Part shown: in pieces, positions 1 through 64,000 of the stretch | How positions within the stretch are numbered: position 1 is the stretch's first letter | How the letters are laid out: the number at the start of each line of letters is the position of its first letter | Virus record (IMG/VR): IMGVR_UViG_3300045988_129382 | Span: 96,001-160,000 of that record | DNA from: a virus | Strand: one strand, 5' to 3' | DNA length: 64,000 bases | Position numbers and translations under genes: made by a program | Notes under the pieces: model-generated | The model's input: the letters and a program-made list of their open reading frames with translations, nothing else | What the model was told of the DNA's origin: nothing | Database searches by the model: none

Positions 1-2
1 TA

Positions 3-245
3 CGTACTATAGATGTATTAAATGATTTAAAGTTACGTATTAGTGTCGTCAATAAGAATTTGTCAGAGATGAAGAATTTACAGGTGACAACAAAATCAGA
101 TTATCAGTTAGTAGCTAATCTTAAATCTAAGGTAGGTAGGTACTATGATGAGTTTACTGAGCATAAGTTTCAGATTTCTGATTTAATTAAAAATGCTAAT
201 AACAAACTTAATACAATTAATGCTGTTAGGTTTGTTAATGAATAA
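3..245 (+). CDS. hypothetical protein, 5' end outside window
   Basis: Frame is open from the first bases of the window to the stop at 243-245; the track ORF 60..245 is only its TTG-initiated tail. Confidence 0.5.
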   Translation, partial: RTIDVLNDLKLRISVVNKNLSEMKNLQVTTKSDYQLVANLKSKVGRYYDEFTEHKFQISDLIKNANNKLNTINAVRFVNE

Positions 246-275
246 ATTATTGTATTATGAAATGAAAGGAGACTT

Positions 276-842
276 ATGGGAGAAAATGCTTTTAAGGACA
301 GATTAATTCATGAATTTAAAGAATACTTTCCTAATGATAGTTCGTTACAAAACTTTTGTACATTAATTATCACTATGAAAGATAATCCTGATTACGCTTT
401 ATCTGATGTTGATAGGGATGTATTAAGGAATTCTATTAAAGATTTGTCTGTTTTCACTTCATTAGGCATTTATACTAAGGTTCTTGGTAAGATGAGTAAT
501 GATGTTAAAAAGCAGTTAGATGTGACTACAAGGAAGAGGGGTAGTAAGGTTTTAGGTAGCAATACTACGCCTAATAATGTGACAGCTACTGTATATGAAT
601 CTAATAGGTTTGATTTAGGTTTTGAAATAGAGCCTGCCAAGGTTTCACATGTACAAAATGTACAAGGTCATAGCAAGTCTATTGGTGTTAAAGAGTATTC
701 TAGTAAGTCTAATACATTTACATTAGATGGGGTTGATTTATCTTCTAGTAAAGAGATTCCTACAACTTCATATGAGACATATTCTGACTATGATACGTAT
801 GAAGATGTCCCTACTGTTAATGTAGATGATTTAGATTATTAA
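276..842 (+). CDS. hypothetical protein
   Basis: 188-aa ORF; RBS aaaggag 7 nt upstream of the ATG; no recognised motif. Confidence 0.7.
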   Translation: MGENAFKDRLIHEFKEYFPNDSSLQNFCTLIITMKDNPDYALSDVDRDVLRNSIKDLSVFTSLGIYTKVLGKMSNDVKKQLDVTTRKRGSKVLGSNTTPNNVTATVYESNRFDLGFEIEPAKVSHVQNVQGHSKSIGVKEYSSKSNTFTLDGVDLSSSKEIPTTSYETYSDYDTYEDVPTVNVDDLDY

Positions 843-902
843 TTTTGGTAGTTAGCATATTGCTATTACAATATATTTTAGTTTCCAATAAGGAGAGTTA
901 TT

Positions 903-1751
903 ATGTCTGAGATTGAAAATTTTGATGCAATGTTCAATGGTTCTAATGAATCTACACCTGTTACTGAAGTAAAAACAGAGAATGTTACAAATGAGGTAGC
1001 AACTGCTACGACTACAAGTGTAGCATCTCCTGATAGCTTTGTAATTAGCATTGAGAGTGCAGGTTCTAGTTTGTTAAGTGATTTGGGAATTAAACCTATT
1101 TCTTTTGGTGATAGGATTCAACGTGTTCCTATCGAAAAGTATAAAGCTAAACAAGGCAATATTGATAGAATTTCTATTATTTCTGAGCAAGTATTACCTA
1201 TTAAATATCATTATATTGAAGGTAAAGGTTCATACTTATGTACAGGTGGTAAATGTTGTCAATTAATGGGTGACCCAGCTGTTCGTTACTTAGTACCTAT
1301 TTGTGTGTATGATACAACTAAGAATGGTGACCCAGCATCTAGCAATATTGAATTAAAGGTATTGTCTATGGGTAATGAGTTATATCAAAATATTGGTATG
1401 ATTGCTAATGCTGGTAATGTACGTAGTTTGGGTGGTATTACTCATGTTGATATTACTGTTAATTGTACAGACGAAAAATATCAAAAATTATCTCTTATTC
1501 CTATTGGTGAGGCTATGTGGAGAAAATCAGCTAAGGCTGTTGAGTTCTTGAATAATAAATGGCAAGAGTCTGCAAGTGAAGCCTATAGGGCATTAGCACG
1601 TAGTGTTGATGAAGCTACATTTGTTAAATTATATGATGAGGCTAATTTTGGTGTAAAACCAGAGGAAAATCAAGGTTTTGGTGGTAGTGACAGCAACTTC
1701 AATTCCTTTGGTGGTGCATCAACTAGCAACTTTGATGAATTCTTTAAATAA
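903..1751 (+). CDS. hypothetical protein with Cys cluster and Gly-rich linker plus acidic/aromatic C-terminal tip (SSB-tail-like)
   Basis: 282-aa ORF; RBS aaggaga; motif CTGGKCC; C-terminus ...GFGGSDSNFNSFGGASTSNFDEFFK resembles the disordered linker and tip of ssDNA-binding proteins. Sits directly upstream of the recombination genes. Confidence 0.7.
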   Translation: MSEIENFDAMFNGSNESTPVTEVKTENVTNEVATATTTSVASPDSFVISIESAGSSLLSDLGIKPISFGDRIQRVPIEKYKAKQGNIDRISIISEQVLPIKYHYIEGKGSYLCTGGKCCQLMGDPAVRYLVPICVYDTTKNGDPASSNIELKVLSMGNELYQNIGMIANAGNVRSLGGITHVDITVNCTDEKYQKLSLIPIGEAMWRKSAKAVEFLNNKWQESASEAYRALARSVDEATFVKLYDEANFGVKPEENQGFGGSDSNFNSFGGASTSNFDEFFK

Positions 1752-1805
1752 TAAAAATAGTTAATAGTTGAAAGGATAGGGGTACTGGCATAATAATAAA
1801 ATAAT

Positions 1806-2465
1806 ATGTATGTACCTCTATTTTATTATTATATGGTGATTTTAGCTATAGACCCTAGTTTTAAGGCTTTATCATTTAGTTTGTATGATAGTGATACAAA
1901 AAAGGTTTACATTGATACTGTATCATATCCTCTAGGTACGTCTATAGGGTTTGAGAAGATATTTGATGCTGTTCATGTTCAGTGGTATCAGTTGCATAAC
2001 AAAATAGATGATTACATACAAAAAAATAACATATCTATTGATGTTGTTATTTCTGAAATACCACCACCTGTTGGTAACTTTTCAGCTGGTTTGTATGCAT
2101 TAGATTATACTATCTTAAATAGTTTATTTGAGAAGTATACAACAATAAAGGATTTATTTATATTGTCGCCGTCTTTCTTGACTAAGGTTCATGGTAGACG
2201 TGGGTATAAGAAGAGTGAGAGTACTGCTTTAGTTAAATACTTTATTGATGAAGTATTATCTGATAGTTTTGATGTGTATATACCTGATAGTGTTTCTGCC
2301 AAGGGAAGAGTATCAAAGGGAAGACTAAATAACGATAAAGCAGAGTCTTTTATATTTTTATTACGTTTAATGGTTAGACTTAATATTAATGGTTTAGCTA
2401 GTAAGATAAAGAGTGAGGTAGAGGGATTATCTCATGAAGGTGAAAAGTTATTAAGGAGTAGATGA
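1806..2465 (+). CDS. RuvC-like Holliday junction resolvase
   Basis: ILAIDPSFK (catalytic Asp motif as in RuvC M.ILGIDPG) and VISEIPPP (Glu motif). True start may be the internal ATG at 1833 (MVILAIDPS). Stop overlaps the next start (ATGA). Confidence 0.65.
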   Translation: MYVPLFYYYMVILAIDPSFKALSFSLYDSDTKKVYIDTVSYPLGTSIGFEKIFDAVHVQWYQLHNKIDDYIQKNNISIDVVISEIPPPVGNFSAGLYALDYTILNSLFEKYTTIKDLFILSPSFLTKVHGRRGYKKSESTALVKYFIDEVLSDSFDVYIPDSVSAKGRVSKGRLNNDKAESFIFLLRLMVRLNINGLASKIKSEVEGLSHEGEKLLRSR

Positions 2466-3598
2466 TGGCAAAAAAAGAAAAGTCATCTGTTGATGATTTC
2501 GCAAAAAGTATTAAAAAGTTGTCTAGTGAGTATCATTCATTAGATGCTCCTGAGTTTGTTAAAAGTGGTTCAGTTGTACTAGATTCTATATTAGGTGGTG
2601 GTATTCCACGTGGTGTATTTATCTTGTTATCATCTGACAGTGGTTTAGGTAAATCTACAGGTGCATTACATGTTAGTAAGGCATATTGTATTCAAAATAA
2701 AAGGGTTTTGTATTTAGATTTCGAGAGTGGTGTTAATTTAGCACAGCTTAATTCTATGGGGTTATCTAGGTTTAGGTATGACGCTAATACAAACCCAGAT
2801 GGTAATTTCTTCTTATTCCAAATTCAAACATTTAGAGAAGCTGATAAGATTTTGGATGAGTTGGTTGAGAATGTTGATTTAGTTGTTATAGATTCTGCTA
2901 CAGCTATTCTAACTGAAAAGGTAAAAGAATCTTCGTCTGAAGACGTGCTACCAGGCATTGATAGTAGGGTTATGGCTACATTCTTAAAAAGACATAAGTC
3001 TACAAGTACACGTGCTGGAACTTCATGGATTATCGTAAATCAATTACGTACTAAGATTGCTATGGGTTATGGTCAACAAACTGCTGAAGTTGAGGCTGGT
3101 GGTAAAGCACTCAAATTCTACCCTGACATTCGCTTAACAATGAAGAAAGCATATAAAGGCACATTAGAGCGTACAGAACAGACAGCTGTAGGTGAGCAAA
3201 AAGTTCCTTTTGGTGCTATTTGTGAGATTAAAGCTGTTAAGAATAGATATGAGCGTCCAGAAATTCCTCTTAAATTAGCGATTATCTTTGGTAAGGGCAT
3301 TTCTAATGAATATGCATACTATGACTTCTTAGAACAACGAGGTAAGATTGTTAAAGCTGGTGCGTGGTATACTATTAAGTTAGGAGATTCTCCTAAAGTA
3401 CAAGGTATGAATGGTGTTATTGATTGGATTAACACTAATCGAAGTCTTGTTAAAGATTTCATTGAGTCTGAGGGTGGTTATCGTTTATTGTTAAATGAAG
3501 CTAGTACTGTAGACTTAATTGATGAATCTTATGATGAAGAGGTTTTTGATGGTACAGAGGTGTTTGACGAACCTACTGAGGATGATGGTGAAGAGTAA
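2462..3598 (+). CDS. RecA/UvsX-family recombinase
   Basis: LDSILGGGIPRGVFILLSSDSGLGKST (Walker A), LVVIDSATAIL (Walker B), NQLRTKIAMGYGQQTAEVEAGGKALKFYPDIRL (matches the RecA L2 / ALKFYASVRL region). Confidence 0.9.
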   Translation: MMAKKEKSSVDDFAKSIKKLSSEYHSLDAPEFVKSGSVVLDSILGGGIPRGVFILLSSDSGLGKSTGALHVSKAYCIQNKRVLYLDFESGVNLAQLNSMGLSRFRYDANTNPDGNFFLFQIQTFREADKILDELVENVDLVVIDSATAILTEKVKESSSEDVLPGIDSRVMATFLKRHKSTSTRAGTSWIIVNQLRTKIAMGYGQQTAEVEAGGKALKFYPDIRLTMKKAYKGTLERTEQTAVGEQKVPFGAICEIKAVKNRYERPEIPLKLAIIFGKGISNEYAYYDFLEQRGKIVKAGAWYTIKLGDSPKVQGMNGVIDWINTNRSLVKDFIESEGGYRLLLNEASTVDLIDESYDEEVFDGTEVFDEPTEDDGEE

Positions 3599-4911
3599 TG
3601 TCAGATAAAATAACTGTAGATATTAAAGACTTTCAATCTCTTAAAAAAGCATATATAGAGTTAACTCCTGGTATTACAGTTATCACTGGTGCAACGAATA
3701 ATGGTAAGAGTGCCATTATTCGTGCTATCGATTCTGCACTTTTTAATCTTGGCGATGATGCTATGGTTAGGGGTGGTCAGAGATACTATGGTATAAAGAT
3801 ATCAAATGGTAGTCATACAATGCTGATGGCTAGAGATAATGTTGGTAAGAATGAGAAAACTGCATATCAGTTCGATGAAGGGACTGTTCAAAAGAAAGTT
3901 GGTAGAGGTCAGTTAGAAGAGGTTTCACGTATGTTTAATATACGTGAGGTAAAAATGAACAATGGCACTAAGATGAAGATTAATTTTTGGTATCAAAACG
4001 ATAAACCTTTCCTAATGGATAAGACAGCAGGTCAACTATATGAGTTTTTATCATTGAGTTCTTGTGATAACTATGCTAGGGTGCTAAAATCTTTGGGTAG
4101 TGATGTTAGGTCAATTAATTCAGATATTAATACGTTAACCACAGAGATTAATACATATAAGTCCTTAATTAATGATAAAAAAGACTTCATCTCTAAGAAT
4201 GATGGGTTTGATTTAGTATATCAAGAGGCAATAGACGTTGATGCAATGGGTGATTTATTGTCAAATGTAGAAGGTTTATTAGACGATGTTGACATGTCAA
4301 ACAATACTATAAAAAAGCTTGATAACTTAAAGTCAAATATTGATATAAAAATCTCATCTATTGATATTGATAGTGTTAGTGCTTTATATCAAGATATCAT
4401 TTCTCTAGATTCTAAGGTATCTTCATTATGTGGGTTGTTGGATTACATCGATAGTACTGGTGGTAAGATTTCACAACTAGATAGTGAGCATAAAGAGTTA
4501 AAATCCAATATTAGTACGAATGACACTTGCATAAAAGATTTCTCTAATATCATTAATGATGCTGAGTGTTTACATGCTAAGATTGATATTGTATCTAATG
4601 CTTTGGTTGATGTTGAAGAAAATATTAAGTCTAAGGATATAATCGATACTAGATTAAGTTCCATTAATGGTGATTTGTGTACTTCTATCAATGATATATC
4701 TAGAGAAGTAAATATATTAGATGATAGCTTTAGTCAGTTAATGGTCATTGAGGGTTGCTTAAAAGAGTTAGATAGTAGCAAGGGAGTGTTGGATTCTTAT
4801 ACATCTAAGGTTGAAGATGTAAAAAGTAAACTATCTGAAAGTGATATCGAGTTTGAGCAGTTGAAGAAAGATATAGGGTATTGTCCTTATTGTAGAAGGG
4901 AGTTTTTATAA
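3598..4911 (+). CDS. SbcC/Rad50-like ATPase, N-terminal head, coiled coil and CxxC hook
   Basis: ITVITGATNNGKSAIIRAI (Walker A), long Ser/Asp/Ile-rich coiled-coil region, ends ...IGYCPYCRREFL (CxxC zinc-hook-like). Confidence 0.75.
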   Translation: MSDKITVDIKDFQSLKKAYIELTPGITVITGATNNGKSAIIRAIDSALFNLGDDAMVRGGQRYYGIKISNGSHTMLMARDNVGKNEKTAYQFDEGTVQKKVGRGQLEEVSRMFNIREVKMNNGTKMKINFWYQNDKPFLMDKTAGQLYEFLSLSSCDNYARVLKSLGSDVRSINSDINTLTTEINTYKSLINDKKDFISKNDGFDLVYQEAIDVDAMGDLLSNVEGLLDDVDMSNNTIKKLDNLKSNIDIKISSIDIDSVSALYQDIISLDSKVSSLCGLLDYIDSTGGKISQLDSEHKELKSNISTNDTCIKDFSNIINDAECLHAKIDIVSNALVDVEENIKSKDIIDTRLSSINGDLCTSINDISREVNILDDSFSQLMVIEGCLKELDSSKGVLDSYTSKVEDVKSKLSESDIEFEQLKKDIGYCPYCRREFL

Positions 4912-4913
4912 AA

Positions 4914-5183
4914 ATGACTACAATCGAAGAGGTAAAAGCTAAGTTTAGTAGTGTTGAGAAGATTAATCAATCACTTAAAGATGAGTTAATTCGTACTGAG
5001 GAGCAGTTGAAATCAGCTAAAGATTCATATGATAAGGCTGTTAGTAAGTTATTTGAGTTGACAGATAAAGATACAATAGAGGATGCTAGGGTATATATTT
5101 CACAGCTTAGAGAAGAGTACGAAAATAAATTAAATGATTTAAATGACAAATTATCAGAATACTTAGATAAAGATGGTGAATAG
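4914..5183 (+). CDS. coiled-coil protein (returning arm of split SbcC/Rad50?)
   Basis: 89-aa heptad-rich ORF lying between the N- and C-terminal ATPase halves. Confidence 0.55.
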   Translation: MTTIEEVKAKFSSVEKINQSLKDELIRTEEQLKSAKDSYDKAVSKLFELTDKDTIEDARVYISQLREEYENKLNDLNDKLSEYLDKDGE

Positions 5184-5823
5184 TATGGTTGATACTTCTA
5201 TTATTCGTAGGGTTATCGAGCATAAAGCAATGATAGATAGTGCTAAAAAAGATATAGCTAACATGTCTTATGCAATTAGCACTAAGTCTGAATCACTTAA
5301 AGAGTTAAATAACTTAAAGAATATAAGTGAGTTTTCCTTTAACTATCTAGATGTGTTAGTTAAGGAAGAGTCTGGTAAATTCATTAAGCATTTAAATAAC
5401 ATACTTGATTATGGTGTTAAATCAATATTTGATGATTGCAACTATTCTATTGAAATTAGGGTATCTGATAGTTCTAAGGCAACAATTCATCTAGTGTACG
5501 ATGACGAGAGTGGTATTAAGTTAGAGCCTGATATTAAAAATTGTGGTGGTGGTATTCGTACTGTTGTTGGATGTTTATCACAGATAGCATTTATAACACA
5601 TTATAGGTTAGAGCCTGTGTTATTTATTGATGAAGGGTTAAGTCAATTATCTAGTCAATATATTCCTAATTTCATGGAATTAATTAATCAGATGGCTGAA
5701 AAGAATGGTTTAAAGATTCTTTTAATTACACATGATGATAGGTTTACTTCATATGCAGTGAGACATTATGAAGTTTCTAAGGGGAATACTAAGTTGTTGA
5801 GAGGTGGTGAGTTAGGTGAGTGA
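5173..5823 (+). CDS. SbcC/Rad50-like ATPase, C-terminal half
   Basis: NCGGGIRTVVGCLSQIAF (signature-like), PVLFIDEGLSQL (Walker B), ILLITHDD (H-loop). Alternative start at ATG 5185. Confidence 0.75.
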   Translation: MVNSMVDTSIIRRVIEHKAMIDSAKKDIANMSYAISTKSESLKELNNLKNISEFSFNYLDVLVKEESGKFIKHLNNILDYGVKSIFDDCNYSIEIRVSDSSKATIHLVYDDESGIKLEPDIKNCGGGIRTVVGCLSQIAFITHYRLEPVLFIDEGLSQLSSQYIPNFMELINQMAEKNGLKILLITHDDRFTSYAVRHYEVSKGNTKLLRGGELGE

Positions 5824-6784
5824 TATTCATTTAAAGTTAGAATATGGTGAAAAGATTGCATTTATTTCTGATGTACATGTGGATAGTAAAATGCCTGACT
5901 CACGTGTGGATGATATCATTGTAACTCTTAAAGATAAATTAGTTGATATATTAAATAAATGTATTAATGAGAATGTAAAATATGTCTTTTTTGAGGGTGA
6001 TGTTGTCAATAGGGTTCAATGTCCATTTGAACCTATTACAATGTTGGCTGATATATTATTGCAGTTCAAACAGAAAGGGATGCAATGCTTCTCTATTCTT
6101 GGTAATCATGACATTGTTAGAAATTCACTAGAAAACTTAGATAAAAGTCCTATTCAGATTTTATTTAAGTTGGGTGTTTTAGAGCATATTAATTTAGATA
6201 CTAGAGTTATATTTAATGATAATGTTTTACTAACAGCTGTTGATTATACTGAATACCCTATAAAAGCAGATAATACGTATTCAGTTAATATATTGCTAGC
6301 ACATATGTTCTATGGTAAGAGTGGCTTTCTTTCTGATGAAAAACACAACCTAACTGATACTAATATCTTAGATTTGGGGTATGATTTAGTTGTGTTAGGT
6401 CATGACCATGAAGACTATGAAGATGTAGTTGTTGGCTCAACTAAGATAGTTAGACATGGTTCTGTTCTTAGAGGTACATCACATAATTACAATTTCACTA
6501 GAAAGCCTAATTTTGTCATTATTGATGACATAAATAAACCTAAAGAAGTTAGACGTGTAGAGATTGCTCATAGGGATTATAAAGATGTAGCTAGTGAGTA
6601 CATTTTAAATAAGAAAACATTTAGTAGTATTAATGCTCTACAGGATGTATTATCTAATCTAGCTGATAAGTTAGTTGATACTACTGAAACAGATTCAGAT
6701 AGGATTTACAATATCATTATGAGTGATGAGGAGTTACCTAATGATTGTAGGGAGTTGTTACTAAAATATATCAATGAGGTTTAA
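5816..6784 (+). CDS. sbcD: SbcD/Mre11-family nuclease (calcineurin-like phosphoesterase)
   Basis: IAFISDVHVD, FEGDVVNR, ILGNHD, VVLGHDHE phosphoesterase motifs in canonical order; directly downstream of the SbcC parts. Confidence 0.85.
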   Translation: MSDIHLKLEYGEKIAFISDVHVDSKMPDSRVDDIIVTLKDKLVDILNKCINENVKYVFFEGDVVNRVQCPFEPITMLADILLQFKQKGMQCFSILGNHDIVRNSLENLDKSPIQILFKLGVLEHINLDTRVIFNDNVLLTAVDYTEYPIKADNTYSVNILLAHMFYGKSGFLSDEKHNLTDTNILDLGYDLVVLGHDHEDYEDVVVGSTKIVRHGSVLRGTSHNYNFTRKPNFVIIDDINKPKEVRRVEIAHRDYKDVASEYILNKKTFSSINALQDVLSNLADKLVDTTETDSDRIYNIIMSDEELPNDCRELLLKYINEV

Positions 6785-6790
6785 TTTTAA

Positions 6791-7996
6791 ATGGCTTTTA
6801 AGTTAGAAAATCAGTACACATATTTATTTGAGGATTTTCAAGTAAATAATGGGTATGATATATTCATGGGGTATCAAGATAAAAATACAACAGATGATGA
6901 ACGTGAGTATTTAGAGTCTGTAGTTAAGGGTTGGATTCTTGATAATAATTATGAGGTTGCTAGGTTAACATATAGTGATGATTACATGTTGTATAACGTA
7001 AACTCACTGATGTCTTTGAATATTTCAGATATTTATTCTGATGGTGAATTTGGTGTTAATAGTATAGGTGTTTCAGTACTACAAACCTTTTTCCCTGAAT
7101 TAGAGGGAGTTGACAAAGTAAAAGGTTGTTGTATGAGAGATTTTTGTAAGAGGTCAGAAAAATCTTTTACAAGATATGTACGTAAGCTTTTGAAGTATGG
7201 TAAATCACCTAATGATATGCGGAGTATGTTTGCCTTTGTTGGTGCAGGATATTGCTCTAATTTCAGACCAGCAACAGCTAAAACTATATATGAACTGTAC
7301 GGAAAAGGTAATTGCAAGGTGTTGGATACATCAAGTGGTTTTGGTGGTAGATTGTTAGGTTTCTTTACAGCTAAAAACACAGCTGAGTATGTAGGTATAG
7401 ACCCAAACACAGCAGATAGCTGTAATAAGTTTATTGAGTTTATGCAGATGCGTTTTGGGATTAATAAAAAAGCATATGTTAATAGGATAGGTTCAGAGGA
7501 TTTCACAGTAGAGAATTATCCTCAATATGAGAACTATTTTGATATAAGCTTTACATCACCGCCATACTTTGACACAGAGAAATATTCTGATTCTGATACT
7601 CAGTCATATAAGAAATTTAACACATATGATGCGTGGGTAGATGGATTTTATCGGAATACAATCTATAATAGTTGCAATGCATTAAAGTTAGATGGAACAT
7701 TCGCTATCAATATCTTTGAGAAAGTTGATAACATTAAAGAGTATACAGAGGAGTTTCTTAATGATTGTGGCTTTTATATCATTAAGGAAGATAAGTACTT
7801 GTTGCGTGTTATGAGTGGTACTCAAAAAGGTGAAGATGGTGAGTTCTACACCAGAAAAAAAGACTCATACAATTATGAGCCAATATGGGTAGCAAAACAT
7901 TACACAGAGTTACTTAAAGATGGATTAATGACACGAGAAAAAGCAGAGGAGTGTTATAATCGTGTAAAATTTGGTAATAAAAAGATTAGTATTTAA
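6791..7996 (+). CDS. DNA methyltransferase (amino-MTase, SPPY motif IV), paralogue 1
   Basis: VLDTSSGFGGRLLGFF (SAM motif I) and ISFTSPPYF (motif IV). C-terminal two thirds nearly identical to 9222..10391. Confidence 0.8.
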   Translation: MAFKLENQYTYLFEDFQVNNGYDIFMGYQDKNTTDDEREYLESVVKGWILDNNYEVARLTYSDDYMLYNVNSLMSLNISDIYSDGEFGVNSIGVSVLQTFFPELEGVDKVKGCCMRDFCKRSEKSFTRYVRKLLKYGKSPNDMRSMFAFVGAGYCSNFRPATAKTIYELYGKGNCKVLDTSSGFGGRLLGFFTAKNTAEYVGIDPNTADSCNKFIEFMQMRFGINKKAYVNRIGSEDFTVENYPQYENYFDISFTSPPYFDTEKYSDSDTQSYKKFNTYDAWVDGFYRNTIYNSCNALKLDGTFAINIFEKVDNIKEYTEEFLNDCGFYIIKEDKYLLRVMSGTQKGEDGEFYTRKKDSYNYEPIWVAKHYTELLKDGLMTREKAEECYNRVKFGNKKISI

Positions 7997-8015
7997 TCAT
8001 AAGAGGTGCAAAAAG

Positions 8016-9218
8016 ATGAGTGAAGAAATGTTATTAGATGATATTAATGAGTTTGATAGTGTATTAGGTTTAGATGATAATACTGATAGTGGTGTAGAGG
8101 ATTCATTTGTTGATGAGTTTGCTAGTGAAGTACATATTTCCATTCCTACTAAAGAGATTAATACGATTTTAAATATCTCTAATGTATTAAAATCTAGTGG
8201 TGAGAATTCGTATGAGGGTAAACTGATTACATTTAGGGTAGAAGAAGGAAATGTTAGATTTATGCTTTCCGATAACAAACGTAGTATCTCTAAGTTTGTT
8301 AAACCTTTAAATAGTGAAAATCTTATTACAGATTTTATTTGTTTATCTTCTGGTTCTTTAGTACGAATTGTTAAGTTATGTGGTAGTGTGTTTACAGTTA
8401 TTGAGCGTACTGTTGAATCTGATGGTGGTGTTAATAAAGAGTACACGATTGCAGTTCATGGTGGTGAGGTTCGTGTAGATAATTACAATTCGGATGAATC
8501 TAGGTTTAATCATACATATGATGATTCTTATAGTAACACATCTAATAGGGAAAATTTAATCTCTTATATTAAGAGGTTATTTAATTATTCTCAAACAGCT
8601 GGAGGTAGAAGTCGTTTCTTATCATTTAAAGATAACACAATTACAGTAGAGTCTTATAATAACATGGCAAAATTGACATGTGATGATAACTTTGGTAGTG
8701 GATTTAGATTACATTTAGCTGATTGTAAGTTGTTAGCGTTATTATCTAATTCTGATAGTGGTGATAATATTTCATTTAATGCTAAGGGTGATTTGTACTG
8801 TGGTGATACATTTGTATTCAAAACAGAGGCTTTTACACTAGAGGATAACTCTATTCAACAATCTGTATATGGACGTATGGTGGTTGATAATAAGTGTGAT
8901 GTTTCTTTAGACCATTTACGTAAAATTATCGATTTAGCTTGTAACTTGCCTGAAACTACAGGTGATATTAATGTTACTTTTGGTGATAGTGTTTCTATTG
9001 AAATTGTTTCACGAAGAGGTAATTCAGTTATTAAATTAGATGCTTTAGATGTTAGTGGTATTTTTGACATTGGTTCAATCTCAATGAGTGCTAATGCAAT
9101 TAAACAGGTACTAAGTACATTTAATGGTTTCGACATTGCTACTTTGAGGTTAAGTCTTGATGGTGTAGCTTTAGATAACGAAGTTGTTAGTTCCTTTATT
9201 TTAAAGAAAGCTTTCTAG
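8016..9218 (+). CDS. hypothetical protein (weakly sliding-clamp-like)
   Basis: ATG 8016 follows RBS agaggtg. About 400 aa. N-terminal pattern (INTILNISNVLK...KLITFRVEEGNVRFMLSDNKRSIS) vaguely recalls the beta-clamp N-terminus; the functional call is speculative. Confidence 0.6.
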   Translation: MSEEMLLDDINEFDSVLGLDDNTDSGVEDSFVDEFASEVHISIPTKEINTILNISNVLKSSGENSYEGKLITFRVEEGNVRFMLSDNKRSISKFVKPLNSENLITDFICLSSGSLVRIVKLCGSVFTVIERTVESDGGVNKEYTIAVHGGEVRVDNYNSDESRFNHTYDDSYSNTSNRENLISYIKRLFNYSQTAGGRSRFLSFKDNTITVESYNNMAKLTCDDNFGSGFRLHLADCKLLALLSNSDSGDNISFNAKGDLYCGDTFVFKTEAFTLEDNSIQQSVYGRMVVDNKCDVSLDHLRKIIDLACNLPETTGDINVTFGDSVSIEIVSRRGNSVIKLDALDVSGIFDIGSISMSANAIKQVLSTFNGFDIATLRLSLDGVALDNEVVSSFILKKAF

Positions 9219-9221
9219 CAT

Positions 9222-10391
9222 ATGTTAATGACAAATAATTATAGCGATGCTTTTGAAGATTTCGCTATAAAAAATGGTCGAGATATTTTCACGATATATA
9301 ACGATACTAATACAACAGATGAAGAGAGAGAAAGATTAGTTGAATGGTTATTTAACTTAATTCGTTCTAGAGATAATGCAGTTCCTTTGCATATGTGGAG
9401 TGATGATATATTCAATAAGATAGTATCTAGTTTATGTGATATTGATACAAATGTAACATATCAAGATGGTGCATACAGTCTTAATAATATAGGTGCTAAT
9501 ATACTAACACAATTCTTTCCAGAAATTTTAGATGTTGTAAAGAGTGGTAAGGCAAGTCCTAGAGATTTCTTTAAAGATGATAAAAGACTTCTTGGGTATT
9601 GTAAGACTGTTCTAAAGTATTGCACTAGTCCTTTAGAGATGTTTAAAATGATGTCTTTTAGAGGTTCTAGTAGGTGTTATAATTTCAGACCAGCAACAGC
9701 TAAGGCTCTTTATGAGTTATATGGTAAAGAAAACTCTAAGGTGTTGGATACATCAAGTGGTTTTGGTGGTAGATTGTTAGGTTTCTTTACAGCTAAAAAC
9801 ACAGCTGAGTATGTAGGTATAGACCCAAACACAGCAGATAGCTGTAATAAGTTTATTGAGTTTATGCAGATGCGTTTTGGGATTAATAAAAAAGCATATG
9901 TTAATAGGATAGGTTCAGAGGATTTCACAGTAGAGAATTATCCTCAATATGAGAACTATTTTGATATAAGCTTTACATCACCGCCATACTTTAATATAGA
10001 ACGATATTCTGATGATATAACACAATCACATGTCAAATTTAACACATATGATGCGTGGATAGATGGGTTTTATCGGAATACAATTTATAATAGTTGTAAC
10101 TCACTAAAACTTGATGGTGTTTTTGCAGTCAATATTAGTTGGGTGGATAATATTAAAGAGTATACAGAAGAATTTCTTAATGATTGTGGCTTTTATATCA
10201 TTAAGGAAGATAAGTATCTTCTAAGAATTCACCCTAGAGAGAGTTCATATGGTAGTGATAAAATGTCTAAATATGAGCCAATATGGGTAGCTAAGCATTA
10301 TACTGAGTTGTTAAAAGATGGTATGATTACACGAGATAAAGCGGAAGAATGTTATCAACGAGTAAAATTTGGTAATAAGGGGGTATTATGA
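9222..10391 (+). CDS. DNA methyltransferase (amino-MTase, SPPY motif IV), paralogue 2
   Basis: Same motif I and motif IV as 6791..7996. 255 nt (9738-9992) are identical to 7316-7570. Confidence 0.8.
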   Translation: MLMTNNYSDAFEDFAIKNGRDIFTIYNDTNTTDEERERLVEWLFNLIRSRDNAVPLHMWSDDIFNKIVSSLCDIDTNVTYQDGAYSLNNIGANILTQFFPEILDVVKSGKASPRDFFKDDKRLLGYCKTVLKYCTSPLEMFKMMSFRGSSRCYNFRPATAKALYELYGKENSKVLDTSSGFGGRLLGFFTAKNTAEYVGIDPNTADSCNKFIEFMQMRFGINKKAYVNRIGSEDFTVENYPQYENYFDISFTSPPYFNIERYSDDITQSHVKFNTYDAWIDGFYRNTIYNSCNSLKLDGVFAVNISWVDNIKEYTEEFLNDCGFYIIKEDKYLLRIHPRESSYGSDKMSKYEPIWVAKHYTELLKDGMITRDKAEECYQRVKFGNKGVL

Positions 10392-10525
10392 GTGTTTCAG
10401 TTAAGGTAAATAACATTACTAATAACTTCTATTCTGATGAGTGGTATACTGAGGTTGAGACTGTTAAAAAGATGTATGATTTATTAGGTGTTAAGGAGGG
10501 GGGCAACAGTTCTATGTCCCTTTGA
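10388..10525 (+). pseudogene. N-terminal fragment of a frameshifted N6-adenine DNA methyltransferase
   Basis: MSVSVKVNNITNNFYSDEWYTEVETVKKMYDLLGVKEGG... runs into the G6 tract at 10498-10503 and then terminates. Removing one G joins it in frame to 10488..10925 (…GVKEGATVLCPFD…). Confidence 0.6.
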
Positions 10526-10925
10526 TACTGATAAATCATTGTACGTTCAGTATGGTATAGAATGTGGTTATAATGTAATTTATAATATAAGAGATTTTCT
10601 TGATAGGGATGTAACATATGAGTTTGACTATGTGATTACAAACCCACCTTTCAGTGTTAAAGATGATGTTATTGAAAGATGTTTAGAGTATGGTAAACCT
10701 AGTATGTTGGTATTACCTATGGATTCTTTGGGTGGTGTAAAAAGACATTCATTGTTTAAATCCTTTAAGTCATTTCCTAAAGTATATATTCCTACAAGAC
10801 GAGTTAATTATGTTGATGTTAATGGTGTTAAACGTAAGGGTGCATGTTTTCATTCCATTTATATGCATTTTAATCACTTTAGTTCAAGTTCAATTATGTT
10901 AGAGTGTGAAGAAGATAGTCATTAA
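10488..10925 (+). CDS. N6-adenine DNA methyltransferase, catalytic (NPPF) part
   Basis: ATVLCPFDTDKS and YVITNPPFSV (motif IV NPPF). Lacks its own N-terminus, see 10388..10525. Confidence 0.65.
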   Translation: MLRRGATVLCPFDTDKSLYVQYGIECGYNVIYNIRDFLDRDVTYEFDYVITNPPFSVKDDVIERCLEYGKPSMLVLPMDSLGGVKRHSLFKSFKSFPKVYIPTRRVNYVDVNGVKRKGACFHSIYMHFNHFSSSSIMLECEEDSH

Positions 10926-11019
10926 AGTAAATAAATAATAACATTCATTTATTATTTGTATATATACCTTTAGGTGATATATTTTCATAATCAGTTAGTA
11001 ATTTCTAGAGGTTATTGTA

Positions 11020-11307
11020 ATGGATAGAGAAATGAATAGGTTATTGGGTTTCTTGGGTACTAATGTTGATAGCAATGTTGGTATTGATTGGACTTGGACT
11101 GAGCTAGTTAAACATGCTGAGCAAGGTGATAAATTCTCTTTGTATCGTTTAACTCAGTTAGCACGTCATTCTGAGCAACCTGAAGTTAAAAAATATGCGA
11201 CTGAAGCCGTTGAACGTATTGAAAAAATCGTTGAGGAAGCCGCTAAATTAGAAGCTAGTCAAGTTACTACTAAAAGTGGTATCTACTTATCTAGCGAAGA
11301 ACATTAA
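11020..11307 (+). CDS. hypothetical protein
   Basis: 95-aa ORF followed by a terminator. Confidence 0.6.
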   Translation: MDREMNRLLGFLGTNVDSNVGIDWTWTELVKHAEQGDKFSLYRLTQLARHSEQPEVKKYATEAVERIEKIVEEAAKLEASQVTTKSGIYLSSEEH

Positions 11308-11320
11308 GATTCTTCTATTT

Positions 11321-11350
11321 GAGGTGTAGTGTTTTACTACACCTCTTTTT
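11321..11350 (+). terminator. rho-independent terminator
   Basis: gaggtgtagt-gtttt-actacacctc stem followed by ttttt. Confidence 0.8.
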
Positions 11351-11352
11351 AG

Positions 11353-11382
11353 TTGTAATATTTTGTAGTGGTATGTTATAAT
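11353..11382 (+). promoter_or_regulatory. sigma70-like promoter with recurring ttgtaatattttgta motif
   Basis: TTGTAA (11353-58), 18-nt spacer, TATAAT (11377-82). The same 15-mer recurs at 55543 and, with one change, at 32348. Confidence 0.5.
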
Positions 11383-11402
11383 CACTTTGAGGTGGTGATT
11401 AT

Positions 11403-11666
11403 ATGAATATTTACATTTGTGATGTTCCTTTTGATAGGGATACTTTTATTAATGTTTCCTTAGATAAGGTCTATGAATATTATGATAAGATAGAAGACGC
11501 AGATGCTAGGTCTAAGAGATATAATGATATTAGTAATGAGATAGATTGTATCAATCAAGAGATATGTGTGTTGAAAGAAAAGGTTTTTGAATTAGAAAAA
11601 GAAAAGTATCGATTATTTGGTGATAATTCTTCATTTTTAGTTGATAATTTTTGTAATATTCTGTAA
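11403..11666 (+). CDS. hypothetical protein
   Basis: 87-aa ORF; RBS gaggtggtg upstream. Confidence 0.6.
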   Translation: MNIYICDVPFDRDTFINVSLDKVYEYYDKIEDADARSKRYNDISNEIDCINQEICVLKEKVFELEKEKYRLFGDNSSFLVDNFCNIL

Positions 11667-11702
11667 ATTAAGGTTGACATAGTTTAGTAGTGGTGGTATA
11701 TT

Positions 11703-11939
11703 ATGTGTAACAGTAAAGACGATATGAAATTTACTGCAACATTCTCAGATGACGATAAAGGTAAAGATTTTAAAGTCGGATTAGAGAATGTTATCTCAAC
11801 AGATGGTGTAAGTACTTCTGTTGAGTATGATGTCTTAAAAAAAGATGTAGAGGCTAAAATGGATTCAGAGATTGGTTCTTTTAGTTACTCTACGGATAAA
11901 AAAACAAATATCAAGATAGAAATACCTACAAAGGGTTAA
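11703..11939 (+). CDS. hypothetical protein
   Basis: 78-aa ORF. A TTGACA-17-TATATT promoter abuts the ATG, so the true start is uncertain. Confidence 0.45.
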   Translation: MCNSKDDMKFTATFSDDDKGKDFKVGLENVISTDGVSTSVEYDVLKKDVEAKMDSEIGSFSYSTDKKTNIKIEIPTKG

Positions 11940-11963
11940 TTAGTATTAAAAGGAGATTATATT

Positions 11964-12254
11964 ATGGAAGAGAAACAGTTATTAGAAAAAGTTAAGAGAT
12001 ATAAAGATTTAAAAAATAAAATCTCTATTCTTGAAGCGGAGGCTAAAGAGTTAAATAAAGAACTTAAAGATTCTTTACGTGAGAGTGGTAAAGAAGAGTT
12101 CATTATTGGCAGTTATGTTGTTAAGTTACAATCTATCTCTAAAGATAGATTTAATTCAAAACAATTCAAGAATGAAAACTCTTTCTTGTATTCTAAATAT
12201 GTGTCTACTGTAAATGAAGAGCGATTACAGGTTACTGGAGGGGATATTTTGTAA
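11964..12254 (+). CDS. hypothetical coiled-coil protein
   Basis: 96-aa ORF; RBS aaaggag. Confidence 0.6.
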   Translation: MEEKQLLEKVKRYKDLKNKISILEAEAKELNKELKDSLRESGKEEFIIGSYVVKLQSISKDRFNSKQFKNENSFLYSKYVSTVNEERLQVTGGDIL

Positions 12255-12263
12255 ATTAAGCAC

Positions 12264-12292
12264 TTTACAAAACTTAATTTATAATATATAAT
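12264..12292 (+). promoter_or_regulatory. sigma70-like promoter upstream of the RNA/tRNA region
   Basis: TTTACA (12264-69), 17-nt spacer, TATAAT (12287-92). Confidence 0.5.
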
Positions 12293-12299
12293 AACATAT

Positions 12300-12844
12300 G
12301 TAATTGTGGTACGAGACATAATTATAACCGTGGGACACATGGGGGTAGCCTATTGTCTGGTTGTAAGACTTTTTTAAAATGATATTAAAAGAGCGAACCA
12401 TTGGGTATGAACATCTATTGACTTAGAAGTTAATAGGTGATGTCAGAAGCTAGGGTGTACTTTATACTATCACATTGTACACGTACAGGATTAATCTTAT
12501 AGGTTTGTAGTTACCTTGATTTCACTAGCTATTCAGAAAACTACTATGCATGGTTCTATTGGTTAGGCAATTTAGAAGTTCAATTCTTCTTAGAACCACA
12601 ATTAAAGTCCACTCTCATGATGTGTAGATTGCGATATACTAGTGAGATATGGTCGGTGTTGACTTATCATCGAAAACAGCTGAAACACTGCAGGGTTTGT
12701 GGCTATAATGTCTTAGTTTTCATATGTCCTCATTATGGGTTCGACTCCCATATCGCCGGCATAGAGCTGGCGATGGATGACGTGTGTTCGCAAAACGCAT
12801 AGTAGTGTGTTGTCATCGTGAGGACGAATTCTAATATTTTTTAT
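12300..12844 (+). ncRNA. untranslated hairpin-rich leader with two tRNA-like T-arm elements (unclassified)
   Basis: No credible ORF. Acceptor/T-arm minihelix ggttcta...agaag-ttcaatt-cttct-tagaacc (about 12552-12597) with no anticodon arm. Perfect T-arm tatggg-ttcgact-cccata (about 12734-12752). Several 6-bp or longer hairpins. Confidence 0.3.
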
Positions 12845-12932
12845 GGAAAGGTGTCCGAGTGGTTTATGGTGACGGCCTTGAAAACCGTTGCACAGAGATG
12901 TGCCGTAGGTTCGAATCCTATCCTTTCCGCCA
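12845..12932 (+). tRNA. tRNA-Ser (anticodon UGA)
   Basis: Acceptor ggaaagg/cctttcc, anticodon loop cTTGAaa, long variable arm, T-arm taggttcgaatccta, encoded CCA. Confidence 0.85.
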
Positions 12933-12933
12933 T

Positions 12934-13007
12934 AGGTCTTTAGTGTAGTGGTAACACGATAGGCTCCAAACCTATAAACAAGAGTTCGATTCTTTTAAGA
13001 CCTGCCA
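12934..13007 (+). tRNA. tRNA-Trp (anticodon CCA)
   Basis: Acceptor aggtctt/aagacct, anticodon arm atagg-ctCCAaa-cctat, T-arm aagagttcgattctttt, encoded CCA. Confidence 0.85.
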
Positions 13008-13017
13008 ACTTATATAT

Positions 13018-13109
13018 GGAGAGATGGTAGAGTGGCTTATTACACTTCCCTGCTAAGGAAGAGTGGGGATATATTTCCACCGTGGGTTCGAATCCCACTC
13101 TCTCCGCCA
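13018..13109 (+). tRNA. tRNA-Ser (anticodon GCU)
   Basis: Acceptor ggagaga/tctctcc, anticodon arm cttcc-ctGCTaa-ggaag, long variable arm, T-arm gtgggttcgaatcccac, CCA. Confidence 0.9.
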
Positions 13110-13113
13110 ATAT

Positions 13114-13190
13114 GGCTCTATAGCTCAGGTGGATAGAGCAATGGTTTCCTAAACCATGTGTCACTGGTTCAACTCCAGTTAGGGCCACCA
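13114..13190 (+). tRNA. tRNA-Arg (anticodon CCU)
   Basis: Acceptor ggctcta/tagggcc, D-arm tagctcaggtggatagagc, anticodon arm atggt-ttCCTaa-accat, T-arm ctggttcaactccag, CCA. Confidence 0.9.
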
Positions 13191-13195
13191 TATAT

Positions 13196-13270
13196 GAACT
13201 CTTAGCTCAGGGGGAGAGCAGGTGACTCATAATCTCCAGGTCGGTGGTTCAAACCCACCAGGGTTCACCA
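13196..13270 (+). tRNA. tRNA-Met or tRNA-Ile2 (anticodon CAU)
   Basis: Acceptor gaactct/agggttc, D-arm gctcagggggagagc, anticodon loop ctCATaa, T-arm ggtggttcaaacccacc, CCA. Confidence 0.85.
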
Positions 13271-13310
13271 AATTAAGTTTTGCATACTTCTTCAAAAAGT
13301 ATGCGTACAT

Positions 13311-13397
13311 GCCTGTATGGTGAAATTGGCAAACACGGCAGACTTAGAATCTGTTGAGGTAACACTCTTGTAGGTTCAACTCCTACTACAGGCACCA
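13311..13397 (+). tRNA. tRNA-Leu (anticodon UAG)
   Basis: Acceptor gcctgta/tacaggc, anticodon arm gcaga-ctTAGaa-tctgt, long variable arm, T-arm taggttcaactccta, CCA. Confidence 0.85.
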
Positions 13398-13434
13398 TTT
13401 ATACATTATGTTATTAATAGAGAGGATACTAAAG

Positions 13435-13827
13435 ATGGAAAGAATTACAATTTTTAAGGGGTTTACTATTCCAGTTATTATTAAGGTTGATGAAAAGCAA
13501 CAAGTAATTACAGCATATAATACTAATTGTGAGTATCTAGCCGAAAATGCTTTTTATAAACTAATGCAAGGAAAATCTCAGATTGTTTATTTTGATTTCA
13601 AACCTAAGTTCTTTGATAATTTGAGATTAAAGAGTACATATAAAGCTAAAGCACGTTGTCATGATGGTGATGTGTTTGATGTTAATGTTGGTAAGGAAAT
13701 TGCAAAAGAAAAATTAGCTAACAAGCTAAGAAATTCCATTAAAAAGCGTATTGATGCAATTTTATTGCAACAGGCTATGTTGCAGAATGGTGTTGTATCT
13801 AGTAATGGTTATAAAGAATTACAGTAA
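13435..13827 (+). CDS. hypothetical protein
   Basis: ATG 13435 preceded by agagagga. The track start at 13408 lies only ~10 nt after tRNA-Leu and has no RBS. Confidence 0.6.
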   Translation: MERITIFKGFTIPVIIKVDEKQQVITAYNTNCEYLAENAFYKLMQGKSQIVYFDFKPKFFDNLRLKSTYKAKARCHDGDVFDVNVGKEIAKEKLANKLRNSIKKRIDAILLQQAMLQNGVVSSNGYKELQ

Positions 13828-13843
13828 AATATTATAAATGTGT

Positions 13844-13877
13844 AGAGTGTATGTAGAGATATGTACACTCTTTTTTA
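13844..13877 (+). terminator. rho-independent terminator
   Basis: agagtgta ... tacactct stem followed by tttttt. Confidence 0.6.
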
Positions 13878-13906
13878 TTATATAATAGGTGAGAGGTATT
13901 TTCAGT

Positions 13907-14173
13907 ATGATGTGTTTAGTGATTGCAAGAGATAGAAATGTAAAGTTAGATAGTAAATATACAATTAAAGATGCTATTGAACAGGTAGAGATGTTAGGTA
14001 ACAAGATGAATTTAAAAGGCACATTGCGTTACTATGGTTTGTCTTATGTTGAAGATAGGTCTTTCTTTTCTAAATATAAAGATGATTTTAATTTAAAAGA
14101 TATGAGGTCTTTATATAATCTAACTTTGGGTGAGTTGTGTAATTATAAGGATAGGTTAATCTATTCAGAATAG
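13907..14173 (+). CDS. hypothetical protein
   Basis: ORF with gagagg upstream of ATG 13907 (track start 13889 is GTG). Confidence 0.55.
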   Translation: MMCLVIARDRNVKLDSKYTIKDAIEQVEMLGNKMNLKGTLRYYGLSYVEDRSFFSKYKDDFNLKDMRSLYNLTLGELCNYKDRLIYSE

Positions 14174-14180
14174 GGGTTCT

Positions 14181-14435
14181 ATGATTCAAGTTGGTGATAG
14201 GGTAGAGCATAATACATTTGTATCTTTCATTGGTGAGGTTGTTGAGATTAGACCTTATAAAGATGAAACAAGTGTAGCTGTTAGAAATGATGAGGGCAAT
14301 ATTTTTTGGGACGATATCGCTACATGGGATTTAATACCTGACACAGTTATACACTATGGTAAAATTGACGATGATTTTGATGGTGAGACTATTGACGTAG
14401 AAGCTGTTATCGACTTAGGTAGTTTAGAGGGGTAG
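14181..14435 (+). CDS. hypothetical protein
   Basis: 84-aa ORF, tightly spaced after the previous gene. Confidence 0.55.
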   Translation: MIQVGDRVEHNTFVSFIGEVVEIRPYKDETSVAVRNDEGNIFWDDIATWDLIPDTVIHYGKIDDDFDGETIDVEAVIDLGSLEG

Positions 14436-14525
14436 TCATCTACTTTATATATACTCTTAGCGAACATACGATATAAGAAATTATATTTTAATATATTATT
14501 AAGGTACAAAGGGGAAGTAACATAT

Positions 14526-15173
14526 ATGAGTGATGTTATCTCAGATGTTACTAACAATATAACGAATACAGCTAAGATTGTAGGGTATGTGGTTAGTAGT
14601 CCAGAAATTCATCATAGTACACATGGTGAAGACTTCTATGAGTTCTCAGTAAGAGTTCCTAGATTAAATAGTAGTGCATCAGATATCATCAGAGTTGAAA
14701 TTTCTGATAGGGTATATGATGTTAATAAGATAGATAAAGATGCTATCGTTTCTATTGAAGGTCAGTTTAGGTCATTCAATGAGCATAATAGCGAAACAGG
14801 TAAAATCTCTTTACGTTTATTCTTATTCACTAAGGATATTGAGATTTTAGATTCTGTAGAAGAGTTTACAAATAAAATTACTTTAAGAGGTTTTATTTGT
14901 AAAGATGTAGTACATCGTAGGACTCCTGGTGGTAGGGAGATTTCAGATGTTATATTATCAGTAAATAGATTATATAGTAAGTCTGATTACATTCCTTGTG
15001 TTGTATGGGGAAGAAATTCTAAATACGTTTATAAGATGGATGTTGGTACTGAAGTTGAGTTTGTAGGTAGGATTCAATCAAGGGTATATACTAAGAAGTT
15101 TAACGATGGTTCTGCAATAGAGCGTGAGGTATATGAGGTGTCAGTATCTGACGTTACTAAAATTAGTGATTAA
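14526..15173 (+). CDS. ssDNA-binding protein-like, two tandem OB folds
   Basis: Two SSB-like repeats: KIVGYVVSSPEI...FYEFSVRV...IVSIEGQFRSF...LRLFLFTKDIEIL and ITLRGFICKDVV...DVILSVNR...IPCVVWGRNSKYV...GTEVEFVGRIQSRVY...REVYEVSVSDV. Confidence 0.6.
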   Translation: MSDVISDVTNNITNTAKIVGYVVSSPEIHHSTHGEDFYEFSVRVPRLNSSASDIIRVEISDRVYDVNKIDKDAIVSIEGQFRSFNEHNSETGKISLRLFLFTKDIEILDSVEEFTNKITLRGFICKDVVHRRTPGGREISDVILSVNRLYSKSDYIPCVVWGRNSKYVYKMDVGTEVEFVGRIQSRVYTKKFNDGSAIEREVYEVSVSDVTKISD

Positions 15174-15189
15174 TTGAGGGGTTATATTT

Positions 15190-15687
15190 ATGAGTAGCAT
15201 ATTATCAGATGCTGTGGATTACAGTAGTAAAGTGATGCTAATACGTGGATATGCTTCATATTATACAGATGATGATTTAGTTAAAATTTTCAAAGTAGAT
15301 TCTTTGTATGAGATATTACACAATAATACTTATGAGGAGATTAGAACTAAGCTTTCAACAACATTAACAAATGTAAGAGATGGAATTTTTGATATTGGGG
15401 ATGTTGTTACTATAAAGAAGCCTATTAAGTTTGATGGTTCGTATAAAACTGTTAAAGGTGTTATTATTGGTAAGCATGTGAGATATCGAGATGAGAATCT
15501 AAAAGATTATTATACTGAGTTTGATATTATAGTACAGAGTGGTATTTATAATGATGGTTATAGTTATACCATTTACAGGGAAACAGAAGAGTATTTACGT
15601 TTAGAGAGTAAGGATATCGTAAATAAACTATACTTGCAGGATACATTAAAACGGATTAGTAGGATTGATGTTGAAGTGTTAGTATAG
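15190..15687 (+). CDS. hypothetical protein
   Basis: 165-aa ORF; RBS gagggg. Confidence 0.6.
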   Translation: MSSILSDAVDYSSKVMLIRGYASYYTDDDLVKIFKVDSLYEILHNNTYEEIRTKLSTTLTNVRDGIFDIGDVVTIKKPIKFDGSYKTVKGVIIGKHVRYRDENLKDYYTEFDIIVQSGIYNDGYSYTIYRETEEYLRLESKDIVNKLYLQDTLKRISRIDVEVLV

Positions 15688-15701
15688 TAGGGGTTGTTTC
15701 G

Positions 15702-16502
15702 GTGGATAATTCAAATTTAGGTAGTGGTTTATTAGTATCACCTTATGATAGTAGAGATTATAAGTTTAGGGATTTATTAAAGTTAGGTTCTGTAAATATT
15801 CCTTATGAGTATCAGAGTGAGGTATTCCCTTTTGTATATAATCAAGGAAAATCTCAGATGTGTTGTGCATGTTCTTATATTGCTGTTAGATATTTACAAG
15901 AATCAGATAATAGTCAATCTTCTTTATCTGTTCCTTTATCGCCAGCTTTCAATTATGGGTTACGCCCTGAAGAAGAGAATTTTGAGGGGATGTATCTAAG
16001 GACATGTTTAAAAGGTGGAACTGATGTAGGTTCTATTCTGTATGATGACATGCCTGGTTTCTACACAACTAATGAAGCTTATAGTAAGGTTAATAATAGT
16101 CTTGATTTGTATAGAAATAAAGCTGATGAATTTAGGATTGATTCATATTATGTATGTAGTTCTAGAAGAGAGATACAGGTTGCTATTTTAACAACTAAGG
16201 CAGTCATTACTGGTATTCCTATTTTTGATAGCTTTTATGATGTAGGTTCTGATGGTGTTGTGCAATATGATACTACAAGAGATGTGGTAAATTATGGTGG
16301 TCACGCTGTTACTATCACTGGTTGGGGTTATATTAATAATAAATTCCATTGGAGGCTTTTAAATTCATGGGGTACTGAGTGGGGTGAAGGTGGTTATGCT
16401 TGGTTACCTGAGGAATATCCTTGGATTGAAAACGCATATGTTATCGTTGATACATCAACAAAAATGAAGTTTAATGATTATATCAGTAAATTTTACTGTT
16501 AG
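15702..16502 (+). CDS. papain-family (C1) cysteine peptidase
   Basis: NQGKSQMCCACSY (Gln/Cys region), GGHAVTITGWGY (His), WRLLNSWGTEWGEGGYAWL (Asn-Ser-Trp-Gly...WGE.GY). GTG start. Confidence 0.75.
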   Translation: MDNSNLGSGLLVSPYDSRDYKFRDLLKLGSVNIPYEYQSEVFPFVYNQGKSQMCCACSYIAVRYLQESDNSQSSLSVPLSPAFNYGLRPEEENFEGMYLRTCLKGGTDVGSILYDDMPGFYTTNEAYSKVNNSLDLYRNKADEFRIDSYYVCSSRREIQVAILTTKAVITGIPIFDSFYDVGSDGVVQYDTTRDVVNYGGHAVTITGWGYINNKFHWRLLNSWGTEWGEGGYAWLPEEYPWIENAYVIVDTSTKMKFNDYISKFYC

Positions 16503-16520
16503 GGTATGGGGGATGACATA

Positions 16521-16868
16521 ATGAAGATTACATACAAACCGTCTTTAGGTAGAATATTAGCAATTATTTTCTTGGTTTTAGCATTTATTTCTATGGTCTA
16601 TTCATTAGCAGTGGACACATATTTACATTATAAGATTCGCTCTGGTGATTTAGAGTTATATAATATAGAATCAAAAGTAATTGATGGTGAGATATCTGCT
16701 AATGTGTTTGAGCGTATTGGTCGAATTGATGGATATGTGTTGTTATATGACACAAGAACGAATTTAGTGTATATTGGTGATGAAAAAGGGAATTTAACAC
16801 CATATTATGCTAATAGCAGTGGTAAACTTGTAATGTATGATAAGTCTAGTAATAGATTGTTATACTAA
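16521..16868 (+). CDS. small membrane-anchored protein
   Basis: One N-terminal TM helix (ILAIIFLVLAFISMVYSLAV). ATG 16521 has the better RBS (ggggga); the track start is 16506. Confidence 0.55.
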   Translation: MKITYKPSLGRILAIIFLVLAFISMVYSLAVDTYLHYKIRSGDLELYNIESKVIDGEISANVFERIGRIDGYVLLYDTRTNLVYIGDEKGNLTPYYANSSGKLVMYDKSSNRLLY

Positions 16869-16871
16869 TAT

Positions 16872-16907
16872 ATAGAGGTTGAGTTAAGAACTTGACCTCT
16901 ATTTTTA
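16872..16907 (+). terminator. rho-independent terminator
   Basis: atagaggt ... acctctat stem followed by ttttt. Confidence 0.7.
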
Positions 16908-17008
16908 TTTATTACTTTACAATTATTTACAGTTATGGTAGTATATAAGTGTACTCTTTAGTATTGATTTTGAGAGTATTGATATTTTAAAAGATGTGGA
17001 GGTACATC

Positions 17009-17257
17009 ATGAAAAAAGATTTACAACAAAAGATTGAAAGTTCTTTAAGTCTAGATGATATTCTAGCATTAGAAAATGGTCTTAGTATTGCTGAAAATGT
17101 AGTAGGGGATGAAATCTATATTTTCAGGAATGAGGTAGGGAATGGGTATAGTATGATGTTCCGTACAAAAAAAGAAAATGAATTGTATGTAGAGGATTTT
17201 GACGAAGATGGCAATTTAGTCAATGTTCATTATGATACAATTAATGGTGAGGAGTAA
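17009..17257 (+). CDS. hypothetical small acidic protein (candidate antitoxin by position)
   Basis: ATG 17009 follows ggagg. Stop is 7 nt before the MazF-like gene. Confidence 0.5.
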   Translation: MKKDLQQKIESSLSLDDILALENGLSIAENVVGDEIYIFRNEVGNGYSMMFRTKKENELYVEDFDEDGNLVNVHYDTINGEE

Positions 17258-17263
17258 AATAAA

Positions 17264-17950
17264 ATGGCTACACAAATGAATGATGAGTATACACGTGTAA
17301 CAAAAGGAATGGTCTTTATCTATGATATTGATGAGGATAAAGACAAAAAACAATTTAATACTACAAAGTATAATCGTCCAGATTGCACTGAGTATGGTCG
17401 TAGACCGTGGGTAGTGGTTTCTGATAATAAATCTATTGATAAGATTTGTACGATTGCACCTATGTCTACAGGTCAATATGGTAAGGGGGATAAAATTAAA
17501 ACTCATGTTGATTTAACTCTTAATGGTACTAATACATGCATTATGTTAGAGCAGATGCGTTTTGTTAATACCCATGAGTTGAAGGAGTATGTAACTATTT
17601 TATGTAACAGCACAATGCGTTTAGTTGATGACGCAGTGGCTTTTCATCTTGGATTAAATCTCTACAAACCAAATAAGGTAGTTTCTATGCCAGCTAGTAA
17701 GAAGGCTTATGAAGTTATTAATGAGAAAAGTTCTGTAGAGGTTAAAGAGGCAACAAAAGTAAATACAAAAAAGTCTGAGACGAGAGGACGTAGAACTAAA
17801 TATGATAAAGATTCTTTAAAAGAGATTCTATCGGATTATAAAACTATGTCTGAGGAAGATTTCTCAGAGAAGTATAAATGTAGAAATCATCAAGCGTATC
17901 TATATAAAGGATACTACATTAAAAAACTGTATAAAACAAACTTTAAATAA
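17264..17950 (+). CDS. MazF/PemK-like domain protein with ~100-aa basic C-terminal extension
   Basis: GMVFIYDID...GRRPWVVVSDN...ICTIAPMSTG...CIMLEQMRFVNTHEL parallels MazF G.I..V.L...RRPVLVVSND...VVPLTS...LCDQIRTLD..RL. Confidence 0.55.
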   Translation: MATQMNDEYTRVTKGMVFIYDIDEDKDKKQFNTTKYNRPDCTEYGRRPWVVVSDNKSIDKICTIAPMSTGQYGKGDKIKTHVDLTLNGTNTCIMLEQMRFVNTHELKEYVTILCNSTMRLVDDAVAFHLGLNLYKPNKVVSMPASKKAYEVINEKSSVEVKEATKVNTKKSETRGRRTKYDKDSLKEILSDYKTMSEEDFSEKYKCRNHQAYLYKGYYIKKLYKTNFK

Positions 17951-17970
17951 GAAGTGAAAGATGATATAAT

Positions 17971-17999
17971 AAGGACTAGGTATTCTAGTCCTTATTTTT
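17971..17999 (+). terminator. rho-independent terminator
   Basis: aaggactag-gtatt-ctagtcctt followed by attttta. Confidence 0.75.
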
Positions 18000-18025
18000 A
18001 TGTTTAGAATGAAGGTGATTGTCTT

Positions 18026-18481
18026 ATGTGTAGTGAAGCTATAAAAACTGATATAGATTTATTACTAGAGGATTTAGGGAGTGCTGAAAATCTCAATCAT
18101 GAATGTATCATTTTGTATGATAATCATGTATGTAAGGTATTCAATAAGGATTATGCTGTAAATGAAGATAATGTACTTCTATTTGATTCATTGTTAGATT
18201 GGAGAGAAAGTGCTTTAAACACGTATCAATTAAAAAGTTTACTTTCTTCTTTAGTGGGTACAGATACTAAAATGTTATTTACAGCTTATGATGGTTCTAC
18301 ACATGGTTATGTTACAAGTTATATGACTAACAAATATAGCGACTATGGTGTCAATGTAAGGGTTATAGCTATAGGCGATAAAACTAAAAATATAGTTGGT
18401 AGAGAGAATCACGAGATAGATGTAGAAGAGGGTAGAATTTATGAAGATAAGATAACTATGGATTTCAATAGGAGACTATAG
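18026..18481 (+). CDS. hypothetical protein
   Basis: 151-aa ORF; RBS gaaggtg. Confidence 0.6.
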   Translation: MCSEAIKTDIDLLLEDLGSAENLNHECIILYDNHVCKVFNKDYAVNEDNVLLFDSLLDWRESALNTYQLKSLLSSLVGTDTKMLFTAYDGSTHGYVTSYMTNKYSDYGVNVRVIAIGDKTKNIVGRENHEIDVEEGRIYEDKITMDFNRRL

Positions 18482-18590
18482 TTATCTGTTGGTCTATAGT
18501 GATTCTGACTACAGACTGTACTAAATAAGAACATAATAAAAGTAATACTATATACACTAATACAATTAACAATGATATTAATCATATAAT

Positions 18591-18626
18591 AATTACTATA
18601 ATTACTATAATTACTATAATTACTAT
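18591..18626. repeat. tandem repeat, 9-bp unit aattactat x4 (exact)
   Basis: Read directly: four exact contiguous copies. Confidence 0.95.
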
Positions 18627-18711
18627 AAGAAATATAATCATCAATATAATTAATTTCTTCTAACGAAGAAAAGAATTATATTTCAAGTAGGGATAGGTTA
18701 ATATAACTGAT

Positions 18712-18754
18712 ATAATTGATTATAAAATAATTGATTATAAAATAATTGATTATA
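18712..18754. repeat. tandem repeat, 15-bp unit ataattgattataaa x2.8
   Basis: Two exact copies plus a partial third, then gttgattgatgg. Confidence 0.9.
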
Positions 18755-18805
18755 GTTGATTGATGGAAGTGAGATATAGGAGATAAAACACAGGAGGATA
18801 TTGTA

Positions 18806-18847
18806 ATTAATAGAGATTGATTAATAGAGATTGATTAATAGAGATTG
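18806..18847. repeat. tandem repeat, 14-bp unit attaatagagattg x3 (exact)
   Basis: Three exact copies, followed by degenerate copies (attataatagg, tgattaatatagagg). Confidence 0.95.
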
Positions 18848-18881
18848 ATTATAATAGGACTGATTAATATAGAGGCTGGTT

Positions 18882-18941
18882 GATATAGGGATATATGATA
18901 TAGGGATATATGATATAGGGATATATGATATAGGGATATAT
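18882..18941. repeat. tandem repeat, 15-bp unit gatatagggatatat x4 (exact)
   Basis: Four exact copies, then a partial gatatcaatgag. Confidence 0.95.
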
Positions 18942-19282
18942 GATATCAATGAGTTGAGTATATTAGGTTGGATTATGTACATCGTGATAGTGGCACATAG
19001 AATATGAGAAGATAATATGTGTGATGTATGTAAGAGAGGGTAGAGTGTGCTAAATGAGAAAAACACGCAAGAGAGTAACTGTATGGATAGGGTATGTTAG
19101 TAATATAGGTTAGAAGTGTCCTATAGATGCGAGAATATGTATTCTATTGATAGAGATGGTAAGAGGATGAGTGACACTATTTAAAAAAATAAATAGTATT
19201 TGAATATAGAGTAATATAGAAGACCGTTGCGATGTCAATGAGTTGATTAATGGTGATTGATGTCAGTTGAGGTGATTGAGTT

Positions 19283-19723
19283 ATGGAGATTAAGGAATTA
19301 AAAGAAGAGATACTTAAAAGATATGGTAGATATTTATTTGGTATAGTAGATATTGATGTATGGTATGATAGGGTAGAGATAGTGAGTCGAGTTGAGATAC
19401 GAAAAGGTGGTAGAATACATCAACATGAAGGTACAATAGTGGTAGCTATTGATAGGGATGTAGTTGATACTAAAAATGTAAAAGAATGTCTATATAGTAT
19501 TAAATTAGGCTCTATTAACTATCTAAAAATTAAGTGTGATGAGTTTAGGAAAGATACGACTGGTGGTAGTGCTGGGTTAGTCAGTCGGTTGTATTATATT
19601 GCAATAGATGATAGAGATATGGGTGATAAGATATTAGATATCATGGGTAACATACATGGTTTAAGTGAGTGTAAAGGGTTTAATGAAATTACATTTAATG
19701 TACATGTACATAACCTACTATAG
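19283..19723 (+). CDS. hypothetical protein, small paralogue family (RYGxYLFG)
   Basis: N-terminus EILKRYGRYLFGIVDIDVWYDRVEI resembles 19760..20251 and 23169..23519. Confidence 0.6.
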   Translation: MEIKELKEEILKRYGRYLFGIVDIDVWYDRVEIVSRVEIRKGGRIHQHEGTIVVAIDRDVVDTKNVKECLYSIKLGSINYLKIKCDEFRKDTTGGSAGLVSRLYYIAIDDRDMGDKILDIMGNIHGLSECKGFNEITFNVHVHNLL

Positions 19724-19759
19724 TTGATAAGTATGAGAATGGTTGAGGGATTAGATTAA

Positions 19760-20251
19760 ATGAATACAGAAGAAATAATACATAGAGCATTGAATGATTC
19801 AGTAGTCAAAGCTATAGAGGGGATAGATACTGAGTTATATAATAGGGTTAAAGATTTATTGAGTCGGATAGTAACTAAGTATGGGATGGTACTATTTGGT
19901 GATGTAGGTATATGGGTATATGATAATAGGGTAGAGATATACAATCATATCAGTATAGCTAAGAAGAGGTATAAACATGAATGTAAAGGTTTGTTGGTAG
20001 TATGGTATAACAGTAATGCTAATAAACTAGGTAATATAAAGAGTGTACAATTCATGAGAGATAGCTATATGAGATTGGTTGATGCAGATGTGTATGAATT
20101 AAGTGAGAGAGTGGATGATATAGCTATGGGGTTAAGGGATAGTAATGGTAGGGAGAGAAATCACGTTGTAGTCAAGGGTGTGTTGGGTAAGTTAAGTGAT
20201 ACAAATGATTTGGTAGGTATAGGTAATATAAAGCTACACAAAGCGTATTAG
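19760..20251 (+). CDS. hypothetical protein, same small paralogue family
   Basis: IVTKYGMVLFGDVGIWVYDNRVEIY motif. Confidence 0.6.
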   Translation: MNTEEIIHRALNDSVVKAIEGIDTELYNRVKDLLSRIVTKYGMVLFGDVGIWVYDNRVEIYNHISIAKKRYKHECKGLLVVWYNSNANKLGNIKSVQFMRDSYMRLVDADVYELSERVDDIAMGLRDSNGRERNHVVVKGVLGKLSDTNDLVGIGNIKLHKAY

Positions 20252-20567
20252 TAGAGGTAATAGTAGAGGTATTGGATACTATGGGAAGATATGTATGGTT
20301 TAGATTAAAAGACATGATTTCAGTTAAGGTTAGTTATAGAGGGTGTTCTAAAGAATTTGAATATTTTTCTTGTGGTAGATGGTCATAATAGTTAATAACA
20401 TTATAGCTAACATAACATTACAAAGCTGTACAGATATATACAAAATCATTCTATATATTGTAATTATGTATTAATTGGTATACTATATATAGTAAAACCT
20501 AGTGGTAAAAATGTACTAAATGGTATTTGGTAATGATACAGTGTTTATTAATTATAGGAGGATTGTG

Positions 20568-22844
20568 TTGATAACAGAAGATATGGTTGAGTTTAATCAA
20601 AATGATGAGACTATTGTTGATAGTGTTAACAATGTATTAAAGCGTGATGGACGAGTTGTAGTATTTGATAGTGGTAAAGTATTCAATGCTATGTTGAGTG
20701 CGTATAGTAGTTTACATGATAGTATTGATAGTGAGTATATTAATGTATGTAATGATGCTATTAATACTATATTAGATGAGTATGATGCATTAGACGATAG
20801 AATATTGGGTGTAGAGGATATACAAGACATCGTAGAGAATACATTGTTGGATTCTAAATATAATGATGTAGCTAAGGCATATATACTCTATAGAGATAAG
20901 CGTAGTCAAGAGCGTGGTAATTTAATTGATACAGAGTTACAAGAGTTACTAAGTGGTGATAGTGAGTATTGGAATACAGAGAATTCCAATAAGGATGTCA
21001 AATTAAATACTACGTTAAGGGATTATATTGCTGGCATTGTGAGTACAGATATAGGTAAGCGTAAGTTACTTCCTAAAGATGTGGTAGAGGCACATGACAA
21101 AGGACTTATTCATCAACACGATATGGATTATATCGCTGAGTATCGTACTAATTGTGAGTTAATCAATTTAAATGATATATTACAGAATGGTACAGTAGTA
21201 AATGGTGTAGGGATAGATAAACCTAAAAGGTTGTTAACTGCATCAACGATAGCAAGTCAGATTGTGTTAGCAGTTACTAGTCTAACTTATGGTGGAGCTA
21301 GTATTAATCTAGGTCATTTAGCACCATTTGTGAGAGATAGTTATAATTGGTATGTCAATAAATATAAGAGTTGGGGATTAGATGATACTGATGTAGTTGA
21401 GTATGCTAAACGTGACCTAGCTAAAGAGGTAGAGGATGCGATTCAGACATTCAATTATCAAATTAATTCATTTACAAACAGTAATGGTCAGAGCCCGTTT
21501 CTAACAGTATTTATGTATCTAGGTGGTGAGACTGAGTATCGTGATGAATTAGCTATGCTAATTGAAGAAATGTTAAAACAGCGTATACAAGGTTTCAAGA
21601 ATGAAAAGGGTGTATATATCAGTCCAGCGTTTCCTAAGTTAATCTATGTGTTAGAGGAAGATAATATTCATGAAGATAGTCGCTATTGGTATTTAACAGA
21701 GTTAAGTGCTAAGTGTAGTGCTAAGAGGTTGGTTCCTGATTACATTTCAGAGAAGAGAATGAAAGAACTAAAAGATGGTGATGTATTTAGTTCAATGGGT
21801 TGTCGCAGTTTCTTGTCAGTTGATACATTTACAGAAGAATTTGGCAATTTAGCTAAGGCATTAGATTATGATGGTAAACATAAATATTGGGGGAGATTCA
21901 ACGTCGGGGTTGCAACAGTTAATTTAGTTGATGTATCATTAACAGCCATATCTGATGTTGTTAATAGTGGTTATGTGTATACTATAGATGATATCATTAA
22001 ACGATTTTATGATGTATTAGAAGAGCGTTGTGAGTTATGTCATAAAGGGTTACAGGTACGTATTAATCGGTTAGAGAATACAACAAGCGATGTAGCACCT
22101 ATTTTATGGCAACATGGTGCATTAGCAAGGCTAAATAAGGGTGAGACATTATATCATTTAATACATAATGGATATGCTACAGCTAGTTTAGGGTATGCTG
22201 GTTTGTATGAGTGTGTAATGGCATTAATCAATAAGAGTCATACAACAGAAGAGGGTATGGAGTTAGGTAAAGCTATCATGCAACGATTGAATGATATTTG
22301 TAATCGTTGGAAAGATGAAGAGAATATCGGATATAGTTTGTATGGGACTCCTTTGGAATCCACTACGTATAAGTTTGCTAAGTGTTTACAACAACGATTT
22401 GGTAAGATAGAGGGTATAACAGACCATAGCTATATTACGAATTCGTATCATACATGCGTTCGTGAGGAGATAGATGCATTTACAAAACTCAAATTAGAGA
22501 GTGAGTATCAAGCATTAAGTCCTGGTGGTTGTATCAGTTATGTAGAAATACCTAATATGCAGAATAACATTAAAGCTGTATTGGATATTATTAAATATAT
22601 TTATGATACAATTATGTATGCTGAATTGAATACTAAATCAGATTATTGTCAAGAATGTGGTTTTAGTGGTGAGATTCAGATTAAAGGTGATACAGGTCAT
22701 TTGTATTGGGAGTGTCCTAATTGTGGGAATACTAATCAAGATACAATGAACGTGTGTCGCCGCACGTGTGGTTATTTAGGTACAAACTTCTTTAATCAAG
22801 GACGTACTGAGGAGATTAAAGATAGGGTATTACATTTAGATTAA
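20568..22844 (+). CDS. nrdD: anaerobic ribonucleoside-triphosphate reductase (class III RNR)
   Basis: ATP-cone VLKRDGRVVVFDSGKV; core GRFNVGVATVNL, NSYH; C-terminal Zn site CQECG...CPNCG and glycyl-radical motif RRTCGYLG. Start uncertain: TTG 20568 lies after AGGAGG 20556-61, and the track ORF opens at 20520. Confidence 0.9.
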   Translation: MITEDMVEFNQNDETIVDSVNNVLKRDGRVVVFDSGKVFNAMLSAYSSLHDSIDSEYINVCNDAINTILDEYDALDDRILGVEDIQDIVENTLLDSKYNDVAKAYILYRDKRSQERGNLIDTELQELLSGDSEYWNTENSNKDVKLNTTLRDYIAGIVSTDIGKRKLLPKDVVEAHDKGLIHQHDMDYIAEYRTNCELINLNDILQNGTVVNGVGIDKPKRLLTASTIASQIVLAVTSLTYGGASINLGHLAPFVRDSYNWYVNKYKSWGLDDTDVVEYAKRDLAKEVEDAIQTFNYQINSFTNSNGQSPFLTVFMYLGGETEYRDELAMLIEEMLKQRIQGFKNEKGVYISPAFPKLIYVLEEDNIHEDSRYWYLTELSAKCSAKRLVPDYISEKRMKELKDGDVFSSMGCRSFLSVDTFTEEFGNLAKALDYDGKHKYWGRFNVGVATVNLVDVSLTAISDVVNSGYVYTIDDIIKRFYDVLEERCELCHKGLQVRINRLENTTSDVAPILWQHGALARLNKGETLYHLIHNGYATASLGYAGLYECVMALINKSHTTEEGMELGKAIMQRLNDICNRWKDEENIGYSLYGTPLESTTYKFAKCLQQRFGKIEGITDHSYITNSYHTCVREEIDAFTKLKLESEYQALSPGGCISYVEIPNMQNNIKAVLDIIKYIYDTIMYAELNTKSDYCQECGFSGEIQIKGDTGHLYWECPNCGNTNQDTMNVCRRTCGYLGTNFFNQGRTEEIKDRVLHLD

Positions 22845-22890
22845 CAATTCTATTAATAGAATAAACTATTGTAAAGTAGTGTAAATTTTG

Positions 22891-22938
22891 GTATACTTTA
22901 GGTGTAGGTAAAGACTTATACCTAAAGTATACTTTTTT
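22891..22938 (+). terminator. rho-independent terminator
   Basis: 13-bp stem gtatactttaggt/acctaaagtatac followed by tttttt. Confidence 0.8.
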
Positions 22939-22962
22939 ATTTAAAATAAAAGGATGGTTATT

Positions 22963-23166
22963 ATGAAAAAATCTAGTTATGAGCAAGACGTATATATTTT
23001 ATTTACTACGTCTGATTTGTTTAGTTCTCCTTTGTTGGGTGTGTATGCCTCTAAAGAGGAAGCTGAGGCTGAGTACTTAGAAGTACAAGAAGAGTATTGT
23101 TTGGAAGACTATGAGTTAAGTATTGAGCATAGTACATATAATTTTAAATTCAAAGAAGGTGTGTAA
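22963..23166 (+). CDS. hypothetical acidic protein
   Basis: Short ORF; ATG 22963 follows aaagga. Confidence 0.5.
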   Translation: MKKSSYEQDVYILFTTSDLFSSPLLGVYASKEEAEAEYLEVQEEYCLEDYELSIEHSTYNFKFKEGV

Positions 23167-23168
23167 CT

Positions 23169-23519
23169 ATGGTTAGCAATGAATTTATTCAAAGTTTATT
23201 ATTGAGATATTCTACATATTTGTTTGGTGGTAAATGTACAATAGTAGTTATGGGTGGTGCTATGGTAGTGTCATGTAAACAAATTGATGGTGGCATTGAG
23301 TATACTGCGGATTATGTCTTTGAATATGATGGTAAAGATACTGCTGATTTAGTAGGTATTGATGTTAAGATTATTGATACTATAAATGGGGTTGAATCTT
23401 TTAGTGTTCAATCTAAGAATACATGTTATAACTATAGTACATTACAATTTGTAGCACAGACAATGATTGATAATGATTTAGATTTAGTAGAGTGTGCTAA
23501 AGTTATTATTAAGGGCTAA
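23169..23519 (+). CDS. hypothetical protein, small paralogue family (RYSTYLFG)
   Basis: LLLRYSTYLFGGKCTIVV resembles 19283 and 19760. Confidence 0.55.
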   Translation: MVSNEFIQSLLLRYSTYLFGGKCTIVVMGGAMVVSCKQIDGGIEYTADYVFEYDGKDTADLVGIDVKIIDTINGVESFSVQSKNTCYNYSTLQFVAQTMIDNDLDLVECAKVIIKG

Positions 23520-23533
23520 TAGGTTGTGATAGT

Positions 23534-23692
23534 ATGGATGTGAAAGATAAAATTCTTGTAGATATACAAGAAAATAAAAAGTATAAAGATTTAGATATTG
23601 TTGGGTTTAGTGGAAGTGATGCTACTCTTATACGTAACATTTTCTCTAGATATGATGAAGATTTTAAAAAGATGGCTAAAGAGGATAATTAA
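23534..23692 (+). CDS. small protein, candidate Phd-like antitoxin (by position only)
   Basis: 52-codon ORF absent from the track (under 60 aa): MDVKDKILVDIQENKKYKDLDIVGFSGSDATLIRNIFSRYDEDFKKMAKEDN. Stop is 2 nt before the Doc-like start. Confidence 0.4.
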   Translation: MDVKDKILVDIQENKKYKDLDIVGFSGSDATLIRNIFSRYDEDFKKMAKEDN

Positions 23693-23694
23693 CT

Positions 23695-24060
23695 ATGTTA
23701 CGTGTTAGTGTCACTGAGGTGATTTCTATGCATGAAAACGTCATAAATGTTTATGGTGGTGTTCATGGTATTAGGGATAAAGGGTTATTATCCTCTATTG
23801 TTATTGGTGTTTTTCAAACATTTGGTGGTAATGAGTTATATCCTACAGATAAAGATAAAGTTTGTAGGTTGTATTATATGTTTGTTACTAATCAAGTATT
23901 TTTAGATGGCAATAAGCGTACTGCTACAGCATTGTGTATGTTTCTTAATAAAAAGTACAGTATAAAATCAAATGTCTTTGATGTTAATAATCCTCATAGA
24001 CTATCTTTAGATGTTGCTAATGGCAACATTTCATATGATGACTTATTAGAAATGTGGTGA
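23695..24060 (+). CDS. Doc (death-on-curing)/Fic-family protein with Gln in place of the motif His
   Basis: IHENVINVYGGVHGIRDKGLLSSIV...ELYPTDKDKVCRLYYMFVTNQVFLDGNKRTATAL matches the Doc consensus, but the motif reads NQVFLDGNKR instead of NHxFxDGNKR. Confidence 0.7.
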   Translation: MLRVSVTEVISMHENVINVYGGVHGIRDKGLLSSIVIGVFQTFGGNELYPTDKDKVCRLYYMFVTNQVFLDGNKRTATALCMFLNKKYSIKSNVFDVNNPHRLSLDVANGNISYDDLLEMW

Positions 24061-24067
24061 TTAGTTT

Positions 24068-24310
24068 ATGGATATAGAATCATATAAAAATAGAGTAATT
24101 GCTAAGATAAATTCCATGTCAGATGAAGATTTAAGCATGATTTTTAGTGAGGTTCTAGATGGGTATGAAAAACCAATTCCGTTGATGGCTATACCTATTG
24201 TAGTTCCTAGTCTTAGTATTAAACGTACATTTATATTAGTGTTTAGGAGATGTAATATGTATCGAAAGTGTGGTGATGTTGTTGCGATATGCAGGACTAA
24301 AAGAAAATGA
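24068..24310 (+). CDS. hypothetical protein (uncertain)
   Basis: 80-aa ORF starting 8 nt after the Doc stop. Its 3' end overlaps nrdG by ~40 nt and its C-terminal half looks non-protein-like. Confidence 0.3.
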   Translation: MDIESYKNRVIAKINSMSDEDLSMIFSEVLDGYEKPIPLMAIPIVVPSLSIKRTFILVFRRCNMYRKCGDVVAICRTKRK

Positions 24311-24788
24311 TATAGTCGATGGTGAAGGTATATGCGTTTCCTTTTGGGTTCAAGGCTGTTGTCATAGGTGTGATGGTTGCCATAATCCTGATACATGGGA
24401 TATTAATGGTGGTTTAGAATTATCTAATACCTATGTTGATGATATCATTAGCTTATTATCAAAGAATGGAATACAAAGAAATTTAAGTATTTTAGGCGGA
24501 GAGCCTTGTTTAGATAGCAACGTGAGTATTGTGTTACCACTTGTTAAAAAAGTTCATACAGAGGCAAAATTCTCAAAAATATACCTATGGAGTGGCTTTA
24601 CTTTTGAAGAATTACTACAACGTGATAACACAAAAGAGTTATTACAGTATATTGATGTTCTTGTAGATGGTAGGTTTGAGTTAGAGCATAGAGATATTAC
24701 ATTAAAGTTTAGGGGTTCACCAAATCAACGTGTAATAGATGTTCAAAAGTCTTTATCTAGTGGTAAAGTTGTGTTATATTGTACATAG
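24270..24788 (+). CDS. nrdG: anaerobic RNR activating protein (radical SAM)
   Basis: DIVDGEGICVSFWVQGCCHRCDGCHNPDTW (CxxxCxxC cluster in NrdG context). Start is GTG 24270 or ATG 24276. Confidence 0.85.
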   Translation: MVMLLRYAGLKENDIVDGEGICVSFWVQGCCHRCDGCHNPDTWDINGGLELSNTYVDDIISLLSKNGIQRNLSILGGEPCLDSNVSIVLPLVKKVHTEAKFSKIYLWSGFTFEELLQRDNTKELLQYIDVLVDGRFELEHRDITLKFRGSPNQRVIDVQKSLSSGKVVLYCT

Positions 24789-24825
24789 TAGATAACATTG
24801 ATTAATATATAAAGGAGATTGTATT

Positions 24826-25329
24826 ATGACTGTTAAAATGCAAGAAGATTACAGAATTGGCGATTATGTGGGTACTTTTGGTTTAGTATGTTCTGCTTGC
24901 GATGATTTTTTACAATCATTGGAAGATGATATCGACTATAAACGTGTGAGTGATTTACATGGTATGGTAGTTATTGCAACAAATAAAGATAGAGATAAAA
25001 TTTCTTTTATTGTTAATGATGTGCGTTTTGATTATCGTGATGGTAGATTATACTTTAATGATTACATGGATGCATTGTATGAAAGACCTTATATTCTACA
25101 TTTAGTTATTGCTACTTTTAATGAAATGTTATTACATGATGTAGGTATTAGTAATAAAAGTTGTATTCAGAATTGTGTAACAGCATTTTTATTGTTACAG
25201 GGTTGGTTTGAGGATAAACGTATTTCTGATTTAGAGTATGAAATTGAAGAAAGTGATAGACGACAAGCCGCACGTGAAAATGCTGAGTTTTGGGAAGAGT
25301 ATTATTTCTTTAATCCTAATGATGTTTAA
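24826..25329 (+). CDS. hypothetical protein
   Basis: 167-aa ORF; RBS aaaggag. Confidence 0.6.
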   Translation: MTVKMQEDYRIGDYVGTFGLVCSACDDFLQSLEDDIDYKRVSDLHGMVVIATNKDRDKISFIVNDVRFDYRDGRLYFNDYMDALYERPYILHLVIATFNEMLLHDVGISNKSCIQNCVTAFLLLQGWFEDKRISDLEYEIEESDRRQAARENAEFWEEYYFFNPNDV

Positions 25330-25335
25330 TAAGAG

Positions 25336-25764
25336 GTGTATATGATAGGTTTAATTAATAAAATTTTGTATTACTTTGACATGATGTTGGTAAGTATTAA
25401 TAGTACTGAGGGTAGTCTTGTTAAAATTGAAAATGATTTAGGTAAAACTAAAGAGGTTGCTACTAAGGTAGTTCAGATTAGTTTAGCTATTAGTGAGATT
25501 GTAGTTCTTTTGTATAAAGTCTACGGTGTATTTTTAAACACTTCTACAGTTCTTCAAGGTGGTGCTTTGGGTGTAAGTGAAGAAAAGAATAATTCCTATA
25601 AAGCTATGAAAGACTTGCAAAAGAATGTAGATATTGAATTATTACAAGCTGTGTTAGAAGATAGTACAACTGTACCTGATAGTTTCATTGATAAGTTGCA
25701 TGCTGATGTAGAGGCTTATAAAGATAAATTAAATAGTCGAGTTGAAGCACGTAGTGATAACTAA
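25336..25764 (+). CDS. hypothetical membrane/coiled-coil protein
   Basis: 142-aa ORF with hydrophobic segments. Confidence 0.55.
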   Translation: MYMIGLINKILYYFDMMLVSINSTEGSLVKIENDLGKTKEVATKVVQISLAISEIVVLLYKVYGVFLNTSTVLQGGALGVSEEKNNSYKAMKDLQKNVDIELLQAVLEDSTTVPDSFIDKLHADVEAYKDKLNSRVEARSDN

Positions 25765-25782
25765 TTAATAGGAGATTAAATT

Positions 25783-26154
25783 ATGTTATTATATTTTGCT
25801 TTGGATGATGAAGACACTTGTTTCCATTCTTCTAAGATTTTTAACAATCTTGAAGACTTATATAAAGAGTTAATGGATTATCGTAAGAATGTACATTTTG
25901 TTTATAGTGTTACATTGTACGTCTATGATACTAATAGCAATAAGGGTTGTACTATTATCATTATGGCTAATGATATTACATCTCTTTCATTTGACGTTTT
26001 AAAGTCATATGTTGGTATTTTTACTGAATATTATTATAGAGATGATATGGTTGTTACATCTATTAAGTGTGATATTGTAGGTGATGGTTGCGGCAACTTT
26101 GGGTATGATTACGTAACAGTTACTTTTGATGATGAGTCTGAATTAAGATTGTAA
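25783..26154 (+). CDS. hypothetical protein
   Basis: 123-aa ORF; RBS taggaga. Confidence 0.6.
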   Translation: MLLYFALDDEDTCFHSSKIFNNLEDLYKELMDYRKNVHFVYSVTLYVYDTNSNKGCTIIIMANDITSLSFDVLKSYVGIFTEYYYRDDMVVTSIKCDIVGDGCGNFGYDYVTVTFDDESELRL

Positions 26155-26215
26155 AGTAGATAAATACGCTAATGTGTGGTACAATAGTACTGTATATTAG
26201 CGTATTTTTATTAGA

Positions 26216-26515
26216 TTGGTGGTGAATTATTTGGTTGAGACAATATTGCAGTTAATTTCTTGTCATTTAATTGGTGATTATGTACTACAGAGTGAGTTCT
26301 TGGCAACAACTAAAGGGGAGAACTATTATCATCTTTTTGTACATTGTTTCTTGTATTGCATACCTTTTTGTGTGTTATTTGGGTTTTCTGTACATATCGT
26401 ATCCATTTTTGTGGTACATTTGATTGTAGATAATCTTAAAGCTAGGTATAATGCAATAAATTATGTTGAAGACCAATTAATTCATTATTTGGTTTTAGTA
26501 CAGTTCTTATTGTAG
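26216..26515 (+). CDS. small integral membrane protein (DUF3307-like HxxGDYxLQ motif)
   Basis: CHLIGDYVLQSEFLA plus three hydrophobic helices. Preceded by hairpin aatacgctaat/attagcgtatt and T-run (about 26166-26211). Confidence 0.5.
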   Translation: MVVNYLVETILQLISCHLIGDYVLQSEFLATTKGENYYHLFVHCFLYCIPFCVLFGFSVHIVSIFVVHLIVDNLKARYNAINYVEDQLIHYLVLVQFLL

Positions 26516-26527
26516 AAAGGTTGGGTT

Positions 26528-27106
26528 TTGGTTTTGGGTATTGATTTGTCTAAAGTATCAATTAATATTAAGGATATTTCTGATGATACAAAGAGAGGTT
26601 TTGAGGTGTGTTCTAGTGGTGTAGAGTTTGATTGTAAGTTACCTACTAGGAGTACTACGCATAGTGCTGGGTATGATTTCTATGCTCCGTATGATGTTGT
26701 AATTCCATCATTATGGAAACAGGTAGGTAAGTATCTATTACATTCATTATTACATTTCTCTCTTAATAGTTATAAAGAAGTTATTAGACCTACAATGATT
26801 AAAACATATATTAAATCATATATGGGAGATGATGAGGTGCTATATATTTATAATCGTTCATCTAGTCCAATCAAGAAAGGTTTGATTTTATCTAACTCCG
26901 TTGGGGTTGTGGATAGCGATTTTTACAACAATGAAGATAATGAGGGTAACATTGGTGTGGCTTTCTATAATTTCTATCCTTTTGATGTTACGATTGAAAA
27001 AGGTGATAGGGTTTGTCAGGGTGTATTCGCTAAATTTTTAAAGGCTACAAATGATACTGTTCTTAACAATACACGTGGTGGTGGTTGTGGTAGTACTGGT
27101 AAATAG
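26528..27106 (+). CDS. dut: dUTP diphosphatase with an internal insertion
   Basis: HSAGYDFYAP, GVVDSDFYNNEDNEGNIGV, GDRVCQGVF, RGGGCGSTGK (trimeric dUTPase motifs 2-5). About 50 extra residues between motifs. Confidence 0.8.
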   Translation: MVLGIDLSKVSINIKDISDDTKRGFEVCSSGVEFDCKLPTRSTTHSAGYDFYAPYDVVIPSLWKQVGKYLLHSLLHFSLNSYKEVIRPTMIKTYIKSYMGDDEVLYIYNRSSSPIKKGLILSNSVGVVDSDFYNNEDNEGNIGVAFYNFYPFDVTIEKGDRVCQGVFAKFLKATNDTVLNNTRGGGCGSTGK

Positions 27107-27123
27107 GTTTTGGTGAGGTAGTT

Positions 27124-27405
27124 ATGGTTCTAAATAAAGTAGAGATTTCATATGATAATATTGAAAATAACAATATTAAATATGATACTAAGAAAGCGTT
27201 GTCTATGATTTTAGATGATGATACAAATAAAGAGGGTACATCTTTTATGATTAACCCTAAGGCTTTAAATTCATTATTGAAAGCCTTAGAGAGTGTTAAT
27301 GCAGTTGATAAGATTGCAATTATACCTACTATTTATAAAGGTGATTGTATGTATATTATCACTAAATGTTTTGGTAGGGTTGATGCTTTATTATGTTCTG
27401 AGTAG
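27124..27405 (+). CDS. hypothetical protein
   Basis: 93-aa ORF; RBS ggtgaggtag. Confidence 0.55.
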   Translation: MVLNKVEISYDNIENNNIKYDTKKALSMILDDDTNKEGTSFMINPKALNSLLKALESVNAVDKIAIIPTIYKGDCMYIITKCFGRVDALLCSE

Positions 27406-27414
27406 GTGGTAGGT

Positions 27415-27972
27415 ATGAAGTATTTTATTTCTGATTTACATCTAAATAAGAATGGTATTAATAAAGTGTCTGGTGTAGATTCACAATTACATAATCATTT
27501 TGTATCTACAATGTGGAATACAGTTATTACAGATGATGATGAGGTCTATATCGTTGGTGGTGTTGGCGATTTATCATTACTAAGCACTTTAAATGGTAGT
27601 AAGATTGTATTGATTGGTAAGTCAGATTTAGATAGGTTCAGTCAGTATGTGTCATCTGTGTCCACTAAGAGGGATGCAATTCTTGATAAGGAAATGTATC
27701 AAACATATTGTAAGAATGAATTTAATGTACAGGTTTTATTTAGAGATACATTAGAAGTCACTTTATGTACTAATGAGATTATTAGGCTGTGTGTTGATTA
27801 TGAAAATGCTACAACGTCTAAGATGTTTACATTGGCTAGTGGTATTGGTAATTATCAGAGGTTATTTGGTAGTGGGATGAATTTAAGTTCATTTGTTAAC
27901 GGCTATAAACCTGTTTCTGAGTATGATATTATTTCAAGTATTCGGAGGGGTTCAGATGAATTACTTTACTAA
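27415..27972 (+). CDS. putative metallophosphoesterase
   Basis: YFISDLHLNKNG and VYIVGGVGD motifs only. ATG 27415 follows aggtggtagg. Confidence 0.45.
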   Translation: MKYFISDLHLNKNGINKVSGVDSQLHNHFVSTMWNTVITDDDEVYIVGGVGDLSLLSTLNGSKIVLIGKSDLDRFSQYVSSVSTKRDAILDKEMYQTYCKNEFNVQVLFRDTLEVTLCTNEIIRLCVDYENATTSKMFTLASGIGNYQRLFGSGMNLSSFVNGYKPVSEYDIISSIRRGSDELLY

Positions 27973-28207
27973 ACATAAAGATAAGTTTCTTAGGTTAGTG
28001 TCTTTATTTATCAAATATCTACTATTTTATATAGCATCTATTGTTTTCTTTGAGTGTTTTCTGTTCTTATTGTCTTTGATTATTGGTTCAGATGCTTATA
28101 TCTCATTTAGAATAATTGTTAATGTAGTAGAGTTCTTTGAGACTGCATTATTTATTATAATGATTCCTATTCTTTTCTTTTGTGAAGTATTCAATGTGGG
28201 TTTTTAG
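27956..28207 (+). CDS. small membrane protein
   Basis: ATG 27956 follows ggagggg. Two to three TM helices. Track start 27893 is less likely. Confidence 0.5.
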   Translation: MNYFTKHKDKFLRLVSLFIKYLLFYIASIVFFECFLFLLSLIIGSDAYISFRIIVNVVEFFETALFIIMIPILFFCEVFNVGF

Positions 28208-28228
28208 GTTAATGGTGGTGATGGTTAA

Positions 28229-28807
28229 TTGGTAGATGGTAAGATACTATTCTTATGTGGTAAGGGTGGTACAGGTAAAGATAGTGTGATGGGTTGTTTG
28301 GTACAGAAATATCCTGATGATTTTGAAAGGTTTGTTATTACAACAACAAGACCTATGCGTGATGGTGAGGTTGATGGTGTTGACTATCATTTCTGCAATA
28401 GGGAAGACTTCGCACGTAAAGTGGTAAATAATGAGTTTTGTATTGTCGAGTATTATAATGTAGTTAATGGCAACTCAAATTATTATGGTGTAGGTGATAT
28501 ACCTAATAATAACGATAAAGTATATGTTCTTTGTGGTACAAATACTCAATATGATAAATTGAAAGCTAGATATGGCGATAGGGTTATTGGTGTGTATCTG
28601 TATAATACAGCATATACAAGTTTAACACGTATGTTATCTAGGCTTAGAGATAGGAAAGAAGCTAATGTGTTAGAGGCTTGTCGTAGGGTATTATCAGATA
28701 GTCAAGATTATATGTATATTGATTTTAAGTCTTTTAATTTATTGATTAATACAGAAGATTGTACATTAGCTGATGAAGTTTCTTTAATACATAAGTTATT
28801 TGAGTAG
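28229..28807 (+). CDS. guanylate-kinase-like nucleoside monophosphate kinase
   Basis: ILFLCGKGGTGKDS (P-loop) and ITTTRPMRDGEVDGVDYHF (Gmk TTR.PR.GE.DG.DY.F motif). TTG start. Confidence 0.7.
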   Translation: MVDGKILFLCGKGGTGKDSVMGCLVQKYPDDFERFVITTTRPMRDGEVDGVDYHFCNREDFARKVVNNEFCIVEYYNVVNGNSNYYGVGDIPNNNDKVYVLCGTNTQYDKLKARYGDRVIGVYLYNTAYTSLTRMLSRLRDRKEANVLEACRRVLSDSQDYMYIDFKSFNLLINTEDCTLADEVSLIHKLFE

Positions 28808-28818
28808 AGAGGTGTTCT

Positions 28819-29739
28819 ATGAAGGTAGCTTATTTAAGTGATATTCGGATTAATAATCTTGTGGGAGAAGAGACTTGGCTTAATGAGTCCTTTGATTATT
28901 TTAGTTCAATTATGGCTCAGTTTATTAGTCGTTATTCTGATACGATTGATTATTTAATTCTAAATGGTGGGATATATTCTGATAGTACTAGATTTCTTGA
29001 ATTTGTTGATTTTCTAGACACTTCGTTTACATCTCATGATATACATACAAAAGTACTTTTTAATGTAAGTAATATAGAGTATTATAGTAATTCAGTCTTT
29101 GTAGATAAGGTAGGTCAGTTTTATGATACTGATAAGAAGTTTAAAAATCATAGATTATATCTACCACGTAATCCTATCATAACTAAAGATACATGGATAT
29201 TTGGTGTTGATACATGGTATGACTATTCTCTATATAGAGGTAAACCTATTTCTTTAAAAGATATTACTAAGAAAGATAATCGTGGTTTCTTTGGTAAGTT
29301 GTTTAATAAACGAGTTAACCTAGATAACTTTAATATAACAGATGAGAGTGATTATGCTTTTGGGTTACAAAATACTTTTGATGTGAAGCATACAAATGAT
29401 TGTGTAGATTCCTTTAGGCATATATGTGATAGGTATGATAGAACTATTGCACAACCCACTAACAAAGTTGCTTGTGGTTATTTTTATAGCAATGCTTTGT
29501 TTTTAAGTGATAATCCTAAAAGGGATGGGTATAATGATGCTTTCAGTGGTAGCTTTAAGTTTGATGATACATTTAAATCTCATGGTATCACTGAGTATGT
29601 GTGTGGGAAAGCAAGTTCTTATCGTAGTCATATTACTATGGATGGTATTATGTATAGGAATAGTGCTACAACATTACGTAAAAAAGGTTTCATTACAACA
29701 GATTGTGTGTTAGGTGATGTGTTGGTAGTTGATTATTGA
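28819..29739 (+). CDS. hypothetical protein (degenerate phosphoesterase-like N-terminus)
   Basis: 306-aa ORF. KVAYLSDIRIN / ILNGGIYSD resemble metallophosphoesterase motifs, but the His is replaced. Confidence 0.55.
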   Translation: MKVAYLSDIRINNLVGEETWLNESFDYFSSIMAQFISRYSDTIDYLILNGGIYSDSTRFLEFVDFLDTSFTSHDIHTKVLFNVSNIEYYSNSVFVDKVGQFYDTDKKFKNHRLYLPRNPIITKDTWIFGVDTWYDYSLYRGKPISLKDITKKDNRGFFGKLFNKRVNLDNFNITDESDYAFGLQNTFDVKHTNDCVDSFRHICDRYDRTIAQPTNKVACGYFYSNALFLSDNPKRDGYNDAFSGSFKFDDTFKSHGITEYVCGKASSYRSHITMDGIMYRNSATTLRKKGFITTDCVLGDVLVVDY

Positions 29740-29785
29740 TAATTGTTATCAACGCTGATTTGGTTTAGGTTAATGGTGGTAGCTT

Positions 29786-30586
29786 ATGAAAGTTATTGAC
29801 GTAGATAGTATTTTAGAACATAAGAAGAGTATAGCGTACAATACTAATAATGAGAGATACTTATCTAAGCTAGAGGTTTTACAGGTTTTATATGATGAGT
29901 TACCTAGTGTTTGTGATTTACGTGCTGATAGTGTGTTAGATTCTAGTAAGTATGTTCAACTAGCTAGACACTATATCTATAAGAATTATCGGTTACTTAG
30001 GTATAGTGATATTAATAAGTTAGGGTTAAAAAACTCTTTGACTCCTTTTCATCATAACTTTATTAAAAATATGGGTGGTGCTGTGTTGGTTATTTTTAAT
30101 ACACTAAATAATAAACCAGTATCATGTGTATTTAGGGGAATAACAGAAAAAGAGTTCATAGATTATAGTGCATTACAATCTATGTATGGCTTTGATATGA
30201 TAGACCCTAATTTTAAGTATGGTGATTGGATAGTTATTGTTGAGGGTTTATATGACGCTGATGTATTGCGTTCAATATATCCTAATGTGTTAGCAATGCA
30301 GACATCTAATGTTAACTCATTACAGGGCGAGATATTGTTATCTATGACAAATAAATTTATTGTAGCATTTGACAGCGATACAGCTGGTAGTGTTGGTTTT
30401 GATAAAGCGTATCATAGGTTAAAACGTGACAATACAATCGTACAAAGGTTACAAGTGTATGGAAATGATAAAGACGTTGGCATGTTGGAAGAGTTTATAC
30501 ATAATAATGATGAATATTCTAAACGTAAGACGTATTATACAAATACAATAGATGAATTAAGGAAAGGTAGTATACTGGGATGGTAG
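29786..30586 (+). CDS. Toprim-domain protein (DnaG-type primase-like)
   Basis: WIVIVEGLYDADVL (Toprim Glu) and FIVAFDSDTAGSVGFDKA (DxD). Confidence 0.6.
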   Translation: MKVIDVDSILEHKKSIAYNTNNERYLSKLEVLQVLYDELPSVCDLRADSVLDSSKYVQLARHYIYKNYRLLRYSDINKLGLKNSLTPFHHNFIKNMGGAVLVIFNTLNNKPVSCVFRGITEKEFIDYSALQSMYGFDMIDPNFKYGDWIVIVEGLYDADVLRSIYPNVLAMQTSNVNSLQGEILLSMTNKFIVAFDSDTAGSVGFDKAYHRLKRDNTIVQRLQVYGNDKDVGMLEEFIHNNDEYSKRKTYYTNTIDELRKGSILGW

Positions 30587-31005
30587 ACAATCAAGATACA
30601 AAACAAGATAAAAAAGTAGTTGCTTTTGCTGATAAAGGTAGTAAAGAGTTAAATCATAGCGTTAAACGTAAAGAGTTTGTTGAGGTTATGGAACAGATTT
30701 TTGAGCGTATGAATGAGACAAATCATTATTTGATGGAAGATATCAATTCTATGTACGCTAATCAAGTATTCCCTGTACAAATGGGACATGCTGTAATTGA
30801 GGAGTTGTTGGTTGAAAAAGGTATTATCACTAAAGAAGAGATTGATGAGGCTTTAGAAAAACGTAAACAACAGTTATTAGAAAAAGCTAAGGCGATTAAA
30901 ACAAATGAAAATGGCGATGAAGAGTTAGCTAATGATGAGGAGTCTAAGGCTATTGAAAATGAAGCTGTTTTAAATGCTATGGCTGATACAGAAAGCACTA
31001 CATAA
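30580..31005 (+). CDS. hypothetical acidic coiled-coil protein
   Basis: 141-aa ORF overlapping the previous stop. Confidence 0.55.
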   Translation: MVDNQDTKQDKKVVAFADKGSKELNHSVKRKEFVEVMEQIFERMNETNHYLMEDINSMYANQVFPVQMGHAVIEELLVEKGIITKEEIDEALEKRKQQLLEKAKAIKTNENGDEELANDEESKAIENEAVLNAMADTESTT

Positions 31006-31031
31006 GATAAATAAAAAATATAAGTTTACAT

Positions 31032-31064
31032 AATGCATAGTTGAGATATACTATGCATTTTTTG
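31032..31064 (+). terminator. rho-independent terminator
   Basis: aatgcatag ... ctatgcatt stem followed by tttttt. Confidence 0.75.
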
Positions 31065-31079
31065 TTGTAGGTGGTGTAT

Positions 31080-32288
31080 ATGGGCGATAAAGTTTTTAGT
31101 AATAATATACGACTAAAGTATAATTATGATAGGGATAAGGTTGGTAATACTGTATTTAGACCATATGTCTATGATAGTAATGGTACTACTAATTTTCCCG
31201 GTAGTTTCTCTAATATAGAGATGGTACATCCGTTGAATAGTCCTGATAATGGATTTAAGTTACGTTATGACTTTGCTAGTAAAGATAATATACAAGGTGG
31301 TAAGAGACGTTTCTTATTTTTTAAGGGTACAAATGGTGTAAATTCAATGTTTTCTGCATCTGATAGTAATATGGTTAACGATGTGCGTATTAATAGTAAT
31401 TTTTCAATTTCGATGCAAGCAAAGAATTTAAATGATTATATTATCCTTAAACATGATTTAAGGTTTGATAAAGGAACATTGAAGTATAAAGATACAAATA
31501 ATAGAATTTATACTGTTGAGGGACTAGGTAATTTTGCAAGTGAAACTGACTATAAGTCTAGAGATAAATTTTATGGCTATGGTCAGCCTGTTTCATATCA
31601 GTCTTTTAATATCGATAGTAATGGTAAAAACACTAATCGATATATCACTCCTGATATAGACGTGTTTAAGAATAGTGGTTATTCATGTTTCATGTTGTTA
31701 GTTCATTTTACTATTAGGTTAAAAACTTACAGTGGTGATTGGGGTACTTTTACTATGTATTGTTTTGTACCTGTGTGTTTTTATGATTTAGGTGTATTGA
31801 ATAATGGTAATAGTTCAAGTAATTGGGGTTTAGGGGCTAAGTTAAATTCTGGTGATAGTTATTCATATTCTTCATCAATATCTATCCAGAACATGCTAGG
31901 TACTACTTTAGATGAGAAAATTTGGGGTGGTAATGGTGTCAACTTATTTAGTGGTAAAATTACAAACAACTTAGAATATGCTAGGTCTATTCCTGATGTG
32001 TATTGGACTACTCCTAATGGTAGAGATGGTACAAGAGGTATTTTTTTACCATCTGATTACAACCCAAATTATAATAATTCACCTTTTATTGAAGGTATAC
32101 CTAATATAAAGGTAACAGCGTATCATATGAGTGAAATGAGCTATAAGTATTATATGTATGGTGATGGTCAGTCTTTGTGGAGAGGCAAAGAGGGTAATAT
32201 GACTAAGTATATGGTTAAGTGGTATCCTGCCAGTGACGTTGAAGTCGCAAACCCTGAATACTTCTCAGAGCATAACTATGTCTATTAG
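31080..32288 (+). CDS. hypothetical protein (Asn/Gly/Tyr-rich, beta-rich)
   Basis: About 400-aa ORF. ATG 31080 follows aggtgg. Confidence 0.65.
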   Translation: MGDKVFSNNIRLKYNYDRDKVGNTVFRPYVYDSNGTTNFPGSFSNIEMVHPLNSPDNGFKLRYDFASKDNIQGGKRRFLFFKGTNGVNSMFSASDSNMVNDVRINSNFSISMQAKNLNDYIILKHDLRFDKGTLKYKDTNNRIYTVEGLGNFASETDYKSRDKFYGYGQPVSYQSFNIDSNGKNTNRYITPDIDVFKNSGYSCFMLLVHFTIRLKTYSGDWGTFTMYCFVPVCFYDLGVLNNGNSSSNWGLGAKLNSGDSYSYSSSISIQNMLGTTLDEKIWGGNGVNLFSGKITNNLEYARSIPDVYWTTPNGRDGTRGIFLPSDYNPNYNNSPFIEGIPNIKVTAYHMSEMSYKYYMYGDGQSLWRGKEGNMTKYMVKWYPASDVEVANPEYFSEHNYVY

Positions 32289-32499
32289 GGTTTATATACT
32301 ATATATCTAGAGGTGTATAATATATAATATTATAGTAAAGTTTCACATTGTAACATTTTGTAAGATATTGTAATATTTAGTAAATTATGGTCTTTATCTT
32401 GTTGTAATGTTTAGTAATGTTGTGTTATGTAAAATATACAATTTATAAGGTTTAATTTCTTTATTTGTGTATATATTTAATAAAGGTATACGAGGTAAT

Positions 32500-35259
32500 A
32501 TGGAAGAGTTATTTAAGGATAGGGAGATTCGTAAGTATATTAATGAATCTCTAGCTAATGCTGTGTATGATGACGTACAGACTAAAGAGTGTGAGGTATG
32601 TCATACACAAGCTAAGAATACATATGAGATAGATGGTCATATTGTATGTGATAGGTGTATTAATTTCATTAAGTTTTTACGAGATGATTTTGATGTATTG
32701 TTTAATAGTAAACAGGATGTATGGTCTAATGTACAGGTTAGGTATGATTCTTTAACAGAGGGATATTTTACTCCTAATATTGAGAAATTATATGATACAG
32801 CTAAAAAGTCATTTGGTGGTGATATCACTAAATTGATTAAATCTTATGGTATTAAAACTAATAAGGATTTATGCACTAGGTTATATAAGGGTGAGTTATT
32901 CATTGATAATAAACAATTAGCTAAACCTAGTAAGTTTAATCGTTTTATTGATGATTTTGATGTAAGGTTTAATACAGCTGTTGGTTATAAGGCTATTGTA
33001 CCTGATAGTGATGGGTATGTAGCTAAGTATAGTACAGTGGGTAAGAATGATGCATTTATTAGGGATAATATAGATTTCATTAAGAAGAACGCTAGTGAAG
33101 TATTGAAGGATATTGTAAAACCTACTATACGGAATTCTAATGACCAATCTGATTATGATGAGATTGTTAATTTAAGTGGTAGTGGTAACTCTAGTAAAGT
33201 ACAGAAGAGTACTGTTGCACAGGCTCCTAAGAGTGGTAGTACGATTGGTAGTGGTCAGAATACATCTTCTGCTACTAATGTAAAGACTTCAAAGGCTAGT
33301 GGTAATACAAATGACTTTGAGATTCCTTTGGGTAAAGATGGGTTTGCTTTACGATATACAAGGAATGATACACAGTCTAAACTTCAAAAAGGTGTAGTAG
33401 AGTATCATTGTACATTTAATTATAAGAGTAAGACAATTAGTCATATTGATGTAGATATTGTATCTATTGATGATTTTGATGAAATTACTAAGAACGCATT
33501 TAAGTGTACTAAGTTATATAAGTTGTTACCATTTATGAGTGATGATGGCGATTATATTGTAGATATTGATACAGAGGGTATCGTTACTCATTTAGAGTTA
33601 GATGTAGATAATATTCAAAAGAATGGGTTTGTATTTAAGATTTTAAATCATACTAAATCATTTGATAAGGATACAGTAAAGATTATTGACCCAGTAGTTA
33701 TTACATCATATAGTAAGTTTAATGCATATATCTCTAAGTATATTCTTATGAGTATAGGGAAGGATTTCAATGCATTTGTAAATGTTAAATCTAATACTAT
33801 TTATACTTCTTTAGGTAAGGTAGAGTGGTATCTATCTGATTTAACTGATAAGGGTATTCTTGTTGAGTTAGTATATGGTAGTCGAAGTGCTACAGTGGAA
33901 GTAACTAAGAATACAGATAATGTAGGTCTAGTAGATTTATGTTTACGTGGGTTGTTAATTAGGAATCAAGATGTATTTGATACATTATTTGGTAATAACT
34001 CATTATCTTCTATGAGGAGCATTAAAGTAACATCTAAAGTAAATCCTAATATTACAGTAGAGTGGTTATTGGACGCAGATACAGTACAAGCATTTATTGT
34101 GAGTGGTGAGTTAGCATTACAAGGTAGTTTTGATTCTAATGCATTAACTTCATTTAGTGTGTCTAGTTGTAAGACATTGCAAAAAGACATTGAGCGATAT
34201 ACTGATGATGTATTATATCGAGATGGGTATGTACAGAAGAGTAATAATGCAGTCATTACTAATTGGTTTAAATATCGTGATGCAAGTGATACAAGGTTAA
34301 AAGTATTATATCGTCAAATTGAAAATAATCTTAAAGCTACATATGATAAATTAGATGATAGACTTGATTTCAAGGTTGAGCGATTGGTAGTAACACATAG
34401 TGGTAACATTGTTGAGTGTGTATTTTCTATTGTAGACAATGAAGGTGTATATCAAGATTTAGATACAATGAGGAAAGACTTGTCATTAAAGTTACCAGAT
34501 TATTATCATATGTCTGAATCTAATGATAATAATGGTTCATACTATGTACAGTATATAGTAAGTGATGATGACGATATTGAAAAATTCGCTAGTGATATTG
34601 AATCATCTGTGTTAGAGGGTTTGTTTAGATTACATGCTACAGAGATTAATGAGGGTTGTGGTTACACTCTTATAGGTGAGGGTAAAGCAATTCCTGTTAA
34701 TGAATCTACAGATAGCAATAAAACACATGCTGAATTAGAAGATGAAGATAATGATACTGAAGAGGGTACAGATGTTGGGGGTGTTTCTACACCAATTGGT
34801 ACACTTCATAGTACAGATGGTAGAGGAGTAGGTTCTTTGGAAACAAATAAGAAAATTGATGCAATTAGTTTTGATGATGTAGTTGTGGAAGAGGTCATTT
34901 CTGAGGTTGCTTATAAAGTAACTACTAAGAATGGTAAAAAAGTTAAAGTTAAGATGACTCCTATGGAGGAGAAAAAGGCTAAGGCTAAACGTAAAGCTTA
35001 TTACGAAGAGCAAGCTAAGAAAGAAGGCAATAAAATACGTTCTAGTAAAGTTGGTAAGCAGAATAAAAAACTAGCCAATGACTTAGCCAAACGAGCTGAA
35101 TCTGATAAAATGAGAGAGTTTCATAAAAAAGAGAAAAGTCATGAGTTAATGAAGGCTAGGAAGGAAAAGATGAGAAAACTCAGGAGTGGTACTGCTAAAG
35201 AACGTAGAAGTGTAAGGAAAGAACTGTCTAAGTCTAGGATGAGTGATAGTACTTTATAA
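32500..35259 (+). CDS. large hypothetical protein with N-terminal CxxC...CxxC and Lys/Arg-rich C-terminal tail
   Basis: ATG 32500 follows gaggtaat. CEVCHTQ...CDRC near the N-terminus. The last ~130 aa are strongly basic (KKAKAKRKAYYEEQAKK...RKEKMRKLRSG...). Confidence 0.7.
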   Translation: MEELFKDREIRKYINESLANAVYDDVQTKECEVCHTQAKNTYEIDGHIVCDRCINFIKFLRDDFDVLFNSKQDVWSNVQVRYDSLTEGYFTPNIEKLYDTAKKSFGGDITKLIKSYGIKTNKDLCTRLYKGELFIDNKQLAKPSKFNRFIDDFDVRFNTAVGYKAIVPDSDGYVAKYSTVGKNDAFIRDNIDFIKKNASEVLKDIVKPTIRNSNDQSDYDEIVNLSGSGNSSKVQKSTVAQAPKSGSTIGSGQNTSSATNVKTSKASGNTNDFEIPLGKDGFALRYTRNDTQSKLQKGVVEYHCTFNYKSKTISHIDVDIVSIDDFDEITKNAFKCTKLYKLLPFMSDDGDYIVDIDTEGIVTHLELDVDNIQKNGFVFKILNHTKSFDKDTVKIIDPVVITSYSKFNAYISKYILMSIGKDFNAFVNVKSNTIYTSLGKVEWYLSDLTDKGILVELVYGSRSATVEVTKNTDNVGLVDLCLRGLLIRNQDVFDTLFGNNSLSSMRSIKVTSKVNPNITVEWLLDADTVQAFIVSGELALQGSFDSNALTSFSVSSCKTLQKDIERYTDDVLYRDGYVQKSNNAVITNWFKYRDASDTRLKVLYRQIENNLKATYDKLDDRLDFKVERLVVTHSGNIVECVFSIVDNEGVYQDLDTMRKDLSLKLPDYYHMSESNDNNGSYYVQYIVSDDDDIEKFASDIESSVLEGLFRLHATEINEGCGYTLIGEGKAIPVNESTDSNKTHAELEDEDNDTEEGTDVGGVSTPIGTLHSTDGRGVGSLETNKKIDAISFDDVVVEEVISEVAYKVTTKNGKKVKVKMTPMEEKKAKAKRKAYYEEQAKKEGNKIRSSKVGKQNKKLANDLAKRAESDKMREFHKKEKSHELMKARKEKMRKLRSGTAKERRSVRKELSKSRMSDSTL

Positions 35260-35277
35260 TAGTAATATTTAATAATC

Positions 35278-35321
35278 ATACTGTACTGTATAGTTGTATA
35301 ATTGTACAGTACAGTATTTTT
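35278..35321 (+). terminator. rho-independent terminator
   Basis: 13-bp stem atactgtactgta/tacagtacagtat followed by ttttt. Confidence 0.8.
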
Positions 35322-35358
35322 AATATATAAGGTGTTTTAATTTTGTGTGGGGTAATTA

Positions 35359-35883
35359 ATGAAGATTGTATTTACCAATAGTGATATGACTATTGATGAT
35401 ACTAATGCATATAATATTTCTGAAAGTAAAGAAGAGGATACAACTGAAACAGAAGAGGTTGTAGACGATACTTCTAATCAAGAGGATATGGGTACAGAAG
35501 ATAATACAAATAAATTAAGTCAAGATGAGTTAGAGGCTTTACGTGATGGTAAGGCTATTACGTGTCCTGAGTGTGGTAGTACTAATATTAATATTCATGA
35601 TAATGGTGAGTCTTATTTCTGCACTGACTGTGAGTATTCATGGGATGTGCGTGATGCTGATGATGATGGTATTGATGATGATGCTGATGATTACATTGAT
35701 TCTATGGTAGAAGAGTTAGATGAATCATATCAATTAATCGGCAATACTTATACATTACAGGATGGTAGTAGTGTGTATGTAATTTCTAATGAGGGTAGTT
35801 CTTTTGAGGTATTGGATATCGATAGTACAGATAGGTATACAATACAAGAGAGTGTATTATTAAGTAAGGTAGGGGTTAAATAG
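35359..35883 (+). CDS. acidic protein with zinc ribbon
   Basis: CPECGS...CTDCEY flanked by Asp/Glu-rich stretches. Confidence 0.6.
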   Translation: MKIVFTNSDMTIDDTNAYNISESKEEDTTETEEVVDDTSNQEDMGTEDNTNKLSQDELEALRDGKAITCPECGSTNINIHDNGESYFCTDCEYSWDVRDADDDGIDDDADDYIDSMVEELDESYQLIGNTYTLQDGSSVYVISNEGSSFEVLDIDSTDRYTIQESVLLSKVGVK

Positions 35884-35885
35884 AT

Positions 35886-36785
35886 ATGTCAAATTATAGT
35901 ACAATTATAGAATCATTAGTGAGTACAAGGGTTAATGAGGGAACATTGTTACGTGATTATAAAGGTATCATTAGTCAGTTAAAGAAAGCATTATTATCTA
36001 AGAGTACAGATGTTGTACCTTATGATGCTAATAGGTTATATCTTTCACTAGATTGTGGTTGGTATGGGACTGTTGAGTTATTACCTGTGTATAGCATTGA
36101 TACATTACATGAAAGAGAAGATAATAAAGGTCACATTTTTATTTATGCTGATATGAAAGATGTTATCAAAACAGATACTATTTCACATTACTTAGTTAAT
36201 GGCAAAAAGGTTTCTACTGTTGATGAGATTCTTGTTTATTTGTTAAAGCTGACAGTTAAGGCATTAGATGATAAAGCGTCATGGTATAATGATGATTATA
36301 ATTTAAATGAATTAAAAAGTTTCTTATCGAATACATTTGGATATACATTTACTACTATGTCTGATTTAAAGAAAGATTTGTTAGATAGTAGTGGTGTGTT
36401 ATATAAGACTTATAAATCTGAACTGGAGAAGTATCTGCCTGTTATGATTAATAAGTATACCAAATGTTTAAAAGGGTTAAAAATTAATAGCAATAAGTCA
36501 GTAGATATGACAAAAGATACAATTAGTATTTGTTGTATTGATACTAAGAAGAATATGATTTATATGAGTCGTGCGTCCTCTAATAATGAGCGTTATATTG
36601 TAAATCCTAAGAAGAAAGATTGGAATGGGTACACATTTGATTTTGCACTTGATGATGTTAATAATGCTATTGCAAAATACAAAACATTAGATTGCATAGG
36701 TGGTTTTTCATTTGATTTCTCTGGTCATGCTGAGGGAGACGTTATTCATAATGGTCATAGAGTGCTTAGGTATCAAGTATTATAA
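35886..36785 (+). CDS. leader-bearing paralogue family, group A member
   Basis: N-terminus STIIESLVSTRVNEGTLLRDYK. C-terminus NSNKSVDMTKDTISICCIDTKKNMIYMSR...NPKKKDWNGYTF nearly identical to 37234..38157. Confidence 0.75.
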   Translation: MSNYSTIIESLVSTRVNEGTLLRDYKGIISQLKKALLSKSTDVVPYDANRLYLSLDCGWYGTVELLPVYSIDTLHEREDNKGHIFIYADMKDVIKTDTISHYLVNGKKVSTVDEILVYLLKLTVKALDDKASWYNDDYNLNELKSFLSNTFGYTFTTMSDLKKDLLDSSGVLYKTYKSELEKYLPVMINKYTKCLKGLKINSNKSVDMTKDTISICCIDTKKNMIYMSRASSNNERYIVNPKKKDWNGYTFDFALDDVNNAIAKYKTLDCIGGFSFDFSGHAEGDVIHNGHRVLRYQVL

Positions 36786-36821
36786 TTGGTGATATTATAT
36801 TTGTTAGAGTGGTAATAGTTT

Positions 36822-37223
36822 ATGAGTACTTTATATCTTGATGATGAGATGATGGATTATAAAGATATATTCCTACAGGCTATTCAAGATATAGAAGACT
36901 TGGGGTATAGATTTAAACCAATATTATTAATACATACTTATATGGGACGTAGCAAGAAGATATTAGGTGTTACGTATTGGTATCATGACGATACTTGCTT
37001 GATAGAGTTTTCTGTAAATAATCATAATGTTCATGTATATGATTATGGGACTCATAGAATTACAAGTGATAGGTTAGACATACGCACGATTTATCATGAG
37101 TTGGCACATGCAACTATGGAGTGTCATTTTAAAGGTCATGGTAAGGAATTTAGGGAATTAAGAAATAAGATATTAGAAACATATAAGATAGATATAGGTG
37201 GTGCTATATCTGATTATAATTAG
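36822..37223 (+). CDS. SprT-like zinc metallopeptidase (HExxH)
   Basis: IYHELAHATMECHFKGHGKEFRELRNKI: HELAH plus downstream His, at SprT/WLM-like size (133 aa). Confidence 0.55.
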   Translation: MSTLYLDDEMMDYKDIFLQAIQDIEDLGYRFKPILLIHTYMGRSKKILGVTYWYHDDTCLIEFSVNNHNVHVYDYGTHRITSDRLDIRTIYHELAHATMECHFKGHGKEFRELRNKILETYKIDIGGAISDYN

Positions 37224-37233
37224 GTGATAAGAT

Positions 37234-38157
37234 ATGGGATATTTTAATATTATTGAATCCTTATCAGATACAAGGAACAATAAAGAGGTAGTTAATGAGG
37301 CTACTAGTATTTTACTAGATTATAAATCTGTATTCTCACAATTAGAAAAAGCATTATTATCTTGTAAAGATACTACATTACATGGTGATTGGACTTTTCT
37401 ATTATATCTGTGTGTTGGTAGTATGACACATGTGAGGGTTCTACCTGTATTTGATGTATCTAAATTACATCAAAAGGAGGACACTAAAAAAGGAAGAGGA
37501 TTTATTTATTTAGATATTAATGATGTATTTAAAGCAGATAATGTAGTATACTATTATATTGAAGATACAAATAATAAATATTCTGCTAAAGATGTAGCTG
37601 ACTTCATGATTAATGGTTTGGCTGACACTTTGAAACGTGAAGAGTTATTTATTATGGATGACGAGAGGTATACTGAAAAGTTTAAAAATGACTTTAGAGA
37701 TATTTTAGGGGTTGAGGTAGAAACAATCGATGATGCTATTAAGGTAATTAAGAGTGGTTCTGCATATAAGAAGTTATCTGATTTAATCATTAAAGGGTTA
37801 GATATTGCATTAAAAGAATATGTATCTAATATAAAAGGGTTAGTACCTAACAGTAATAAATCGGTAGATATGACAAATGATACAATTAGTATTTGTTGTG
37901 TAGATACTAAAAAGAGTATGATTTATATGAGTAGGTTCCCTGGCAACGATAGATTTATTATAAATCCTAAGAAGAAAGATTGGAATGGGTATACATTTAC
38001 ATTTGAGTTAGATAAAGTACAGGATGCTGTGTCTAAGTTTAAATCGTTAGAATGTTTTACTGCTGTTGATATTATTCCAAAATCTCGTAAGAAGAGTAAG
38101 ATTAAAGATAATGATAGTGGTCGTGAGGTATTATCCTATATTATTTATGGTGGTTAG
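37234..38157 (+). CDS. leader-bearing paralogue family, group A member
   Basis: MGYFNIIESLSDTRNNKE...LLDYK; shares its C-terminal block with 35886. Confidence 0.75.
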   Translation: MGYFNIIESLSDTRNNKEVVNEATSILLDYKSVFSQLEKALLSCKDTTLHGDWTFLLYLCVGSMTHVRVLPVFDVSKLHQKEDTKKGRGFIYLDINDVFKADNVVYYYIEDTNNKYSAKDVADFMINGLADTLKREELFIMDDERYTEKFKNDFRDILGVEVETIDDAIKVIKSGSAYKKLSDLIIKGLDIALKEYVSNIKGLVPNSNKSVDMTNDTISICCVDTKKSMIYMSRFPGNDRFIINPKKKDWNGYTFTFELDKVQDAVSKFKSLECFTAVDIIPKSRKKSKIKDNDSGREVLSYIIYGG

Positions 38158-38159
38158 TT

Positions 38160-39065
38160 ATGGGATATTCAAATGTCATAGACTCCTTAGTAGATAATCG
38201 CTCAGGTATTAATGAGAGTGGTTTACTAAGGGATAATAAACAGATATTACGTAAGATAGAAAAACAATTACATTTCTTTAAAGAGGCATTTCTTATTGGT
38301 GGTGTAAGTAATAACTTATTCTTTATAGATTGGTTTATTAATAATCGCAGAAAGTATAGTGGTTATTTTGGGTTACGATTACGTATATCAGATACTATGT
38401 ATAAGTGGGTAGAAGATGAAAACAGCTTATATTATTGTATAGATTTAAATGCATTACTATCGTATAATAACATTAAGTACTTTATTTTAGGTGGTAAGTT
38501 AGAGGATTCTTTATATACTGCATTAGAAGATGACATTGAGTCTTTTTGTGATATATTATTTGATAATGGTAGTGGTCTGTCATTAGAAGAGTTAGTATCA
38601 TTTATTAATGGTGTTGGCATTCCTTGTACATATAATAGTTGGAAGGCCGCACGGAATGATATAATGACTAAGAATAAGTTAATTGGTGTACTCACACGGA
38701 TGATGAATACTAAGTTACCAGAATATATCAATGATTGTCTTAGTGTAGATAATGCGTATGTTAGATTACTTAATGGTAGTAAAGATAACTTATTTTATAA
38801 GAATGGGCATGTGGCTGTCGCTAGGGTAGATATTAAAGAAGATAGGGTTGTATTCCCTCATTATGGTAATTTAGAGATATGCTCAATACATGGAAGTGCT
38901 AAAAAAGAGCGTGTTGTTTATCATACAATTAGCGATGTAGTGGATAAAGGATATACTAGCAATAGTGGTTCTGATTTAGTGTTACCTATACTGTCTAAAG
39001 ACAAGTTTAGAATAAATTTATCTGATGATAAGAAGTCATGGGTAGAGACTAGATATCCTAGATAA
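38160..39065 (+). CDS. leader-bearing paralogue family, group A member
   Basis: MGYSNVIDSLVDNRSGINESGLLRDNKQIL; YKWVEDENSLYYCIDLNALLSYNN shared with 39085 and 39883. Confidence 0.75.
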   Translation: MGYSNVIDSLVDNRSGINESGLLRDNKQILRKIEKQLHFFKEAFLIGGVSNNLFFIDWFINNRRKYSGYFGLRLRISDTMYKWVEDENSLYYCIDLNALLSYNNIKYFILGGKLEDSLYTALEDDIESFCDILFDNGSGLSLEELVSFINGVGIPCTYNSWKAARNDIMTKNKLIGVLTRMMNTKLPEYINDCLSVDNAYVRLLNGSKDNLFYKNGHVAVARVDIKEDRVVFPHYGNLEICSIHGSAKKERVVYHTISDVVDKGYTSNSGSDLVLPILSKDKFRINLSDDKKSWVETRYPR

Positions 39066-39084
39066 GAGTGATTGAGGTGATGAT

Positions 39085-39879
39085 ATGAGTAGATTAATAC
39101 GTGATAATAAGAATATACTCAATTTTTTAGTTAAGAAGGCATATCCATATCAAGATGTTGTGACGACTAGGGTTGGTGTTCACTACTATATAAAGGAAGA
39201 ATCTTCTTGTTTTAGGGAAGCATACTTATTACATCTAAATACTGCTAAGGACATGTATACATGGGTAGAAGATAAGCATAACTTATTTTATTGTGTCGAT
39301 ATTAATAAGTTGATGAGATATAATAATTTACGTTGGATTGGTCTTATGGGTACTACTAGGTTTGATTCAGTTGGTATTAGTGGTGAGTTACTTAGAAATA
39401 CTATGAATAGTATTACAAGTTCACTTAATATCACTAACTTAGAGGCTATCAATCGGATGTTACATTTCTATGGCATTACTGATATGGATTATGAATCTAC
39501 GCAGTGGTTTATTAATGATACACATGTATACAAAGCATTTATGACAAAACTAGAGGAAGAGGTTGTTATAAAGTCTGAGAAAGCAATACAGAATTTCTTT
39601 GATGGTGTTATACTGAATAATACTATTAAGAGTAGGTTATTTAATAATACTAAGTTACCTTTGTTGCGATATGATACTAAATCACAGAAGATATACGTAC
39701 CTAATCGTGGAGATATTGTGTTTGTTGACTTTATGTCTAGGACAGGTGATGGAAAAGATGGTAGGGATATCTTTTCTGTAGATGACTTTTTAAGTGGTAG
39801 AATCAATTTAAAATATAATGACTTGTTACATATAGTAACTATTAATGATTATGATATACCATTAGGTGGTGCTTTTTAA
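39085..39879 (+). CDS. paralogue family, group A, leaderless (starts at LIRDNK)
   Basis: MSRLIRDNKNILNFL; YTWVEDKHNLFYCVDINKLMRYNN; KLPLLRYDTKSQKIYVP. Confidence 0.75.
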   Translation: MSRLIRDNKNILNFLVKKAYPYQDVVTTRVGVHYYIKEESSCFREAYLLHLNTAKDMYTWVEDKHNLFYCVDINKLMRYNNLRWIGLMGTTRFDSVGISGELLRNTMNSITSSLNITNLEAINRMLHFYGITDMDYESTQWFINDTHVYKAFMTKLEEEVVIKSEKAIQNFFDGVILNNTIKSRLFNNTKLPLLRYDTKSQKIYVPNRGDIVFVDFMSRTGDGKDGRDIFSVDDFLSGRINLKYNDLLHIVTINDYDIPLGGAF

Positions 39880-39882
39880 TAT

Positions 39883-40722
39883 ATGAAGAGTTTAATGCGT
39901 GATAATAAAAGCATATTGAATTACTTGTATAATAAAGTATATCCTTATCGGAGAGATGTTATTGTTTCTGTTAGGGTTAAGTACTGCTTAGGTGATAAAC
40001 TTATTTCTACTAGTGACTATCATATTGGTATTAAAGCTACTGAAGATATGTACTCATGGGTAGAAAGTGGTAAGAACTTATTATATTGTTTAGATACTAG
40101 TAAATTAGAATATTATAATGTAATATTCTATGGCTTATCTCATAAAGAAGATTGCAATTCCGATGTGTTTAGTGATGATTTATTTGATGATGCCTATAGC
40201 AATATATTAAAAGCACTTAACAGAAAATATGTTGGTGGTCAAAATATCGATAGTCCTTTGGATATATTACATAGATTATTAGATAGTTATAGTATTAATA
40301 TGAGGTATGGTTCTGTACAGGAATTTATCAATGATGGTACTACTAGTCAAATACTTAAACATTGTATGAGGGAACATATTATTGGAGATATTGTATCTTC
40401 TATTTTGCGTACATTACAAAATGTTGAGTTTATATCATCTATTGATAAAATGATGATAGATACATTTAAATTACCATTATTACGCTATGATGCTATATCT
40501 CAGTATGTGTATATTCCATATTATTCCTACATATACATTGTACGGCTTATGTCATACAAAGGTAGTGGTAAGGATTATAGAAATATTGTATCGGTATCAG
40601 ATATAGTAAATAATACAATTCCAACTAGTGTAAATCATAACATTAAGCATTTAGATAAAAACATGAGATTAATTTTAAGTAGTAAATGTGTTTGTAATAT
40701 AGATATTGAAGGTAATTATTGA
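39883..40722 (+). CDS. paralogue family, group A, leaderless
   Basis: MKSLMRDNKSILNYL; YSWVESGKNLLYCLDTSKLEYYN; KLPLLRYDAISQYVYIP. Confidence 0.75.
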   Translation: MKSLMRDNKSILNYLYNKVYPYRRDVIVSVRVKYCLGDKLISTSDYHIGIKATEDMYSWVESGKNLLYCLDTSKLEYYNVIFYGLSHKEDCNSDVFSDDLFDDAYSNILKALNRKYVGGQNIDSPLDILHRLLDSYSINMRYGSVQEFINDGTTSQILKHCMREHIIGDIVSSILRTLQNVEFISSIDKMMIDTFKLPLLRYDAISQYVYIPYYSYIYIVRLMSYKGSGKDYRNIVSVSDIVNNTIPTSVNHNIKHLDKNMRLILSSKCVCNIDIEGNY

Positions 40723-40735
40723 GGGTGGTGATTAG

Positions 40736-41563
40736 TTGGCTAAGAATGTGTTACGAGATAATAAAGCAATAGTAAAACGTATTATAAAGGGTTATAGAGA
40801 TTCTGCTGATAACTTAGACTCTTATGTATTTGTAAGGTTCTTGGATAGTGGTTGTATACTTAACTTTGAGTATAAGGGCTATAAATATTCCTATGTTATT
40901 AATGGTCTTTCTCTTGATACAGATTCAGAAGATATCAAGGTAGTAGAGTATAAGGGAAAAGGGATTATTTGTTTAGATACAAATAATATATTTAAACTTA
41001 GTAGATTAAGAGACGATGGAATTCTTATGTATCCTAATAATATTTCTGTGAGTGGTTTGTTGCATAATATGGCTAATCTTGTGTACAAAGATTTACTTAA
41101 CAGATTTTCTAAGTTTGGGTTACTTGAAGATTTAATGTCATTTTATACGTCTAAGTATGGTGTATTTTGTGATGATTTAGATACATTTAGTAAGTTGTTT
41201 GTTAAGCATAACAAAGAAGCTTTTACATCTATGTTGGGTGATTTATGTTCAGAATTATCTATTGATAAGAACTATTATAGGTTAGCTAGAACTGTGTATG
41301 CTGAAAATGGGTTATTAGGTTTGTGCTGTATGGATTTTGAGACTGATACACTCACTCATGCTATTGATTTCAGAAATAATGTAGAGGATTTAGATATACT
41401 CACAAAGTCAATTACTAATAATAAGATAATGTTTAAGAGTATTAGAGATTGTGTTACTAATCGTAAAGTTTTAAATCAATGTATTGGTTTTGTTTTGTCT
41501 TATAAGGGTAGTGGAAAGACCTACTCTTATGATAAGAGTTCTATGATTGAGTTGGTATGTTAG
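40736..41563 (+). CDS. paralogue family, group A, leaderless
   Basis: AKNVLRDNKAIVKRI; GIICLDTNNIFKLSRLRDDG shared with 41565. TTG start. Confidence 0.7.
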   Translation: MAKNVLRDNKAIVKRIIKGYRDSADNLDSYVFVRFLDSGCILNFEYKGYKYSYVINGLSLDTDSEDIKVVEYKGKGIICLDTNNIFKLSRLRDDGILMYPNNISVSGLLHNMANLVYKDLLNRFSKFGLLEDLMSFYTSKYGVFCDDLDTFSKLFVKHNKEAFTSMLGDLCSELSIDKNYYRLARTVYAENGLLGLCCMDFETDTLTHAIDFRNNVEDLDILTKSITNNKIMFKSIRDCVTNRKVLNQCIGFVLSYKGSGKTYSYDKSSMIELVC

Positions 41564-41564
41564 C

Positions 41565-42380
41565 ATGGGGAATGTATTACGAGATAATAAAACCATATTA
41601 AATAAGACTGTTAATATATTTAGTAGTGCTATGAGTCATCGTATGTCATGTATTGAGGTTTCATTCAATGGTACGATTACATTCATATATAAACAGTTCA
41701 ATTATAGTTTCAGGTTACAGGGTGTAAGGCTTAAAATCAATCCTGAGGATGTAAAACTAATAAATTATAGAGATAAAGCAGTTATTTGTTTAGATACAAA
41801 TAACATATTCAATTATAGTAGGCTTAAAGAAGAGGGTTTGTATTATAATGGTATAGCTGGTTTTATGTCAATACAGAGTGTACTAAAGAATATGGGTAAT
41901 ATTGTGTGGAATACCATGTATAAGACACATACGGATTTATTTAAAGAGTATTGTAGTAAATTATCTGAAGTGTGTGGTGGTTCTTGTGGTGATTTAGACT
42001 CATTCTTGAAGTTATTTATTAAATTTAACTATCCTAATATGGTGTCTGTGTTACAGGATTATATCAGTACACTTAGTGTGGATAACTATGTTGCTAGGGT
42101 ATCTAAGACAATGTACGTTCAAGATGGGTTGATTGGTGTATGTTGTTTTAACTTTAAGGATAACTTAGTGACATTTCCTTATTACGGCAAGACTTCATTA
42201 TCTGGTTTACAGGTGTTTACTACATCAACAAATCAACGTGATATGAAATTACTGAATATTTCAAGCATATTGTCTAATAAAAACAAAATTGATGTTGTGT
42301 TTCTTAAATTAAATCTGAGGATTAGTAATAATTCTCAATTCATGTCTGATGATGGTATGATTAAGTTAGGTGTTGATTAA
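41565..42380 (+). CDS. paralogue family, group A, leaderless
   Basis: MGNVLRDNKTILNKT; AVICLDTNNIFNYSRLKEEG. ATG 41565 preferred over track start 41547. Confidence 0.7.
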   Translation: MGNVLRDNKTILNKTVNIFSSAMSHRMSCIEVSFNGTITFIYKQFNYSFRLQGVRLKINPEDVKLINYRDKAVICLDTNNIFNYSRLKEEGLYYNGIAGFMSIQSVLKNMGNIVWNTMYKTHTDLFKEYCSKLSEVCGGSCGDLDSFLKLFIKFNYPNMVSVLQDYISTLSVDNYVARVSKTMYVQDGLIGVCCFNFKDNLVTFPYYGKTSLSGLQVFTTSTNQRDMKLLNISSILSNKNKIDVVFLKLNLRISNNSQFMSDDGMIKLGVD

Positions 42381-43246
42381 TGAGTGCATTACGAGATAAT
42401 AGAATATTAATACATAATGTGTATAAGTACATCAGAAATAGGGGTATGGCTCACATTCGTATTGGTGGTAAATCTAATACAGTACCTATGGTGATACGTT
42501 CTAAGCATAATCGTACTGGTACAATATTTGATGTAAAAGGGTTATCTGTTGCATTAAATCTTAGTCATTGTGTTATTAAAGAGAATGGAGATATTGTATC
42601 AATAGGTATTGATAGTCAAGATAGAGATGCGTGTTATTTAGACTTGTGGGGATATGGTTATACACTTAAAAACTTTATGTTTAATCGGTTATTTACAGTT
42701 GACGTAGCTTCTAATCAACAACTGTATAATGAGTTTACTTATAAGTTTACATCTGATTATTCTTTTAATGTTGATAATGGGATTACATCTCTTAGTAAGT
42801 TACAGGATTATATAGGGGCATCTATCGATACTTCTACATGGAAAAAGGTTTCTCATAATCGAAGAATAAGTCTTGTAGATGTAGGGAAGATAGTAGACTC
42901 TATTAAGAGTAGTAGGTATTGCTATAATTTATCTGCTACTACTGAATTTCTCGTTGAGAGATTAGAGGACTTTTTCTTTGATAATTTAATATCCTTTAAA
43001 GATAATAATGGTTTTAATAGGAAAGCTAATTTTACAGATTTTATACCGATTGTGTCATTCGATTTCTCTAAGAGTGGTAAAGTTAAATTTTATAGTTCTA
43101 GTGGTTATATTATCGATAAGACTATTTCAGATATTGAAATTAAAGATTTATACAGTGCCATTGTAACTGAGAAGATGTTTGATAGTGTTAAGATATCTAA
43201 AAATGAGTTTAACTATGAGCAGTTTACGCTCATAATTGGTAAGTAG
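42380..43246 (+). CDS. paralogue family, group A, leaderless, divergent
   Basis: MSALRDNRILIHNV; the rest is divergent. Confidence 0.65.
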   Translation: MSALRDNRILIHNVYKYIRNRGMAHIRIGGKSNTVPMVIRSKHNRTGTIFDVKGLSVALNLSHCVIKENGDIVSIGIDSQDRDACYLDLWGYGYTLKNFMFNRLFTVDVASNQQLYNEFTYKFTSDYSFNVDNGITSLSKLQDYIGASIDTSTWKKVSHNRRISLVDVGKIVDSIKSSRYCYNLSATTEFLVERLEDFFFDNLISFKDNNGFNRKANFTDFIPIVSFDFSKSGKVKFYSSSGYIIDKTISDIEIKDLYSAIVTEKMFDSVKISKNEFNYEQFTLIIGK

Positions 43247-43301
43247 TATTGTTGTACTGTATGTATGATGTATAATATATAATAGTATAATGTTTCTGTT
43301 A

Positions 43302-43338
43302 ATAGCACATTCTATATAGGTAGAGTGTGCTATTTTGT
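43302..43338 (+). terminator. terminator-like hairpin between the two halves of the array
   Basis: 10-bp stem atagcacatt/agtgtgctat followed by tattttgtt. Lies downstream of a TTGTTG-16-TATAAT candidate promoter (43249-43276). Confidence 0.6.
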
Positions 43339-43361
43339 TATAGTTAAAGGGGTAGAGTATA

Positions 43362-44132
43362 GTGGCTACGATTCAAGAGCGTGTGGAAAGTATTATTGAA
43401 TCATTACATATTAGAGAGGGTATGATTCAAACTGCTAAGGCACAGAAGAGTGTTTTAGATTTTAAACCTAAGTTTGTTATGGCTGATGGTAGTGAAAAGA
43501 AGACAGATAAGGCTCCAGCTAAGGTTTTGGATGGTGTTAATAAAAACATTAAAGAGGGTTCTTTTAGTTATGGTACATATTATGGTATCTTTGATAAATA
43601 TGTTGTTTTTGCATATAAAGATAGTCATAACTTAATGTATCAAGAGGGGTATGTGTATAAATTCAAGACTGAAGAGGATGCTAAGGATTTCTATGATGGT
43701 GGTATTGATAGGGGTAGTCTTAGAATCATTAAAGGTACTACTGTTGTTGCACCATGTTTGTACTCATTGAAAGATAAGAAGTTCATGTCTATTCGTGATG
43801 CAGTTGAAGAGTTAGCAAATGGGTATGTACGAGATGCACTATCTTCTTTGGATAAATATATTGACACAAATGCAATTCCTTTTGATGTTGAAGACGTAAC
43901 ATATAAGTATAGTGTTATGAGTGCTGATAAGCTTAAATTATACAAACGTGGGTATAACTGTAGTCTAGATGTTGAGATTAAATTGAAAGATTCTAAATAT
44001 CCTGATAAAGATACATTTAAGATGTTATCTAGTTCTGTAGATAGGTATGTTAATATGGGTGCGATTACAGGTTTATTTAATGGTACTGAGCATAGAGATT
44101 ATATTACTGTGTATAGCTATTTGTGTAATTAG
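43362..44132 (+). CDS. leader-bearing paralogue family, group B, divergent first member
   Basis: MATIQERVESIIESLHIREGMIQTAK. GTG start after aaagggg. Confidence 0.65.
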   Translation: MATIQERVESIIESLHIREGMIQTAKAQKSVLDFKPKFVMADGSEKKTDKAPAKVLDGVNKNIKEGSFSYGTYYGIFDKYVVFAYKDSHNLMYQEGYVYKFKTEEDAKDFYDGGIDRGSLRIIKGTTVVAPCLYSLKDKKFMSIRDAVEELANGYVRDALSSLDKYIDTNAIPFDVEDVTYKYSVMSADKLKLYKRGYNCSLDVEIKLKDSKYPDKDTFKMLSSSVDRYVNMGAITGLFNGTEHRDYITVYSYLCN

Positions 44133-44139
44133 GTGATAT

Positions 44140-44883
44140 ATGAATAAAAGAAATAGTATATTAGAGAGTTTATCTGAGGGTATGTTAACAACCGCAGTTG
44201 CTAAGGGAAAAGGTGATGTAACAGATTTCTTTAATGACTTGTTGAAGGGAAAAGTTCCTAAAGATGTTAATGTAGAAAGTAATATCACTAGGGTATATGA
44301 AACAGATAGTAGAGCAATTAAAGTCTATAAATCTAAGATTATTAAGTCTAAGACTGCTAAGAATTTAACCTTTAATGAATTACCTAATGGGTATGTAAGT
44401 GTGGTATTTAATGATTTAACAGTTAAACGTGCAATGGTCATTCATATTGATATGGATTTAGAAGATTTCATTGATGATGCATTAACCTTTGATACAGAGT
44501 ATGTGTTCTTTATGGCTGATATTGATAGTAAGTATACTGTGTTAGCTGATGTGGTGTATGATGATGTACAAAATAGATTATGTCTAACAGATGAAGAAGT
44601 TATTAAAGTATTTTCACGTAAATACTTTAATATTAACAATGGGACTAAGTTTACTAGGTGGTTTATCTCATCAAATTTAGACTCTATGATTTCTAATATT
44701 GGTGGTGGTTTGATTATGCATCCATCTGGTAAGGCTTGGCTAATGCATATGAGTGCTGATGTTACAGATATCAATCGTTTTTCTGCATATGTAGATTTAT
44801 TCCCTGCATTATCTTCTGATTTTCATAGTACATGTGCTGTGAGTGGTGATACAGCATTGTTTCAGTTAAGGATTAAAGATTAA
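44140..44883 (+). CDS. leader-bearing paralogue family, group B
   Basis: MNKRNSILESLSEGMLTTAV. Confidence 0.75.
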   Translation: MNKRNSILESLSEGMLTTAVAKGKGDVTDFFNDLLKGKVPKDVNVESNITRVYETDSRAIKVYKSKIIKSKTAKNLTFNELPNGYVSVVFNDLTVKRAMVIHIDMDLEDFIDDALTFDTEYVFFMADIDSKYTVLADVVYDDVQNRLCLTDEEVIKVFSRKYFNINNGTKFTRWFISSNLDSMISNIGGGLIMHPSGKAWLMHMSADVTDINRFSAYVDLFPALSSDFHSTCAVSGDTALFQLRIKD

Positions 44884-44884
44884 T

Positions 44885-45613
44885 ATGAGTAAACGTAACA
44901 GTATATTAGATACTCTTTCTGAAGGGATGTTGACCACTATTAAAACAAATAAAGGTGGTATATTCGCTGAGATTAGTAAGGGAAAGATTGATACTAAATT
45001 TAATAGAGTTGTAACAGGTAATATGATATATGATACTGTTGCTGAGATAGTATTAAGACGTAGAGAGATATCATCTAGGGTAGTAGATAATAAAACATTC
45101 TGTGATTATGGTGATGGGTATATTCTAGTTGTATTTCACAAGCTAACTATAGCTAGGGGTGTACTATTAAAAACAGATTTTAATTCAAGGCATTTAGAGA
45201 ATACGATATCCAAAGTATCATTATTACCTAAAGACTATCAGAGTTTTACTGCTAAAGTTGATAGAGTGTTTAGGGTTTCAGCGAATGTGATGTATGATAC
45301 ATATAATCGTAGGGTATGTCTTAGTACTGGTCATTGTATAAAGACATTCTTTAGTGCATGGTTTAAGATAAATACTACAGCAGATTTTAGAAAGTATTTA
45401 GTGAATGATACTAGATTGATGTCTTGTATTAAGGTCGATAGTGTATCGATTGGTGATGCTAGGGGAATGGATTGGGTATTATCTTTTGGTTTTGATATTG
45501 TAGATATAGAACGATTTAACGAGATTAAGTCTTATCTTAGTGATAAAGTAGATAATATGTCATGCTATGAGGACATCAATGATAAGGTTGCTGTTGATTT
45601 TTATATTATTTAG
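44885..45613 (+). CDS. leader-bearing paralogue family, group B
   Basis: MSKRNSILDTLSEGMLTTIK. Confidence 0.75.
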   Translation: MSKRNSILDTLSEGMLTTIKTNKGGIFAEISKGKIDTKFNRVVTGNMIYDTVAEIVLRRREISSRVVDNKTFCDYGDGYILVVFHKLTIARGVLLKTDFNSRHLENTISKVSLLPKDYQSFTAKVDRVFRVSANVMYDTYNRRVCLSTGHCIKTFFSAWFKINTTADFRKYLVNDTRLMSCIKVDSVSIGDARGMDWVLSFGFDIVDIERFNEIKSYLSDKVDNMSCYEDINDKVAVDFYII

Positions 45614-45621
45614 AGGGTTAT

Positions 45622-46404
45622 ATGTCAGTAAATAGAAATATCTTAGATTCGTTAAGAGATATACATGAGGGAATGTTATCTTCCATTAGTAATAATAAAT
45701 CGCTGAGTGGTAAAGGTGAGACTTGGCTTGATGCTATTATCAAACGTGATATTAGTAAAGTTCCTAAAGATAGTATAGATACATTTAGGATGTTCAATAA
45801 GTCTAAGTTGACTAATGGCAGTGTAGTTCGTAAATCTACAAAAGAGACAGTGATGCAGAAAGTTAGTTCTAGTGTTGTTGATACAGTATATTGTAAGACA
45901 TATGATGTTGGTAATACACATTATATAGCGTACCTATTTTCTTCTAAAGGTGATACAGGGTATTTACGTGCCGTTGTTCATGAGTCTGACGAGGATACAA
46001 TAGCTAAGTTGTTAGGTGAGTTTAAATCAGGTAAGAATATACCGAATAAAGTTATCAATGTTGATAGTATTAGGGGTTGTAATTGTGTAGCTAATACATA
46101 TTATAATTCTATTACATTTGAGTTCTTTGATAATGTAGATACATTTATATCTGAGTTGTTTGATGTGTTTCTTAGTGTTGTTTTTATTGCTTTTGATTCG
46201 TTGGATTTAGAGGTACTTAAAAAGGTAATTACTCTTAGTGAGCCATTTATTTATTTAGATGATATGGACTATGCTATGGAGTTAAATTTTACATCTACAG
46301 ATAAAACAGTATTGCCTAAAGTGTATGATTTATTATCTTCTATTTGTAGTGGGAAGTATTTAGTTAAGAGTTCACATTACATCGGTTTACGTTGGGAGTT
46401 ATAG
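45622..46404 (+). CDS. leader-bearing paralogue family, group B
   Basis: MSVNRNILDSLRDIHEGMLSSIS; IRGCNCVANTYYNS. Confidence 0.75.
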   Translation: MSVNRNILDSLRDIHEGMLSSISNNKSLSGKGETWLDAIIKRDISKVPKDSIDTFRMFNKSKLTNGSVVRKSTKETVMQKVSSSVVDTVYCKTYDVGNTHYIAYLFSSKGDTGYLRAVVHESDEDTIAKLLGEFKSGKNIPNKVINVDSIRGCNCVANTYYNSITFEFFDNVDTFISELFDVFLSVVFIAFDSLDLEVLKKVITLSEPFIYLDDMDYAMELNFTSTDKTVLPKVYDLLSSICSGKYLVKSSHYIGLRWEL

Positions 46405-47190
46405 ATGGGATATTTTAATATTATAGATTCATTGAGTGATAAAAGAGTAGATGAGTGAATGTTACAGTCTATGGGTGGTGGTACTCATAGAATGAGTGAG
46501 TCAGATGTAAATAGCATAATGTATTCTTTGATGAATGGTGATTTCAACTCTTTATCTAGTTATGTTGATTTTAATTCAGTGGTTGATATTTTTAATAATT
46601 CTCCTTTTGATTCTAAAATTTCACCATATAATATGGGTTCTTTATCTATTTCTAATGGCAAAGGCATTTTTGGTGTTAGGGCATTGCTTAGAAGTCAAGA
46701 TTTTTATATGATGGTTACATTTAATAAGAAGGGTAATTCTACACCTATAGTTAGGTGTGGCATTTACGCTTGTTTAGATGATAACTTGTTGCAGGAAATT
46801 TTCAATAAGAGAGTTAATTTAAAGTTAAATAGTGCTACAGATAAGATAGATGGTTTTAAGTTAGTAGCTAATACATATTACAATGTATCTAAGGAATTTG
46901 TATATACTAGGAGTTTACCTTTGTTTGAACTTTTTTCACGTAAAAGTTTCGAGAGTGTTGCTAAGTCTTATAAAGGTGATTTTGATAAAGACTTTAGGTT
47001 AGTTTTGGGTAGTTCTAGTGGTTTACATTTGTCTTTAGACCCTGATAAATATACGTTTACTATCAGTGTTGAGATTGGAGATAAGAAAAGTCTTGATGAT
47101 GCATTTAAGTTGTTAAGTAAGAATGATTCTATTGGTAAGTATTCTGTCAAAGGTTCTGCATTGAACATTAGTTTTAATATTGGGTTCTAG
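46405..47190 (+). pseudogene. group B paralogue with in-frame TGA replacing the conserved leader Gly codon
   Basis: MGYFNIIDSLSDKRVDE-TGA-MLQSMGG...: 17 leader codons, TGA at 46456-58 where paralogues have GGA/GGT (DEGM), then ATG 46459 opens the 243-aa track ORF in the same frame. Confidence 0.7.
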
Positions 47191-47198
47191 GTGTTGAT

Positions 47199-47999
47199 AT
47201 GGGATATTTTAATATTATAGATTCTCTTAATGATAAGAGGGTAGATGAGGGAATGGTATCATCTATTTCAAAGAATACTAAGAAACAGAACAAAGATACT
47301 AAGCGTATGGTTGATGCGGTTCTTAGTGGTCAAATCTCTAAACTATCTAATAAAGATATGGATATCAGTCTTTTGGTGCGGAACGATACAAAATTATCTA
47401 AGAATAATAAAAAGTATGAGAAGTATTGTATTGTAGGTACTAAGGCTAATATCTTGCGTACTGAGGTGCGTGGTTATGAAATTAATGGTGATTACGTTGT
47501 AGCTGTTATTGGATATAATTTACATAAAGGAACGACTGTTGGTAAGGCAATGTTATGGGAGTGTTCTAATGAAGATGTATTCAATAAGTTTAAAGAGAAG
47601 ATGGAACATCAGGGTGGCTTTGATTCTATTTATGATGTAAATACTAGTATGTATCGAAGTGGGACTACGTATTATGATAGCAATAGGGATGTGTATTGTG
47701 AAAATACTAAAGAAGCATTGGATATGATTTTCTCTTATTGTGCAGACTCATTCTGCTCTAGTTTATCTAGGTCTGATATCACAGAGGCTTTTAGTCAATT
47801 TGGAACATGCAGATTGGATATATCATCTAGTCAAGATGCTATGTCTACTAGTGTTTTGATAAATTTGTATGGTGGTGAGCCTGGTATTGTTGATTCAATG
47901 TATGATACTATTGGTACTAAAGTGAATACGTTAAATAGTTTTTACAGGTTTATTACATACGCAGAAGATGGGCAAGCTATTATTATATTTAATTTTTAG
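47199..47999 (+). CDS. leader-bearing paralogue family, group B
   Basis: MGYFNIIDSLNDKRVDEGMVSSISKN. Confidence 0.75.
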   Translation: MGYFNIIDSLNDKRVDEGMVSSISKNTKKQNKDTKRMVDAVLSGQISKLSNKDMDISLLVRNDTKLSKNNKKYEKYCIVGTKANILRTEVRGYEINGDYVVAVIGYNLHKGTTVGKAMLWECSNEDVFNKFKEKMEHQGGFDSIYDVNTSMYRSGTTYYDSNRDVYCENTKEALDMIFSYCADSFCSSLSRSDITEAFSQFGTCRLDISSSQDAMSTSVLINLYGGEPGIVDSMYDTIGTKVNTLNSFYRFITYAEDGQAIIIFNF

Positions 48000-48007
48000 G
48001 TGTTAAT

Positions 48008-48811
48008 ATGGGTTATAGTGATTTAATTGATAAGCTAGTAGATATACGCATACACGAAGGTATGTTATCTACCATGGGTGATAAAGGTGTTAGTTCGTTG
48101 GTAAAGGCACTACAAAGTGGTGATGCTAAACATCTTAAAGGTAGTAATATTAAGATAGATGCAGAGTATTATTTTAATAATTCGCCATTCAGTAAGGATT
48201 TATTATCATATGTTGTTAGGGGTGAAGATTTACCTAGCTACAGGGGTAAGGATTTTAAAATATATCATTTATCTTATTGTGGTGATGATTATATATTGGT
48301 CTGTGAGTATGCTAATATAAAAGAAGAGGATAGTCTTTGTAGGTGTGCAATTCATTCATGTTCTAGTAAAGATGATATTGATTCTATATGGGATGATATT
48401 TCTAAAGGAAAAGTACACATAATTTCTGTCAATGATACTTTTAAGGGTTGTGAGATTATATCTATTGCTTTTATGGTTAGTAAGTCAACAAAGATGTTAC
48501 CTAAATCTTATAAAAGTGGAACTATATTAAATAATGATTCTGAAGTATTTGGTGCTATGTTTAGTAATGCTTCAATGTATATTAAGTCTGAGTTATCGTC
48601 TAGGTATGATAAATTTATTAGTATGTTAAAAGATACGTGTATTGAGTATTCTGTATCTCTTGAACGTACTACATTGGAATTTACATTTAGGTTTAATTCT
48701 AAAGTTGAAAGTTCTACATTAGGTAATTATGTAGTATCTTTTATTCATACAAATGATTTTTGTAAAATTGTACAATTTAATGGTTATGTTTTAATTAAAT
48801 TTTTCTTCTAG
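48008..48811 (+). CDS. leader-bearing paralogue family, group B
   Basis: MGYSDLIDKLVDIRIHEGMLSTMG; LCRCAIHSCSSKDD; FKGCEII. Confidence 0.75.
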   Translation: MGYSDLIDKLVDIRIHEGMLSTMGDKGVSSLVKALQSGDAKHLKGSNIKIDAEYYFNNSPFSKDLLSYVVRGEDLPSYRGKDFKIYHLSYCGDDYILVCEYANIKEEDSLCRCAIHSCSSKDDIDSIWDDISKGKVHIISVNDTFKGCEIISIAFMVSKSTKMLPKSYKSGTILNNDSEVFGAMFSNASMYIKSELSSRYDKFISMLKDTCIEYSVSLERTTLEFTFRFNSKVESSTLGNYVVSFIHTNDFCKIVQFNGYVLIKFFF

Positions 48812-48822
48812 GTAGGGATGTA

Positions 48823-49635
48823 ATGAGTTATTCAGGCATTATAGATTCATTAGATAGTTTACGTATCAATGAGGGTATGATATCTAGTATAAGTAAGAAT
48901 AAAGATAAAAATGAAGATATAGATTCTCTATGTAGTGCTTTACTTAATGGTTCTTTATTCAGAATACCAACTAAGTATATTGATATACGTGATACACATT
49001 ATTATAATAAATCACCTTTTGATAGTGGTTTATTGAGATATACAATTAGTACTGAACCTCTTAATACTCAGAGAGGTAGGGACTATAGGATTTATCGTAT
49101 GATTAAGGGTAATGAGTATTATTTCATGATTACTCTTTCATCTGTGGATAGATTCTATACAAGAATGAAACGATGTGTCATACATAAATGCGATGATGAA
49201 GAGATAGCTGATACAATTTGGGGTTATGTTAATAGAAAGTCATTACAGATGACATCAATTCATGATACTCTTAAAGGTTGTAAGATAGTTGCTGATACAT
49301 ATAGGGCATTTGATGGGAATGCTGTAGCAGGCTCATTTAAAAATAAGAGCATTTTCAGTGATACAAAAAGCGTTATGGAAGCTATGTTTTCTGATGCTGT
49401 TAACTGTATGAAGTCTTTATTTAAAATTGAGTATGAGCCTTTTATTGATAGGTTGTATTTGAATTGTACTGATTATTCTGTGAGATTAAATGGTGATGTT
49501 CTAACTTTGTATATGAAGTTTGATAATGTAGATACGATATATGATGATTTTAAAAGGGGTTTAGATAATATTAGTACTGATTTTTATTCTTTGTATAAGG
49601 ATAGTAATGGTGTTGGTATTCAGTTTTTCTTTTAG
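48823..49635 (+). CDS. leader-bearing paralogue family, group B
   Basis: MSYSGIIDSLDSLRINEGMISSISKN; MKRCVIHKCDDEE; LKGCKIVADTYRAF. Confidence 0.75.
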   Translation: MSYSGIIDSLDSLRINEGMISSISKNKDKNEDIDSLCSALLNGSLFRIPTKYIDIRDTHYYNKSPFDSGLLRYTISTEPLNTQRGRDYRIYRMIKGNEYYFMITLSSVDRFYTRMKRCVIHKCDDEEIADTIWGYVNRKSLQMTSIHDTLKGCKIVADTYRAFDGNAVAGSFKNKSIFSDTKSVMEAMFSDAVNCMKSLFKIEYEPFIDRLYLNCTDYSVRLNGDVLTLYMKFDNVDTIYDDFKRGLDNISTDFYSLYKDSNGVGIQFFF

Positions 49636-49646
49636 AAAGCAGGTAT

Positions 49647-50477
49647 ATGTTGAGTAGACGTAGTATTATTCTAGACTCATTGAGTACTCATAGAGTAGAT
49701 GAGGGAATGCTTGATTCTATATCAAAAAATAGTTCAACTATGACTAGTGATAAATTATTTAAAGCGTTGCTTAGTTGTGATATAAATATTATACCTAGTA
49801 AGAATATAAGGTCTAATATGTCTTTTTATAATAAATTACATTTTGATGATGTTGATTTTATTCTTGACTATAAAAAATTGCCTAATAGTAAAGGTAGGCA
49901 TTATTATATTTATCACTTAGTTAAAAATAAAAAGCATTACATTATGATTAGTGCATCTTCCTATAGTATTACATTAAGTGGCTTGTCTAGGTGTTTTATC
50001 TATGAAGCAAGAGATGAAAGTGTGGTAGATTACATTTGGGATTTAGTAGATAAAAATAAGGTAAATTTTGATATTAATCAACTAGGTTCAGGTTTAAAGG
50101 GTTGTAAGACTGTAGCTGATACATATCGTGTTTTTGGTAGTACATTATTAGCTACTGTGTATGGTACTACAGATGATATGCGTATTTTAGAAGACACAGA
50201 AGACGTCATGGGTGTATTATTTGAGAGTAGCATGAGATTAGTCAAGGATGATTATAAAGGTGATTATAAATCTGATATGAGTGAGTTATCATCTTTATGT
50301 TCTGATTATGTGATTAAGCTCAATGATGATGTACTTTCTGTTGAGTTTTACTTTAAAGATATTGAAAGTACTAATAAAGCATATGCTTTCTTTAATAAAA
50401 ATTTGGGTAGGAAGAGCAATTTATATTCATTCTATTCAGATGGTATTAAGTGTGTTGGGTTAGAGTTTTATATTTAA
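49647..50477 (+). CDS. leader-bearing paralogue family, group B
   Basis: SIILDSLSTHRVDEGMLDSISKN; LSRCFIYEARDES; LKGCKTVADTYRVF. Confidence 0.75.
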   Translation: MLSRRSIILDSLSTHRVDEGMLDSISKNSSTMTSDKLFKALLSCDINIIPSKNIRSNMSFYNKLHFDDVDFILDYKKLPNSKGRHYYIYHLVKNKKHYIMISASSYSITLSGLSRCFIYEARDESVVDYIWDLVDKNKVNFDINQLGSGLKGCKTVADTYRVFGSTLLATVYGTTDDMRILEDTEDVMGVLFESSMRLVKDDYKGDYKSDMSELSSLCSDYVIKLNDDVLSVEFYFKDIESTNKAYAFFNKNLGRKSNLYSFYSDGIKCVGLEFYI

Positions 50478-50490
50478 AAATGGTGGTATA

Positions 50491-51303
50491 ATGGGATATT
50501 TTAATATTATAGATTCATTGAATGATGTTAAAGTTAATGAGGGTATGGTAGATTCTATACCTAAGAATAAAAATAAAGATATTGATAAGTTAGTTGAGGC
50601 TTTGCTACGATGTGACATAGATTTTATTCCTAATAAATATATTAAATCTGAAAAGTCTTTCTACAATAGGTCAAGTTTTAGTAAGGGTTTTGAAGACAAT
50701 GTTATTAAATGGACACGTAATTTAAAGAATAAAAATCCTAATGGTAGAAAATTTTGCATGATTTGTCTTGGTGATGGCAACCGTTTTCTTATGGTTTCTG
50801 AGGTGCGTGATTTCACCGATTTATGTAGGTGTTTTATTTTTAAGGTACCAGATGAGTCTACTGTGGAATCTCTTTTTGAATCTGTACGTGAAGGGAAAAT
50901 AACTTTTGATATAAATAATCCTAAGTTAGATGGTTGTAAGCTGATAACTGATACGTATTGTACTCAAGGTGTAGATTTTGCTGACATTGATACAGGTAGA
51001 GAAGTTATTACACATTATACACGTATATTAAATGATACTGTGCTTGTTATGGAATATATGTTTAATAGACTTATCAAAGCGTTTAAACGTAGTTATGGAG
51101 ATAAGTATGAATACGTTGTTGGGCAGATAGCTGAATTATGTGTTAATTTTGAGGTTTCAATCACAGATGATGGGTTTGCAGTTACATTTGATTTTGGTGG
51201 AGCTAGAAATTGCAATAAAATAGAAAAACTTCTTATAGCTAAAATGAGAAGTGCTTTTTGTTATATTCAGAAAGATGGTAAGAGTAAGATTAAATTAAGT
51301 TAG
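50491..51303 (+). CDS. leader-bearing paralogue family, group B
   Basis: MGYFNIIDSLNDVKVNEGMVDSIPKN; LCRCFIFKVPDES; LDGCKLITDTY. Confidence 0.75.
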   Translation: MGYFNIIDSLNDVKVNEGMVDSIPKNKNKDIDKLVEALLRCDIDFIPNKYIKSEKSFYNRSSFSKGFEDNVIKWTRNLKNKNPNGRKFCMICLGDGNRFLMVSEVRDFTDLCRCFIFKVPDESTVESLFESVREGKITFDINNPKLDGCKLITDTYCTQGVDFADIDTGREVITHYTRILNDTVLVMEYMFNRLIKAFKRSYGDKYEYVVGQIAELCVNFEVSITDDGFAVTFDFGGARNCNKIEKLLIAKMRSAFCYIQKDGKSKIKLS

Positions 51304-51319
51304 TCATGGTGGTTATATT

Positions 51320-52114
51320 ATGTATAGTAAAAGTATTGGTACTATTTTAGAGGGGTTACGTAGTGACTCTAAAACACAAGTTAATGAGTCTGTTTCATTA
51401 ATTAAGAGCATTGTAGATAGAGATATTAAAACTTTGTCTAAGTGTAGTATTAAAGGTGATACTAACTTTGGTAAACATAGTAAGTATTATTTAAATATCA
51501 TTAGGGGAGTTAATAAGGGTGATTTTAGTGAATTACATTTCTCTAATGGGACATATGTAAAAGCGTATGTGAGTGATAAATCTGTTATGTTGTTATTAAG
51601 TCATTTAGTTGATATTTCCCCTAAATCTCATTATATGAGTAATTCATTCATTCGTTATGAGTTTGATAGTAAAGAAACAGCATTGAGTTGTTTTAAAGAA
51701 TTAGAGGGTGGTAAATATTCTTCTACAGAGGATGCACTTAATACTACTTATGATATTATCATGACATATAATGGTAAAGATGTAGAAAGACATGTTGGTA
51801 CTGAGAGTGGTAAAGCAAGTGCTAGTGCTGGTGCTAGGGTAGTATCTGCTTTACAGAGTGTGTTTGATGAGTGGGTTAATACACAATATGGTAAATCTGT
51901 TGATACGTTACCTGTGTTACATGATTGTTATATCAATGGTGATGTAGATTATATCTCTAAACATAAAATTCCTGTATTAGAAGTGTATGTGACCTATTAT
52001 ATGGAAGATAAACAAACAGTAGATGCATTTATACATTTATTTGGTTCTAGATTAAATGGTTATTATAAGGTAGAGAAAGATAGTGTAGTCATTACATTAC
52101 CTAGTGGGTATTAG
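51320..52114 (+). CDS. paralogue family, group B, divergent leader
   Basis: MYSKSIGTILEGLRSDSKTQVNES; the body is divergent. Confidence 0.65.
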   Translation: MYSKSIGTILEGLRSDSKTQVNESVSLIKSIVDRDIKTLSKCSIKGDTNFGKHSKYYLNIIRGVNKGDFSELHFSNGTYVKAYVSDKSVMLLLSHLVDISPKSHYMSNSFIRYEFDSKETALSCFKELEGGKYSSTEDALNTTYDIIMTYNGKDVERHVGTESGKASASAGARVVSALQSVFDEWVNTQYGKSVDTLPVLHDCYINGDVDYISKHKIPVLEVYVTYYMEDKQTVDAFIHLFGSRLNGYYKVEKDSVVITLPSGY

Positions 52115-52118
52115 TTGT

Positions 52119-52966
52119 ATGAATATAAGAAATAATATAATAGAGAGTTTATCTGAGGGTATGTTAAACAATACTAATCAGGTTAATAGTGTGAAACGTA
52201 CTAAAAATGGTGATATGTTTGCTAAATGTCTTTCTAAGACTAGGGGTAGTTTAAGATATGATGACTTTCTTATCTTTTTAAGGTCATGTGCACTAATTCT
52301 GCTAGTAAATATACAAAAGTATTAAGTGGTTATAATAAACTTAGATGTGTTAATAGTTATATGAGCATTGAGTGTGGTGATTGTGAGATACGTATTAAAA
52401 CAAATAAGGAAGATGAGATTTATGTGTTTGTAGATAATCCGTATTCCAATAATAATACAGAAGCACAGATTAGAGATAATAATATTCTAGTGTATAAGGG
52501 TGACTACAGAGTATTTATAGGTGGTATCGTTATTGATATGGTGCATGATATAGATGGTAGATGTAGTACGATTGATGAGTATGTTGATTTAATTACTGAT
52601 TACTTAAAAGAAGAAGGATATACGTATTTCGGAACAACATATGGGGTTGATATGTCTGCTGATAGGAGTACTGAAAGCATTTTAGATGGTCAATACTCTT
52701 TTATGAGTGTTTGCGTTGGGGATGAGTTTTATGAAGCATTTACAGACGATATACTAGGCACAGTGGTAGACGCTAGTGCAGAGGTGTATGTAGCAAAATT
52801 ATACTCTAAGTTAAAGCTACCGACTTTGGGTTGTAGGATGACAATTTCTTTTACATCATCTAAGGAAGCTAAAAATATGTTGAAAGTGCTGGTAGATGTT
52901 GGTGTTGATGTATGGATAAATGATATTAAAGTAGTTGGAACTTCTTTAGTTATTGAGGTATACTAG
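52119..52966 (+). pseudogene. group B paralogue split by a frame change near a T5 run
   Basis: The leader ORF (MNIRNNIIESLSEGMLNN...) runs in one frame to 52325. The body (track ORF 52286..952966 frame, open from 52265) is in the -1 frame. The frames overlap around cttttta (52274-52280). Confidence 0.6.
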
Positions 52967-53712
52967 TGAATAAGATAAATAGTATATTAGAATCCTTATC
53001 AGAGGGTATGCTTGCTAATAGTTTCAAGTCAAATGGTACATCTCTTAAAGCATTTAAAGATTTACTTAATGGTGATATACCTGATAGTATCGCTTTATTT
53101 GTTACTGGTATAGATTTTAATATAAGAGATAACTATAAGTCAGTTTTAAAGTCTAAACGTCAACCTGACATGACTACATTATTGTCAAATGTATATCGTA
53201 TTGGCGATACAGTACTGATGATAGAGTTTAAGTATATGACATTGCCTGTGTGTTTGTTAGTTAGCACTGGGAGTAATTCATTTGACGATGCGTGTATTAA
53301 GTTAGAGAAAGCATTTAAATCTCCTGTAGATAAAGCAATGGATATAATTTCTAACTTAACATTTTATAATGTAGTTGGTACTACGTATAATACGACTAGA
53401 GGTAATGGTACATTCTGTGTTGAGGCATCTGAAGTTATAGAGTCATTCTTGTACTGGTATTATAAAAGTGAATCTAATAAAGGTGTTAAGCGTTGTTGTA
53501 TTGACAGTGAGTTATATAAGTATGTAACTGTTACAGGCATTATATTTAAAAATTTGTGCTTTGGTAATACATCAGATTTACAAATAGATGTAGTGTGTTC
53601 TATTAATAGTGGTGATGATGGTAAGGTACGTGATTTATTAAATACACCTATGAATATGTTCGCACATATTAATAATGATTCGCTTATCATTAGTTTATTG
53701 TTAAAATCATAG
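52966..53712 (+). CDS. leader-bearing paralogue family, group B
   Basis: MNKINSILESLSEGMLANSF. GTG start overlapping the previous stop. Confidence 0.75.
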   Translation: MNKINSILESLSEGMLANSFKSNGTSLKAFKDLLNGDIPDSIALFVTGIDFNIRDNYKSVLKSKRQPDMTTLLSNVYRIGDTVLMIEFKYMTLPVCLLVSTGSNSFDDACIKLEKAFKSPVDKAMDIISNLTFYNVVGTTYNTTRGNGTFCVEASEVIESFLYWYYKSESNKGVKRCCIDSELYKYVTVTGIIFKNLCFGNTSDLQIDVVCSINSGDDGKVRDLLNTPMNMFAHINNDSLIISLLLKS

Positions 53713-53775
53713 ATTTTTATTGGTTTATTTATTATATAATATTGTGTTTACTTTTTTAAAAAAGAGGTATAGTTA

Positions 53776-54543
53776 ATGAGAAAAGTTTTAGAAGCTTTAG
53801 ATAATGAAAGTACAGTAGTACAGTTAAACGAATACATTCATGATACTGTAGAGATTGAAAACATTGTACGTGATACATATGATGGTACAATTAATGCACT
53901 TGATGTAACATTGGTAGATAATGCTTTGACAGTAAAAGTGTTGTCTGATACAGAGATGGGTGAAGAAGTGTCTGATGCTGTATTATCTTATCTAGAGGAC
54001 AAAGCTAGTTTTGATTATGAATGTGAATTTAACACAAGTAGTGTACGTGTAGGTGGTGAGCAATTCATTCAATCTACAATTAATATTACTGCTACAGATA
54101 GTACAGTTGAGAAACGTAAAGTAGTAGAGTCTTTTGACGTAAACGAGGGTTCTGAAGATATAAAAAAGCTTTTTAGTGGAATTGCAAAACAGTTAGATTT
54201 TAAGATGGGACAAAAACTAACTAATAACAGTTCTTTTAAAAAGAAAACAGATATCAAAAAACCTAGATTGAGTAAAGAAGTAGATGGTTTTGTTGTTAAC
54301 TTCTTTGAAACAGAGGAAGAGCAATGCTTTACTATTATGAGTGGTAATGTTGGTGTATTACTTGCATATAAGATTGATGGTACATCTGATAAAGCGTATG
54401 ATATGCTTAAAAAGTGTAATACTATTGATAAAGTAGAGCTATTAATTCGTTACCTTGTAGGTGTAGAGGAATTTGAAGTAGTTGGACGTGCCTATATCAA
54501 TGATAAAGGTGATGTCGTTAAAGAGATTCCTGGTGTAATGTAA
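53776..54543 (+). CDS. hypothetical protein (possibly a degenerate leader, VLEALDNES)
   Basis: 255-aa ORF; RBS aaagaggt. Confidence 0.65.
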   Translation: MRKVLEALDNESTVVQLNEYIHDTVEIENIVRDTYDGTINALDVTLVDNALTVKVLSDTEMGEEVSDAVLSYLEDKASFDYECEFNTSSVRVGGEQFIQSTINITATDSTVEKRKVVESFDVNEGSEDIKKLFSGIAKQLDFKMGQKLTNNSSFKKKTDIKKPRLSKEVDGFVVNFFETEEEQCFTIMSGNVGVLLAYKIDGTSDKAYDMLKKCNTIDKVELLIRYLVGVEEFEVVGRAYINDKGDVVKEIPGVM

Positions 54544-54551
54544 TAATATTA

Positions 54552-54580
54552 TTGATTTTTATACTATTATTAAGTATAAT
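54552..54580 (+). promoter_or_regulatory. sigma70-like promoter upstream of the HU gene
   Basis: TTGATT (54552-57), 17-nt spacer, TATAAT (54575-80). Confidence 0.5.
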
Positions 54581-54673
54581 GATTTTAGATTATATAGTGA
54601 TATGTTAGTCCACGTAAGATATTTTAAAACATACACTAGATATTTTAATTTACGTAAGAAAGAGGTTCATAAC

Positions 54674-54952
54674 ATGAATAAAGTAGAATTAGCAGAAGTG
54701 TTGGTTAATAAAGAGTTAGTAGGTACTAAAAAAGTAGCTGTAGAAGTTGTAGAGACTTTGTTTGATACAATCACAGAAGAAGTTAAAAAGGGTGAAAAAG
54801 TGTCTATTCATGGTTTTGGTAGTTTTGAGCAAGTAGTACGTTCTGCACGTAAAGGTCATAACCCTAAAACTGGTGAAGAGATTACAATTCCTGAGAAAAA
54901 AGCACCAAAATTCACAGCATCTAAAGTATTGAAAGAGTCTGTTAACCAATAA
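54674..54952 (+). CDS. hup: HU/IHF-family DNA-binding protein
   Basis: MNKVELAEVL...VETLFDTITEEVKKGEKVSIHGFGSFEQVVRSARKGHNPKTGEEITIPEKKAPKFTASKVLKESV is a full-length HU signature. ATG 54674 follows aagaaagagg; the track start at 54602 is spurious. Confidence 0.9.
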   Translation: MNKVELAEVLVNKELVGTKKVAVEVVETLFDTITEEVKKGEKVSIHGFGSFEQVVRSARKGHNPKTGEEITIPEKKAPKFTASKVLKESVNQ

Positions 54953-54967
54953 TAAATAGGTGGTTTA

Positions 54968-64000: not shown

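What the first reader, a model, noticed from the sequence alone, without database searches (positions are those of the whole stretch)
35886..53712. An ~18-kb tandem array of 21 diverged paralogous genes sharing a short N-terminal leader: candidate undescribed phage protein arsenal
Composition:
- 22 back-to-back + strand genes with almost no intergenic space; 21 belong to one very diverged family of about 240-310 aa.
- 15 members begin with a recognisable leader, [ILV][ILV][DE]SL followed 1-8 residues later by EG[MT] or ES. Examples: MGYFNIIDSLNDKRVDEGMVSS, MSYSGIIDSLDSLRINEGMISS, MNKRNSILESLSEGMLTT, MSVNRNILDSLRDIHEGMLSS, IIESLVSTRVNEGTLLRDYK.
- The bodies have diverged to near-unrecognisability, but relict motifs confirm homology: LCRC[AF]I[HF], LKGCK[IT]VADTY, ICLDTNNIF, W VE..NL.YC.D, KLPLLRYD.

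Organisation:
- The array splits into two blocks, 35886-43246 and 43362-53712, separated by a hairpin and T-run.
- An HExxH peptidase gene sits inside the first block.
- Two members are decaying (separate findings), which indicates birth-and-death turnover.

Interpretation:
- I do not recognise any characterised family.
- A short invariant N-terminal tag ending at a Glu, on otherwise hypervariable proteins, is the logic of the T4 internal-protein capsid-targeting sequences and of the phiKZ inner-body protein families, both cut after Glu by the prohead protease.
- By analogy this could be a large set of virion-packaged, leader-processed, host-injected effectors (for example anti-defence proteins). 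It could equally be something unrelated.
Basis: partly seen in the sequence, partly recalled or inferred. Interest (0 to 1): 0.85.

Follow-up and report, generated by a model that had tools for sequence, protein, structure and literature searches.

The report
Phage gene array sharing capsid-targeting-like leader
An uncultured ~200-kb T4-type phage from human microbiome samples carries an 18-kb, fast-changing array of about 21 unknown-fold proteins, most starting with a short tag that looks like the signal phage T4 uses to load proteins into its head and have the head protease cut them free, so they are probably delivered into the bacterium with the DNA.

Summary
The array is real: 22 back-to-back + strand genes at 35886-53712, in two blocks split by a hairpin and T-run. 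It also holds a SprT-like HExxH gene and two disrupted members.

The "one family of 21" claim does not hold by sequence. There are two body families (7-8 and 10 members) plus 3-4 orphans, with no detectable homology once leaders are removed.

The leader is robust. Sixteen copies occur in the window (14 intact, 2 disrupted), always at the N-terminus, conserved as peptide rather than DNA, and confined to this phage clade in a search of 1.84 billion proteins. It ends in [L/I/V]-x-E followed by G/S/A.

Walking along a related contig that also holds the array shows a T4-type head module: Portal_T4, a gp23-type capsid protein and a gp21-family (Peptidase_S77) prohead protease fused to a scaffold. 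T4 gp21 cuts after Glu in L/I-x-E. The same motif sits at the capsid propeptide boundary (IHE|G) and is about 4-fold enriched in the protease-scaffold, as in T4 gp22.

The bodies have no Pfam, PHROG, PDB or annotated viral match. The array varies far more than the head genes.

Best reading: a greatly expanded analogue of T4 internal proteins. No virion or cleavage data exist.

The parts
35278..35317 (+). 18-bp-stem hairpin followed by a T-run, upstream boundary of the block-1 transcription unit; TATATAAG follows at 35324-35331
   Evidence: terminator-like scan; TATATAAG 27-28 nt before the 35359 start, same motif as upstream of the capsid gene in L053
35359..35883 (+). Acidic Zn-ribbon protein (174 aa), conserved 5' neighbour of the array; has 'NISE|S' near its N-terminus
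   Evidence: PF08271 weak; conserved in all relatives
35886..36785 (+). B1 member with leader (MSNYSTIIESLVSTRVNE|GTLLRDYK; leader 35886-35939); present in only some relatives
36822..37223 (+). SprT-like HExxH metallopeptidase-like protein (133 aa), no leader; conserved at the 5' end of the array in all relatives
   Evidence: PF10263 E=3.5e-5, below cutoff
37234..38157 (+). B1 member with long leader (MGYFNIIESLSDTRNNKEVVNE|AT; leader 37234-37299)
38160..39065 (+). B1 member with leader (MGYSNVIDSLVDNRSGINE|SGLLRDNK; leader 38160-38216); modelled by AlphaFold
   Evidence: pLDDT 77, residues 1-24 disordered; no PDB fold match
39085..39879 (+). B1 member without leader, starts MSRLIRDNK
39883..40722 (+). 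B1 member without leader, starts MKSLMRDNK
40736..41563 (+). B1 member without leader, starts MAKNVLRDNK
41547..42380 (+). B1 member without leader; the likely true start is ATG 41565 (MGNVLRDNK)
42380..43246 (+). Leaderless 288-aa protein starting MSALRDNR; body not detectably related to B1 or B2; 90-95% identical across the IMG/VR relatives and 93-97% in the same-genome-pair comparison
43301..43334 (+). 15-bp-stem hairpin plus T-run separating the two blocks, preceded by a tandem TATAAT-like element (43270-43295)
43362..44132 (+). Orphan body with leader (MATIQERVESIIESLHIRE|GM; leader 43362-43418)
   Evidence: orthologue P0304
44140..44883 (+). B2a member with short leader (MNKRNSILESLSE|GML; leader 44140-44178)
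44885..45613 (+). B2a member with short leader (MSKRNSILDTLSE|GML)
45622..46404 (+). B2b member with leader (MSVNRNILDSLRDIHE|GML)
46405..46458 (+). Detached leader MGYFNIIDSLSDKRVDE followed by TGA in place of the Gly codon
   Evidence: intact fusion seen in P0258
46459..47190 (+). B2b body restarting at the Met that normally follows Glu-Gly (leaderless through a nonsense mutation)
47199..47999 (+). B2b member with leader (MGYFNIIDSLNDKRVDE|GMV)
48008..48811 (+). B2b member with leader (MGYSDLIDKLVDIRIHE|GML)
48823..49635 (+). B2b member with leader (MSYSGIIDSLDSLRINE|GMI); modelled by AlphaFold
   Evidence: pLDDT 84.5, pTM 0.80, residues 1-28 disordered; no annotated fold match
49647..50477 (+). 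B2b member with leader (MLSRRSIILDSLSTHRVDE|GML)
50491..51303 (+). B2b member with leader (MGYFNIIDSLNDVKVNE|GMV)
51320..52114 (+). Orphan body with leader (MYSKSIGTILEGLRSDSKTQVNE|SV)
52119..52325 (+). Short-form leader (MNIRNNIIESLSE|GML...) in a different frame from the following body: 5' part of frameshifted g52286
52286..52966 (+). Orphan body of g52286; in frame with a leader in most relatives
   Evidence: P0246; L081 1319-2155
52966..53712 (+). B2a member with short leader (MNKINSILESLSE|GML)

Best explanation
The leader is a capsid-targeting propeptide.

PROPOSED MECHANISM
1. The N-terminal 13-23 residues have two parts: a short amphipathic element [ILV][ILV][DE][ST]L, and a processing site [L/I/V]-x-Glu followed by Gly, Ser or Ala.
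2. This tag carries otherwise unrelated 25-33 kDa proteins into the assembling prohead by binding the scaffold core.
3. The phage's T4 gp21-type (Peptidase_S77) prohead protease then cuts after the Glu.
4. The released mature proteins stay inside the DNA-filled head and enter the host with the genome.
5. The array is therefore a greatly expanded, fast-turning-over counterpart of the T4 internal-protein genes. Its most plausible role is early host takeover or counter-defence.

SHOWN BY COMPUTATION
- The leader is a discrete, peptide-level-conserved module found only at N-termini and only in this clade, on at least two body families that are unrelated in sequence.
- The clade has a gp21-family protease, a gp23-type capsid protein and a T4-type portal.
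- The leader's end matches the gp21 rule, and the motif marks the clade's own capsid and scaffold proteins.

INFERRED
- Binding to the scaffold, cleavage, packaging, ejection and the function in the host.
- The fate of the leaderless paralogues. They would either act in the infected cell or ride in by associating with tagged paralogues.
For: LEADER ANATOMY AND SPECIFICITY
- There are 16 leader copies in the window, all at N-termini, with a gap of about 5 orders of magnitude to the next hit.
- The leader profile finds 71 cluster representatives among 1.84 billion. All but two spurious hits have the match within residues 1-18, and every full-length one with a detectable body match resembles an array member; many others are short fragments.
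- No leader hit occurs in about 1 Mb of other fetched loci, including the head and replication regions.
- Conservation is at peptide level. Leu uses TTA/CTT/TTG/CTA and Ser uses both TCN and AGT codons.
- Leader identity is 53% within families and 40% between families, against 22% when shuffled. Bodies between families are at the shuffled baseline.
- Four of the six nearly invariant columns of the 45-sequence B2 alignment are leader positions: L10, E17, G18 and M19.

MODULARITY
- Leaderless B1 paralogues start 2-4 residues before the LRDNK motif, which in tagged paralogues follows the Glu.
- P0177 is a g38160-type body that starts at LRDNK.
- The g46459 body restarts at the Met after Glu-Gly.
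- The same body carries different leader variants in different genomes.
- AlphaFold places the leader in a low-confidence flexible extension with one short helix, ahead of a confident body.

SITE PATTERN
- P3 is I, V or L. P2 is free (N, D, H, R, S, E). P1 is Glu, with a single Asp variant among about 120 orthologues. P1' is G, S or A.
- This matches the T4 gp21 motif L/I-X-E (PMC9026906).

PROTEASE AND HEAD MODULE
- One 206,942-bp contig holds the array (L001/L068), Portal_T4 (L022), Peptidase_S77 fused to a coiled coil (L053 15523-17349; E=5.9e-17, 62 bits against a cutoff of 27) and Gp23 (E=2.3e-10).
- The protease aligns to T4 gp21 (E=1e-11) and keeps the GExNHP and SSR motifs.

SAME MOTIF IN THE PHAGE'S OWN HEAD PROTEINS
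- The capsid propeptide carries 'TAIHE|GTD' at residue 64, invariant in all four clade variants. It aligns with 'MTE|ST' of the nearest cultured phage, HSE3.
- The protease-scaffold has 11 [LIV]xE[GSA] sites against 2.6+-1.5 expected (0 of 5000 shuffles).
- The positive control behaves the same: T4 gp22 has 10 against 2.4, and HSE3 gp062 has 15 against 3.5.

HYPERVARIABILITY
- For the same genome pairs, head and portal genes have median identity of about 98%. Array-region genes have medians of 82-91%, with members at 38-69% and gains and losses.
- In a divergent relative, bodies are 36-48% identical while leaders are almost unchanged.

PRECEDENT
- T-even internal proteins are described as diverse defence proteins that share only a conserved CTS (PMC3012670).
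- A 10-residue CTS is sufficient for packaging foreign proteins (PMC9026906).
Against: - There are no virion proteomics, N-terminal sequences or expression data. Everything rests on sequence logic.
- The head module was read on related contigs, not in the window itself. The link to the window is gene order plus an identical protein (g62815) in L005.
- The leader has no sequence similarity to the T4 CTS (MKTYQEFIAE).
- The array lies among replication and nucleotide-metabolism genes, about 35 kb from the protease. Its promoter class is unresolved: block 1 shares TATATAAG with the capsid gene, while block 2 has a tandem TATAAT-like element.
- The bodies of tagged members are not depleted of internal [LIV]xE[GSA] sites: 10 observed against 6.2 expected.
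- Six or seven members lack a leader.
- The capsid site aligns with HSE3's candidate site, not column-for-column with T4's E65|A66, which falls in a T4-specific insertion.
- Proteins of 25-33 kDa would probably have to unfold to leave through the portal.
Confidence: 0.55

Rival explanations
1. The proteins are packaged and processed as proposed, but they serve the virion itself. They would form an inner-body or core-like mass, or help condense DNA in an enlarged head, rather than act as effectors in the host.
For: - The phiKZ and SPN3US head paralogue families are abundant internal components with variable copy number (PMC5694885).
- T4 IPIII affects head assembly (PMC9026906).
- The genome is about 200 kb, so the head is large.
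- g42380 is highly conserved across the clade.
Against: - Gene content differs between genomes whose head genes are about 98% identical, which is unusual for structural necessities.
- The pI of the mature proteins ranges from 4.5 to 9.0, with no uniform basic, DNA-binding character.
Confidence: 0.15
2. The proteins are not virion components. They would be cytoplasmic host-takeover or counter-defence proteins made during infection. The shared N-terminal peptide would be a common handle, such as a docking peptide for a shared partner, a degradation or timing signal, or an oligomerisation element, and it would not be cut by the head protease.
For: - The array sits among replication and nucleotide-metabolism genes, next to an HU-like gene.
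- Block 2 is preceded by a sigma-70-like tandem TATAAT element.
- Many paralogues work without the leader.
- Internal motif copies are not depleted.
Against: - This reading does not explain why the tag always ends in the exact gp21-type motif with a free P2 position.
- It does not explain why that motif also marks the capsid propeptide and the scaffold of the same phage.
- It does not explain why the boundary of leaderless paralogues coincides with the predicted cut.
Confidence: 0.2
3. The leader is removed, or otherwise used, by the SprT-like HExxH protein encoded inside the array. That would make a self-contained processing system independent of head assembly.
For: - The SprT-like gene is conserved at the 5' end of the array in every relative examined.
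- From my own background knowledge, not a tool result: zincin-type peptidase domains accompany delivered effector proteins in phage and plasmid 'polyvalent proteins'.
Against: - The Pfam match is below the curated cutoff.
- I know of no Glu-specific cleavage by SprT-type enzymes (my own knowledge, not tested).
- The site motif fits the S77 rule and is shared with the capsid and scaffold proteins.
Confidence: 0.06
4. The leader has no function. It would be kept similar only by recent duplication and gene conversion between neighbouring genes.
For: Leader variants do move between bodies, giving mosaics, so recombination is active at gene 5' ends.
Against: - Synonymous codon variation, including TCN and AGT serine codons, accompanies an invariant peptide.
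- The leader is kept on sequence-unrelated bodies.
- It is kept in a relative whose bodies are only 36-48% identical.
- The Glu is near-invariant while P2 varies freely.
Confidence: 0.03

Closest known systems
T4 internal proteins IPI, IPII, IPIII (and Alt) with the capsid targeting sequence, processed by prohead protease gp21
   Same: - A short N-terminal tag sits on otherwise unrelated proteins.
- The tag ends in [L/I]-x-Glu followed by a small residue.
- The phage encodes a gp21-family (S77) protease, a gp23-type capsid protein and a T4-type portal.
- The genes lie outside the head gene cluster.
- The gene sets vary strongly between close relatives (PMC9026906, PMC3012670).
   Different: - The leader has no sequence similarity to MKTYQEFIAE.
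- Leaders are 13-23 residues long, and many have a spacer between the hydrophobic element and the cut site.
- There are 14-16 tagged genes in one 18-kb tandem array, against three scattered IP genes in T4.
- The proteins are 25-33 kDa, whereas T4 IPs are smaller (about 8-20 kDa, from my own recollection, not checked here).
- Leaderless paralogues are interleaved with tagged ones.
- The protease is fused to the scaffold.
- Nothing has been shown experimentally.
phiKZ / 201phi2-1 / SPN3US head paralogue families (inner-body and ejection proteins; SPN3US paralog family B, gps 138-154)
   Same: - Large tandem arrays of paralogous head proteins occur in big phages with a gp21-type protease that cuts after Glu.
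- Copy number varies between relatives (PMC5694885).
- SPN3US gp143-154 is a back-to-back + strand array of 275-500-aa proteins.
   Different: - There is no sequence relationship (hhalign P 0.5-0.95).
- No member matched any Pfam family, including PF12699.
- The N-termini of SPN3US family B show no Glu-terminated leader, and PMC5694885's list of eight processed head proteins contains none of its members.
- The phiKZ motif is S/A-x-E rather than L/I/V-x-E.
- The present phage shows no chimallivirus hallmarks in the regions read.
Hyperplastic regions of T4-type genomes bounded by promoter/stem-loop cassettes (PeSLs)
   Same: - A variable gene block lies between conserved modules.
- Stem-loops adjacent to promoter-like elements sit at the block boundaries (35278-35331 and 43270-43334). 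The concept is taken from the titles and abstracts of PMC2839356 and PMC4122927.
   Different: - I did not show that these elements are repeated or mediate recombination.
- The one shared 10-mer I tested is not enriched.
- Here recombination appears to use the leader-coding 5' ends.
Bacillus phage vB_BceM-HSE3 (MF418016), nearest cultured relative by capsid protein
   Same: - Its gp23-type capsid protein is 38% identical.
- It has the same protease-scaffold fusion (gp062), with the same motif enrichment.
- It has a candidate capsid site 'MTE|S' at the aligned position.
   Different: - Its genome is 124 kb.
- I read only 12.7 kb of it, so whether it has any tagged array is unknown.
- tblastn with g48823, the one member tested, found nothing in any deposited phage.

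Membership tests
T4-type CTS-bearing, gp21-processed internal head proteins | The phage encodes a gp21-family (Peptidase_S77) prohead protease | tested here: met
   PF03420 E=5.9e-17, 62.2 bits against a cutoff of 27. BLASTP against T4 gp21 gives E=1e-11. The protease is on the same 206,942-bp contig as the array, not inside the window.
T4-type CTS-bearing, gp21-processed internal head proteins | A short N-terminal propeptide ends in L/I-x-Glu | tested here: met
   All 16 leaders end in [LIV]-x-E followed by G, S or A, with the Glu at residues 13-23. The motif rule is from PMC9026906.
T4-type CTS-bearing, gp21-processed internal head proteins | The tag is conserved while the mature parts are diverse or unrelated | tested here: met
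   hhalign of bodies gives P=0.3 and P=0.03. Leader identity is 40-53% against a shuffled 22%.
T4-type CTS-bearing, gp21-processed internal head proteins | Sequence similarity of the tag to the T4 CTS (MKTYQEFIAE) | tested here: not met
   By inspection the two tags show no sequence similarity. In addition, the leader profile recovers only this clade among 1.84 billion representatives. The resemblance is in logic, not sequence.
T4-type CTS-bearing, gp21-processed internal head proteins | The same cleavage motif is used in the phage's own capsid and scaffold proteins | tested here: met
   The capsid protein carries IHE|G at residue 64. The protease-scaffold has 11 sites against 2.6 expected, and the T4 gp22 control has 10 against 2.4. 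These are predicted sites, not observed ones.
T4-type CTS-bearing, gp21-processed internal head proteins | Proteins are physically present in the head with the tag removed, and are ejected into the host | not testable with these tools
   This needs virion proteomics or N-terminomics. The phage is uncultured.
phiKZ/SPN3US head paralogue families | Sequence homology to PF12699 proteins or to SPN3US paralog family B | tested here: not met
   No Pfam hit for any member. hhalign against SPN3US gp144-154 gives P 0.5-0.95.
   Only the secondary-structure order of the two models is similar, and I could not compare the models directly.
SprT-like zinc metallopeptidase (gene 36822-37223) | HExxH motif and a match to PF10263 above the curated cutoff | tested here: inconclusive
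   HELAH is present. The Pfam E-value is 3.5e-5, but 24.1 bits falls below the 25.6-bit cutoff. The stored annotation also marks it as weak.

The most novel reading that the evidence does not exclude
The array would be an injected-effector arsenal. Fourteen or more proteins of previously unseen folds are each addressed to the capsid by a portable 13-23-residue tag, released by the head protease, and delivered with the DNA. The set is reshuffled between near-identical phages by recombination at the tag-coding 5' ends. On this reading the tag is a sequence-only marker of what an uncultured phage injects. The leaderless paralogues would be a second, intracellular arm of the same repertoire.
Probability: 0.3. 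Interest if true: 0.8.

Novelty: new variant of a known kind. Interest (0 to 1): 0.62.

Why it matters
If the tag works as proposed, three things follow.
- Injected proteins could be read directly from the genome of a widespread, uncultured phage of the human (probably oral) microbiome.
- More than a dozen novel-fold proteins would become candidates for early host takeover or counter-defence.
- There would be a natural, portable packaging tag for a T4-type phage outside the enterobacterial models.

It would also show that the T4 internal-protein strategy can expand to about 9% of a genome. The mosaics seen here suggest the tag-coding 5' ends are where that repertoire is reshuffled; this is my inference, not something I demonstrated.

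Tried and rejected
- **Deposited phages:** megablast of the array and tblastn of g48823 against 50,697 phage genomes gave no match.
- **Protein families:** Pfam and PHROG scans of individual members, of all 45 B2 sequences and of the 8 B1 sequences gave no family.
- **Solved structures by sequence:** profile searches of PDB sequences found nothing.
- **Fold searches:** Foldseek of both models against PDB gave best E values of 0.13 and 0.59. Against BFVD there was only one uncharacterised myovirus protein.
- **SPN3US paralog family B:** unrelated.
- **B1-B2 homology:** enriched profiles gave P=0.03, which is not significant.
- **Avoidance of internal cleavage motifs:** tagged bodies are not depleted (10 against 6.2 expected). 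Only B1 has zero sites.
- **TATATAAG as a late promoter:** the intergenic copies are suggestive, but the 8-mer is not enriched overall (9 against 15 expected). I left this as a lead.
- **Shared TGTACTGTAT at the two hairpins:** not enriched.
- **Host identification:** the YadA/SLH protein found no relatives in GTDB genomes.
- **Column-exact alignment of the capsid site with T4 E65|A66:** not obtained. T4's site lies in an insertion.

Full report

The region 35886-53712 holds 22 consecutive + strand ORFs of 133-307 aa with gaps of a few bases. The window is 29-35% G+C with a strong, uniform positive GC skew, and nearly all sizeable ORFs are on the + strand.

A hairpin followed by a T-run at 43301-43334 splits the array into two blocks. 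A stronger hairpin at 35278-35317 precedes the acidic Zn-ribbon gene that opens the first block's transcription unit. Gene 36822-37223 carries HELAH and a sub-threshold SprT-like match.

- Upstream of g46459 lies an intact leader, MGYFNIIDSLSDKRVDE. It is followed by TGA exactly where the other genes have the Gly codon, and the body restarts at the next ATG.
- g52286 has a short-form leader (52119-52325) out of frame with its body.
- Both are intact in relatives (P0258, P0246, L081).

**2. One family or several?**

All-against-all BLASTP gives two clusters.
- B1: 35886, 37234, 38160, 39085, 39883, 40736, 41547.
- B2: 44140, 44885 and 52966 as one subgroup, plus 45622, 46459, 47199, 48008, 48823, 49647, 50491.

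The only links between blocks are alignments of about 45 residues at the N-termini. Profiles of each block recover only their own members.

After removing the leader plus eight residues, hhalign gives these results:

| Comparison | Result |
|---|---|
| B1 vs B2 | P=0.3 |
| The two B2 subgroups | P=6e-6 |
| Bodies of g42380, g43362, g51320, g52286 vs either family | nothing |

With alignments enriched by database homologues, B1 against B2 reaches only P=0.03, probability 1.7%. Between-family body identity (24%) equals a shuffled control (23%).

The AlphaFold models of g48823 (pLDDT 84.5, pTM 0.80) and g38160 (pLDDT 77, pTM 0.72) have a similar order of helices and strands. Very remote common ancestry therefore remains possible, but I could not superpose the models. 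The claim of 21 members of one family is not supported by sequence. What is shared is the leader.

**3. The leader**

*Where it occurs.*
- A profile of 14 leaders finds 15 sites in the six-frame translation of the whole window at E <= 1e-5. One of them was untrained. All lie at ORF N-termini inside the array, and the next hit has E=0.38. With the 17-residue remnant before g46459 the window holds 16 copies.
- The same profile hits nothing in about 1 Mb of other fetched loci, including replication, terminase, portal and head regions.
- Run against 1.84 billion cluster representatives, it returns 71 proteins. All but two spurious hits have the match within residues 1-18, and every full-length one with a detectable body match resembles an array member; many others are short fragments.
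- The leader is therefore specific to this clade and strictly N-terminal.

*Its anatomy.* M-x(3-9)-[ILV][ILV][DE][STKG]-L-x(1-12)-[VI]-x-E, followed by G, S or A. The short form is ILESLSE|GM, in which the Leu of the first element doubles as P3.

*How it is conserved.*
- Across about 120 orthologues, P3 is I or V, P2 varies freely (N, D, H, R, S, E), P1 is Glu with a single Asp exception, and P1' is Gly.
- Conservation is at peptide level. Leu uses four codons and Ser uses both TCN and AGT.
- Four of the six nearly invariant columns in the 45-sequence B2 alignment are leader positions.
- In a divergent relative, bodies are 36-48% identical while leaders are almost unchanged.

*It is a separable module.*
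- The five leaderless block-1 proteins (39085, 39883, 40736, 41547 and g42380, whose body fits neither family) begin 2-4 residues before the LRDNK motif, which in tagged B1 paralogues follows the Glu.
- P0177 is a g38160-type body that starts at LRDNK.
- One body carries different leader variants in different genomes.
- AlphaFold leaves residues 1-24 and 1-28 as low-confidence extensions with one short helix over the IIDSL element.

**4. What kind of phage, and does it have the right protease?**

The window encodes NrdD, a UvsX/RecA-like recombinase, an SbcC-like ATPase, an HU-like protein and a YadA-plus-SLH adhesin-like protein. The array proteins occur only on unannotated metagenomic contigs of up to about 195-215 kb.

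I walked outward from the window in two steps.
- A contig sharing an identical window protein shows a Portal_T4 gene about 9 kb past the window end (L005).
- I then followed the 206,942-bp contig that also carries the array (L001/L068, L022, L053).

On that contig the gene order is: terminase-like, portal, several unknowns, an AAA/HEMAH/VWA trio, a TnpB insertion, a 608-aa protein, and finally the capsid gene.

The 608-aa protein is the key find.
- Residues 51-190 are Peptidase_S77, the T4 gp21 family (E=5.9e-17, 62 bits against a cutoff of 27).
- The rest is coiled coil.
- The capsid gene that follows matches Gp23 (E=2.3e-10).
- The protease aligns to T4 gp21 (28% identity over 166 aa, E=1e-11) and keeps GExNHP and SSR(G/A).

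The capsid protein matches 1,190 deposited phages, mostly T4-type at about 25% identity. The best is Bacillus phage vB_BceM-HSE3 at 38%, and that phage has the same protease-scaffold fusion.

**5. Does the leader's end match that protease?**

Published work states three relevant points.
- T4 gp21 cuts after Glu in L/I-X-E, removing N-terminal propeptides of 7 to 65 residues.
- The 10-residue CTS of IPIII suffices for head targeting.
- Asp at P1 blocks processing but not targeting (all three from PMC9026906).

phiKZ-type relatives cut after Glu in S/A-X-E (PMC9026906, PMC5694885). All 16 leaders fit the T4 rule.

Within the phage's own head proteins:
- The capsid N-terminus carries 'TAIHE|GTD' with the Glu at residue 64, invariant in all four clade variants. 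A second site, LLE|S, lies at residue 14.
- The tetrapeptides IHEG and INEG are the same as in the leaders of g45622/g48008 and g48823.

MAFFT aligns IHE|GT with HSE3's MTE|ST, about 21 residues before the conserved MPNLIAND. T4's LTE65|A66 falls in a T4-specific insertion. The site is therefore analogous to T4's rather than column-identical.

Motif counts for [LIV]xE[GSA]:

| Protein | Observed | Expected from composition-preserving shuffles | Shuffles reaching observed |
|---|---|---|---|
| This clade's protease-scaffold | 11 | 2.6 +- 1.5 | 0 of 5000 |
| T4 gp22 scaffold (known multi-site substrate) | 10 | 2.4 | 0 of 5000 |
| HSE3 gp062 | 15 | 3.5 | 0 of 5000 |

All three portal sites lie in its first 95 residues.

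An N-terminal site with the Glu at residues 8-30 is present in 14 of 21 array proteins and in 5 of 48 other window proteins. Three of those five are the array's immediate neighbours.

**6. Evidence that cuts the other way**

- Bodies of tagged members are not depleted of internal motif copies (10 against 6.2 expected). Only B1 has none.
- Expression class is unresolved. TATATAAG lies 27-67 nt upstream of the capsid gene, a head-module gene and the block-1 unit, but the 8-mer is not enriched overall. Block 2 and the 930-aa gene share a tandem TATAAT-like element.
- The array lies about 35 kb from the protease, among replication genes.
- No experimental data exist.

**7. Turnover**

Nine related genomes keep the frame: 930-aa gene, Zn-ribbon, SprT-like, B1, g42380, hairpin, B2, HU. 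Members 35886, 37234, 38160, 44140 and 46459 are present or absent, and the 48008-50491 zone holds a variable number of copies.

For the same genome pairs, head and portal genes have median identity of about 98%. Array-region genes have medians of 82-91%, with several at 38-69%.

**8. Body function**

No Pfam or PHROG family matches any member. There is no PDB sequence or fold match. The single BFVD match is an uncharacterised myovirus protein. Mature sizes are 25-33 kDa and pI ranges from 4.5 to 9.0. Function is inferred only by analogy with T4 IPI, an injected anti-restriction protein (PMC9026906, PMC3012670).

**9. Comparison with what is known, and verdict**

The closest known system is the T4 CTS/internal-protein system. 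PMC3012670 describes T-even internal proteins as a highly diverse set of defence proteins with only a conserved CTS.

Features met here:
- a family-S77 protease;
- a Glu-terminated N-terminal tag;
- a conserved tag on diverse bodies;
- the same motif in the capsid and scaffold proteins;
- variability between relatives.

Not met: sequence similarity of the tag to the T4 CTS. Not testable here: presence in virions, cleavage and ejection.

SPN3US paralog family B is an organisational analogue only.

I rate this a new variant of a known kind. The logic is the known one, in a distant, uncultured T4-type lineage. It is expanded to 14-16 tagged genes in one hypervariable 18-kb array, interleaved with leaderless paralogues, with novel bodies and a new tag.

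Confidence that the tag is a capsid-targeting, protease-removed propeptide is about 0.55. Confidence that the cargo are host-directed effectors is lower.

Noticed in passing
window 32467-35259, 35359-35883, 54968-55480; L081 4190-4690: The array's neighbours carry their own N-terminal [LIV]-x-E-[small] sites. These are the 930-aa protein with a Lys-rich C-terminal tail ('KYINE|S'), the acidic Zn-ribbon protein ('YNISE|S') and the acidic 170-aa protein ('NSITE|A'). In a divergent relative the last one reads 'DSIAE|S'. They may be further processed head proteins with different tags.
   Followed up: partly
window 53776-54543: The gene just after the array starts MRKVLEALDNES, which resembles a degenerate short-form leader (ILESLSE|G). 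The leader profile does not hit it and it lacks a hydrophobic P3. It is conserved in relatives.
   Followed up: partly
window 12845-13397: A cluster of six tRNA genes (Ser-tga, Trp, Ser-gct, Arg-cct, Met, Leu-tag).
   Followed up: no
window 59856-62675: A phage-encoded 939-aa protein has YadA head, stalk and anchor domains followed by an SLH domain. From my own knowledge, this architecture is typical of trimeric autotransporters of diderm Firmicutes such as Veillonella, which hints at the host. A scan of GTDB genomes found no relative. The sample names (HMP and other human cohort metagenomes) suggest a human, possibly oral, source, but I did not verify the body site.
   Followed up: partly
L053 17406-19519; L047 12390-13202; L008 1443-6011; L005 10352-12691; L053 14208-15317: Mobile elements pepper core genes of this clade. 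The capsid gene is split by an endonuclease-bearing insertion in some genomes but is continuous in others. Inteins or LAGLIDADG elements sit in DNA polymerase A and the clamp loader. A TnpB (IS605 OrfB) gene sits inside the head module.
   Followed up: partly
L022 16760-20278; L053 10455-13962: A trio of genes lies between the portal and the prohead protease: a 1,172-aa double-AAA protein, a 606-aa HEMAH metallopeptidase-like protein and a 556-aa acidic protein with a C-terminal VWA domain. This is a MoxR/VWA-like set in an unusual place.
   Followed up: no
L022 10001-11719: All three [LIV]xE[GSA] sites of the 572-aa portal lie in its first 95 residues (IKE|S at 29, INE|G at 65, IVE|G at 92). 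This would fit N-terminal processing of the portal, as reported for giant phages.
   Followed up: partly
window 6791-10391: Three adjacent ORFs of about 400 aa (6791-7996, 7971-9218, 9222-10391). The first and third share PHROG 12517 and weak N6/N4 DNA methylase matches. This may be another small paralogue set.
   Followed up: no
window 32289-32466 and 43247-43361: The same tandem element GTATAATATATAATA lies upstream of the 930-aa gene and of block 2. In block 2 it comes directly before the hairpin. It is a possible shared promoter class, distinct from the TATATAAG seen before the capsid gene and block 1.
   Followed up: partly
window 41547-41565: The mechanical ORF start (TTG 41547) overlaps the previous gene. 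Alignment with paralogues (MGNVLRDNK) points to ATG 41565 as the real start.
   Followed up: partly
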